DNA of 64,000 bases from positions 5,857,751-5,921,750 of the forward strand of contig OZ037773.1 of the NCBI GenBank assembly GCA_964035545.1, written 5' to 3'. Under the pieces are notes generated by a model. The model saw only the letters and a program-made list of their open reading frames with translations, did no database searches and was not told the origin of the DNA. The translations under genes and the position numbers were made by a program. This document shows, in pieces, positions 1 to 64,000 of the stretch (position 1 is the first letter of the stretch; the number at the start of each line of letters is the position of its first letter). This stretch comes from Bugula neritina (lineage: Eukaryota; Animalia; Bryozoa).

Positions 1-187
1 CTATGGTTCAATGTTCTCAAAACATCGAGTACTAGTATAAGGAAAACTGTACAACTGCGCTGTGTAATTATTTGTTAAACACATATGTAAAAAAAATTTA
101 TTTGGGTATTTTACATACTCAAAAATATTATGTATTCGTTACGTATAATCATATTTATAAGTGTCAAACAAAGCCATTTATTTGTAG

Positions 188-787
188 GGAAATAAAAGCA
201 AATAACAGGACACTAACTTTTAAAGAGTTCCTAAGATACTGTGTGATAGAACAATACTTCAATGGAGGAGCTAAGAATATGCAACCTCACTACAGACCTC
301 AGATACTTTCTGGAGCTCTTTGTGAGATCAACTATAATTTCATAGGCAAGTGTAACCTTCTGGAAGCTTGTTAATTCTTTTAGGTAATTGAATCAAACAC
401 CATGAAAAACTAATATACATCTGCCAGCTTTGTCAACTTTATTTTAAATTGCATATCCAACTTTGTAGAGCATTTATTGAAATTATTAAATTGTATGTGT
501 AGTTGATAAGGGGAAAGGTGTAGTCAGCTTTCAAAATATATTTTAAAGGAAAAACCGAAACTTATGATGAAGATATCAAAGTGGTATTAGAGCAGTTCCA
601 AATATCTAATATTACGCGGTTAATGAAAGAAGCTGAAAAATATCGAAAACCGAATGAGAAAGCCAATCTTACATCTTCTACCTATCTTCAACACTGGAAA
701 ACTGTAGACATTTGGATGATATATTTACTGAAGGAAATATATGCTGATGACATTCATATGTTCTATTATCCACTGAGTCCTTTTTAA
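188..787 (+). CDS. Carbohydrate sulfotransferase (Sulfotransfer_2, CHST8-14-like), paralogue 0: last two exons 188-345 and 549-787; 5' part lies outside the window
   Basis: Exons encode LTFKEFLRY...PHYRPQ...LCEINYNFIG and GKTETYDEDI...IYADDIHMFYY. Exon sizes (158, 239 nt) match the other paralogues. The intervening intron uses a GC donor (G|GCAAGT at 346). Confidence 0.88.
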
Positions 788-1828
788 ATGGTGGTTTATA
801 TTTTATGGGTAACAATAAAATTTTCAACTTTAAGCACTGCATGAAGTGGAAATACAAAACTTCAAACATATTGCAACAATAGTGAAGGACTTCCAATATA
901 ATTTTATTATTGCAATGCAAGACATATTCCACGAAAAAATATAAGATACAATAAACTTGCAATTATGAAAAAGTTTAAAAAACTTGAGAATATGATGCAA
1001 ATGATTCTAAAAGTTATACCATATTACCTGAAATGATGAAGTGAAGTCTAAAAATATTAAGGCAGTGTACAAAAAGATACCTATTGTAAATATCAGATCT
1101 ATATAATATATTATAGCAACATAGTAGTATAGCCAACTGGTAGCAGATAGCAGTATATCATCTATTACTTTTTAAGCTTCACTTTATGTGAATGAACTTT
1201 TTCATTCGATGCTTGAAAACAGTTGCAACGAATGAAACCATAACCACAATTTCATGCAAACCGAAACCATAAATTCAACTGAATGAGCATTCATTCCCAT
1301 AATTTGAAGCAATGGAAATGAAATGTTGCTAAAGTAATATAGCACATTGTAATATGTCAGTATATTACTATAAGAGTGCAACCGAAAGCATTAAAGTAGC
1401 ATATTCGACCATAATAAAGGTACAATATAATGGTATGGTCAGTAAAGCAACATGGCATTACATCACTATACTAGTAGTGTAGTATAGTATAGTAGTATAG
1501 AACGTCTTAAGGTGTGTCAATACTTTCATGACTTGCACCATAAAAGCTAGCAAGACTAAGCAAAATGGTATACTCCCTGCGCAAAGCACCTGATAGATAA
1601 AAATTCTCAAAAGAAATGAGTTTGGAAAATTTAGTTTTGTAGATTTACATCTCATAAAGTCAAGGCAACTCCTTGAATCGAAGGATAAAAATGTTATGTT
1701 GATATAAAAAATATTTCAATTCATCAACATGGGTATGATTTATGAAGGAGCTTGACCAAAAATTATAACATATGTAAACTGATACTCATAACCAGCAAAA
1801 AGTGTTTGTAAAAAACTATTAATATTAG

Positions 1829-3100
1829 TTAGAATGCATTTTCTACTTCCAAATCAACAACTCTGTTTTCCACTCTTGACCTTTCTGCAGCAAACACTAA
1901 AAGATGGCTGTACAGCGTCTCATCTGGTCCAGCTAAAATTTTACTTTGATCATTTGCCTTTATGGCATCTATAAATGTTTTAATGATATGAAAGTCTGCA
2001 CCACCATGCCCACCCAGAGGTCCATGAAAGGATGCACCAACTTTATGTTCAGTTGTGCTGCCTGACAAGAAGTCAAAAACTGTTACTGGACCAAAGAAGT
2101 CGCAAGATATTTCTCCTTTGGATCCAGATATGACAGTTTGACGAGCGCATACTCTTTTAGTAAAAGCTACCATCGATAAAGATGCCGTTGCTCCACTTTT
2201 AAACTGCATGTTTACGACTTGATTTGACATGACGTCGTTGTCACAGCTATACACACAACGCCCATATGGTCCTGCCTTCAGCTCCTTTACCAAGTCTTCT
2301 ATGTCATTAGTATTAGTGACAGCAGACACTGGCCAATGAAAACTTCCCCTTTTTGCCTGATCAAGGTATATTTTCTGTGCTGAGAAAGCACAATTTTCAT
2401 GTATTGAGCAATCTAAACATCTGTCCGCAGCTTCTTTTGGCTTGTGGTCAGGTGTAAAGTGCATCAATGAGCCAAACGAGCTAATTTTTGTACATTTGTT
2501 TTCTTCACCAACCCAATAAGTTATAAGGTCAAGGTCATGACAGCATTTAGCTAAAAGAGAACAAGAACTTTCTTGCTCTTTTCTCCAGTTACCTCTAACA
2601 AAAGAATGAGCAAAATGCCAAAAACCAACTGGCTCTGTGTGCTGAATATTACAGACCTCACCAATTACTCCAGACTGAATTAGCTCACGTATTTTTAAAT
2701 ACTGGGGATAGTATCGCAGAACATGACAAACTCCAAACATCACACCGTGTTTCTTTACCGCCTCTACAATTTCAAGGCAGTCTTGGTAGGTCACAGCCAT
2801 TGGTTTTTCCAGCAGAATATGATAACCCTTTTCTGCCAACTTGATTGCTGGCTCTTTATGCATTTTATCTTGGGTAGCTATAATTGCTATATCAGCTAAA
2901 CGCTTTTTCTGTGATAATTCTTGCCATGTTTCAAAAACCATTTTTTTAGAAATGTTATATTGAGACTTAAACTTATCCCTACGAATATCCACAGGTTCAG
3001 CAACTCCGACTATTTTCATTTTATCTGGAGCCAAGAGTGCATATTGTGGATAGCAGCTCCCCCGATTTCCTGCGCCAATTATGACAGCAGTAGTTGCCAT
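1829..3100 (-). CDS. Gfo/Idh/MocA-family NAD(P)-dependent oxidoreductase (YteT/YjhC-like), single coding exon, 423 aa
   Basis: Rossmann motif IIGAGNRG, LLEKP motif, CHVLRY, HSFVRGNWR, AKCCHDLD and C-terminal GHGGAD. An acceptor (tttcag) sits 4 nt before the ATG and a candidate donor (cag|gtaaat) at about 4520, implying a 5'-UTR intron. Confidence 0.93.
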   Translation of the reverse strand: MATTAVIIGAGNRGSCYPQYALLAPDKMKIVGVAEPVDIRRDKFKSQYNISKKMVFETWQELSQKKRLADIAIIATQDKMHKEPAIKLAEKGYHILLEKPMAVTYQDCLEIVEAVKKHGVMFGVCHVLRYYPQYLKIRELIQSGVIGEVCNIQHTEPVGFWHFAHSFVRGNWRKEQESSCSLLAKCCHDLDLITYWVGEENKCTKISSFGSLMHFTPDHKPKEAADRCLDCSIHENCAFSAQKIYLDQAKRGSFHWPVSAVTNTNDIEDLVKELKAGPYGRCVYSCDNDVMSNQVVNMQFKSGATASLSMVAFTKRVCARQTVISGSKGEISCDFFGPVTVFDFLSGSTTEHKVGASFHGPLGGHGGADFHIIKTFIDAIKANDQSKILAGPDETLYSHLLVFAAERSRVENRVVDLEVENAF

Positions 3101-5968
3101 GGTTCTGAAAACAATAATTATTCAAAAGATGACTGTTTTTATCACGATGAGCGCAATTAGTACTTTAAAATACAACATAGAAGTATAGTTTTAAATTTAA
3201 ATTCCAATGCATCAACTACTTTTCATTTTTCTACAAGAGTATAATTAGTCACTAAGAGTAATAATAACTGATAATGCATTCAAATTTGTAATTAGCACTA
3301 TTACTATTAACATCATAATTATAGTAACTACAATTTTAACTCAAACAAATGCTTATTATAAATGAAATAATTTTAGAGATAGCTAGACTACAAATGTATG
3401 AGTTTATTCATGATACTTCAAGTAGGTGACTTGCAGCAGAAAATTAATGAAGATTGCATTGTACCAAGTATAATGTCAACCACCCAATAATTGTTCATTG
3501 CTTGCAGGAGATTTATAGTTATAGCGATAGTCATACTCATCAATGATGAGTATGGGGCAATATGAATATATCAATAATAGATAAGATGTAGACATAGTCA
3601 CCTAGTCATACTTTGACTCATCAATGATCAATCAAATCATCATGATGAGTGCATGAGCACCATCATTGTAACTTATGAGTCTCAAGCGGTCATGCTTAGC
3701 CCTAAGACTGTAAGAGCAAAGGCCTATACCTACACCTCATAATCATAAAGCTTGGTAGTGGTACTGACAGTGAGAGTGATACTCACGCTCATAGCCATAC
3801 TGTCGATAGTAATTTACTGATAGTCAGAGTGATACTCATACTGATACTAATAATAATAGTAATACTAACATTAATAGATATAATATTAATAATAATATTA
3901 ATAGTAATTGACAATATCAATATGGCATTGGCTATCACTATCAGTATCACTATGAATAACTCAGAGTAAGACTAAGAGCAAGAGTTTAACACTTTAACTT
4001 TAAGTTTAACTTCAAGTTAGTATTACTGTTAAAGCATGAGTAATCTAAATCTCAATCTCTAATAAGTCTACTACTACTAGGTCCAGTAGGCGTAGCTCAC
4101 TCACTCTTAACTCAATAACTGGGCAATAAATTTATAGTCCTAGTTATACTTTATAATAATAATATTAATCATTAATCATTAATGGTATCCGCATTACTAT
4201 TAGTATTAGTATTACTATTAGTATTACTATTACTATTAGTATTAGTATTACATTTACTATTAGTATTAGTATTACTGCTAGTACTAGTACTAAATCTAAT
4301 AGTAATACTACTACTAGTAAAACTAAAAATAAAAGTAGGAACACTAACTAAAAGTAAAAAATATAATAATTATCATAATAATATTCTAATCATAATACTA
4401 ATAGCGATTACAAAACTAATATTACTATGATATTGATAAATATGGATAATAGCATCAGTACGACTAGACTCCAGAGTATCCTAAAAGCAATAACACGATT
4501 ATTATAATTATAAAATTTACCTGCAAGATTCGGAATTGTTGGGTCGCAAAGCAAATGCAACTCTCGAGCCACAGAGTAATTTCAGGGAGATAACTCCACA
4601 ACAACCTTTCTGCTTCAATATTGCTTGATTATTAGATATCACGTAGCAATATTTATAACTTACTGTGAGTCTTTCTGTAAACAATTAGGTCACGTTCTTT
4701 TGACAGTCGCCAAAATAGACAAATGTAGCAGCTTCACCACTAGTTTTCTACAAGTTATAAAAATTGACTTCCAAAAGCCACTGCTTTTATCCTAAATTCA
4801 AAACAAGGATATAAAAATTTTAACTGTGCCAAATTTCTGTCTATTTTGCATACCAATGGATATTTTTATCTCACAAAGGTTGTTACAAAAGTCATGATTT
4901 ACATCTTTTGCCAACAAGTTTTGCATGTCTGTGAACGTGATATGAACCATTTGCCAATACTTGGTAAATTACAGCTAAAGTCTATAATGTACTAATCTAT
5001 AACATTTCTTCCGTCAATTTTGCCTTCACCTTATGAGCTACATCAGATTATACTTGCATTCAAATTATAAACCTAAGCATAATTATCCACCATAAATACA
5101 CTATGCATGTCATGCGCAATATCTACTCTGCACAAAAAAATAATATATTGTGTGGTTACTTGATTGGACACTGTTAAGCAGTCAGGAAAAAAGTTATTCT
5201 TGAAAAAAGAGTTGTCCTCCATTTTTCAATTGTCCTTTTAAACGAAAATTAAGGCTTTTTCAAAATCATTTTATGTAGCAATCTTTGAAACTTAGAAATT
5301 GGCACGCATGCTGTTTATTTAAGCAAATATTTTATTTTTACAAAATGTTCAAAACTTCTCTTCACCAAAATAAGATGCGAGTAAAAAATCCGATGTTAGT
5401 TTAGTCATGTGACACCAGAAGCACCCTAGCAACTAGGCCAAGGGCTTTCCCTTCTGCAGTTATTTAACAAAGAATAACAGATTAGATCCAAAACATAGTT
5501 ATGTGCAGTAAAGTAGTGCAAAATCAAAAGCAATCTTTATACGCTTGTGTTTATATGAGCGAACAAAATAAGTGTAACATGTAGGTGATATTTATTTGGT
5601 TACGTACAAGCAACGCGACAACATAGATGATCAAAATCAAACTAAAATTTAAGCAATTTAAAGTGGATTGTCAGATTTTATAGAAAATATTATAAAGCCT
5701 AGGAAACCGGATCTGAGATTTTACAAAAACACAAAATAGAGCAATAGTAAAAAACAAGGAATGGCTACTACCAGAAAATGTTAAAGGTAATATTAAAAAC
5801 AAAACAAAAAAGAATGTAATGCATATAGGCCTATATAATATTGAAAATTTAAAAAAATGAGCTATAGTCAAGAGATCCGATTATCCTCAAAAGTTTTGTT
5901 ACACTCAGAAAATAAGAATAGAAGCACAATAGACATTTTATACAACTTCATGTGAAGTTCCTTCAGAC

Positions 5969-6200
5969 CAGGGGTGGGCAACTGGAGGCCCCAGGGCTAC
6001 CTGTGGCGCTTTGCCCCCTTTTCTATGGTCCTTTTAATTCTTAAGATAAGTAAAAACTATCATATGCACTCTTATTGACACACTATAGGTTTGGTGACAA
6101 ATTAGTTTATAATAATAAAATTATTATGCATACAATCATGTGACCCTTTGTTTTGGCCGACTTCTGAACTTGGCTCTCATGCAAAAGTTGCCAACCCCTG
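5969..6200. mobile_element. hAT-type MITE (degenerate)
   Basis: Terminal inverted repeats CAGGGGTGGGCAACT ... AGTTGCCAACCCCTG; 8-bp flanks only partly matched (cttcagac/ctttacaa). Confidence 0.7.
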
Positions 6201-6463
6201 CTTTACAAAGATGAAAAAGGCATCAATATCAAAATAGGAAAAAAAAAACAAAATATCAAATTTGAAAATGATTTTGCTGATGTGATCAACTCAATCTACC
6301 ATCAGCCCATTTTAACTCTTTTAGTAGAACTACATTGGAAATAAGGTTAGAAAATTATGGTGGTGTTGCCAAACTACAGACACACAACAAATACTAGCGA
6401 TCTATACGTGTACATCAAGATCTCACATACCTATTAGTGTTACTTTTACTAAGTGCCACGCAA

Positions 6464-9400
6464 TTAATAGGGTTGCCGAGGGTAACCAAACATTTCAATA
6501 TCAACAGAATATATTTTTTGAAGCTTCATGATTGTCTCCTGGTCCACTGACTGCCATCTGTCCAAGTAGGAAGAGAGTGTGATATTCTTCTTCTCATTTG
6601 GTTTTCGGAACTGTTGGGCCTCTGCCATTAATGCTGACACATCTTTCACATTGTATTGCTGGAGGACCACTTTGATATCTTCCCCGTAAGTCTCTGTCTT
6701 ACCTAAAACGCAGCAGCAATACAATGTGTTGCAAACATAAGTGAACATTAATCAGGTTTTATACAAAAATGGTAACTGCACAGGGAAGGACCGGCATAAA
6801 AGAGACCTTTGACCTTTCCTAACTATAACAAGTTGACCAGAGAGCTTGTTACCAAGTGTCACCATTTACTCGACAAGTCACTTACTAACGTACCACGAAA
6901 TCTGCCAACTCTTCCGCAAAACTTACCAACCCTACACCGGAATCTATCAAATTGATATAATACTAACCAACCGTGAGACCTAAAAACCCGCTATAGCAAT
7001 TAGTAACTAGTCATATTGGCTAAATTCACAATGAAGCCCCCTTTTTTATATTTAATATTTGTAATTATTTTATAGTCTGATATTACTAAAACGCAATACA
7101 TGCACATTAGACACATAAAATGTTTGTGGATGTACAACCAACTAACCTATAAAACTGTAGCTGAGATCACAGAAAGCTCCACTGATACTTTGCGGGCGGT
7201 AGTGGGGTTCCATAGCAATAGCACCACCCTTTTCATACTGCTCTATTACACAATACTTCAAGAACTGAGAATAAGTCAATGTTTTATGCTCCTGCTTCAA
7301 TTTCCTAAAATATGCCAGAGTTTAAAAAACAGACACAAGATGGACAGATACAGTAGAAGCTTTAGTTCAAGGTTTTTACATGAACAGGTAGTTATGAAAA
7401 TTCACTTTCAAAAGCCTCTTATTAAAAAACAAAAACGTCGCACAATGTTCAAAATTTGTCACTATTCAGAGACTACACTCAATAAACTATTTCCAATAGA
7501 CGCCATTTTCAAGTGAAAATGAAATTTGCAAATTCTAAAACTATGTGTCTTGATCATATCGGTTTTGAACAAATAATTTAAGTACCATCGTCAAGTTGAG
7601 ATCTAAGAGTGTTACCATGGTTGCTACCAACTTTCAGTCAAGTCTGCTAGAAAATCATATTTCGGTCAACTAGCTACAAAGTACAGACTGAGAATTTTCA
7701 GACAAAACATTAGTTGAATGTCATGGTAAAACGTCCACTGACTATCTGGTCAGCGAATATGGCCTTGACCTAATAAGTCATGCTTGCCTGTGAAGTTCTA
7801 AGAACTTGGTGTTTCTTCCATATCTGCATATTACAATATAGGAGTCGGAGAAGAGGACTTTCTCAATGTAGGTGCTGACTAGACGCTGCCAGGGGTCTCT
7901 GACGAAGGCATAGAGGAACTTTCTGGTTGGCCAGTTACTGTACCTTGGAGAGTAAGATTCCAAATCTGTTGTTTGTTCCATGAATCTACAAGTTACATAT
8001 AATAGATTAGGTATGAAACATACACCTAGGCCATAAGTGTTTATGAGAATGAGTACACCACATGATGGAATTATCTACCTTCTAAACAAGAACCTGCACC
8101 ACAAATAACTCACCCAGGTACATAATGATGCTCATCAGGGTATCCTGTTATCTTGGTACACTTTGGTCCAATCATGAGGCATATCATCCGTAAAATATTT
8201 GTACTTCCTGTCTTGGGTAGAAGTGCCCAAGACACATCACGGAATGTCAGGAAATACAGGCTACCTGCTCTGTTACCACCTCGAGGGGATGTGTGATTCC
8301 AACAGTACTGCAACAGGCAACCAACTCATCACTTTTACTGATACTGTTGCTGCTGATTGTACTAAATACCTTACAAGGTGTTTGAGCTACAGCTATCTAT
8401 GAACACTGGTTGCCATAGTTGGGAAACTTGCTTATCTTCAATTAATATCAACGAACTGACAGGGGAGACAAACACACACTGCTTCATATAGGAATCACAA
8501 TTTACTAAGCAGCTCTGCCCATAAGAGTAAAACCAGCGATTGGAATGTAATATTATCCCTTGCCGGCAATATCCTTACCCAAAACTACATATATTCTTGA
8601 ATGAAAAGCCACGGTAGAGCTACTGAAGTTGAAGCTTTTATTTAGTCCTCTTTGCCCATACAAAGTGAGTGCAAGATATTTGTTTGCATAACCCAGATTT
8701 CACATTTAAATTACTTTTAGTTGTCAGAGTAAGTAGAAATAACGACTGTTTTTTGCAGCATCAACCTCAAGTGTTCTCTAAGTTTTCACCATCTACCTTG
8801 TTTTCAGACACATAGAAAACATTTTGTGTAATATGTTTTTCGTTGTAACGGCAAATAAGTTTTTCCTACTTCTCTAGCATATTAGCGTTTTACCTCAGAT
8901 CATCTGATTTTTGCTATGGCCTATTTGACTTGAGATTGGATTGAATTAAATTGGAGCCATAAAAACCTGAGGTAGAGTTAGGTCTTTGATGCTTTTCCAC
9001 TAATCCAACTGGTTGAGATAGAACTGAGATGGCTTATAAAAAATTTTTGCCATGAAGTGGGTTTTATTAAGAAAAGAAAAATTAAATGTATTAGCAGATG
9101 GCTGCCTGACACTGGTGACTTGTATGTATAATTTTGAATAGACATTACTAGCATTCACTTACCTTTATACTTTGAATCAGAATGTTGAAAATATTGTAGA
9201 GGATTCTTTTATATATAATATGCAAATCTCAATTTAAAAAAAAACTTTCTTGTTTAAATTTTGTCTTCACTTCAACATAACACACGCTATACACATTACC
9301 TGGTTTACTAGAGAAATTCTCTCCACCTGAGTCTTCCTCACCTTTTCAAGGTCATACTGAGGTTCAGTCACACTGTGCATCCATAGCAGGTTTTTGTTCA

Positions 9401-12205
9401 ACACATCTACCAATAAATCAACTTCAGTAGGCAGAGTGATATGCTGAAATACCAGTTGCTGTTATGAATAATCAGAAGCTAAATATACTTCATATTCATG
9501 AGCTGTGATACAAACGACAAGCTATGACCTACCTTTGGGTAATTCATACTTACTATCTACAGCATTTTCTAGCATAAAGTTATTCTTCATATTCATAAAA
9601 AGTGATGTGAAAATCAAGAAAACTTGTATCATTAGAGTTTAGACTAGCCTAAATCTGTCCGCTAGAGATAAAGCAAACATAGCTGCAGGTAAGGTTTACA
9701 CTAGTTGTATGATTTGTGAGTAGCCTTCTGTGGTACATAATCCTGCATATTGAATATGTCTCTAATTTTAAATTATACAATACAATGCTCCCTCTTTATC
9801 GCACGGTTTCAGTTCTTACTAAACCCCATAGGTCACGAAAAGGACTTGGACTCCCGTTTTGTGGCTCATGTATGTGTAGCAAAATTGGAAGGGTTCATGA
9901 GTTAAATATAGTATTCTACTATGACGAAAATCCAGGTTTCAGAACCCAAAGTTTAGTGAGATATGAAGGGAGCACTATATTATGCATCACATTTAGTACA
10001 CAATATAAATTATTTACAAACAGAAGTAAAAAAATCAGAATATACATACTATGCAAAATAAATTAGAGTGCAGCTGAGGGTAGTAGTCAGTAATCCCAAC
10101 TTCCAAAACAGTAATGATCAATGTGATGTATTTAACATGGTTACCTACCACCACCATGATTGGCCTCACAACTTACGCAGTCAAAATATGCTACGTGACA
10201 TGACAGATACAATTCAGAAAGATGCGAAGATGCAATAAGCAGTGTTTGAAGTAGAGTGCAAAGCAAAGCCAAAAGCCATACCCACAGCAGAATATATATT
10301 AGCAATCTTGCAAATAAAAAGTTGATGACTTTTAAAGAAGCTAAATTTCAGGTCAAGCGTCTTTTTGTGACTTTATAAGTCACGAAAAAAGCAGAAGGTA
10401 AGCTGACTGAGCTAGAAAGCTGAAAGAAAAACCAATCATATATCCTCACAAACCTGAATGGTGAAGAGAACCCCGTGTTAAGTTCTCAGTTTCCAATAGC
10501 TATAATAAATAAGGTTCAGTAAAAAGTGCGATAGATATTTTTAGTTTGATTGGAAATATCATGAGCTCATACATAACCTGCAAAAATCTATGAATAGGAA
10601 TTATCTAGATTTGGAAGAGATGTCGAAGAGATAACTAACCTGAAAGTGGAGCAGGCCATTGGTCTTGGTTAATAAATGGCAAACCTATGCAAAAAGAAAG
10701 CACATAAATCTGCATTTAAAAATTTACAGTGTTATCGCAGCTGTATGGGAACAAACACACAATATTATTACAACTAATTTGAAGTGCACAAGTATCAACT
10801 ACTACTTCTGAATGACCTGTGACACTAAATTGTGTTGAAAAAAAACCGCTTTGGGTGATACATTGAAAACCTCTAGCAAATGAGAATGAAGCAATTCAGC
10901 CCATTTTCAATACTGAACTTTCGTTTTGGAGAATAAACAACTGGAATTTTAGCAATAGAAAACTGAAAATCCAATTTTTGCCAACCACTTTAAATCATTC
11001 TGAATATATTTACATTCCCTTTGTCACAACTTTGTAGAAATTTAAATGATAAGAATATAAAAAATGCATGTAAGATTTGCCATCTTGATAGGTTTTGTGT
11101 AAAAGAGTCTGCATATAGTTTCACAAAAATTGGGCAAATGGAGAAGTTGAATAAATTCTCTACACACATGACATCTTGCCAATAAAACGGATAATTAAAG
11201 ATTGATGTCATAAGTTATATAAAAAGTAACCCCAGTAATCTTCAGGGGGTAATGGGGGGGGGGGGGTGCTCTAAACACAACAGTGTCCCTACCACAATAA
11301 CCAATTACATTCAACAATCGAATATGTAAAATTGTTAACCAATAGGGTCAGCTTTGGGATGGTAAACAAAACTTAGAAGTCATTATTATCATTGCCAACA
11401 TTTAACTACACAGTTTCCCCAATGAGAGCAACAGGGGTCCAAGTCAAGCAAATTTGTGACTGAACTGAAGGGCTACTATCCCTCTATGATGTCCCCCTTT
11501 GGAATACATTACTTTAGATTCTAAGGTCACTGTTAGTATACTTTAGGATACTACGATGTGAAACTTTGATCACATTACATTACTTCTGTGCATGTTCTAC
11601 ATTTCATCCAAGATTATTGAATAATGGTAGCTGCTGAAACACAATATCACATCTAGAATAGGCAGCTGGTTTAAAGAAAAAAGGTTATGATGAATTAAAA
11701 TAATAAGACAAGCTGATGCAATATTTAGCTGATTTTTTCCAGCTGAAAATACCCACAACTACAATTTGCGGTATTTAATTAGTAAGCCTGCTAGGCAAAT
11801 AATCAGCACATTACCACTATTTGATCTTATTCATGAGCCACAAGCTATGACCTACCTTTAGTTAATTCATGTTCATTACTTCCTGTAGCATTCTTTATTA
11901 AAGATCCTTTCTTAAAAAATTCAACGACAACCTCTAAAATGGATGCAATACACTGAGTATCAAGTAGTCATATTGATCCTATTACACAGGATACAATACT
12001 TCTTATAAATATGGTGCATCAAGCGAGCAAACAAAAACAACTCAGCCACATACAAAATAAATAAAAAGCATTAATAGTGATGAGATGACTTACTGTTGTC
12101 TGAATTTTTTTCGGCAGGCGGAATATCGTTGCCATAATAAATAGTTGCAAGGGTGATGATTAGAAAGAACACCACAATTGAGGCCTTTCTAGTTAAAGCA
12201 GACAT
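6464..12205 (-). CDS. Carbohydrate sulfotransferase paralogue A. Exons: 12205-12094, mini-exons 11882-11856 and 9568(or 9556)-9533, 9406-9300, 8307-8114, 7985-7788, 7304-7147, 6702-6464
   Basis: Type II signal-anchor MSALTRKASIVVFFLIITLATIYY; 5'-PSB LPKTGSTN; 3'-PB FVRDPWQRLVSTY; HYRPQ; GKTET; DIEMFGY. Splice phases are consistent and give an open frame of about 352 aa. Confidence 0.88.
9782..9979. mobile_element. Tc1/mariner (pogo/Tigger-like) MITE in an intron of paralogue A
   Basis: Imperfect TIRs TACAATGCTCCCT ... AGGGAGCACTATA with TA flanks. Confidence 0.6.
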
Positions 12206-12639
12206 GGCTTAGATCACTCAGGTATACGCAACTTAAGCTCCTGGTGGTAGAGCCATTCTTTAAATCACCAAGCCAACTAGTCCAGTAAACTTGATGTAAA
12301 TTTCCACAATCCGAGGCTAGCAATCAATATAGATGTTTCAAGTGATGCCTCTTGCATGGTACGAACTAGAGACATAACACACTTTTTTGCAAATATTGAA
12401 TTTATGAGGCTCATGCAAAAATAACTTGATATCAATGTAAATTGCAAATGAGGCTGACACTAAATGTGAAGATCGAACTTTATTTCATCATACTACTTGA
12501 ACTGTTTCTAACTTTACTAGTCAACATTGAAACAAATGCATATGGTGAAGGTCTTTAATTATTTCTCAACTAACAAATTGAACAGGCGCTGCCAATTAAT
12601 AAATTGGAACTATAAGACTCACTATTATTACAAGTATTA

Positions 12640-12930
12640 TTAAAGAATCCCTGAGACACTTTACTTATGCAGTATTAAAATATGCATCTATATCTTAGCT
12701 ATCATCTGAATATCTTTTAAGGGTGGATGCCCAGGCAATTTTGTTTTATAACAAGTTTAGTGCATGAATGTCCTAAAAAGTTTCAAATTTCTGAGCTCTC
12801 AGTGATGACGTTTTCGGTCAGCTTCGAGTCCGAGTTATTATATAACTAATAGTTATTATTCCATACTTTCACAGTTTGTTATTTTTAGCCACTGCAACAC
12901 ACAGATCAATCAATGCACTGGCCTAAAATT
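12640..12930 (+). repeat. Interspersed repeat beginning TTAAAGAATCCCTGAGA; second copy at about 18592-18860
   Basis: Colinear similarity between the two loci (start motif, GGTGGATG/GTTGGATG, TTTTCGGTCAGCTT, TTAGCCRCTGCA). The TTAA start suggests a DNA transposon; family not determined. Confidence 0.55.
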
Positions 12931-13084
12931 TTAAGACACAGACTAAAAATAGTGCTGAATGAAAAAACAAATGAGACCATCTTACTATAGATCTTTAGAG
13001 CTAAAGTTACTTCCGTTTGAAATTTTGAGCATCGGAAAAATAAAATAGCCTCACTTCCAAGATGTAATTAGAACGGGTGGTTAT

Positions 13085-13578
13085 CAGGGTTAGGGTAATT
13101 GTAATTTTTAATTGGTTGTAATTAATTACATTTTTTCAAGTAATTGAATGTAATTCGTAATTGATGTATAAAAATGTAATTGTAATTGTAATTAATTACA
13201 TTGCTAATGCAATTGAATTTTACACTTACTTATAACTACATAACAACTACTTCGAATTTTTAAATCTTATAAAATTCTTATTTTTCCTGCTTTGTCTACC
13301 ATTTAATAAAAGGTTCAGATTAATTTAATCTCATATTTATGACACTACTCCTTACTACTGAGAACAAAAGAAAGTTTTCTGTTGTCAAAATTGCCCTGGG
13401 TAGCTGGACCCCAGAATTGTAATTGCAATTAATTACATTACCATGTAATTGCAATTAATTACATTACCATGTAATTGTGATTAATTACATTGATTTCAAC
13501 TGTAATTACAATTGTAATTGACAAATTATCATGTAATTGTAATTAATTAAATTCATATGTAATTGACCCCCAACCCTG
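13085..13578. mobile_element. hAT-superfamily MITE with TGTAAT/TAATTG subterminal repeats, copy 1
   Basis: TIRs CAGGGTTAGGG...CCCCAACCCTG; perfect 8-bp TSD GTGGTTAT (13077-13084 and 13579-13586). Confidence 0.9.
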
Positions 13579-15769
13579 GTGGTTATGTATATTTATAATT
13601 AATAATTAATTAAATTTTTATATTGAAACAAACTCATATTTTTTGCTATGACATAAACCAATCAACAAGAATTTTAAAATATTAGTTGTTAGCGCCATAT
13701 GTTATATCATAAAAGCAGAAATTCAGAGAAATCCGGGCTTACAAATAGAATACTAAATGCAATCATCGTGAATACAATTTTGACTTGAGTATGTAAGTGA
13801 TTAACTTATTTTGATAAGGATCGGTATAGCCACAATTACAACAAATAATGAATAACAAAATTCATCATCATTATCATTATGCATTTGATTTATGAAAAGA
13901 CAGTTCTTCCCTTGACTTAAAAGTTAAAATATCGAGGTAACACTAACTACAAATCAGTAATACTAATACTTGTATTGGTAGTAGTACTATTAGTATTGAT
14001 CAAATATTTAATTACTTGACTGAAATTTATAACTGTTAATGATTATAACGTTAACGGTTAAGTTTATTATTATAACTGAAAATAATCATTTAATCTTTTC
14101 TTTAGCATTGAATTTGATATCATGCTTGCTCAAAGGTTTTAATAGCTCATAAGCTTTATTAAGCCAGGATCAGTATGAGTATTGGCATTACAATTATAAT
14201 AATAAACATAAATTTAAATTATTAATAATGATAATACTATAATTATAAATCATACTGATACTGTAAGTGTAACTGTAAGACTAAGTGTATAAGTATAAAT
14301 ATTATTGTTGCTCGTCATTAATATCAAAATGCACGCCATGACTATTATCTCCATCTTGATACATGGACGGCTTAAATTGATAGCGCATTACTTCAGTAAT
14401 CTCAGTCAGAATGTGAGTGATTCTCATAGTCATAGTCATTCTGATTCATCATTGTGAATGTAATAGTAATACTGATTTTCATTTTACTCCAAGTATTTTT
14501 CGCCGGAGATAGATATGCTTACACTCATATTGATATAGTATAGGAACACTTTATACAATTAGAATTATTGTTACTTCTATATTAGTATATAATATATTAA
14601 GTTTATAACAATTACACTGCACAGACTCGGAGTCACGAGGTAAGTTGGAATATATTTATTGCTGCGAAAATTGTTTATGAAGCATAACATAAATTCCACA
14701 ACAGACGCTAAATGGGGCCTAGACAGCAGTCCGATACATCAAGAAATGTTGAAACTAAGGTTATATGCAACGGAAATATAGCCTATATGTATTTTCTGAA
14801 TGCGTTGCAGGCGGTATTTTTATCTACTTCTTGCTTTAGCGGTGCAATTTGTCACAGGCATGCGATAAAATTTTTTAAATCATTTTCAGACAAGTGTGCA
14901 CAAAATTTATTATAAAACAAAATTGTCAGGGCATGCAACCCCAAAGTGGTGTTCAGATGAATATTTGCATACTATATAAGTCTGTTCATCCATTACCTTT
15001 TTTGAGCCTATACTATGATTGATAATCTGTTTGCTATGGTATGACTAAATTGTGCAGACATTGTTTTTGTTGCCTCTATACTATCAATAGCTACACACAA
15101 TCCAAGCAGTTATTTGTTTTGTTTATTACAGTAACAAAGACCATACCGTATACAAGTACGTACAAGTACAAGTGCTGTATCGTGATTTATAAGTATGTGT
15201 CGTTGTCTTCTCTTGTTGTCACATATGTCTGGGGTGCACAACCCTGAGATATTGGATATAGCGTGGGTGTGGCTTGTGTTGGTGTTGTGGCTAGTGTAAA
15301 TGGGAGTATTGGAGATTGCAGACTGATTGAGAAACGATTGAGGATATTTGTATAGAATGTATGCGACCCAATTAGAATGTGTTAGGGTACGTTAGTGAGT
15401 GCTAGCTGAGGATCATAGACTGAGGAGCACCACCAGCCAACTACCCTAACCGGAGTCTCAACTTCACCCTTGCCAGACGGATGGGAGCTGGAGTTACCAT
15501 GCAGCCAAGCCATTAACCTGTAACTGTACACCGATCCCAAGCTCACGCAAAAGCTACAATCTATATAATATTATTCGGTGAGTTTACGATACTCCAAATT
15601 GTAAAAAACCTACCATAACAACTACTGCTTTATCCCACATATATTAAAATGTTTCTGAAACTTCAAACATAGTATTTTGAGAAGAACCGTACGCAGAAGA
15701 GATAGGAATGGAGACAAAATAAGTGAGATGTTGTTTAGAATCCTGAAGCCCCTGTGACGTAATTGGTTA

Positions 15770-16085
15770 ACGTATAAGAGAAGAGGCTAAAATAGAGGCG
15801 GTAACATTAGGAATGAGGAGGAGACGTCTTCAATGGTATGGACATGTACGCAGGAGAGATAGGAATGAAGATGTTATGATGGTGGATGAGATGAGGATAC
15901 AGGAAAATATAAAAAGAGGGAGGCCAAAGAAAAAGTGGATGGATACAGTGAAGGATGGCATGTTGAAATGGGACCTCTCAGATTATGATATTGCTGACAG
16001 TAACAGATAGCATTCTGCGATAGAACTTGGTGCCCTGCAGGACCACCACCCATCCCAGACCACGGTAAACTAGGTGAGAAGTTTC
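15770..16085 (+). mobile_element. 5'-truncated RTE-clade non-LTR retrotransposon 3' fragment
   Basis: Translation RRRRLQWYGHVRRR...KRGRPKKKWMDTVKD is the characteristic RTE C-terminal motif (RLxWxGHVxR / RGRP..W.D). Confidence 0.85.
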
Positions 16086-18285
16086 ACAAAAAACTTATAC
16101 TATCTTTACTGTCTTTATAGTAACAGCCACAGAACTTATCAGTGTATCAGTGCAAAGCTGAATTTTATTTGAAAGTTCAGACCACAAGTTGTTTCTCATT
16201 TCACTTGAGTTTTTGCTGGAGTTTGCTGCAAACAGTATGAAAGCTAAGCTTTCATATTTGGAAATTTTGCTTTGCAAATATTTTTACAAATAATTTTTAA
16301 TACCTTTGCTACTGCACCCATCTTTTTATTTGGTTACAGAAAACTATTTAATCAACACAAATTACTTATAATCAATAAAATCAAATTAGCGTTACACCAG
16401 CATGAAGTGAGGCAGGTAATATTCCTAAAATACACTACCTGTAGTGAAATTTATGTAAGATTTATAGTTGAGTTTTTAATTGCGACACTAAATGCATGCA
16501 GAGCTTTTGTAGACATAAGTTGCCTACAGCACAGTAGGTGCTTATAAGTTTAGAAACTCAGGCACTAGGCAATAGCCGGTGCTAGTCAACTGGTAATTGC
16601 TAGAGAGCAAACAAGTAAATTGTTGCAACATTTTATTTAATTACTGTTGTGGAATACAATTATTTATTTGTTTTAAAGGTTTGTGTTATGATTATGTAAA
16701 TTTTTTAATAATTGATTGTAGTTTTGAAAACTTCATCCAATGTAGTTATTAAACGATATAAAGTTCTATCAGTGTAGATTTAAACTTGCTAACAAGCCTA
16801 GTTCACTATATATACTATCAATACATTTTTTAAAATATTTGACAAAAAGTTTAAGGAGATATGTTATAGTCAACAGTTGAATGCTTTAATAATACCACAG
16901 AAATGCTAGACTGTTCATTTCCAGCTCTTTACTGAAATAAAAATTATGTGATTTGTTCTTGCAGTTGCTTAGCCTAAATGACAGCCTTTATCGAATTTCT
17001 CAAGAAGTTACATGGACATCTTCTTTTAGGAAATGATGCAAATTTAACTAGTTATTCTATTCTATTTTCTTGCAGCCTGGTATCTAAGGGAAAACAAAAC
17101 ACCCTAAGCAAATCACCCAGCACACCCATGTTATTTCACAATGTTTCATGATATAATTCGAAGTATTACATAACAAGTAGAAGTAATGAGATGGTAAAGG
17201 AATTGTTTATTGTTATCTATTCGTTTTTATTTAAATTCGCTTACAAGAATATTATACACTCTCCAGCTTCCTTGATCATTTAGTGTATTGGGCTATATTT
17301 TAGCTATGTCTTTTGTTAATTATTATTGACATTATGTAAGTATTCAACCTGCTTTTAATTTATAGTGCACTATATTATGCGTTGTAGGGTTTTAGATAAA
17401 AAATAAAATGAAAGTGAGTTTTATTAAAGCTGCACCTTGTATTTCAGGAATAAATAAACTTGATTAATAATCTAGGGAAAAAATATTTTGATTAACATAG
17501 TTTGTACCAAATCCATGCTACAGAAAAGTAATTATTAAAATATAAAAAAAACTTGAAGGTATTGTGACTATGAGGATTGTCCTCAAAATACTAGATAGCA
17601 ATACTTATCAAAAACTCCATTGATTGTTAAAATATGAACAAAAACATGACATGTTGAGTTAAAAGCTCCAATCATCCTCCTGAGCTAAGTTACTTAAAAA
17701 ATGAAATACAAAATAGAACATAGACTCCACCTGAAAAGTTTTAAAAATCAAAAACAGAGTTTGATTATCCAGATAAAATAGGTATTGGCACACATTTAGT
17801 CAGAATAATAAAAATTGGATAATAGTCATGTGATTGCATCCAACTACTATGTTGGTCTGTTACTTATTGATATATTGATTTATCGATTTATTTTGATTGC
17901 TTGATTTATAGAACTTATAGTGCCACCTCCCAAACTAGTAATATATAATTATTTACTGCATACTATTACTAAAATTACAGGTTTCCGTTGTTAAAATTGC
18001 ACAGGTGAACTGTATCATTAGTTTAATATAAAGATTTTCATTTTAATAATCTCAAAAAGAACCAAAATTCTATTCAAATGGAAACAGGTCATTTCATCCT
18101 AAATGAATTAAATCTTTCTAAAAGAGACAGGGATGGGCAATTGTGGTAGCAAACAGTTAATTATTAAAAAAATAACTATGTATATGTTGTATAAGCTGAA
18201 ACCTGTGGCTAGAGTGAGATTAAATTTAATCTCAAAATTTAATTTGATGCAGTTGCTATTTATTTCTGATGGAATTTCTCTGTAA

Positions 18286-18370
18286 GCCTAGGGCCACACG
18301 ACACGCGACACCTTTGCTACTTGTGATTTCAATTTTCGCATGCGGAAATACGCGCCGTGTGGCCCTAGGC
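18286..18370. mobile_element. Very short PIF/Harbinger-like MITE (85 bp)
   Basis: Perfect 15-bp TIR GCCTAGGGCCACACG/CGTGTGGCCCTAGGC flanked by TAA on both sides. Confidence 0.75.
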
Positions 18371-19053
18371 TAAGCAAAGGCAATGAGTAAAAAATTGATA
18401 TCAATTTATATTTTTACAATTACTAAGTTTCTGCCATTAGAACCATTAAATTATTTAAGCTTCAACCATTTCCATTTATTAAATTACGTGTAGCTAAAAT
18501 AAAAGCTGGGTGAAAGCAGTGAAAATGAATATAGAATATTAATTGAAACTGGGGACTGACTTTGGAGTTGCATTTCCAAGAGAAGCAAATTTTAAAGAAT
18601 CCCTGAGAGACTTCACTTGTGCAATACTAAAATATTCTTATAGATGATAGTTTTCATTTACATACTGTTTTAAGGTTGGATGACTAGACAATTTTTTTAT
18701 AATGAATTTTGTGCCAGTATGTACTGAAATGATTTGGAATTTTTGATAGCATGGAAATCAAATTTTCGGTCAGCTTTGACTTTACCACTACTACAAAACT
18801 TATACTAATTATAGCTATCTTTCATTGAATGCTATTATTAGCCGCTGCACTGCACAGCCTTATCACAGGTATGATTTGAAAGTACAAAGTTTAAACTTTC
18901 AAGCCATCTCGGTGATTATGTAAACATAGTAAATGCTTGATGCAGTTTTTATCTTCTAACCCTAAAGTAGTCTATTTGAACAAAGGAAACTAGGTGTATG
19001 TGGTTTACAATGTAAGATATACACTTCCTACTAACTTCATTAGACCCATATCA

Positions 19054-22000
19054 TCAGATTGGTTGTTCAGGGTAACCAAACATTTCAATGTCAACAGAAT
19101 ATATTTTTTGGAGCTTCATGATTGTCTGCTGATCTACTGACTTCCATCTGTCCAAGTAGGAAGAGAGTGTCATATTCTTCTTTTCATTTGGCCTGCGAAA
19201 CTGTTTAGCTTTTGTCATCATTGCTGACACATCTTTCACATTGTATTGCTGAAGGACCACCTTGATATCTTCCCTGTAAGTCTCTGTTTTTCCTACAAAA
19301 TTAGTCTAAATCAGAGCAGGGTTGAGGCTAAATTACATATGAATGTAATTAATTACAATTACATAAAAAATTTGTCAATTGCAATTATAATTACAGTTAA
19401 ACATCAATATAATTAATTACAGTTATAACAACATAGTAATGTAAATCAAAATTTTAACAAAATAAATACTTTTGCTCTGACAAGGGATAAATAGAAGAAA
19501 ACGCAATCTAACTTCTGGAGTCCAACTAACCGGGGCAATTTTGTTCTCAACAGTGATACAATACCTCAATGACTTAATCTGAAGATTTTACTAAACAGTA
19601 GGGAGGGTAGGAAAAGTATGAATTTTCGATTTAATACTATGAAGTAATGGACATGTAAATTTTATAAAATAATTGTTAAAATCAATTACATTAGATGCGT
19701 AATTAAATACAATTACATTTTTATACACCAATTACAAATTACATTCAATTGCTTGAAAATGTAATTAATTACAACCAATTACAATTACCCCAACCCTGAA
19801 TCAGAGGTACCAAATACAAGGCTATTTGGGAATGCTTTGTTTATTTATACATAAATATTTATTGGTGTTTAGCCACACCGACATAAAGTCTAATTTTATA
19901 TGACAGTTAATAATTATTTCATAGCAGTCTGATATCACTAAAACACAATACATGCACAGTATAGATACAACCAACTAACCTATAAAACTGTAGCTGAGAT
20001 CACAGAAAGCTCCACTGATACTTTGCGGACGGTAGTGAGGTTCCATTGCAATAGCACCGTTCTTTTCATACTGCTCTATTACACAATACTTCAAGAACTG
20101 AGAATAAGTCATTGTTTTATTTTCCTCCTTCAATTTCCTGAAACACAGAGATATTTAGAATAATTGATAGACTGATAAAGGTTGCAATTAAATCCTTCTA
20201 GAAAAGTAGGCAGTAAAAAGTGATTGAATAAACATTAAAAAATGTGCAACGATAGTAAACAACCTTCACAACCTGGATATTATATTTATTGCACATTTCT
20301 TGCATCTACAAGGTTTACAGTAGATATCTTGTTTGAAGAAACTAAAACAATGCAGTTTGCTAAGGTTTCACAAGAGTAATATTGGCAAGTTAAAATCTAA
20401 CACTATTACCAAGGTTACAATATTTTCAGTCAAGTCTGCTAGAAAACCATGCATTGGTCAGTTAATTGTGAAGTTCTCAGGCTTGTCACCACAAAAAAGG
20501 TTGAAAATTCACAATTGTTGTTGACTGGAGGTTTCAAGCAGAGCCACAGGTCAATCTATCCACCAGCTGCTCAGAGTTAGTGATATGACCTTGACATGAT
20601 GATGTTATGTCATGCTTGCCTGTTGAGGTTTACGAAATTGATGTTATTGCCATATTTGCACAGCATAATATACAAGTCAGAGAATAAGACTTTCTCAGTG
20701 TAGGTGCTGACTAGACGCTGCCAGGGATCTCTGACGAAGGTATAGAGGAACTTTCTGGTTGGCCAGTTGCTGGAATTTGGAGAGTACGATCCCAAATTCG
20801 GTGTTCTACTCATGAGGCTTTAAGTAAAACATAAAAGAGAAAGCATATATACAGATAACTAGGAATGATATAAACAGCAAGTAGCATACAAACTGGCTTG
20901 CTATTTATGATGATGGGTAACCGTTACAGATTTGTGAAGAATATAAAAATGTTCAATATTCTTATGTCTAATCTATGCATAAAATACTAAATGCTTATCT
21001 TAATGCAATAATGGTCAAATTTTAGATAAAACACAAAAGAAACAACATGATGGGATTATCTACCTTCTAAACCAGAAGTTACAGCACACATAACTCACCC
21101 AGGTACATAATGATGCTCATCAGGGTATCCTGTTATGTTGGTGCACTTTGGTCCAATCATGATGCACACCATTCGTAAAATATTTGTACTTCCTGTTTTG
21201 GGTATAAGTCCCCAAGACACATCACGGAATGTCAGGAAATACAGATAATCTGCTCTCTTATAATAACCTCTAAGGGATGTGTGATTCAAACAGTACTGCA
21301 ACAAGTTAACAACCCATAATGTTTACTGATACTTTTGCTGCTGATTGTACTGAATTCCTCATTTATTTTCCACCAAACAGTGTGAACGAGAGATGACATG
21401 GGGGAGACAAAAACTCACAGTTTTACACTGTAATCACAAATAAAGTGTGAAAAGTAATGAAGGGATAGAATGCTTGCAATAGGAGTTACCAAGAGAACAG
21501 TTACTTCTGCAGCTTAGAATAAGAAAATGCTTTCTACTGTTTGAGTTTCTAGGATGAAATAAAACATTGGCTTGAATTAACCAAATTCTGTTGGCAGAAA
21601 TATAGTAATTACTAACAATAAATTAACATAAAATAGTTGCAGCCTTGTGGTTGGTTATAGAAAGAAAGATTGAATGTTTTAGCAGGGAATTGTGCTCATT
21701 ATTCAAGTTCATAATTGCTTGCCAGTGATTTGCATGTATAATAAGACTGGGCGTAGCTGCATTCAATTACCTTTATAATTATTTTGAATTTGAATAAATA
21801 AGCAATTTGAAACTGCAGTGAATTCTGTCATATAATTATATTAAAATATATATGCACATTTCTATTTTACAAAGACATCCTTGTTTAAACTTTCTTTTCA
21901 CTTCAACATAACACAAAATAAAGCTATTACCTGGTTTACCAGAGAAATTCTCTCCACCTGAGTCTTCCTCACCTCTTCAAGGTCATACTGAGGTTCAGTC

Positions 22001-24350
22001 ACACTGTGCATCCATAGCAGGTTTTTGTTCAACACATCTACCAATAAATCAACTTCAGTAGGCAGAGTGACATGCTGAAATACCAGTTGCTTCTATGAAT
22101 AATCAGAAGCTAAATATACTTCATATTCATGAGCTGTGATACAAACCACAAGCTATGACCTACCTTTGGGTAATTCATACTTACTTTCTACAGCATCTTC
22201 TAGCATAGAATTATTCTCCATATTCATGTTTATGAGCTGTGATACAAACCACAAGCTATAAATTATCTTTAGTTAATTTATACTTACTTTCTACACCATT
22301 TTCTTATTCATATTCATAAACAGTGATGCAAAAATCAAGAAAACTGGTATCATTAGAATTTAGACTAGCCTAAATTTGTCAGATAGAGCTAAAGCCAAGA
22401 TAGCTGCAGCTAAGGTTTACTTATTAATTGTATGATATGCAACTGCATCTTTAATTTATATTATATTAGCCAGATTCACTAAAGGTAGAAGCAACTTGCT
22501 AACGCCTTATGTACACTTATTACCTGTTTCATTATTTACAAGTGAAAGGTGAAAAATCAGAATATTTGTACTTGGTAACATAAATCAGACTACAGCTAAG
22601 GTTAGCGATCAACAAGCCCAGCTCAGACAACAATAATGATTGGTGTGTGGCAGTTTGCACGATTACCTGCCACTTATTTAGTCTGTCCACAATTTAAGCT
22701 GTCGGAAGAGAGAAAACACAGAGAAAACACAGTGAAAACACAAACATATACAATAAGCAGTGATTGATACATTGTGCTGAGCAAAATCAAAAGCAATGTC
22801 CACAACTGAACATATATTAGCAGATGAAAAGTTGATGATTTTTAAAAAAGCTAAACTGCTGACCAGATGTGTAAGTCACGAAACAAAGCAAAAGGTAAGC
22901 TGACTGAGCTAGAAAGCTGAACGGAAAATCAATCACATATCCTCACAAACCTGAATGGTGAAGAGAACCATCGATAAGTTCTCGGTTTCCAATAGCTATA
23001 ATAAATAGGGTTCAGTAAAAAGTGTGATGGCTATTTTTATGTTGATTAGAAATATCATGAGCTTATACCTAACCACCTATTTTTATGTTGATTAAAATAT
23101 CGTAAATTTGAACTTGTAATTCAGTTCTACAGTGCTTACAACTTGACAAAGGGAGGATATCCTTTAGACGCAACCATTTCCCAACCACAATAATTATTTA
23201 CATTCAACAATAGTATATCTGAAATTGTTACTCTGTTTTTTGCATGATTGGACCAAACCCAAAGTTAATTATAGCCATCGCCATTCCATCTAATTACATA
23301 GTTTTGCCAATGGCACTTTCAGCCTGAAATTCAAAAGTGTCAAAGTTAAAATTTTGTGGTTAAACTGAAGGGCTACCCTCTAGTCTATGAGGTCCCCCTT
23401 TGGCAGACCGAGAAACCTGACGAATTACAGTAATTTAAATTCTAAGGTTACTGTTAGTATACTTTAGGATACTACAATGTGAAACTGATCACATTACATA
23501 ACTTCTGTGCATGTTCTACATTTCATACAAGATTATTGAATAATGGTAGCTGCTGAAACACAATACCACATCTAGAATAGGCAGCTGATTTAAAGAAAAA
23601 AGGTTAGGATGAATTAAAATAATAAGACAAGCTGATGCAATGTTTAGGTGACTTGCTCTAAAAAAACTCACAACTACAACTTGTGGTAGTTGTTTTGTAA
23701 CTTCACAGAACCAAAATCAAGTACCTTACTGTGATTCAACGTAATCCATGACTCACAAACTATGTCCTACCTTTAGTTCCTTCATGCTTGCCACTTTTTG
23801 TAGCATTTTCTGGTATAGAAATTTTCTTCACAACTTCAAAGCCAACTTCTAAAATACATGCAATAATGAGAAAAGCTGATACAATATTTAGCTGTAACTT
23901 TCGAATTATTGCCTTGAAAAAACTCACAACTACAACTTTTGGTAGTTACTTTAGAACTTCACAGAACTAAAATTCAATACATTACTGTGACATAACTTCA
24001 TCATGTCCAACAAACTATGACCTACTTTTGGCTGATTCATGTTTGATGCTCCTTGTAGCATTCCCTTGTATAGAATCTTTCTTCCAAACTTGAAAAACAA
24101 CCTCTAAAATTTATGCCACCAATGAGAAACTTATGATGCACTATTTTTTAAAAAAATGGTTGTAAAAATTAGGTAACAGAAACAACTCAGCTAAATAAAG
24201 AAAAAATACCAAGTAATTATAACAATAATGAAATAACTTACTGTTGCCTAAAGAATTTTTCACAGTCTGCAAATTTCCATAATAAATAGTTGCAAAGGTA
24301 ATGATTAGAAAAAACACCACAACTGATGCCTTTTTAGTTAAAGGGGACAT
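19054..24350 (-). CDS. Carbohydrate sulfotransferase paralogue B. Exons: 24350-24242, mini-exons 24064-24026, 23809-23771, (22995-22951 candidate), 22199(or 22187)-22164, 22037-21931, 21295-21099, 20817-20620, 20137-19980, 19292-19054
   Basis: Signal-anchor MSPLTKKASVVVFFLIITFATIYY; IPKTGSTN; FVRDPWQRLVSTY; HYRPQ. Same exon phases as A and near-identical exon sizes. Confidence 0.88.
19317..19798. mobile_element. hAT-superfamily MITE, copy 2 (opposite orientation to 13085-13578), in the last intron of paralogue B
   Basis: TIRs CAGGGTTG...CAACCCTG; perfect 8-bp TSD AATCAGAG. The empty site is visible in paralogue C at about 28795-28820. Confidence 0.9.
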
Positions 24351-24994
24351 GGCTTAAATCACTCAGGTAAAAGACTGAACTTAAAGCTCCCGGTGGTTAA
24401 AACATTCCATAAATCGCCAAACCAATTCCAACTCTTGACCTTTCCTATAACCATCCATAGTAAATTTGATCTAAAATTTCCACAATATGAGACTAACATA
24501 TAATACAGATGGTTCCAACAGATGCCTCTTGCATGGTGCTAACTAAAGATGTGGCATATTCCTTAATTATTTCTAAGTACTGAATCTATAAGGTTTATAC
24601 CAAACTCACCTTTCTAGCAAAACACCTGAACCTATCAAGATTATACAAAAGTAACTTGATATCAATTTAAATTGTAAATGTGACTGACAGTGAATGTGAA
24701 AATCAAATTATTGCTCATTCTATTACTTGAACTGATTTTAACATTATAATTATAATCTGAATGACTTTAGGCTCAGGCTTTGGTTTATTTATGGTTTATT
24801 TAAAATAGTAAGAACTACCAGTATATGTATGGCTATTTCACATTAGTTTTACTACAAGACAGAAGATTAGGATTCAAACTGATTTCACATTTAATACTAA
24901 ATTATTATGAAAATAAATAATAATATAATTAAACTACGAATCTTAATATTTATGCTAATACTAACAGAGTGAGAGTAACACTCATAGTAAATTA

Positions 24995-25497
24995 GTTACA
25001 GTGCAGGTAATTTCGTACCCACTTTTTCAGGTTGTTTCTTGCACATCAATATAAATTAATTAAAATACATATTTTTTGATATTTATTTATTATTTGATGT
25101 ATGATTCATACAATACTGCTCACAAGTAACGTACACATTTTACAATAATTAATAGATAATAAATTAATATTAAAAATTGATCAAAATAAAACCAAAATAT
25201 AGCAGCGTGTTCAATAAGTATATGAAAATTCTTATAAAGGCATTTATCATAATTTATTAGTATAAAACATTAATCAATAGGTGACATGGGAGGTGTGAAA
25301 GATATATGATGGAATGCAATAAAATTAAATAAGTTAAATAGTATCATTAATTTAAAATATTCAAGTGGTTATCCAGTGAACTAATTTACTCTTCATTTTG
25401 TATACAAAATGGAGAGCAGTTAGTGTGCAAAATGACAATCTTGTATACAAAACGACTTGTGTATGAAACGAGTTGTGTATGACATGACAGTAACCCA
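24995..25497. repeat. Degenerate inverted-repeat element with GTAYRAAACGAC-like subterminal repeats
   Basis: GTTACAGTGCAGGTAATTTCGTAC at the left, repeated GTATGAAACGAG/GTATACAAAACGAC ending GACAGTAACC at the right. Confidence 0.45.
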
Positions 25498-26700
25498 TTA
25501 GTTATATTTAAACTTAGAGTCTTATACTAATAATTTAGTTATTTACTTTAAATTAGCCTTACACTTACAGTAATACTAATACTGATAGCAATAGTAATAA
25601 TAATAAAATACTACTATCAATATGAATAACCATATAGCTAATGTTATACTTATACTAGTAGTAATACTGATACATAACACACTAGGTTAAGTAAGTAAGC
25701 ATATGATTAATAGTAATTACTAGTTTACTAATATTAATCATTAGTATTATAATTCGTATTACAGTACTACTATTAGTGTATTCCTTAACTATTACTATTA
25801 GTATCACAGTACCACCACAAGTATGACTTGCGAGTTTTAGTAATACAACAGTTGTTTTTAAAAAGCATTTAAAATCATTAACTTTAAATGTTGTAAATAT
25901 ATTGATAATTGATATTCACTCAATTTTGTTGATATCTCACTTAACAATTAACTTCAATTTTATGTATTACTGTTACTGTTAGTATTACATTCACTATTAG
26001 TATCAGTCTAATTTGTATCTAAATAAATAAAATACTAATACTAATAGATAAAGAATTACTTTTAGTTTTAACATGAAATATAAAATATGGGTATCACTAT
26101 GACTGTCATACTCTATCAGCATCACTTATCACTACCAGTAGCAGATTGAGATTCAGTTATTCGTATTTGTTGCGATTATATGTCACTATTTGTTGGACTT
26201 TGAGTTACACCTACTGATACTCCTAGTCCTACGGCTACGCCTACAGTTCGTAAGTAATACTTATACTAATTGGCAGCAAAGTTAAATATAAATGTTAAAT
26301 AAACATGCTCATGATTATAAATATGATGAGCATGATAATGATAATGATCATCATCATGATAATCTAAATATTAAATCATAATTATAATCATAATGATTAT
26401 GATAATCATTATCATAATGATAATGATAATGATTAACTCAATGAATGAATGATTAAGTAATGGCATTTGTTGCTGTTTATATACTAATATAGCCTAGACT
26501 TAGGGTTAGTTAATGTTATAACAATGATGCAATTTTCGTCTGAATTCCTAAGCCAAAGAATGCACTAAAATATAATGACATATAAAATAAATTAATAGTT
26601 TTTGGAATAAGTAAAACTCAGAAAAACTAAAAGTAGAACACCGACATTCTATTCTATTGCGTCAACAAATGACAATACGCGAACAGTTACAGCAACTACA

Positions 26701-26898
26701 AATGGTTCTAAAAGCAGCTCCAAGTTGGCGGTGAAGGGTGCATCAGTTTGAGAAATCGAGCTTAACCTTGAGGACATAACTCCAAATATCAGAGCATTGT
26801 TTCCACCATTGAGCTAGAAAAAATATTTTGAGTTCAGCCTGTTCAGGGGTTCCCCCACTAAAATCGTTCACCACCTCGGAGCTGCTTATAGAACCATT
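26701..26898. mobile_element. MITE-like inverted-repeat element
   Basis: 21-bp near-perfect TIR AATGGTTCTAAAAGCAGCTCC / GGAGCTGCTTATAGAACCATT. Confidence 0.7.
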
Positions 26899-28543
26899 CT
26901 ACGAGAGCGTATAATGTTAATATAGCATATTATGTGAAAGATGGATATAGATGTCATTTCCAGGAATTAAGATAACGTCCTGCATCATAAAAAATATCAA
27001 TATGTGTCTATTTTTAATGTTTCAATTGTTATACACCACACACTATGTATGCAAATAGCATGAGATAATTGTAAGAGGATAAAAACATGTTAACTACAAG
27101 GCAATATTTAGTCATATATATATGAAAGTTGCAGGAAAGTTGAAAGCTACACATGTCATACATTACATATCAGTGTAGCACACAAAATATCAGCTATAAC
27201 ATAATGCATGGGTGCATCTATAGTAACCTATTACTATATTGTCATAGTGTGCATCACAATTATAAATTATATCATTATACTTCTTGTAGTGTTTACAATT
27301 TAGAAGAGGATAAAGTAACAGTGGGAGTTTGTTTTATTGCAATAAAATATTATATTTTGGCTGTACAACAATGCTAATGATATAACATAAACACAAAAAT
27401 TATCCTTTGATTAACAGAGTTTGTAGCAAATTATTTTCAAACTAACCGTTAAGGTAGTGTGATATTACGATTGTTCACAAAATATTAAAGCAATTTTGAA
27501 TAATAAAAGAATGCAAAATAGTAAAATTCAGCTGTGTTGATAGCACCAAAAGCCCATCAATACTATAATATATGAAAAAAACAAGAGATGTTGAGTTAAA
27601 AGAGTTAAAATTTAGAGTTAAAAGTTAAATGCAAAATAGAACATACAATATAGACTCTAACTAGAAAGTGTTATAACATTAAAAATGAAGTTTGATTATA
27701 CAGATAAAATAGGCATTGGCACACATTTAGTCAGAATAATAAAAATTGGATAATAGTCATGTGATTGCATTAACCTACTAAGTTGATCTTTTACTTATTG
27801 ATATATTTTAATTGACGGATTGATTTATAGAACTTTTAGTGCCAAAGTACAAACTAGTAATATAGAACTATATTGCAAACTTTCAATAAAATTACAGGTT
27901 TCCATTGTTCAATTTGCCCAAGTAAACTGTAGCATTAGATCAATATGAAGATTCCCATCTGAAGGATAACACAAAGCTAAAATTTACTAGACTGATTGAA
28001 ACGGATATTTTCAGACTATCTAATAAGAATAAGTCATTCTACCATGAATGAACAATGGGAATTAAAGATTTTTTGCTAAAAAAGATAAGGAAAAGTAATT
28101 GTGGTGACAAACGATTGAATATTTTAAACAATAACTTTAGGTTTCATAAGTGTAACTCCAGCCGTTGCTGTCTAGTGAATAAAATTTAGTAAAGTGAAGA
28201 GAGTGAAAATAACCACAGAGTACTAAAGTAACAACGCACACCTTATATGAAGTACTGCAAAATTCAAAGTACTGGTGTATTTGGAGTTGCTCTCTCAAGA
28301 AAGGTAACATTTGAATAGACAAAAGCATGGCGTGATTTGGTTTCGCATTTCCAACTCTGAATAAAAACTATTTCAACAACAGAAACTCTCAAGCCATCTC
28401 AGTGATTATGTAAACAAAGTAAATGCTTGATGCGGTTTTTACCTTCTAACCCTAAAGGAAGCTATTTGAACAAAGGAAACTAGGTGTATGTGGTTTACAA
28501 TGTAAGATATACACTCCCTACTAACTTCATTAGACCCATATCA

Positions 28544-31530
28544 TCAGATTGGTTGTTCAGGGTAACCAAACATTTCAATGTCAACAGAATATATTTTTTG
28601 GAGCTTCATGATTGTCTCCTGGTCTACTAACTTCCATCTGTCTAAGTAGGAAGAGAGTGTGATATTCTTCTTTTCATTTGGTCTGCGGAACTGTTTAGCT
28701 TTTGCCATCATTGCTGACACATCTTTCACATTGTATTGCTGAAGGACCACCTTGATATCTTCCCCGTAAGTCTCTGTTTTACCTGCAAATTATGTCTAAA
28801 TCCAGGGTACCAAATACAAGGCCATTTGGAAATGTTTCTTTTGTTTACACATGTACATTTATTGGTGTTTATACATTCACAGTATAGATACATAGATGTT
28901 TGTGGATGTTTAACCAACTAACCTATAAAACTGTAGCTGAGATCACAGAAAGCTCCACTGATACTTTGCGGGCGGTAGTGAGGTTCCATAGCAATAGCAC
29001 CTTTCTTTTCATACTGCTCTATTACGCAATACTTCAAGAACTGAGAATAAGTCATCGTTTTATTTTCCTTCTTCAATTTCCTGAAATACGCCATGGTTTA
29101 AAAATAGATACAAAATAGACAGACAGAAGCTGCCCTTCAAGTCCTCGAGAAGGGCAGGTAGTGTTTAAATTCAATAGCAAAAGTGGCTGAATACACATTA
29201 AAATAAATTACAACAAAGTTGGACACCCGGTGCTCCTTCTAAGGTCTAGACCAGGGCTGTCCAACTAGCGGCGCCAGGGCCGGATGCGGCCCCCCAGCCT
29301 ACATTTATGTGACCCTTTTGCAATAGATGCCATTTCTAAGAACAACAGCGCAAATCTACAGTTTTACAGGATTATTACTGTCAAGTTAAAATCTAACACT
29401 ATTACCATGGTTGCAACTTATTTTTAGTCAAGTCTGCTAGAAAACCATGTATTGGTCAGTTGATTGTGAAATTCTCAGGCTTTTCACCACAAAAAAAGTT
29501 GAATATTCACAATTGTTGTTGACTGGAGGTTTCAAACACAGCCACAGGTCAATCATCTACCTGCCACTCAGAGTTAGTGATATGACCTTGACATAATGAT
29601 ATTATGTCATGCTTGCCTATTAAAATTTACAAAATTGATGTTATTGCCATGTTTGCACAGCTTAATGTACAAGTCGGAGAAGAGGACTTTCTCAGTGTAG
29701 GTGCTGACTAGACGCTGCCAGGGGTCTCTGACGAAGGTATAGAGGAACTTTCTGGTTGGCCAGTTACTGTACCTTGGAGAGTAAGATTCCAAATCTTTTG
29801 TTTGCTTCATGAGGCTGGAAGTAACATATATAATAGAAAGTAGGTCATATGTCATAGCTGTTTACGAGAAATAGTAAATCATATGATGAGATTATCTACC
29901 TTTTAAACAAGAACCTGCACCACAAATAACTCACCCAGGTACATAATGGTGTTCATCAGGATATCCTGTTATTTTGGTGCACTTTGGTCCAATCATGATG
30001 CACACCATCCGTAAAATATTTGTAGTTCCTGTCTTGGGTATAAGTCCCCAAGACACATCACGGAATGTCAGGAAATACAGCCAACCTGCCCTCTTATAAT
30101 AACCTCCAGGGGATGTGTGATTCAAACAGTACTGCAACAAGTTATCAACTCATCACTTTTACTGATACTTTTGCTGCGGATTGTACTGAATTTCTCATTT
30201 ATTTTCCACCAAACAGTGTGAATAAGAGAGCTGGCATGGGGGAGACAAGAACTCACAGTTTTACACAGTAATCACAAATAAACTTACTCATCCATGAAAG
30301 TATGAAAACTAGGGGTTGGGATTTCAGTGGCTATATTTATATTCAGGGCATTTTAATTTTAAGAAGTCCTTCTTGTTTAGACTTTGTTTCTACTTCAACA
30401 TGACACAAGGTATTACCTGGTTGACCAGAGAAAGTCTTTCTACTTGAGTCTTCCTCACCTTTTCAAGGTCATACTGAGAGTCAGTCACACTCTGCATCCA
30501 TAGCAGGTTTTGTTCCAATACATCTACCAATAAATCAACTTCAGTAGGCAGAGTGACATGTTGAAATACCAGTTGCTGCTATGAATAATCAGAAGTTAAA
30601 TATACTTTATATTCATGAACTGTGATACAAACTATAAGCTATGACCTACCTTTGGGTAATTCATACTTACAGAAAAGTACTATGACTGCTATATGTAGGA
30701 TTTTTATCGTAGACTCAATTTTTAGTACAACACACCACTTGCTTTTGAAGGGAAAAACTAGACTGATGTATGCTTCATATTTCATAGTTATACCAGGACT
30801 GTTTTAAACTCTAGATCATTGGATAAGCTTTACTCAGTAATATAAATGTGAGGCATGTGAGTAAAAACATAGAATAGAAGTGAAAGTATATTAACACTAA
30901 ATTTGAATTGGGTATAGGAAATAGTAGTAGTTAGTTTCAAACACGTGTAAATTAGGTTAGTGAAAGTGGAAGTCAATGCAAGTTAATTATAGCCAATGGA
31001 AAAGCAGAAGGTAAGTTCACTGAGTTAACAAGCCGAGAGAAAAATCAACGGACACATCACAAACTTGAATGGTGAAGATAACCACCTGCGTTGGTTCATT
31101 TTTTCAGCTTTCAATAGCTATAATAAATAAGTGTAGTCACTGGCTGTAATTCAACAGAAATCTGTAGAAAATCTTGATCAAAGTGTTTTATATTTTAAAA
31201 TTTAGTGGGCTTAGGTTGGAAGAGCGGAGATGAAAGTAGGAGTAATCTGAGTGCCAAGTAGTAACTTTGGAGTCCGTCCAGTGAGATGCAATATATTAGT
31301 ATACATTCCTTCAAAAGGTGTAGGAAGAACTAAGGAGATCAAAGAAACTTAGAGTGAGGGGGTCAGCTACCTTTTACACCCACGTGCGGAAAAAAGCAGT
31401 TTGGACTAGAGAACTTACTGTAATTTCCGGAATTTAAGATGGGCCGAATATTTTGTCTAACATAGATTATTGTGCCAGTGATGATTAAAAAGAATGCCAA
31501 AACAGAGAGCTTTCTAATTGAAACAGCCAT
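28544..31530 (-). CDS. Carbohydrate sulfotransferase paralogue C. Exons: 31530-31419, (mini-exon 30679-30650 candidate), 30523-30417, 30131-29935, 29814-29617, 29080-28923, 28782-28544
   Basis: Signal-anchor MAVSIRKLSVLAFFLIITGTIIYV; IPKTGTTN; FVRDPWQRLVSTY; HYRPQ; conserved exon sizes 112/107/197/198/158/239. Confidence 0.88.
29218..29320. mobile_element. hAT/Charlie-like MITE termini fragments in an intron of paralogue C
   Basis: CAGGGCTGTCCAACT...GGGCCGGATGCGGCCCC preceded by a TCTAGA target-like site, with an opposing GTTGGACACCCG terminus just upstream. Confidence 0.55.
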
Positions 31531-32759
31531 AGCCTGGATCAAGCAGAAAAAAACTTCAAGTTTGAGACATTCTTCAAATCACCAAACTAATTAGCTCGCA
31601 GCTCCTCTCTTACACCTCCTGTATATCAAATCTAAAATGACAAATATCAGACTAGCAATAAACATCAAATAAATACTACTACTAGTAATATAAGTATTAC
31701 AAATACATTTTGATTTACTATTACCATCAGTAATACTATTATTACTAGGCTTAGTATTACTGCTTGGTTTATTGTAGTAATACTAAGTTTAATAGTAATA
31801 TTAATAGTAATTCATATTGAATTTGATAATCATAACCAGTATCATTATGATAATCACTTTATGATATTGATAATCAGCTTTAGTTTTGCACATTCATTTT
31901 TATTCTATAACTTATAAGTTATAAGTATGACTATGTGTAACTCAGTATGAGTATGAGTATCACTATCAGTATCAGTCATCAGATTTGTAGTATGAGCAAA
32001 ACTTAAATTATTGTCTATAAGTATAACTATAAGTACATTCACATTGAGTATTGACTTAAATTGAGTATCTACTACATTGGCATTCGCCTTCACAGTCACT
32101 CATATTGATAATGATAGTCACTATCATTATGACTATGATATTAATACACATACTGACTATTACTATCACTATGACACTGACAGTATCACTATCAGTATGA
32201 GTATGATAATTGATAATCATACTGATACTGATAGTGATACTCATAGTGTTAGCTATTAGTACTACTATTGCTATTAGTATTAGTATTACTATTATTATTA
32301 CTATTACTATTACTATTAGTATTACTATTAGCTAATAGTAATACTAATACTAATAGACTAATAAGTAATACTAATAGTAATAGTAATACTACTAATAGCA
32401 ATACTAATACTAATAGTAATACTAGTAATACTAATAGTATAAGTAATAGTAATAGTAATACTGTAATAGTAATACTAGTCTAGGACCAGTGTCTAATACT
32501 AATAGTATAACTATAGTAATACTAATACTAATACTAATAGTAATACTGTAATAGTAATACTAGTCTAGGACCAGTGTCTAATACTAATAGTATAGCTATA
32601 GTATAACTATAGGTATTAGTATAAGTATAGCTATTATTATTAACAATAACTATAACTAACTCCAAGTTACTGTTTAGGTAAATGCTTTATTATTTAAGTT
32701 TAACATTATTTATTACTTACAATTAATGAATTATGGTTACTGTTATATTAGGTTAGTTC

Positions 32760-33182
32760 TATATGCAGTAATCTGGCTCGACATCTAGTTTGATGGATAC
32801 TATCTGATTGGCTGTTTGATGCACGTGTTATTGTTGACGTCTGAGATAGTCACTGTGCCCCCAACTCAAAGTACACAGTATAATATATCGCTGCATACGC
32901 CTAAAGTGGCCATCATTGCAACCGTACTTAGTTCTGCTTCAGATTTCAAAGTTGTTTATTGCTTTAAGAGTATTATCAATTAAGTTATAGTAAGATGTTA
33001 TAGATGCTGTAATGACTTTATCATTATGATGATTGATTTGGAGAGCACGTGTACGCCATGACAGTCGAGGACATTAAAATAATCTCGTGCGCTTTTAATG
33101 AGTAAGCCAATCAGAGACGCTACCTAATCAGCCAATGAGAAAATATCCAGCTACTGGATGTCGAGCCAGATTACGGCATATA
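32760..33182. mobile_element. MITE-like element upstream of paralogue C carrying CCAAT and CACGTG motifs
   Basis: About 28-bp TIR TATATGCAGTAATCTGGCTCGACATCTAGT / ACTGGATGTCGAGCCAGATTACGGCATATA. Confidence 0.75.
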
Positions 33183-34083
33183 AAAACTTTCGTTATATTA
33201 TTTATATATTATATTATTTAAGGTTCATGTTTTAGTTGATTTAATTAGGTAGCCGTTACAAATGGCACTTCATTTCTCAGACTTTCGAAAAAGATAACAA
33301 TTCCGATAGGAATACATGCCTGACATAGTTTGTATAACAACCATTGACAGTTACTACTTATAAGTATAGTACGATGTATGATGATAATTATACGACACTT
33401 TCTTCGGCTGTTGCACTAAAAAAGTGGTTTAGGTATGACAACTCCAAAATAAAAATATATTTATGCAACTCTTCGTCATAAATGTAATGTATGTATAGCA
33501 ACATGTATATCTGACATTATATTATTTAGAAAAGACGATATAGCTTAATAGGTCGTTGCCTCAACACACTCATTCCATACGCATCTCAATGTAAAGGTTG
33601 CATGGGGTATTTAAATGCTAGAGAAGGGCTTCTGGATTGGCGGTTCTGTACCAAAGAGTTGACCTCTTAGGCCCTAGCATGTTTCTGTTTTGTATAATCT
33701 TTAGTTTTTGAAGATTCTTTTTACGTCTGAAGCATAGACAAAGAAACTGCATATATAGCATAGTTAATAGTTGTTCAGACCATAAATGCACTCATCAAAC
33801 TTCTTGCTTTGTTTGTATTCTCTCCTGAGTCAGCCTTCTGCTTGTTTTGAAAAATATAGGTTTGTCAGTCATTTCCGTGTCTGTACATGTCACATTTTCA
33901 ATAAATTAGTAAGCTCAGATTGTGCCTGATCAAACAAATACAATTTTAATATAGAGTAAAAAGCAATAATTTCATTAACGGACAACAGTGATACTACTAT
34001 ACAACCAAACGTGTATGTAATCTTGGCTCAAAGGATGTAAAATATGCACCTATCAACTAACTAACTTTATTAGAACCAAATTA

Positions 34084-36897
34084 TCAATATGGCTGCTGAC
34101 TGTAACCAAACATTTCAATGTCAACAGAATATATTTTTTGGAGCTTCATGATTGTCTCCTGATCTACTGACTTCCATCTGTCCAAGTAGAAAGAGAGTGT
34201 CATATTCTTCTTCTCATTTGGTCTGCGAAACTGTTTAGCTTTTGCCATCATTGCTGACACATCTTTCACATTGTATTGCTGGAGGACCACTTTGATATCT
34301 TCCCCATAAGTTTCTGTTTTACCTGCAAAATTGGTCAGAATCAACCAGAGATGCTAAGCATTTTTATGCAGCATTATAACATTTAAGTGCTTACTGCGGT
34401 CACAATTCACAAGCAAACATTTTTTTGGTTTTTACACCAAAATTACTTTAAGGAAAACAACAAGACTTATATCAAAGAAGCATGTTATAATTCTCAATCA
34501 TGGACAAATATGTAGACATTCTGCTTCATCACCATCAAAATTACCTAACACACTGGCTGATTAACTTTGGGACATACAAGCATACTAAAAGACCTAACAA
34601 CTCGCTTTGATGCTTGGAACATAGCTGTATTAAACAGTGGATCATAGAGATTTACAATAAAACCTATTTTTATACTTGCAAACAGGAAACGTGGTACAAT
34701 TTGTAATTCTTTCTTAGCAGTCAATCATTTATTACCAGACTAATATCACTAAAACACAATACATGGACAGTATAGATACACAAAAGCTGTGGATGAACAA
34801 CTCACTAACCTATGAAGCTGTAGCTGAGATCACAAAAAGCTCCACTGATACTTTGCGGGCGGTAGTGAGGTTCCATAGCAATAGCACCGTTCTTTTCATA
34901 CTGCTCTATTACGCAATACTTCAAGAACTGAGAATAAGTCAATGTTTTGTGTCTCTGCCTCAGCTTCCTTAAACACGCACAACATGCTTTACAAAATAGG
35001 TTTGACATACACCCATTTTCTTATGGATTGATCTCAGTTCCATTCACAAAGAATATCAAAGATTGATTTCATTTGATCTGAGATAATAGTTCCTATCGCA
35101 AGTTTAATTGGCCAAGAAAATATATGTCAGATCGATTCAATCTGAAAACTTTTTATGCTAAATAAATTAACAATAGCAAGACTACCAATAGGTAAAAAAA
35201 CAGACTAGATATGCTACTTATATATTTTTCAAACTGACATTGGTCAAAGTGATGATATATTAAAAAACGAGTTGCATTGAACACACTACTGGTCACGATA
35301 AAAATCAAATCAAATTATAGAAATTCAGTGATAACAAATAAAAACTGCACTTAAGTCCAATTTTGAAGACCAAATAGTGTTTAAATTTACATGCAAAAAG
35401 GGTTTTATATACAGTCTCATTATCTAGTACCTTAACCTAATGTGTCATGCTTGCCTGTGGAGTTGTAAAAACTTATAGTTTGCACCGTATTCACAGATCA
35501 TAATATACAAGTCGGAGAATAAGACTTTCTCAGTGTAGGTGCTGACTAGACGCTGCCAGGGATCTCTGACGAAGATATAGAGGAACTTTCTGGTTGGCCA
35601 GTTGCTGTATCCTGGAGAGTAAGAATCGAAATCTTGCATTTTTTTCATTAAACTGTAAATTTGACATAATAGAGTAAGTGACATACAGGCAGCAGCTTAT
35701 TAATTGTAACTTTTTTATACATTATGAACATACTACTTTTTTCAAGTTTTGCCAACCACAGTTTCAAGTTTTTGTTAATTTTAAATTTTTTTATAATTTA
35801 CTGTTTTTATATTTAATTCTAGATTTGCAAATTTTCAAAAAGCATATAAGATCTCAAAATTTCCAAGTGTTAGCCCATGCATATACTAAATATAATACTA
35901 ATGCATATATTTCTAACAACAATCAACTTAATAATAATAGAACACAGATGTAGTAAAATTACGTAACGATTCTAGTCCAAACATGCGCCACAAATAACTC
36001 ACCCAGGTACATAATGATGCTCATCAGGATATCCTGTTATGTTGGTACACTTTGGTCCAATCATGATGCACACCATCCGTAAAATATTTGTACTTCCTGT
36101 CTTGGGTATAAGTCCCCAAGACACATCACGGAATGTTAGGAAATACAGCCAACCTGCTCTCCTATAATAACCTCCAGGGGATGTGTGATTCAAACAGTAC
36201 TGCAACAAGTTAACAACTCATCACTTTTACTGATACTTTTGCTACTGACTTTGTTTCCAGTTCAACATAACACAAGGTAAAGCTATTACCTGGTTTACCA
36301 GAGAAAGTCTTTCCACTTGAGTCTCTCTCACCTCTTGAAGGTCATACTGAAGGTCAGTCACATTCTGCATCCATAGCAGGTTTTTGTTCAACACATCTAC
36401 CAATAAATCAACTTCAGTAGATAGAGTGACATGCTGAAATACCAGTTGCTGCTATGAATAATCAGAAGCTAAATATACTTCATATTTATGAGCTGTGATG
36501 CAAACCACAATTGCTATGACTTACCTTTAGTTAATTCATGTTTGTCCCTTTCTATAGTATTTTCTCTTATGAACCTATTCTTCAAAACTTCAAAGGCAAA
36601 CTCTAAAATTTATCAAGTGAGCTGGATGTTAAGCGGTAGTAACTTTTTCCATGACATGTAAGGCAATATATTGATTATATTTTTTAAAAAGGTTTATAAA
36701 AAAGGCCTTAAAAATCAACAAGGAGTAATATTTTCACATTAATTGTGCAAATACATATTTAAAAAATAATCAATAGAGAACTTACTGTTGCTTAAAGGGT
36801 TTTCCACAGGCTGAATGTTTTTTTCAAAATAAATGATCTTGCAAGTGATGATCAAAAAGCACACTACAACTGATGCCTTTTTAGCAAAGGCAGCCAT
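34084..36897 (-). CDS. Carbohydrate sulfotransferase paralogue D. Exons: 36897-36786, mini-exon 36551(or 36563)-36525, 36396-36290, 36199-36003, 35652-35455, 34967-34810, 34322-34084
   Basis: Signal-anchor MAAFAKKASVVVCFLIITCKIIYF; IPKTGSTN; FVRDPWQRLVSTY; HYRPQ; conserved exon sizes and phases. Confidence 0.88.
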
Positions 36898-38628
36898 GAC
36901 CTTAGTTCACTCAGGTAGACAGAGCTTAAAGCTCCTAATGGCTAAAACATTCTTCAAATAACCAAACAAACTAGCTCTTGGCCGCTCCTTCACATGTTAC
37001 TGACTGTGAATGTGAAAATATAAATCAGTTAAACTGATTCTAACATTTGATAATCCTAATTGAGATAAGTGAAGATATTAAAAGTTTAATATCGATATTT
37101 GGCCAAATAACTAATTGAACAGCCACTGCTACTGAACAAATGAAAATATTAGGCTCACTACATAATTATAATATAAGGATGACAAATATTATCATAAATA
37201 GATGCTTTCTATTGTTGTCTATTACACAAGCTAGATGGCTATTTTTATGTATAATAGCCAACTAAGAAAATCAATATGATTTGGGCGAAGGTTTTGTTTC
37301 ATCATATTCATTTTGTGTTCATCACAGCTATTGTGCTATGTTACATATACAATGCAAATAAGAATATCAATTATGTTCATCATACAGGCTATATGTAATT
37401 AGTGTTGACAAGCACTGATGCAGCTTTAAGTTGTTATATGCTGAGGCCACAACAGAATTTAAATCCCTGCTCAAAATGATTTTGTCTCATGAAATATTCT
37501 GCAAGAAAAAGTGAGTTAAAAATTATTAAAAAAATTATACTAAACTTGTGTTTTTATTGATTCACAAACTGCAAGCGTGAGCCGTTTTAGGGCATAATCT
37601 AGAACTATATATTATATACTGTAGTTTTGATATCGAAGTTTTTTTTCTACAAATTATATTTTATTATATATATTCTATTTCAAATATACATGGTTGTCAT
37701 GCAAGTGTTTGAGCCAGTGTAAGAAGGAAATGCTGCTTTTGAAATAAGCAAGATGCATAATAGAAACCTATAAAAACATTAAACTAACATTGTATTGCAA
37801 AATTAATAAGTGCAATCTAGTACAGTTGTATCTTAGCTAAATGAATTAAAAAATTAAAAACACATTTTCACCAACACTTTAAGGGTGGATCAACCATTTA
37901 AACAGTGACAGTAGGCCTGCAAAATACTGTTTTCTATGAAGTTTACTTTCATTAAAGTTTGAATGTAGAGAAGGCATTTGTTTATCTACCGATTATGTTC
38001 AACCAAAATTTTAACCACCAATTAACCATTTAGCTCCAACCACTTTTTTGACAAGCCAGCCCAATGTTAGGTGGTGGGTTTGTAAAAAATTGTTACCATA
38101 AGGAAATCTAACTAATATGGATAATATTTTGAGCTTATCAATTGCTATGCAAAATATTTCCTGTAATTAGCCATATCCTGTTGTCCTGGTAGCATGTTAC
38201 ATAGTTACATGTAGTAAAAAGCATATTTCATAAACACTGTTTTATTGCATAATGTGTGACTCATTATAATTTCATAATAATGTATGGAACATAATACCAT
38301 CTATTTCAATCAAAAATACATTTTACTTATAGGCAGATGTTGTATCTGAATTAATGTTGATGAGCAAAATTTATACATGAACAACTTAGTTAAAGTAGAT
38401 GGAAACATGCTATTTAAACAAATGATTAATTTACTCCATGGCAGCTATAGGTTGTTAGTATAGTCAGTCTTGATACAACTGACAGGTGACAGGTGAGTCA
38501 GTGTGCTTGCAGTTGAATGAGGCAGGAGTCAACAAGTGTGACAGCCTAATGGCAGGTGGTGACACATGAGATACACATGTTGCTGACAGATATCATCAGG
38601 TGAAAACAAGTGCCCAACCTGCTCTACA

Positions 38629-39742
38629 ATGACAAGAACACATAGACTAATTCTGGCTGCTAGCCTTATTTTTGTGTCAAGTATTTTAATCTGGGATTTT
38701 AAACAGTCAGAGAGGTAAGAATATTGAGCCATTTTATATTCTAATGCTGATGAAATCTTGATCAGTGAAAATTAAACTAAAAGTGAAAAACTTATTAATA
38801 GGGCATTGCACTATTACATATATTGTGTAAAATGTGTGACATATATTATGTTATATAATTTTGTAATTATAAAGTCAAATATGATAGTGGCCTTTTCAAA
38901 ACTTTTAAATTTTTGTTAAAAGTTTTTTTATCCATGTGATAATCGCAAATAAAATTAAATATATTATAGTGAGTTTAATTTCTGACTACCACATGGGTAT
39001 GTATAATGCGTTCATATTCAAATTCATTTAAATAACTTTGCCTGTACTGTTAGAGCTACCATAGCGAAATGCTCAAATTCATGTTAAGTTTTAACAACTA
39101 AGATTCTCTTTTTAAAGAATGGCTGCTATTAGCACAGCTGTTGTGAGACATGAGTTGAACAGAAGCCGAAATCCAAACAAGACAGATGATGGAAGCCATG
39201 CCCCGAGGTATGTTTATTGAACTGATCCTATTTGGACATAGTATTAAGTAAATCAGAAACAAGACAGATGATGGAAGCCATGCCCCGAGGTATGTTTATT
39301 GAACTGATCTTATTTGGACATAGTATTAAGTAAATCAGAAACAAGACAGATGATGGAAGCCATGACCCGAGGTATGTTTATTGAACTGATCCTATTTGGA
39401 CATAGTATATTAAGTAAATCAGAAACAAGCTCATGGCCTTATATAAACTACTTAATGTTATTTAAGGTTAATTAGAAAAAAAAATTTTTGTGCAAATTAT
39501 CGGAATCAATTATAACATATCATGCTTTTCAGTTGCTACAAAAATTAATAATTTATAGTTTGAAGTTACAGCTAGTAGTCTAACTACAGATGCTAATTCA
39601 ATTATAATCAGATAAAAGCAATATAAATACTTGCTGTGTGTGAGTGTGAGTGTGAGTGTGAGTGTGAGTGTGAGTGTGAGTGTGAGCGTGAGCGTGTGTG
39701 TGCATGTGTGCATGTGTGTGTGCGCGTGTGTGTGTGCGTGCG

Positions 39743-39774
<32 letters not shown>

Positions 39775-42700
39775 TGTGTGTGTGTGTGTGCGTGTGTGTG
39801 TGTGCGTGCGCGCGCGCATGTGTGTGTGAGTGTGTGTGTTGTGTGAGTGTGAGCGTGAGCGTGTGCGTGTGTGTGAGTGTGTGTGTGAGTGTGTGTGTGT
39901 GTGCATGTGCGTGTGTGCGCGTGCGTGTGTGTGTGAGTGTGAGTGTGTGTGTTGTGTGTGTGTGTGTGTGTGTGTGTGATAGTGAGTCACATATGCTTTC
40001 TTAATATATTTTAGTTCAAAAGAACAAGATGTCAAAACCAGCCAAGACATAGTTGAAAAAGGCAGCTTAAAAACAGTAGAAAATTCCTCCAACTCAAAAA
40101 CCGTTGACCAAAGAGCTCTAAACCGTCTTTCAGCTACAAAGAAATTCTTTGAATGTGAGCTGAGTTACTTGTCTAATGTTTTGCAATGCCCTCCTATACA
40201 GGGCTGCTTGGCCAACAAACACAGTTCATACCATAGCGTTAGAGTCATTGAATTCATGAATATGTTTGCAACAGAGACATAAATACCTGCTATAATTAAT
40301 AAATGCAGAGAAGTCTTATAGGCAGGAATTGACTGAGTGTTATAAACTTCCAGAACACAATCTTTAAACCTTTCTCTATTGCATAACGTGTTCTTCTGTG
40401 TAAGAAACTTTAAATGTTAGGAGCACAATTTTTAGTGTTTCATTTTGCTTTGCCGTTTCTGCATGTGCACCTAAAGGTATAATTTACTATAAAATGATAT
40501 TTTGACCTTATTTAATGATATATGCCTACGATTTGATTAAATAATTAATATGCATTTAGATAGACATTTAACTTTTTTAATTTTTTATTATAGTAATTGA
40601 AATTGATTTTTTGCAGTCTGTGTAGTCATTTCTGTTGTTAACAACGTGAAGTGAACAAATCTAATTTGTAGTATTCTTCACAAGGAAAAACCTTTTGTGG
40701 ATGAATTCAGTTGAAAATTCTAACTATAACATGACAGCAGTAAGGGATACACAGATAGCCAGATTGGCAGCGGTAAAACAGGTCAGCATCTTTTACTACC
40801 TGGCCATGCCGTATGTCACATGCCACCTGTCACATGTAACTTTAGACATTTGACACATGACATTGGTCACATGACACATATAATTTATCACGTGTCACAT
40901 ATGACATGGTCACATTTAACCAAATATAACAAAAAAGTGACTGTGTTACCAAGGTTTGTGATGAGCTCCCAATAGCTAGAAGAGAGGTTGGAACGGCAAG
41001 ATGTCTGTCATTCAAGAACACAGTCTACTGTCCAATAGCAAAGGCCGGCACAACTACAATTCTTCGAGCGATATGTATCATGTCTGGGCCAGTATGTGCA
41101 AAGAATACGGAAAATCCCCATATATTTGTCCCGGAGTAAGAAACAGTTGTTTAAGAATGAAGAAATTGAGAAACTTAACTGCATGCGTTTTACTTAGAAA
41201 ATATTGAGAATGTTGGCCCACTGCCCTAAATAATTTTTTTATAAAATAATTAAAGCCCTTGATTTATTAATTTTTTCATTACTGCACCCAAATTAGAGAG
41301 CAAGACATTTATGATTCTGTAAGAAGGTTTAGCACTTACACAATTTAAACTTGCTATTGGTATAATCTTAATATATCAGAAAGTTTGAAGATTATCTCCA
41401 TAATTTTTTCCACTTTATTCAAATAATTTGTAATACTTACAACATGCTTAGAAATGCTGAACACTTTTATTACAATGAAAGTGACATGTTACAGGGTATT
41501 TATGAAAGAATTAAGTTTGGATGGTCTTTCACAATATAAGAATGATAAACACAACTGGAAAGAGAGAAAGTTTATATATACGATAGTAAGAGATCCTTGG
41601 AGAAGACTAGTGAGTGCCTACGTCGACAAGGTCCTCTACTCACTAGCGTATCACATTTTCTGTAAATCAAACAGCAACAAGCACTTCAGACCAGTGCAGT
41701 AAGTATGAAAGCTACTCTATAAGATATGTGATTGCTATGTTAGTACTTCAAATGAGCAGCCTCAGTCTAGGGTTTAGAGTGCTTACCTTGTAAACACGAT
41801 GTCATTTTTTGAACACCGACAAAAGCCATTGGTGATGTTAGGAAGAGCATCCAGTCATAATTGCTCCCGTGTCTTATTTAAATAAGTTCTCAGCCCGCTT
41901 CAACTAAATTCCTTTCCGTTAGAGGTTTTCTCACATGGATGGTGACTATAAATGTTCATGGGTTTATGTTAGTACCTCAAATATTGTATCGGTTTGTGTT
42001 TGTGTCTGGTTGCAAGATATGTTTTAACTACTAGCCAACTTGGCAACAGGTTTTCGAGTTTATTAACTGTCAAATCGTACCCTATAAAATGGGAAACATT
42101 AGAAATTGTATAAATAAGTAGTCACAATATAAATCAAAATTCAGAGGAACACTATGAATATTACAGAACCAAAAAATTGACATGAACTATTGTAATTCTA
42201 ATAAACTTACAATATTGATGCGTGGATAAAAATCTTAGCCATCACAATACCGAAACCGATAGTTTGTCCATACAAAGTGTGTAAATATGGCGGTTTGATC
42301 ATGATACACTGACTCATGCAGTACAGTGAATGAACTAGCTCTGCCAACTAATAGTAGCTTTGGTGAAAGCTTTTGAAGCTTGAAAGCTTTAATGATTGGC
42401 TGCCTGCCAATACTTCTGGGTGGCATACCAATACATCGGTGGGGTCGAATTGTTTGGCAGATACTATTCTGACAAATATTGATAAATTATGTAAATCAAA
42501 ACAAACAAAACAAAATAGGATCAGTCACAGACCATGAAATTCTTGCACCAATCCGCTGACCCCTCCGCGCACCAGCCCGTCCCCCGAAAAACGGTTGAAC
42601 GCAAACCCCTCCAGCGACACGAGCGTACACGCGGCCAAGAAGGTAGATCAGTCATTTATGGGTTCACTTCAGTTAATAAAGCCAACCTATGCACGCTGCG

Positions 42701-45700
42701 GGTTATGATAGTGTCTTTACAGCCTACCTAGTCCCTCAGTTTCCCTGCTACCTTATAGTTTTTGTAGGAAAGGGCTACTTTCCTTACTACGCCATCCTTG
42801 CTCGGATATACTTGATGTACTCGAGCTAGTTTATACTGATTACGCAGCTGACTTGGATCCATAACAACTACAACATCTCCCACCTGAAAGTTCCGTCTTG
42901 GGGTATGCCACTTTTGGTGATGAATCAGTGTGGGTGCATACAATTCGGTCCACTTCCGCCAGAAGTCATCTGAGACCGTATTTACCAGAGCCAGTCGCCC
43001 CCTTAAGGAGTAGTCTGTATTCCAGTTGCCAGGATTCTTGATGAAGGGTCGTCCAATAAGTTGACAGTTAGGTGTTAATATGTTGATCTCAGAGTCTGAA
43101 TCTGGCAGTAATCCCAATGGCCTTTCATTTAGTGTGTTTGCAGCTTCAGTGCAGATTGTGAGAAATTCTGTAGGTGAAAGCCGGCGGTTGCTCATTGAAA
43201 ATGTGAAACATCTCTTGACAGTCTTTATGAGTGATTCAGCAGCGCCCTGATACCAGGGGCTGTCACCAGGTCCAAATTCCCATTGCAACCCATTTTCTGC
43301 ACTGGTTTTCTTGATAGAACCTTTGTCCATGCGTCTCCACATATCTTTGAGTTCTTTTTCTGCTCCAGCCAACTGTGTTCCAGGATCAGAATAAATCTTG
43401 GATGGCCAGCCACGAATGTTGACAAATCGAGTTAATGCCAACAGGAAAGAATCACTGTCATATCCGAAAACTGCTTCGATGTGTGCTGCTCGTGAACTGA
43501 TGTCTGTGAATATTACTCCATAAGCTTTGCTCGAAGTTCTAGTCTGTTTTTCTCCTCTCACAATATACGGACCAAAAAGATCTATCATTACATTGTTGAA
43601 CGGCGGTCCGGTCGTTAGTCGTTCTGTAGGTAAACTTCCCATCAGTTGATCAGTAAAGCGAGCTTGTTTGAGCCGACACATTTGGCATGATGTTACTATG
43701 CCCCTAGCAACCTTAGATCCCTGCATAGTCCAAAACTCTTCTCGGAATCTTGCGAGTGTTGCATCTCGGCCACGGTGATAGCTATCTGTATGTGCCTGCC
43801 GCATTGCCAAGTAGGTAAAGTAGTGAGTGGTGGGAAGGAGTGATTGCATGTGCGTTTTAATCGCTGTCATGGGGTTATGCCTTAGGAGTCCACTGCCTAC
43901 TATCCATACTCCACTCTCTGTCTTAATGGGGTGAAGTCTTGTATATTTCCCTTTAATCTTGTTCAACTTGGAATCTATAGTGCGTTGTACCTGCTTCAGT
44001 AAGTAGAGTTTGGTCTGTCGTAGATCTTCCACGGTGATGAGATCAGATTGGAGTCCCTTAAAACTTTTGTACTTGAAGATGTTGCGAACTCGAGCTATTG
44101 TCCATGTTAGACTCTTGAGACTGCTGAAATTTTCATATTTAATAAATGATTGGACTTCTGTTGATGCAGTGACGGTGTAAACTATTTTCTTCCCTCCAAA
44201 GACAAGCTCATTCGAGTCAGATGGCGATTTTATATCCCATTGATCCTCAGGCAGATAGAGAAAATTTGGGCCTCTCCACCATTCACTCGCAGGTCCAATG
44301 TCATTGACAGGCTTCCCTCTTGTAAGCCAATCTGCTGTGTTTTCCTTGCCACTTACCCAGTGCCAGCAGCTCATGTCCCCATTGGTTGCTCCTTGAACTT
44401 CTCCAACGCGTACACCCTTGTAAACATGAAACCTTGTTGACTTCTTTTGGAGCATCTTGAGCACCGTTTCAGAATCTATAAGCTGGTAAACTTTCTCAAA
44501 CTCATGGCGCATTTCAGTCTCGATAACTCGCCTGCCTCTCTTAGACAATACGGCCGCATTGAGTTCTAGTTGAGGAATCTTGAGTTGTTGTTTCATGGGT
44601 GCTATACGACATTTAGCAGTAGCTTTGTTTACCCCTTTAGCGGCCACTTTAGATCCTGCCCTCTCATTGTCCAAGACAGGCGTGGATTGTGTGATAGAGG
44701 TACTGCTAGTAAATTCATACTTTCTTTTAATCTCTATAGACATGGTCGTAGAGTCATTGATTTCTAAAGATCTGTTCAACTGTCCAGAACCGATTTGTTC
44801 TGCAGACTCAGTGACTGGGTCTCCCGGGCTCTGTAGCGGGTCGGAGTCATCGGCTAACTCAATCGTACAACATTCAGTGGCTATAGTATGTGATTCACCA
44901 CAATCTATAATAGTCTGAGGTCTTGAAAATGACTTTGTAAACTGACTGGGAGATGCGTCGGGACTATTGACACTGTAGGCTGGCGAAGAAACTGTAGACA
45001 AGTCCAAATCGCAACTGTTAAGCGTGTCATTGTGAATTCTTTGAGAAAATTCGACTTCCTCTAACTTCTCGTGCATCATGGTAGCCTGTACATGGAAAGA
45101 TGAGGATGGAAGTGTAGAAAAGTTGCTAAGGGCCGGGTGTGATCCCTGAACACACAGTCCAAAGGGTCCGGAATACACATAGAGGTGCGGTCCTGCTTGA
45201 TCAACTTGGTGTTTTGGATGCAATCCAAGAAGATCGTTACCAATTAGCAGGTCGATAGGTTCCGTCTTCTTCAATAGCTTGCTAGTGTCTATTTTTGGGA
45301 AGAGAGATCCGAGGATGTTTGCATCAAGTGGCCTGTTGATAGCCCCTGTGAGTTTCCGAAGGCTGTAAGCTAAAATCGCAAAGGTCCTTCCCTTTGGAGT
45401 TTGTAACTTTACTTCATAAATAGTAGAAGTTTCGCTAACTTCATGTTCACCAAGTGTGTTCATTTCCAAATTCACCTTATCTATTTGTCGCGCACCCCAC
45501 GCTTTAGCCGCTCTCTCCGATATGAATGAAGCATTGGATCCGCCGTCAAAGAATATAATAGCTGTATGAGATGTACCCACTACTTGGGCCTGCTGAATGG
45601 CAAATACTGTAGCATTTCCTGGATGATTGTGCGCTCCATGATTGGGAGACACACGGACCGTGGTGCTAACAGCAGACGCTTCAGAATTCTCGTTACTCTT

Positions 45701-48700
45701 GTGCTTAATTTGATCAGCTTTTACTTTATTCTTGTTGGTATTACAATTGGTATGTGTATTAGTTTCAGCTGATTTGATACACAATAATACATGGTGGGTT
45801 GTTTTATCACAGACTGGACAAGGGGTTCGGAAATTTGGACAGCATTTAGGCTCATGAGCGCTCAAGCACCTAACACATAGAGAATTAGTTTTTATTAACT
45901 TGTATCTTTCATCTACAGACAACGCCAAGAAATTTCTGCACTCAACAAGACAATGACGCTCACTGCGATGAATAAAACAGTAATTCTTACTATCAATGAT
46001 TTTGCTATTATTAGTAGGCCTGTTACTACTAGACTTTGGGCCACTACTTTCAGTGTGGAACCCTTTCACCTTCTGTTTATGCATACTGGAGGACTGCGGG
46101 TTTACAGTTTCTATACGTCTGAGGGCTATCTGCCGTTCCTGCTCTAGAAACCTCATGAGGTGTGGGAATGGCTTGATTCTCTCCTCGTGAGTAAGTATGT
46201 GAAAGTGTCTATCCCAGTCCCGTCTAATGCTTGTAGGTAATAGGTTTGCAAGAGTATCGACTTGTGGCAGCGTAACAGTTTGCAAAAGTCCCACTTCACC
46301 GAGTTGGCTGTACGAACTTTCCACTGCATTGGCCATTTTGACGAGTTCTCGTGCATTTCCTTCCCTTACTGGCTTTAGTTCTTGTAGATTGTTGAAGACT
46401 GCTTGCACACTCATGCTAGGATCATTGTAGACCTCTTCTAATCTACACATCATTCTCTCGTAAGCTTGAGGCTGAGTTGCGAAGATTGGCTGAACCATCT
46501 CCAGAGCTTCGCCTGTGAGAAATTTTTTTAATTCGCAAGCCCTATCGACATCATCGTAAAACATAGTGGCATATCTTAGCCATACTGACCTAAATTCCGG
46601 CCAATGGTATCTGGTGCCGTTAAATGGCTTGGGTTGTGAATGAGTTTTATGTATAGATGAATTGAAGTTATTTCCACCTGTAAGTCTAGAGTCATAACTT
46701 ATTTGACTAGTTCCATTAGGGTAGCTATCATATGCATCGACAACCGAGGAAGTTGCGCCGCGAATGAAAGATTCAGAATGAGCTGCACGATCAGGACTAC
46801 CATGTAGATCACGTACTGAGAATGTAGAAGAACGAACATCTCTGACATTGGTACTTGCTATGACACCTGGATTTGATGCCAAAGCTTCACCGGATGTGTG
46901 ATCTTCCCGTAGTACCTGTCTATCACTACCACTTGCTGTGATACCTGGATTTGGTGCAAGAGTAGCCTCATGTGTGCTAGGCTGTGATCTAGGAGGAAAC
47001 AACCGACTCGACGCGACCATAGTCGGTGCATGACTCGCGCCGTCTGAAGGTGACTCTCCACCCACACCACTCTCCGCGAGACCGGACCGGACCACGAACG
47101 AATCAGATTCACGGTGTTCGAAATTCATGCTCTGTGACTGAGCCCTTGACATAAGAGTAAACTTAGACATACAATAATCTAAAGATAAAATAACTTCATC
47201 TAGTTTTAATAATAAATCAGAAAAACCTATGGTATCTGCCAAACTTTCTGAAAGAGCTACACATTTCTTATGATGTTCAGTGATAAGAGTATTGTCAGTA
47301 CAATCAGCAACTAATCCATTGGCTTTCTTAATTGCTAAAATAAGGCTGTGCTTGATTTTATAGAATTTGCTATGCCAAGTATTACAGTCAGAAATAGCTT
47401 TGTCATAACTAGCCTTTACAGCTTGATAGTACTCTACTGGACTCATCTTATTAACATAAGCAATGTCTTCCATAGACTCATCTGATGAAACGTATTCCAA
47501 AAAGTCATAATGGATAGTTAGAAACTCTTGATATGTAGATTCAAGCTGAGATCGCAGGCATTCCACTTGTGTAGAGTTGCTACTAGAGATTGCTGATTCT
47601 ATGAGATTAGTTAGCATTGTTACCTTAGACCTCAGAGTAGTACGTTGCTTCTTGAGATTAACTATGTCCTGTCGGTCCATGTCAGCCTCATCAATATTGG
47701 TACTGTATCGGTTTGTGTTTGTGTCTGGTTGCAAGATATGTTTTAACTACTAGCCAACTTGGCAACAGGTTTTCGAGTTTATTAACTGTCAAATCGTACC
47801 CTATAAAATGGGAAACATTAGAAATTGTATAAATAAGTAGTCACAATATAAATCAAAATTCAGAGGAACACTATGAATATTACAGAACCAAAAAATTGAC
47901 ATGAACTATTGTAATTCTAATAAACTTACAATATTGATGCGTGGATAAAAATCTTAGCCATCACAATACCGAAACCGATAGTTTGTCCATACAAAGTGTG
48001 TAAATATGGCGGTTTGATCATGATACACTGACTCATGCAGTACAGTGAATGAACTAGCTCTGCCAGCTAATAGTAGCTTTGGTGAAAGCTTTTGAAGCTT
48101 GAAAGCTTTAATGATTGGCTGCCTGCCAATACTTCTGGGTGGCATACCAATACAAATATGTTAGTAACTTCAGACCTTCAGTGTGCTAACTTTTATACCA
48201 TGCACAGGAAAGCTATTGGGGGATTACAACACCACATTTTACTCAGTTCTTTAGCATTTAAGAACAATAGTGGAGAAATTGAAATAACCTTTTAGGGATT
48301 ATATCAGTAAATATTATATGCACAACAGACTTGTACATTATTGCAGAGTAGCAATAGATAAAGGCAAGACACTGTCATTCCAAGAGTTTTTAGAGCACTG
48401 CGTGATTGCCCAGTACAACCAAGGAGGAAATGAAGTCATGAACATTCATTGGCGTCCTCAGCATAGCCGAGGCTCTTTGTGTGATATTAGCTACAGTTTT
48501 CTTGGTAATTACTTTACAGTTTTCTTGGTAACATGCTGTGTCACAAAGGTGAATTTAGTAGACATATTTCAAACAATAATTAAAAATTAAGCAGTATTTT
48601 TAGCTTTTGTTCGCTTTTAATTTTTAGATTTTATTATATTCAATTTATTTAAAGGAAAGATAACTTCTTATACTGTAAATATTGATATTTTACTATATAT

Positions 48701-49267
48701 AGTAATTCATTATTTGCAATATTATAATATATAGTAATATATTACTATATAGCAGTATATTACTTGTAGTATATTGCTATTTACAAATATATTACTTTAA
48801 AGAAATATATTTTAGTTTTAGCATAATAATATATAGTAATATATTACTTGTAAAATAGTATTTATAAGACTAGCTGTTGTGTTGTCGCATGCACTAGCCT
48901 GTAGTTACAAACATGTTTAATTACTAGTTGCTGTTGCCATTGGTTACATTAATAACAAACTAAACTAAAAATATGTCTCTAAGCTTAAATATGTCAAACA
49001 CCTGCACCTTTATACTTTTATACTTTTAAAGGTAAATTAGAGACAATTGATGAAGACATCAAAGTGATATTTTCTCAATACGGAGTAGCCAATGCATCTT
49101 TTTTAATGACGGAGGCGAAGAAAGTGAGAAAATACTTTGAAAAGTCTAACACTACATCAGCCATGTACCAGGAGCTTTGGGACTCAGTGAATCAAGAGAC
49201 ATTAGAGCGTGTAAGAGAGATTTACAGTGACGACATCCACATGTTTGGATACTCAGACTACTTCTAG
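38629..49267 (+). CDS. Carbohydrate sulfotransferase paralogue E (divergent). Exons: 38629-38714, 39118-39207, (39257-39289, 39339-39371 candidate), 40015-40154, 40672-40781, 40954-41135, 41495-41698, 48347-48504, 49032-49267
   Basis: Signal-anchor [22 protein letters not shown]; KNLLWM stem exon homologous to A-D; 5'-[14 protein letters not shown]; 3'-[15 protein letters not shown]; HWRPQ; GKLET. Phases join to an open frame of about 401 aa. Confidence 0.87.
39175..39429 (+). repeat. 82-bp tandem repeat (about 3 units) spanning an exon/intron boundary of paralogue E
   Basis: Unit AAACAAGACAGATGATGGAAGCCATGCCCCGAG-GTATGTTTATTGAACTGATCCTATTTGGACATAGTATTAAGTAAATCAG repeated almost exactly. Confidence 0.95.
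39635..39978. repeat. Compound (GT)n/(GTGA)/(GTGC) microsatellite
   Basis: Directly visible tract of about 340 bp, mostly alternating purine-pyrimidine. Confidence 0.97.
41754..41887 (+). mobile_element. tRNA-derived SINE with Meta-domain-like core; reverse-complement copy at about 55978-56110
   Basis: Degenerate A/B-box head followed by CCATTGGTGATGTTAGGAAGAGCATCCAGTCATAATTGCT; the matching inverted sequence lies in the first cyclase intron. The Meta assignment is recalled from the consensus, not searched. Confidence 0.6.
41985..48154 (-). mobile_element. BEL/Pao LTR retrotransposon, non-autonomous (RT-less), inserted antisense in an intron of paralogue E
   Basis: 451-bp LTRs 41985-42435 and 47704-48154 (TG...CA; one mismatch spotted by eye), 5-bp TSD AATAT on both sides, and a single gag-pol-type ORF with BEL/Pao motifs. 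Confidence 0.96.
42728..47680 (-). CDS. BEL/Pao polyprotein: Gag (3 zinc knuckles), aspartic protease, linker, C-terminal RNase H remnant, integrase; no reverse transcriptase
   Basis: [12 protein letters not shown]; Cys/His knuckles; FFDGGS and DLLIGND (protease); [28 protein letters not shown] (RNase H C-half); HHCC and DDE (IDLFGP, SDPGTQ, AESLIK). The first ATG is at 47680; the track start at 47734 is a TTG inside the LTR. Confidence 0.93.
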   Translation of the reverse strand: MDRQDIVNLKKQRTTLRSKVTMLTNLIESAISSSNSTQVECLRSQLESTYQEFLTIHYDFLEYVSSDESMEDIAYVNKMSPVEYYQAVKASYDKAISDCNTWHSKFYKIKHSLILAIKKANGLVADCTDNTLITEHHKKCVALSESLADTIGFSDLLLKLDEVILSLDYCMSKFTLMSRAQSQSMNFEHRESDSFVVRSGLAESGVGGESPSDGASHAPTMVASSRLFPPRSQPSTHEATLAPNPGITASGSDRQVLREDHTSGEALASNPGVIASTNVRDVRSSTFSVRDLHGSPDRAAHSESFIRGATSSVVDAYDSYPNGTSQISYDSRLTGGNNFNSSIHKTHSQPKPFNGTRYHWPEFRSVWLRYATMFYDDVDRACELKKFLTGEALEMVQPIFATQPQAYERMMCRLEEVYNDPSMSVQAVFNNLQELKPVREGNARELVKMANAVESSYSQLGEVGLLQTVTLPQVDTLANLLPTSIRRDWDRHFHILTHEERIKPFPHLMRFLEQERQIALRRIETVNPQSSSMHKQKVKGFHTESSGPKSSSNRPTNNSKIIDSKNYCFIHRSERHCLVECRNFLALSVDERYKLIKTNSLCVRCLSAHEPKCCPNFRTPCPVCDKTTHHVLLCIKSAETNTHTNCNTNKNKVKADQIKHKSNENSEASAVSTTVRVSPNHGAHNHPGNATVFAIQQAQVVGTSHTAIIFFDGGSNASFISERAAKAWGARQIDKVNLEMNTLGEHEVSETSTIYEVKLQTPKGRTFAILAYSLRKLTGAINRPLDANILGSLFPKIDTSKLLKKTEPIDLLIGNDLLGLHPKHQVDQAGPHLYVYSGPFGLCVQGSHPALSNFSTLPSSSFHVQATMMHEKLEEVEFSQRIHNDTLNSCDLDLSTVSSPAYSVNSPDASPSQFTKSFSRPQTIIDCGESHTIATECCTIELADDSDPLQSPGDPVTESAEQIGSGQLNRSLEINDSTTMSIEIKRKYEFTSSTSITQSTPVLDNERAGSKVAAKGVNKATAKCRIAPMKQQLKIPQLELNAAVLSKRGRRVIETEMRHEFEKVYQLIDSETVLKMLQKKSTRFHVYKGVRVGEVQGATNGDMSCWHWVSGKENTADWLTRGKPVNDIGPASEWWRGPNFLYLPEDQWDIKSPSDSNELVFGGKKIVYTVTASTEVQSFIKYENFSSLKSLTWTIARVRNIFKYKSFKGLQSDLITVEDLRQTKLYLLKQVQRTIDSKLNKIKGKYTRLHPIKTESGVWIVGSGLLRHNPMTAIKTHMQSLLPTTHYFTYLAMRQAHTDSYHRGRDATLARFREEFWTMQGSKVARGIVTSCQMCRLKQARFTDQLMGSLPTERLTTGPPFNNVMIDLFGPYIVRGEKQTRTSSKAYGVIFTDISSRAAHIEAVFGYDSDSFLLALTRFVNIRGWPSKIYSDPGTQLAGAEKELKDMWRRMDKGSIKKTSAENGLQWEFGPGDSPWYQGAAESLIKTVKRCFTFSMSNRRLSPTEFLTICTEAANTLNERPLGLLPDSDSEINILTPNCQLIGRPFIKNPGNWNTDYSLRGRLALVNTVSDDFWRKWTELYAPTLIHHQKWHTPRRNFQVGDVVVVMDPSQLRNQYKLARVHQVYPSKDGVVRKVALSYKNYKVAGKLRD

Positions 49268-50086
49268 TTGACTGCAGTCAGCTAGATGAATAATCACACT
49301 GAGAGTAACCAGAAAGGGTTTGGAACATAAGTGGATACAGGATGCTGATTGAACAGTCTATACCCTACTAGAGTATGTGAAAAAAAGAAAAGTAACCATG
49401 AGAAACTGACAAAATTGATGAAATCACAAGAAAACTAGCTAAAATACACAAACCTGAGAGAAATTAATAATACTGCCGATAATTGCTAAAAAGTTCAAAT
49501 CTGCAAAATTTTAGCTCATCAAAATTTAACGTAATGCTTTGTATGTCAGAGCTACTTCTGACACCTGTACTTTAATCTATACCTCCAAGTATAAAATATA
49601 GCTATATATAGAGGCATTCCCCAAATACTTATAGTTTCAAGATGTTTCAAACTTATTCTAATTATTGCATATATATAGATAATTAGGGTATTTCTAATAA
49701 CAGAATATATTATTATATGGTTTAGTAGATATTAATTAATTTCAGTCATTATACTCAAACACTTTTTTTATGTAAAACGCTTTTGTATCTATGAAACATC
49801 AATCTATTTGTAATTCTCTTTTATAGCAGCAAAAACACATTAGTTTGAGTTTGGTTCGTTTTATAACTAAAAATATTGTATTCAGTGATCGCTGGCCTCT
49901 TGTTCTTTAAATAATACAAATTTATTCATGCAGTCAATAAGGTTTTACATAGTTTTGTACAGCTGCTACTCTATTTAAATAACAGTTAGTTCATGCAATA
50001 TATGTAAACAGCTGTTGCTATTTTATTGAATTACTTTTGCTATTACAATTTATTCCTTTAATGTACATTTCAAACAAGTGTTGATG

Positions 50087-50092
<6 letters not shown>

Positions 50093-50122
<30 letters not shown>
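50093..50122. repeat. (TA)n microsatellite
   Basis: Directly visible. Confidence 0.95.
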
Positions 50123-50128
<6 letters not shown>

Positions 50129-51447
50129 ATATAACATAATATTGTATATTATATTATAATGTAAAATATATTGTAATCATATAATACCATAATGATATAT
50201 ATAATATAATGACAGACAATTTCACAATTACAGATGCATGTTTTATAAACACACACAACAACTTAAGCAATTTAAAGCTATATATAGTAGGGCCTACTGG
50301 CTTAATTAAAATATTTGCAAACTTGTAAAATAATACTTGGTCTTACCTAATGGTGATCTTGTTTTTATAATATACACAGTTGAAATTTAAAATTTTTCGT
50401 GAAAGTTATTGTAAGACTGCCGAGTACTAAGGTATAACATATATGGGTAAATACTATTTCTATGAACACTGTTGGTTCAAGTCCCTTAAAGAAAGATAAT
50501 AATTTGCAACTATTATATAATATGATTGATATACATATATGATATGTAAGAATATTATATTATATATAGTAGCTATATAATATTATAGCGTGTTATAAAT
50601 TTTGAAAGCATGCATGTGCAGTTTAAATTTGTGATATGCTAAAAGCTCAATGCTATACATACATAATATTAAATACTCACAAACTAAAAGCTGCAAAACA
50701 ATTACCATATTATGCAAGTTTAAAGCATATTTTCTCAAAGTTCCATTTTTTAAAAACATAAGAATTATTTATAATAAAAGTCGAATATATATTCATTTCA
50801 GTTGCTATTGGATCATGCAAACATGCAGGAGTGTGCTGCTATAAATTATTTTAGTATATCTATAAATGAATGTGCGTGTGAGTGTGTTAAGGTTTTATGC
50901 CATATGTCGGCCAGCATTATAAGGTGATGAGAGATTCCCAGTCAGTACTAATTGTTTATATATCTAATCACTAACCTAATAGGTCTGACACCACCTGCTA
51001 CAAAGCACTATTATCACGACCCGGCACAACCAGAGGTACATATTATAAAGCACTTTGTGGTTAGCTATACTTGAACATTGCTTGGTGAACATTAGGAAAA
51101 GTAAGTATAATATTATATACTAATATTACAGGTTGAAATATCTTTCTAGAGAGTTTTGTAGTGCCTTGAAAATTTCACAGTTGATAGTACACAGCTTATG
51201 TATCATCTTATACGCAAGTTATTTGTATTGGCATATTGAATATTTTTTATATTTTGAATCCCAAGTTTAATGAAATATTCAAATAATAACTGTGTTCAAG
51301 TCACTTAGGTACTTTATATACATACTTGTATATATTATAGCATATTAACATTGTAGTTATTTTATTTCCCTTTTTATGCAGTTGATATCTCGCATACATT
51401 TTTATATTATATCAATATTTTTGTATATTAATTTAGTTTAGCAAAGA

Positions 51448-54400
51448 ATGGCTCACCTCTTGACAACATTCTTTGTAAGTATTTCTGTTAAATTGGTTTA
51501 TAATATACTAATAATATTTTATATTTATATAATGCATACTATGCAGTTACAGTGAAAACATTGCATACATTATATATATATAAACAGATGCATCATGTCC
51601 CTGTAATGGGTTTTTAACAAATAATTATTATTGGTTATATTTTGTCTATAGCATATAATGCATAACTAATAATTCATATACTAAATTTATACCTAGTGTC
51701 AAAGTACTGTATATTATATAGCCAGTATATATATACAAGATGTTATGTGTCATGATTATTGTATGTGGAGACTAGCATTTAGCTGCTATAGAAGTAATAG
51801 AATTATGGAGTGTAACTTTTCATGATTTCAAGACACCTCTACTGTAGAAATGATGTGCTATTATATTGCATAAATACTCCCAGCTATATATAGTAGATGC
51901 TAAATTATTGTGTGATTACAAGATTGGAGCTGCTTAAAAGACATACCCTTGATATATTAATGCTGTTTTTGCTGAAGGTTTTATAAATAAATTTTAGCTC
52001 ACTTCCTGGCCTTCTTGAATCGGTTATTCTCAGATAAAACAATATAACAAGTTTCTTAAATGATCAGATCTAACGATACGATTGTTCTATAAAGTCAGTT
52101 ACTCTTAATTCAAGTAAAAATGGCTAAGGAAGAGGGAGGGGGGGGGTTAAGCGCCCATCTTGCTGAAAGATTTGTGGCAGAAATAACTTAGCCAGGATTG
52201 GAACTTATGACCTCATGACTGAGAATTACAAGATATTCTGAAAAGAAATGAACATATATCAAATACAATTAACTCAAAATTTTGATATATGTGTATATGG
52301 TTATAAAACTGAGCCAGAGTTTTATTTAGGACTTTTTAAATATATAGAGATAAATATTATTTTACTAAATGAAACACAAATTGGCAAAATGTTAACTAAT
52401 GAAATTGATATGAAGGTTTTAAAGCTATATGTACAAAACTAGGCAGTTTAGCTTGAGTGTATATATATTTTAGCTGCAGACTTTTGCTGTTTTTCTGTTG
52501 TTTATACAAGAAGGCCTGGTGGAGTCACATGAACAACATATGCCAGATGGTAAGTTACAGCCACCATACAAATTTATTACCACAAACGGTCAGCGATAAT
52601 GAGAAAGTCTAGAATGTTCTTTGTAATAAATTGAAGAATACAATATTTCAATGATTTTTAACAAATAAAATTTGATATACTATATTTAAGAAACTAAAAT
52701 CCTTGACAACAGAAAACTATTAAGCATAGCATAAAACCAACTACTGTTAAAAAAATTTGCATTGTTTGGGCCATCATAACATTGACAGATATCAAATATG
52801 AACTGCTTCCATGTGCTGTCTTGGTGTCTCTGTGTGGTTTCCATGTGCTGTTCTGGTCTCTCCAGCCCCGTCTTGCTATGGACATCTGCACGCTGAGAGT
52901 GGTTCATTGGCCTCCACCAACTACCCGGGACTCTACCCCAACAACGTCTGCTGCGTCTGGAACATCAGTGTTCCTGTCGGCCTCATCACTCTGGACTTTG
53001 TAGACTTCCATCTGGAGAAAAGCAGGAAATGCAAGAACGATGTTCTGCAGGTTCTAACTGGGCTCAACTAACAAATAGAACTATACTATATTAAGCTCAT
53101 TAATTTACAGAATTAAACTAAAACTGTACGTGTGTATATATATATATAGTGGGAATAATCTGGTCCAGTTTAATACATATTAGTATAAACTAGTGGATGT
53201 TGCCTGTATAGCTTTCTTAGATTGTGTGAGCAAGCTTTTCTCAAGGCAGCAGTTACTATAATAAAACTAAAAATATCCCTTAGATTTTTTGTATATTATA
53301 CATCTGCTTTGCTGTTTTATAAATACAGATTCTGCTGCAGTATAGCAAATGAAGACTAAGTTCTTAATGTATTTTAGTTTTACGATGGGGCATCAGGATA
53401 TTTCTTAGGACAAAGCTGTGGAAAGACCCCAGGAGCTACAGTTAGCAGTTATTCCAACTCCGTAGTTATTGTTTTCATCACAGATTTCACCCACAGAAGA
53501 AGTGGCTGGCTTTTGAACTGGAGTTGTAAGAAAATTTTCTCAGTACTAACTAACTTTAGATATCTTGAAACTTTATTATCTTCTATAATCTGTTTTAATA
53601 ACTTGCATTGTTTCGCTTTGCTGAATATTTTTATAATTTAAATGTATTAAGTCTATATAGTAAAGTTTACAATCAGCCGGTTTTAAGAGCTTTATAACAC
53701 TATGATGTTACAGGGCTCAGAGCTGGTGCGGTGTTTAAACCTGGTGCTATTAAGTTAAACTTTCTAAGTGCAAAAGTAAAAAAAGACAACAGGTTTACTT
53801 TTTGTTTATTTTGTACATGCTAAAGAAAGCAAGGAACTTGTGAAATAATGCACACAATTTTGCTTCACTGTTATTGACTGTTTTCAAAGGAAAAGGCAAA
53901 CTGTATCATGCTTGTGAGTAAACCGATAGCTTATTACATAGTTTTATATTTATATGAGCAAAAACAGATTAAGTTAGGAAAAAGAAAACTTAAACTTGTT
54001 GACTATAAGCTTTGATTATTCAGAGTCAGTGAGCTTAATTCATTTATGAGTAAAGGTATCACATAAAACTCTTTTATTTTGTCATATATTTTATATCGCA
54101 TATTTTTGCAAAAAATGATTTTAATACAAATCATATTATGTAATATGTGATGATATTATTTTATTGAAAGCAAAATAATGTACGTGTTGACCATTTGCAG
54201 CCATTGATACGTGTAACCAGAAGGCCTACTGCTTGTGTAGTAAGTATGCCACCTGCACTCGAACCAACTACTACCCAGGCTACACCTGCACCTGCAATGA
54301 AGGCTACACAGGAAATGGCTTTGAATGCCAAGGTTAGAAAGTTGTTATAAATTCTAATAAAGCACAACTCAAAAATAATTTAAATATAAATATGATCAAC

Positions 54401-54831
54401 CACCATCTGGAACTGATTATAGTACTAGTAGCACACTAATTCACATACAAGCCCATGCAGTGTTATTTGCATAAGCTGTATTTTATAGCTATATCAAATA
54501 TAAAATATGAAAAATAAACATACGCTTTGAATTTCGGACTTATTGAATGAAAATTTTATTTTGTTTTATTTTTAAATATATACGCTTTGATGTATTGAAC
54601 TTTTTATACCCCGTTTTCCAATGTATTACTACCAGCTCAGCTACACTGAAGTATTAATACTCTGTACATGCAGTAATACTGTTCAGAGAATAACTCTATG
54701 GTAGTGTGTATCACATATGACATTAGACTAATAAATTATAATGAACTGCATGTAGTCTATTGATTTTTATATATTCTTAATTTTTAGCTGAACCAGCACC
54801 CAATCCCTGGGGAGGGCCTGCTTCAATATAG
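51448..54831 (+). CDS. Small secreted CUB + EGF domain protein (about 203 aa). Exons: 51448-51474, 52474-52549, 52866-53050, 53378-53525, 54201-54332, 54788-54831
   Basis: Signal peptide MAHLLTTFFLQTFAVFLLFIQEGLVES; CUB CYGHL..SGSLASTNYPGLYPNNVCCVWNI..LDFVDFHLE..CKNDVLQFYDG..CG..SNSVVIVFITD..SGWLLNW; EGF CSKYATC..YTCTCNEGYTGNGFEC. All GT-AG with compatible phases. Confidence 0.85.
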
Positions 54832-55776
54832 AACTCTTTGAAACGCTCAATATATATGGAAAGTTAATACTTATTTACAGCCATGATGACTAAAGGACGT
54901 GTAAAAAGACTTTCATTGAATGAAAATTGTTCATTTGTATTTTTCTCTATTAGAAAACAATATAAACCATATCAAAATAAAACAGAATATTGCAATGGAA
55001 ATGTTTCGCTGTTGCCGTTAAAAACTGGAGATTTTTCATGAATTCATTTTTGAGTAACTAAAAAAATAGATTCCTTAGATAATTATTACTGATGGCTTAA
55101 TTAGTAATGTTTTTTCATTTTCTTTTTGTCATTGTACGAGTAGTAAATAATGATAATAATGAATAATAATAATAATAATAATAATAATGAAATAAACTCA
55201 AAATTAAAATGTAATTATAACCTCATAATTGTTGGTATTTCATCTAATAATTTTTTAAAAGAAATTATCTTTGCCAAGTCCTTATAGTGGAGGTTAGGAA
55301 TGAATGCAAAAGTATGTTTGCATTTCAAAAGTATTCTGCATTGCCTTGTGATCAAAAAGGGATTTAAAGGGTTGTCTTATTTGTATTTAGTGAATGCTAT
55401 TCATTAGACACTAACTTAATGGGTATATTGCAAGCAATTAGATGCAAATTTATTTGCTTGTAGGACAAATATGCATCGTAGAAATAATAAAGTTTGTGTT
55501 ATTGAAAGCAAGTGCCAGTGAAAATTCTGCTTGTATAATTAGAAATGTATTAACATGATCCTAAAATGTGCTATATAGCTACTGTGAATTTACGACGGTC
55601 CTTGTACTATAAAATAGATTGTTGAAAGTACAGCTTCCCTGGATTGTCACGGCATAAAGTTAAAGTTCAAAGTGACGTCAATGCCACTCTGATAATAGGT
55701 CATCTCTGGTAGCAGCATATATTATATGGCTCACTGCACTTACTGGGGTCAATAGCTATAAGTTGCTCTGCACACA

Positions 55777-58700
55777 ATGAATCTACTCCAGGTTAGTTTC
55801 TTTTTACACATTTATTGCTATACATGCACTGAATATGCCAGTTATAGGTGAATTTAAGTAGTCCATTTGTTTTTATTGGCAATTTTTTAATCTAACAAAA
55901 AACTTATGCAAGCTTATAGTCACTATCCCTGTGAGAAACCCCTGATAGAAAGGGTTATTGTTTAAGCGGGCTAAGGACTTATTTAGATGAGGCACAAAAG
56001 CAATTATGACTAGATGCTCTTCTTAACACATCACCAATGGCCTTTTTCTGGGTTCGAACCCATAACTTTGTGGTTACTATATATGCAAACGCTCTAACCC
56101 CTATAGACCAGCTTTTTGTTTACAGAGATAGCCTTTATTAAACAAGGCCAATGGTTCTTTTCAACTTGATGTTAATCCTCAAAACATATCAAAGCAGAAA
56201 GAAAGCTGAAAGCAGGCAAGACATGTAACTTATTCCCATAGACTCATTTCTGTTGCAGGATATCCCAATCTATCTGGTGTTGGTGATAGCTTCAGTGGAA
56301 TGCAAACAGGTGCTTGTTGATTTGTCACATTCTCTCAATGCCGATGTCCCTATTTATCCCAACAGTAAGTCATAAAATTAATAAATCTGTCATAAATATC
56401 TAGCTGGGCATAGATGTGGGAGTTTATTATCGTGGCTGTAACTTTACAGAAAAAAGTCATGAGAGACTAATGGTATAGCAAATACAAAAATACCAGAAAC
56501 TTAAGTTGCAGCTAAATGAACAAATTGGAAATTATTTTTATGCCCCATTAAGTTTTTGGCAATTACATTAATCTAGTCACTTTGAATAAAATTGAATAGC
56601 TGTAACAAAATACTGTGAGAACAATTTACTGTTATTATGTTACCGTCAAATAAACTTGTTGAAACGATTAAGAACTGAAATGACCATGTGCCCATAGTGG
56701 CTATTATGGCTGGTAAAGTAATTTCTAGTTTCATTACTGCACTGTGGTTTAATGGTACTTCACTGCATTACTGCACTGTGGTTTAATGGTACTTCACTGC
56801 ATTACTGCACTGTGGTTTAATGGTACTTCACTGCATTACTGCACTGTGGTTCATAGTAGTACTTCACTGAGCCACTCTACAGTTTTTTAAACTATTAAGT
56901 TTTAACTTTTTCAATTGCAGCTGTGGTTAATGCAAGTACAGCTACACTATTAACTGTTTGTGCATTTTTTCCCTTGAATTAGATCAGGAGTTTGAGCTAT
57001 CTGTCGTTGTCAATGGCACTGTTAATGGCAAGTGGCTTTCATACAACAATATATTATTTTATGAGCATACGAGCACGCACCTAGACGCCCCCTCCCACTT
57101 TGCTTCTTTTGATGGAGTCTATTATGCTGCTACTATCCCAGTAGAAAGGTGAAAAAAATTCCCTAGTATTATATAACTAAATTTAGTTGATTTGATTATC
57201 GATTATAATACTTAATATGTCATATAGAACACAAGCATCACCTAGCCATTTTTGCACTTTTGGCACTTGAAAATATTCCTAAATTTAGTTGAAAACAACT
57301 GAAATGGTATACAGTGCTCTTCATAAAAGAGAGAGGCTATCAATTATCTAAATTTATTCATTATTTACCTTCAAGCCAAATATTAAGCTTTGCTAAAAAA
57401 CTTTATAAATTAATGTAAAAAACTGGGGTCAACTTTTCAAAAATGTCAAAGAAACAAAATTTATTACCAAATATCATGCTGTGGTTAATAAAATATCACC
57501 CCAAGTTTGCCAAGTTATGCTTTTATATGACACATATTATGAATATATTTTTCAATCAACAAAATGTTAACTAATACGAATTGTATGAATATTCAGTAAA
57601 ACTTGCATTGCCATTGTAGACTAGTTGGCCCACTCAGCGTTATCAATTTGGAAGAGAAAAGCGATGCAGATCGAGACTATCGAGTTACTGCTGATGACAT
57701 CACTTCCTATGAGAAAGAATTTGGAAAAATACCCAAAGGAGGCATTGTAAGTGGAGCTTTTCACGTCAAAAAAGCATCAATAATTATCTGAAATAAATAT
57801 TGTCTGTAGTGAAAGTTGGGTGGTCGTTCAGGAAAGCAGTTCCCCTCGCTAATATGTGATAAAAGTTTATTAATTTTAATACAAACTATTCCATAATCTT
57901 TTTATAAAATTTATAGCTCGAGTTTATTTCATTGAAAAATAATTGCCCTCCCCACTGGGATTCGAACCCGAGACTTCTGGCTTGCAAGCAAGTGTGCTAA
58001 CCATTACACCACGGGAGCCACTGGGTAAACTCGATCATCACTACATTTGTTTAATAAAATTTGAGGTGATTCTATGTTGTAGCAGTTTTATACCCAAAGT
58101 GAACGATTCTTCTATCTAATCGGTAATTTTCAGTAGGTAACCAAGATCTTTAAATATATTATTATTCTGCTTAAGTTTTCGGTAAATTGTTTATGCTTAG
58201 TGAAACTACTTTTAGGTAATATTTGACTTTGGTTGGTCAAAGTACTGGAATAATTTTGAAGGAATATATGGAGCTGCAAGAAATGGCACAACTTTTCATT
58301 TCCCAGGCCTTGGAATTGATGCAGCTGAAGTCCTTGCAGACAGAGGTGTTTACGGTAAGGCAACTCCAAATTATTTTATGTTGCCCGGTTCAAAATGCTT
58401 CACAATATAACTTTAATATTTCAAACTTGAAAATTTAATTTCAAGCACTAATAGTAATAATAACTTAATATATTACCTATAAAAGAATTGTTTTTATTGT
58501 GGCCAATATTTGGAGCTCTTTTGATAAATGTCTTTCCTAGCATAAGCTATAATCTTTACTAGGATTCGAACCACTGCATGACCCTGTGTTTACTAGGCCA
58601 ATGCTCTAACCTCTGCTTTTCTTTACTCAATAAATACCATCAATTAAATAAAATAAATAAAAATTTTAGTTTTAGTTTATTTTTAGTTTTTTATGTTGGA

Positions 58701-59130
58701 TATGTGTTACAGGTGTAGGTATTGATACACCCTCTGTAGACTATGGACCCAGTCAGGACTATCCCGCACATTACTATTTACACGGTAGAAATATTTATCA
58801 CTTGGAGAATGTAGGCTCTATGAGTGCTCTACCAAAAGGAGGAAAAGGTAAGACAACTTCTTACCTTGCTATCTAATACGATCTTAAAATATTATTTTGC
58901 ATTTAATGATTTAATGTTACTAAGGTAAGCACTTTCGTGGTGATACTGTTATTGTATTTGTAGGTGTTACACTGTTTGTTGGAGCTATGAAGATAGACTC
59001 AGGCTCAGGTGGCCCAGTTAGACTCATTGCTATGTTTGATGATGAAGAAGGTGGAATATCTACTGGGACAGCCACAGGCTATGGAATTCACTTGCTCACT
59101 ACTGCTGTAGCATGTGTCATTATTGGCTAA
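55777..59130 (+). CDS. Cyclase-family metal-dependent amidohydrolase (kynurenine formamidase KynB / isatin hydrolase-like), copy 1. Exons: 55777-55791, 56259-56364, 56983-57148, 57620-57746, 58216-58354, 58713-58847, 58964-59130
   Basis: VDLSH, EHTSTHLDAPSHF (HxGTHxDxPxH motif), GWSKYW, HFPG, GVGIDTPSVD, LENV, GSGGPVRLIA; N-terminal signal peptide and hydrophobic C-terminal tail. Confidence 0.92.
56732..56869. repeat. 34-bp minisatellite, about 4 units
   Basis: Unit CATTACTGCACTGTGGTTTAATGGTACTTCACTG. Confidence 0.93.
57933..58045 (-). repeat. tRNA(Ala-TGC)-like repeat, copy 1
   Basis: A box TGGTGTAATGGTTAG, B box GGTTCGAATCC, CT-TGC-AA loop; stems imperfect; three related copies nearby. 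Confidence 0.75.
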
Positions 59131-59955
59131 TTAGAATCTTTCTGCAAACTTCATGAAAATGAAATTTATAATTTTTAACAATAAGTAGAAATAGAAACAT
59201 ATTGTATCTTCTTCCCAATTTCCAGTCAATAAAAATTTTAGGAATAGCCATACAAAAAACAATTATTTTAACTTGCTTAACTGCTTTGATTATTAAAGCT
59301 TTTTTTTCTAAATGACAGATGCACAAATTTATTTTTTGTGTTTGGTGTGGTGATAATTGTATTTAACTGTAGTATATTCTAAAAGTTTAACATAGTATTA
59401 TTGATGCAATAAATTTTACTATTTGAGGAAAATTACAAGATTTAGTTTATCCGAACTTGAACATTGTTTGAGTACGATATGTTATTATTTGATTATTGTG
59501 TATTCAAGTTGTAAAATTTATATTCAAAAATTAGACTTCAGCCAAGATTACTGCTTCAAAAGGCATTCTATTTGGAGCAGGTTTTATCATTAAACATGGC
59601 AACCAAGTCCATACATATAGTAAAGTTATTATAAGGAGCCTATTTATAGATTCTGGTTGAAAACTTTGCCCTCTCCTATTCATATCGATAGTAATAATGA
59701 ACTACTTATTGTTCGTGCCAACGTATCCATGCAGCTATACTGCTGCATAGTCTAGTCTAACATATTTTACTGAATGAAGGATCGCGTAGACTGTAATACG
59801 AAATAGACATAATAAAGGATATAATGAAGGCTCATCCATCACAAAAGTCAAATTAGTGGTTATTTGTTCATAAGCTGGTTGAACTGCAACGCGTGAGCTA
59901 CACAACCAATAACTGTTCTATAGGCAGTATGCTTTTCAAGAAGGAGCTGCACAAT

Positions 59956-62900
59956 ATGGATTTCACTCAGGTTAGTTGACTAGTTTCTTCTAAGCAATGC
60001 ACACTCTCTTGCTGTGTAGTGTTGAGTTTACCCAGTGGCTCCCCTGGTGTAAAGGTAGCACACTTGCTTGCAAGCCAGAAGACTTGGTTCGATTCCCAGT
60101 GGGGACAAAATTATTTTTCATGGTGTACAACTGCGTAATATTTGAGTACAGAGTCGGCTTGAGTTATAACATATTCTCAAGGCATGACTACTACTATATG
60201 TTGCAGTTGCGAAATGTACAGCTATTAGTACAATTGTAATTGTTCATGTTGGCAAACTTTCAAATTTTAGTAGAAATATGACTGTCTGTAGCACCGCCAA
60301 ATTTTCACCAGTATAAGTATTGTTACTCTCACTTTCATGTTACCATGCAGCTTACAGCCAAATTATCTATAGTTACTTACCTATACCAATTACACTACTA
60401 GTTACCTATTCTAATTTCACTGTTAGTTACTTATTTTACTAGTAATTACACTGTTAGCTGTTTAATTACTCCATTTAAATAACTATTAACTTATTTTAAT
60501 AATAGAGTGCTAGTCACTTACTTAAACTTAAACAACTAGCATGCTGCAAATCATCTCTAACCTCATTATAGCACCTGATCACTCAAACTATATTAACTGA
60601 TAGCCTCTCAGGCCAATGAGGTGCATATCTGTAAGTGTATGTTTAACATTTTTTGTTTAAGCTCAAGTGTGCTAACCATTACACCACTGGACCATTGGGT
60701 AAACTCCTCACTACATCCCACTCAGTTCTCTAAACTCCACTGGCCTCTCTACTACTCCTTCAGGCTCTCTGGCCTCATAACTCCTTTAGAGTACTGCTAC
60801 TACTTCACTTCACTAAAGGCCGAAATAGCTTGAAAAATAACTGCCCCCACTGGGATTCGAACCCAGGACTTCTGGCTAGCAAGCAAGTGTGCTAACCATT
60901 ACACCACGGAGTTCACTGGGTATACTCATCACTACACAAAGCGCAATTGTTTTTTCAATTACAAGCAACTTCTTATGCTACAAGTATTTGCTATTTTACA
61001 AAATGCAACTTTACCCTTTTGCCAACCCAACCTGAATTCAACTCATCAAAAGTTTACATAGCTCAATAGAGAAATGCTTAACTGAACTGCAGGAGTTGTG
61101 TGCCCTTCTGGCAGTTTCATAAAATGCCATGTTTTAGCTTACGTGCTTATTTTTGAATAGACGAGACAAACTTGCACCTCCAAACCTACCCACATTTGTC
61201 TAATATAAACACAAATTTTGGTAAAACGAAACAAGTTGCACACTTATGTATTTAAAGAGCAAAGTTGTAGTTAGAATGTGACTGTCTGGAAATCAAGTAA
61301 AAACAGCTTTAGCTTCATATAATCTGTCGGAATTAATGACACTTGTTGTAGATCTCCCTGGCATTATGTCTGGCGTATCTAATAGCTTCAGTGGAATGCA
61401 AGCAGGTTCTTGTTGATTTGTCACATTCTCTCAATGCTGATAACCACATATGGCCTACCAGTAAGTAAATATACCAATAGCCAATCGGGCAATTGATCAC
61501 ATAGCAGAGTAAACATAATAGCCAATCGGGTGAGAGATCACATAACAGAGTGAATACTAATAGCCAATAGAGCAAGTCCTAACATTCTGTGACGAGTGAT
61601 AGTATAGCAGCTGCTTCATATTTTACGGTTTACAGTAGCTTTTTAAACCCAACAATAGAACTTACTATAGTATATCAATTTTTATCCAAGCCCTAAAGGT
61701 TTTGTGGTGTTTGTGTGTCATGCTATTCAAGACACTTTTTTATACCTTATGAGTCTAAAATAAAGTTGAATAGCAATTTACACAAAATACTGAGAAATGA
61801 TAACTTCTATAACTGACTTTTATCTGCAATTGTGGTTCACATGTGCTGTACTTCTTCTGTTTATTCAGATGACAAGTTTGAGCTGATTGTCGTTGCTAAT
61901 GGAACTCTGGATAATGGAAAGTGGTACGCATCTAACAATGTCAGATTATCTGAGCATACGGGCACGCATCTAGACGCCCCCGCCCATTTTGCTTCTTTTG
62001 ATGGAGTTTACAGTGCTGCGACTATCCCAGTAGAGAGGTAAAAAAGCTAATCCACTGAAATACAACTTGATTGTTACATAAATAATTTTTTAATTAAATG
62101 CACCAATGTTTTTTCTTGTAGCTAAGCGTTTCTATGTGAAAAAAAATTGTTACAAGTCAGATAGATTTGCTAAAAATTGGATGCTGTTGCAATAATTCCT
62201 CTAAAGTCAAAATAAGGTTTAAGCATATTTCCTTAAATATAATATGCAGATGTCAACTGTCAAATGAAAACATAAATTTGAACAGATATTAATTTCCATC
62301 CTATAGTAGCTGTTAGGACTATGCCATACTCTGCATATATGCCTGCTATCACTTATATACTAATAAATCAAAGCAGCTTAAAATAGAACTAATAAGATAT
62401 AGCTTGAACTGAAACATAAAATATGTGCAACATCAAATATATTGAGCCCAGATGGGCCCCATGACCCTAAAACTCACTTGATATGGTTCATGATTATATA
62501 GGTCACTTGATGGTTCATGATTATCTAGGTCACTTGATGGTTCATGATTATCTAGGTCACTTGATGGTTCATGATTATATAGGTCACTTGATGGTTCATG
62601 ATTATATAGGTCACTTGATGGCTCATGATTATCTAGGTCACTTGATATCAAGGAGAAAGTAAACACATCATCATGATATTAGATATGGCAAGTAACATGA
62701 GGCACTGCACATACTTTAGTTCTCGAATGTTAACACATTTCAATGCCAGCACATGTGTAAACTATAAACACACATGCTGTATTTGAAAGCCAACTATAAG
62801 ATCATTCATTGGTTGTTCATGAATCATTTCGAATTATCTTTCCTTTGGGTATACTGTTATTAGCAGTTTAATTTGTGTATACCTAATGAGCATTGTGTTA

Positions 62901-63324
62901 GCATGCAGTTTAACGCAAGTTCTAACTTTTAAATTTCATTCAATTAACTCTGAAGGTGGATACAGTGGTATCTGAGGTATAGGGTTACTCTGTTTATTTA
63001 GATATAAAAGAAAATGTAAACAGTTAAAGTGCTTTCCATTTATTTATTTCTATTGAAAATTGTGTTACATTCAACAAAATAACCATCATAATTATTGTAA
63101 GAATTGAATCGTGTTTTAGTTCTGCTAGAAATTAGCAACTAGAATAGAGTCTGTCTCAAGCTGGGAATTTGAAATCAAAGTGTATTTCACATTGTAGGCT
63201 GGTTGGCCCACTCAGCGTTATTAATTTGGAAGAGAAAAGCGATGCAGATCGAGACTATCGAGTTACTGCTGATGACATCACTTCCTATGAGAAAGAATTT
63301 GGAAAAATACCCGAAGGAGGCATT
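59956..63324 (+). CDS. Cyclase-family amidohydrolase, copy 2 (3' exons outside the window). Exons: 59956-59970, 61352-61460, 61869-62037, 63198-63324
   Basis: Same exon structure as copy 1; canonical EHTGTHLDAPAHF; signal peptide MDFTQISLALCLAYLIASVEC. Confidence 0.9.
60015..60120 (+). repeat. tRNA(Ala-TGC)-like repeat, copy 2
   Basis: Reverse-complement homologue of 57933-58045. Confidence 0.75.
60664..60936 (-). repeat. tRNA(Ala)-like repeat, copy 3 (60831-60936) plus partial copy 4 (60664-60715)
   Basis: Same A/B boxes and the same TGTAGTG 5' extension. Confidence 0.75.
62473..62647. repeat. 27-bp minisatellite, about 6 units, intronic
   Basis: Unit GGTCACTTGATGGTTCATGATTAT(A/C)TA. Confidence 0.93.
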
Positions 63325-63807
63325 GTAAGTTGATCTGCTGGATTTTAATTTACAGAATGTGCCTGCAGCTGCCATGTTGAAAGCTGAAACTAAAAACTGG
63401 CTGAGCATTTTAGGATGTATAAAGAGCCTGCCTTGTTGGGCATTAATTTTCTTCAAAATAAATATTTATATATTGGATAAGATCTAGTTGCATTATGTAA
63501 TTTGATAGTGAAAGTATCTCTTTAACATGACACCAGTAAGCACTCCAGTAGGTGTTTTGTATGTGCTCAACATGCCATAGAGCTTCACCTCTTCATTTAT
63601 CTGGGAAGTGAACCGAATTTTATGTTTTGCATTGGCAATAATTACTTTTATTTATTGCTCAATTGCTAAATAGAGCATTTAAAAATTTTCTAATGGAAAT
63701 CTATATAGATTAGAATGCAGTTTATTGGCTTATGGTAAGAGTTGAAGCAAATTTACGATTTTAAAAATAAAATTATGTATTGTAATTTGCTATGATTTGT
63801 GTAATTG

Positions 63808-63809
<2 letters not shown>

Positions 63810-63869
<60 letters not shown>
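63810..63869. repeat. (TA)n microsatellite
   Basis: Directly visible. Confidence 0.97.
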
Positions 63870-63873
<4 letters not shown>

Positions 63874-64000
63874 GTTAAATCTTATAATTATTGTATTGGA
63901 ATATCTGTGCAGTGTTATACTATTGAAGGTGCAGGACAGTGGTGCTTCAGCGGGGAGAGGGGTTCAACTGACTATATAGTGGATTGAACCCTTATCATCA

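Follow-up and report, generated by a model that had tools for sequence, protein, structure and literature searches.

A cluster of sulfotransferase genes in Bugula neritina

The window analysed here, a 64,000-nt stretch of Bugula neritina contig OZ037773.1, contains four neighbouring Golgi-type sulfotransferase genes (A–D), each of seven coding exons, which are part of a tandem cluster of at least eight sulfotransferase copies inside ~80 kb. When exons were scored singly, not as a spliced protein, E5 and E7 matched the PF03567 (Sulfotransfer_2) profile with 26.0 and 26.6 bits, respectively (cut-off 22). All four genes carry PAPS-binding motifs, a 5'-PSB-like PKTGST in E4 (PKTGTT in C) and a 3'-PB-like RDPWQRLVS in E5, and their exon 1 encodes a hydrophobic stretch of ~16–18 residues. 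As part of the overall explanation developed below, and with the same somewhat better than even confidence, we regard A–D as type II Sulfotransfer_2 enzymes whose signal anchor, Golgi placement and activity are predicted; they may be closest to the HNK-1ST / CHST8-14-like group. The profile matches in E5 and E7, the PKTGST and RDPWxRLVS motifs and a stem preceded by a hydrophobic anchor at the N terminus are all shared with Sulfotransfer_2 carbohydrate sulfotransferases, from which the Bugula cluster differs in being lineage-specific and arranged in tandem. Moreover, the coding region of most vertebrate CHST genes lies in a single exon, whereas A–D are each split into seven coding exons. As a reading made from the sequence alone had proposed, the sizes of the catalytic exons are essentially fixed (E3 107 nt, E4 197 nt but 194 nt in A, E5 198 nt, E6 158 nt and E7 239 nt).

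A search of representative sequences with the last exon returned only exon-sized fragments, and words from E4, the exon 1 ORF and the KNLLWM ORF matched either fragments of genomic origin or no entry. Neither a full-length relative nor a transcript-derived protein turned up in the large protein libraries, although a length filter may hide full-length models. The KNLLWM ORF and a 22-base invariant intron pattern had zero matches in a metagenome collection that evidently lacks near relatives. According to PMC11480708, the Ensembl Rapid Release annotation of GCA_964035545.1 draws chiefly on transcriptomic data.

The features discussed below, all located between exon 1 and the KNLLWM exon (E3) or constituting these exons, are as follows (positions in the window):

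12094–12205, minus strand: A exon 1, with ATG at 12205, signal anchor, phase 1 end and donor GTAAGT
11856–11933, minus strand: A candidate 78-nt phase 1-1 stem exon (A1), with ATTTTAG acceptor, GTAGGT donor and an N-A-T sequon
9533–9568, minus strand: A downstream 36-nt "type 2" unit, with AG, GT and frame intact but a weak acceptor
9300–9406, minus strand: A KNLLWM exon (E3), 107 nt, phase 1 to 0
24242–24350, minus strand: B exon 1, 109 nt, phase 1 end
24026–24103, minus strand: B1, first candidate 78-nt stem exon copy, with an N-A-T sequon
23771–23848, minus strand: B2, second candidate 78-nt stem exon copy, with an N-A-T sequon
23661–24129, minus strand: B 255-nt tandem duplication carrying B1 and B2 (TRF)
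22267–22302, minus strand: B3, putative 36-nt pseudo-exon, with donor GT>AT and changes at +4, +5 and +7
22164–22199, minus strand: B4, intact 36-nt type 2 unit whose sibling-species counterpart is broken
21931–22037, minus strand: B KNLLWM exon (E3)
31419–31530, minus strand: C exon 1, 112 nt, phase 1 end
30650–30688, minus strand: C truncated type 2 unit, a probable relic, with homology restricted to the 3' 20 nt and the donor
30417–30523, minus strand: C EQNLLWM exon (E3)
36786–36897, minus strand: D exon 1
36525–36602, minus strand: D single candidate 78-nt stem exon, 128 nt upstream of E3
36290–36396, minus strand: D KNLLWM exon (E3)

All of the short units described by the sequence-only reading, including the B3 unit with its GT>AT donor, are present, and the phases that it assigned to the flanking exons hold throughout A–D: the end of exon 1 is in phase 1 in four of four genes, as is the start of the KNLLWM exon, at ...ttattggtag/AT (slash, exon boundary). 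A tttcag located 38 nt upstream of this boundary, although more consensus-like, was rejected as the KNLLWM acceptor; it meets a stop in the exon 1 frame and is mutated to tttcaa in both C and its orthologue. Joining exon 1 directly to E3 is in frame in A–D.

Homology and distribution of the stem units

Eight units across A–D align with one another and are thus homologous, and a search of the 216-Mb genome found no copy outside these four genes, ruling out a dispersed repeat; Rfam has no family matching over the units. A loose AG...GT pattern is not evidence by itself: the window contains 29 instances on the minus strand and 27 on the plus strand, with ~0.2 unrelated matches per kb. Homology and restriction to A–D, however, exceed chance. 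In B, the tandem intronic duplication first estimated at ~250 bp corresponds to a 255-nt repeat (TRF; 1.8 copies, 78% matches), and the spacing between B3 and B4 is ~103 nt. The single sequencing run found, an Illumina-like one covering 21900–24700, has even intron cover without joints, and is therefore genomic DNA; its contigs span both B duplications, so that the assembly is sound there. The homology of the units and the repeat in B bear out the proposal that the stem carries frame-preserving, exon-like modules born by duplication, whose number differs by paralogue.

A constant 78-nt candidate exon

The upstream units had been read as mini-exons of 27–39 nt; more probably, each is the 3' portion of a longer exon of constant size. 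An ATTTTAG acceptor is conserved in position 39–51 nt 5' of the acceptors chosen previously, and defines a constant 78-nt phase 1-1 exon in A1, B1, B2, D and D of a sibling species; C lacks such a unit. By alignment, the 5' boundaries of the shorter units fall at non-homologous positions: at the site of the 39-nt acceptor of B1 and B2, A1 would measure 37 nt, and at the site of the 27-nt acceptor of A1, B1 and B2 would measure 26 and 23 nt. Pairs of in-frame acceptors 12 nt apart do exist in several units, but A1 has no second one.

Six copies were compared, namely A1, B1, B2, D and the sibling-species orthologues of D and B; the last of these, orthologous to B2, is partial, as its contig begins inside the exon and does not cover the acceptor. 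ATTTTAG is found in all five copies in which the acceptor is covered and the GT donor in six of six, and the partial copy keeps the frame, the donor and the sequon. There are no stops in the phase 1 frame of the six copies (one partial), compared to 22 and 12 in the other frames; in a neutral simulation, the probability of all five full copies staying open was 0.025. No indel accompanies the ~70 substitutions in the exon, whereas flanking introns have 0.12–0.3 gap openings per mismatch, a rate that varies with the aligner and predicts ~9–17 indels in the exon (P below ~1e-3). As the copies are related, both tests rest on few independent lineages.

When A, B1 and B2 are compared with D, nothing 5' of E3 can be aligned except exon 1 and the 78-nt exon, the latter with 7–18 additional nt. 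The exon is 0.71–0.79 identical and nearly gapless, compared to 0.56–0.63 identity for intron 1a; conservation above the surrounding intron, which had been suggested as a check, is accordingly seen among paralogues, but between D and its sibling-species orthologue the exon (82% identity) lies slightly below its introns. At the protein level, purifying selection on the 26-codon peptide was not detected, dN/dS being about 1 (0.5–1.7 between paralogues; 0.79 between orthologues, versus 0.12–0.5 for E1, E3 and E5), a value compatible with an unconstrained linker that gives coding no support. Between the sibling species, 10 of 25 residues change in the stem module versus 3 of 37 in exon 1. The predicted peptide begins with a short hydrophobic/basic segment and continues as a hydrophilic one, usually with an N-A-T sequon, and in D the seven exons, including the 78-nt one, form a single open reading frame of 362 codons. 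Preservation of the frame, the length and the splice sites in the copies compared suggests a genuine coding exon, albeit one that evolves rapidly. Inclusion is not forced, since skipping the exon likewise preserves the frame; we infer that it is included in mRNA, and the length of the stem may have a functional effect.

Downstream 36-nt units

The type 2 units, which had been interpreted as further cassettes, have no ATTTTAG acceptor, and four of the six copies (B3, the sibling-species B copy, C and the C orthologue) are broken in the manner of decaying relics. The donor is lost in two of six, the sibling-species B copy combining GT>CT with a 4-nt deletion. The unit of C, described as a cassette with a rebuilt acceptor, has one extra base in the sibling-species orthologue, where the cassette would measure 31 nt and hence not a multiple of three. 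With this insertion, the 4-nt deletion and the truncation in C, preservation of frame and length was not found among type 2 units, which are probably pseudo-exon relics.

Origin of the stem variation and alternative explanations

The explanation that we favour, with the confidence expressed above, is that A–D are intact, tandem seven-exon genes in which a 78-nt stem exon has been duplicated and lost, and type 2 units are older, truncated copies in various states of decay, for the most part. The 26-codon, phase 1-1 exon would follow the signal-anchor exon and precede E3, with duplication and loss giving copy numbers of zero in C, one in A, one in D and two in B, so that the predicted stems would differ by steps of 26 residues. 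B may have reached two copies through the 255-nt tandem duplication. An older duplication would have placed a 5'-truncated second copy immediately 5' of E3 in each of A, B and C; having lost the original acceptor, these type 2 copies would mostly be decaying, but those of A and B are possibly still spliced in.

If none of the units were exonic, exon 1 would be joined straight to the KNLLWM exon and the units would be intronic relics of old duplications. The direct join, in frame in four of four genes, the ability of C to manage without any intact unit and a dN/dS of ~1 all agree with this; so does the wide conservation of introns among paralogues, because of which conservation alone says little. 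We nevertheless consider such an origin unlikely, as six copies without a stop, an indel or the loss of a splice site at 18–28% divergence would not be expected of neutral intron, and the type 2 copies, which give a picture of neutrality at this locus, do decay within the same introns. That the 78-nt block is instead constrained as an RNA or DNA element, for example a regulatory element of the intron, would suit the observation that it varies least at its splice-site-like ends and over the ~15 nt that follow the donor; but an element of this kind would not shun stops in one frame only, nor bar indels while a quarter of the bases change, and Rfam gives no match over the block, making this highly improbable.

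The proposal that all units of 24–39 nt are alternatively spliced, stem-tuning cassettes with the boundaries originally given draws on their being AG/GT-bounded, open in phase 1 and multiples of three in length, on strong donors (AAG/GTAGGT) and on the second in-frame AG found 12 nt away in several of them. Against it, the AG chosen in each copy is simply one that falls in frame, not a homologous one; the 27-nt version of D becomes 26 nt in the aligned sibling species; the stretch that stays in frame and free of indels reaches 78 nt and has an acceptor that is both better and invariant; and most type 2 copies are broken. Taken together, these observations leave the cassette proposal quite improbable. 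Equally doubtful, in our estimation, is an elaboration of the 78-nt exon explanation in which the 26-residue module would act as a copy-number-variable spacer, or "molecular ruler", that sets Golgi reach or residence differently in each paralogue, with 36-nt relics or internal acceptors as optional additions; the module would then be under diversifying and not just relaxed selection, to which the 10 of 25 residue changes noted above would point.

Relation to known systems

Proteins are well known to lengthen, and alternative exons to arise, by the tandem duplication of symmetric (phase 1-1) exons, and the case described here would be one of ordinary duplication and loss of a symmetric exon in a lineage-specific cluster. 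B has adjacent, homologous copies of the same phase and length with duplicated flanks, the 255-nt unit comprising exon and flanking sequence, and, as in other such systems, some copies are degenerating to pseudo-exons. Unlike in those systems, the Bugula unit encodes unstructured stem, not a domain, and its number varies from zero to two among recent paralogues. Isoforms of Golgi glycosyltransferases and sulfotransferases can also differ in the stem region; variation in Bugula is similarly limited to the segment between anchor and catalytic domain, but it is fixed in the DNA between gene copies, splice isoforms being hypothetical. A literature search on the sulfotransferase stem region and alternative splicing found nothing relevant.

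If the 78-nt exons are spliced in, a single locus displays how duplication, truncation and decay reshape a stem while the catalytic exons stay fixed, and its copy-number series, together with pseudo-exons at several stages of decay, would amount to a small natural experiment on stem length. The locus also offers a caution for annotation: picking in-frame AG...GT intervals copy by copy produced plausible but non-homologous "micro-exons", whereas the comparison of paralogues and orthologues pointed to another, constant exon boundary.

In the other subfamily of the cluster, gene F contains a 48-nt phase 1-1 candidate exon with good splice sites, whose acceptor and donor are shifted by −1 and +4 in the sibling species; as its frame is not conserved and the peptide frame changes, it gives no outgroup support. 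Gene G of the same subfamily has a 45-nt candidate located 135 nt upstream of its KNLL exon.

Gene cluster and exon structure

In the window (contig 9, 5,857,751-5,921,750), Sulfotransfer_2 genes (PF03567) form a tandem cluster, with four minus-strand paralogues, A-D, whose exons are ~90% identical, a plus-strand paralogue, E, and, at the window start, the tail of one more plus-strand copy; further copies lie upstream, and the plus-strand subfamily is ~50% identical at the protein level.

Sulfotransfer_2 genes on the minus strand (window positions)
6464-12205, minus, paralogue A
19054-24350, minus, paralogue B
28544-31530, minus, paralogue C
34084-36897, minus, paralogue D

When the seven exons of D are joined, they form a single open frame of 362 codons. 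As the sequence-only reading had claimed, the sizes of the catalytic exons are fixed, E3-E7 being identical in length in A, B and C with the sole exception of a 3-nt deletion in A's E4. The KNLLWM exon (E3) starts in phase 1 at ...ttattggtag/AT, and E has an equivalent phase-1 acceptor.

Exons of paralogue D
E1, 112 nt, phase 0 to 1
E2, 78 nt, phase 1 to 1
E3, 107 nt, phase 1 to 0
E4, 197 nt, phase 0 to 2
E5, 198 nt, phase 2 to 2
E6, 158 nt, phase 2 to 1
E7, 239 nt, phase 1 to end

The intron after E5 is apparently GC-AG in all four paralogues (minus strand; 7786-7787, 20618-20619, 29615-29616 and 35453-35454): read-through of its AG/GCAAGC donor meets an immediate stop, and the phase of the next exon fits solely with this donor.

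A 78-nt unit between exon 1 and E3

The mini-exons of 24-39 nt described between the signal-anchor exon and E3 were all located, with AG...GTAGG or GTAAG bounds, lengths that are multiples of three and an open phase 1, as was the tandem duplication in B, which measures 255 nt by TRF and is spanned by contigs from a DNA run. This bare pattern is frequent in the window (29 matches on the minus strand, 27 on the plus strand); what carries weight is that the eight units are mutually alignable, flanks included, and that DNA searches of the whole 216.0-Mb assembly matched them in A-D only. The eight units descend from a single ancestral exon with its flanks and are not a mobile repeat. Over window 21994-22181 (KNLLWM exon and the intron upstream), DNA-run word depth climbs from ~125 to 380-450, which fits near-identical words common to the paralogues.

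In the four upstream units (A1, B1, B2 and that of D) the phase-1 frame is open farther 5', as far as an invariant ATTTTAG, and taking this as acceptor yields exactly 78 nt in each.

78-nt units with ATTTTAG acceptor (window positions)
11856-11933, minus, unit of A (A1)
24026-24103, minus, unit B1
23771-23848, minus, unit B2
36525-36602, minus, unit of D

The acceptors proposed earlier fall inside this block, at positions that are non-homologous between copies in the alignment: splicing A1 at the acceptor that gives 39 nt in B1 and B2 would yield 37 nt, and the acceptor of A1's 27-nt unit would yield 26 nt in B1 and 23 nt in B2. ATTTTAG is similar to confident acceptors of the genes that carry it (ttgttgcag, atttacag, attttgcag).

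Orthologues and constraint

Orthologues of B (contig L010), C (L001, L006), D (L009) and the upstream paralogue F (L007, L008) were traced via fragment proteins in the 2020 draft genome GCA_010799875.2 and two JGI Bugula metagenomes; metagenome scans with the KNLLWM ORF and a 22-base invariant intron pattern gave no matches, the collection apparently being without near relatives. The contigs are collinear with the window and just 76-90% identical to it outside exons, so that their source is a sibling species, a divergent member of the B. neritina complex; the presence of B, C and D there makes A-D older than the species split. In the D orthologue the unit again has 78 nt, ATTTTAG, GTAGGT and an open frame, and the B orthologue, which begins within the unit, keeps frame, donor and N-A-T sequon. 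Position 1 of three independent metagenome contigs (L001, L006, L010) falls exactly within a cassette, as expected if cassettes are repeated in the sibling species too.

Over six copies, the phase-1 frame contains no stops, versus 22 and 12 in the other frames, and 2.5% of neutral substitution simulations started from an open consensus ended with the five full copies all open. No comparison of the unit contains an indel; in flanking introns, gap openings and mismatches number 5 and 40 between the D orthologues, 26 and 85 between the B orthologues, and 8 and 44 between A1 and B2, so that the ~70 substitutions on the unit's tree predict 9-17 indels, where none was observed. These frame, length and indel statistics come from related sequences, with gap counts that depend on the aligner. 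By blastn, alignment 5' of E3 between A, B and D is confined to exon 1 and to the 78-nt unit with 7-18 nt of flanking sequence; conservation is lower in intron 1a, whose length ranges from 138 to 183 nt. As judged from these comparisons, the frame, length and splice sites of the unit are shown to be under constraint. Speaking against an exon, its dN/dS is 0.5-1.7 among paralogues and 0.79 between D orthologues (versus 0.12 for E1, 0.38 for E3 and 0.5 for E5), and by this measure its peptide is barely constrained. We read the unit as a real coding exon, presumably included in the mRNA, for an unconstrained stem segment.

Downstream 36-nt units

The downstream (type 2) units match the 78-nt unit over its 3' two-thirds, with ATTTTCAC at the position of ATTTTAG.

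State of the type 2 copies
A2 and B4: intact
B3: donor GT>AT plus three further donor changes
Sibling-species B: single unit that has lost 4 nt, carries GT>CT and is closely followed by an 18-nt deletion
C: last 20 nt and donor remain, nothing else
C's orthologue: extra T; all candidate lengths (31, 37, 16 nt) break the frame

Four of six copies are thus broken by deletions, lost donors, truncation or an extra T, and of the six 78-nt copies not one is. Most simply, the small units are pseudo-exons from an old duplication; A2 and B4 may be used as exons.

Plus-strand paralogues

In F and in G, a signal-anchor exon and a KNLL exon, both phase 1, enclose a single well-flanked candidate exon of phase 1-1, with 48 nt in F (contig 9 5839519-5839566; L002 8520-8567) and 45 nt in G (contig 9 5848683-5848727); in the sibling species, F's candidate shifts the frame and the gene F has ATA as start codon. 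Upstream of E, three 82-nt tandem repeats (39175-39429, plus) each hold a 33-nt cag/.../gtatgt unit, and the ORF starting just before them is without a hydrophobic anchor and so may not be E's exon 1. The window-start copy (window 1-784, plus, and contig 9 5854600-5857750; its end at window 548-784) has E4-E7; the 2 kb on the 5' side of E4 showed no KNLL-type exon, and the copy may be 5'-truncated.

History and stem length

In D, the 78-nt exon lies directly 5' of E3, and its downstream intron is that of the type 2 units in A-C. This layout would fit derivation of D by deletion between two copies; mildly favoured, since G's 45-nt candidate is equally distant from its KNLL exon, is an ancestral single-exon layout kept in D, with the exon duplicated in the A/B/C lineage. 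From such a duplicated state, further duplications in B would have doubled both the upstream copy (255 nt) and the downstream copy (~103 nt), and C would have lost the upstream copy. The 78-nt modules number none in C, one each in A and D and two in B, with N-A-T sequons numbering none in C, one in A, two in B and none in D, where the sequon is lost, as in its orthologue; the predicted stems of A-D accordingly differ in steps of 26 residues. The general idea that exon gain and loss vary the stem around a fixed catalytic core is retained, with a different module size and without exon status for the small units as a class.

Other features of the window

A single-exon gene lies between sulfotransferase genes in intron-rich surroundings (1829-3100, minus); its 423-codon ORF lacks introns and encodes GFO/IDH/MocA oxidoreductase domains (PF01408, PF02894). 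E's intron contains a retroelement ORF of 1668 codons with gag, protease and integrase-like regions (42728-47734, minus), and one tRNA gene lies at 60842-60913 (minus; Rfam, 37 bits).
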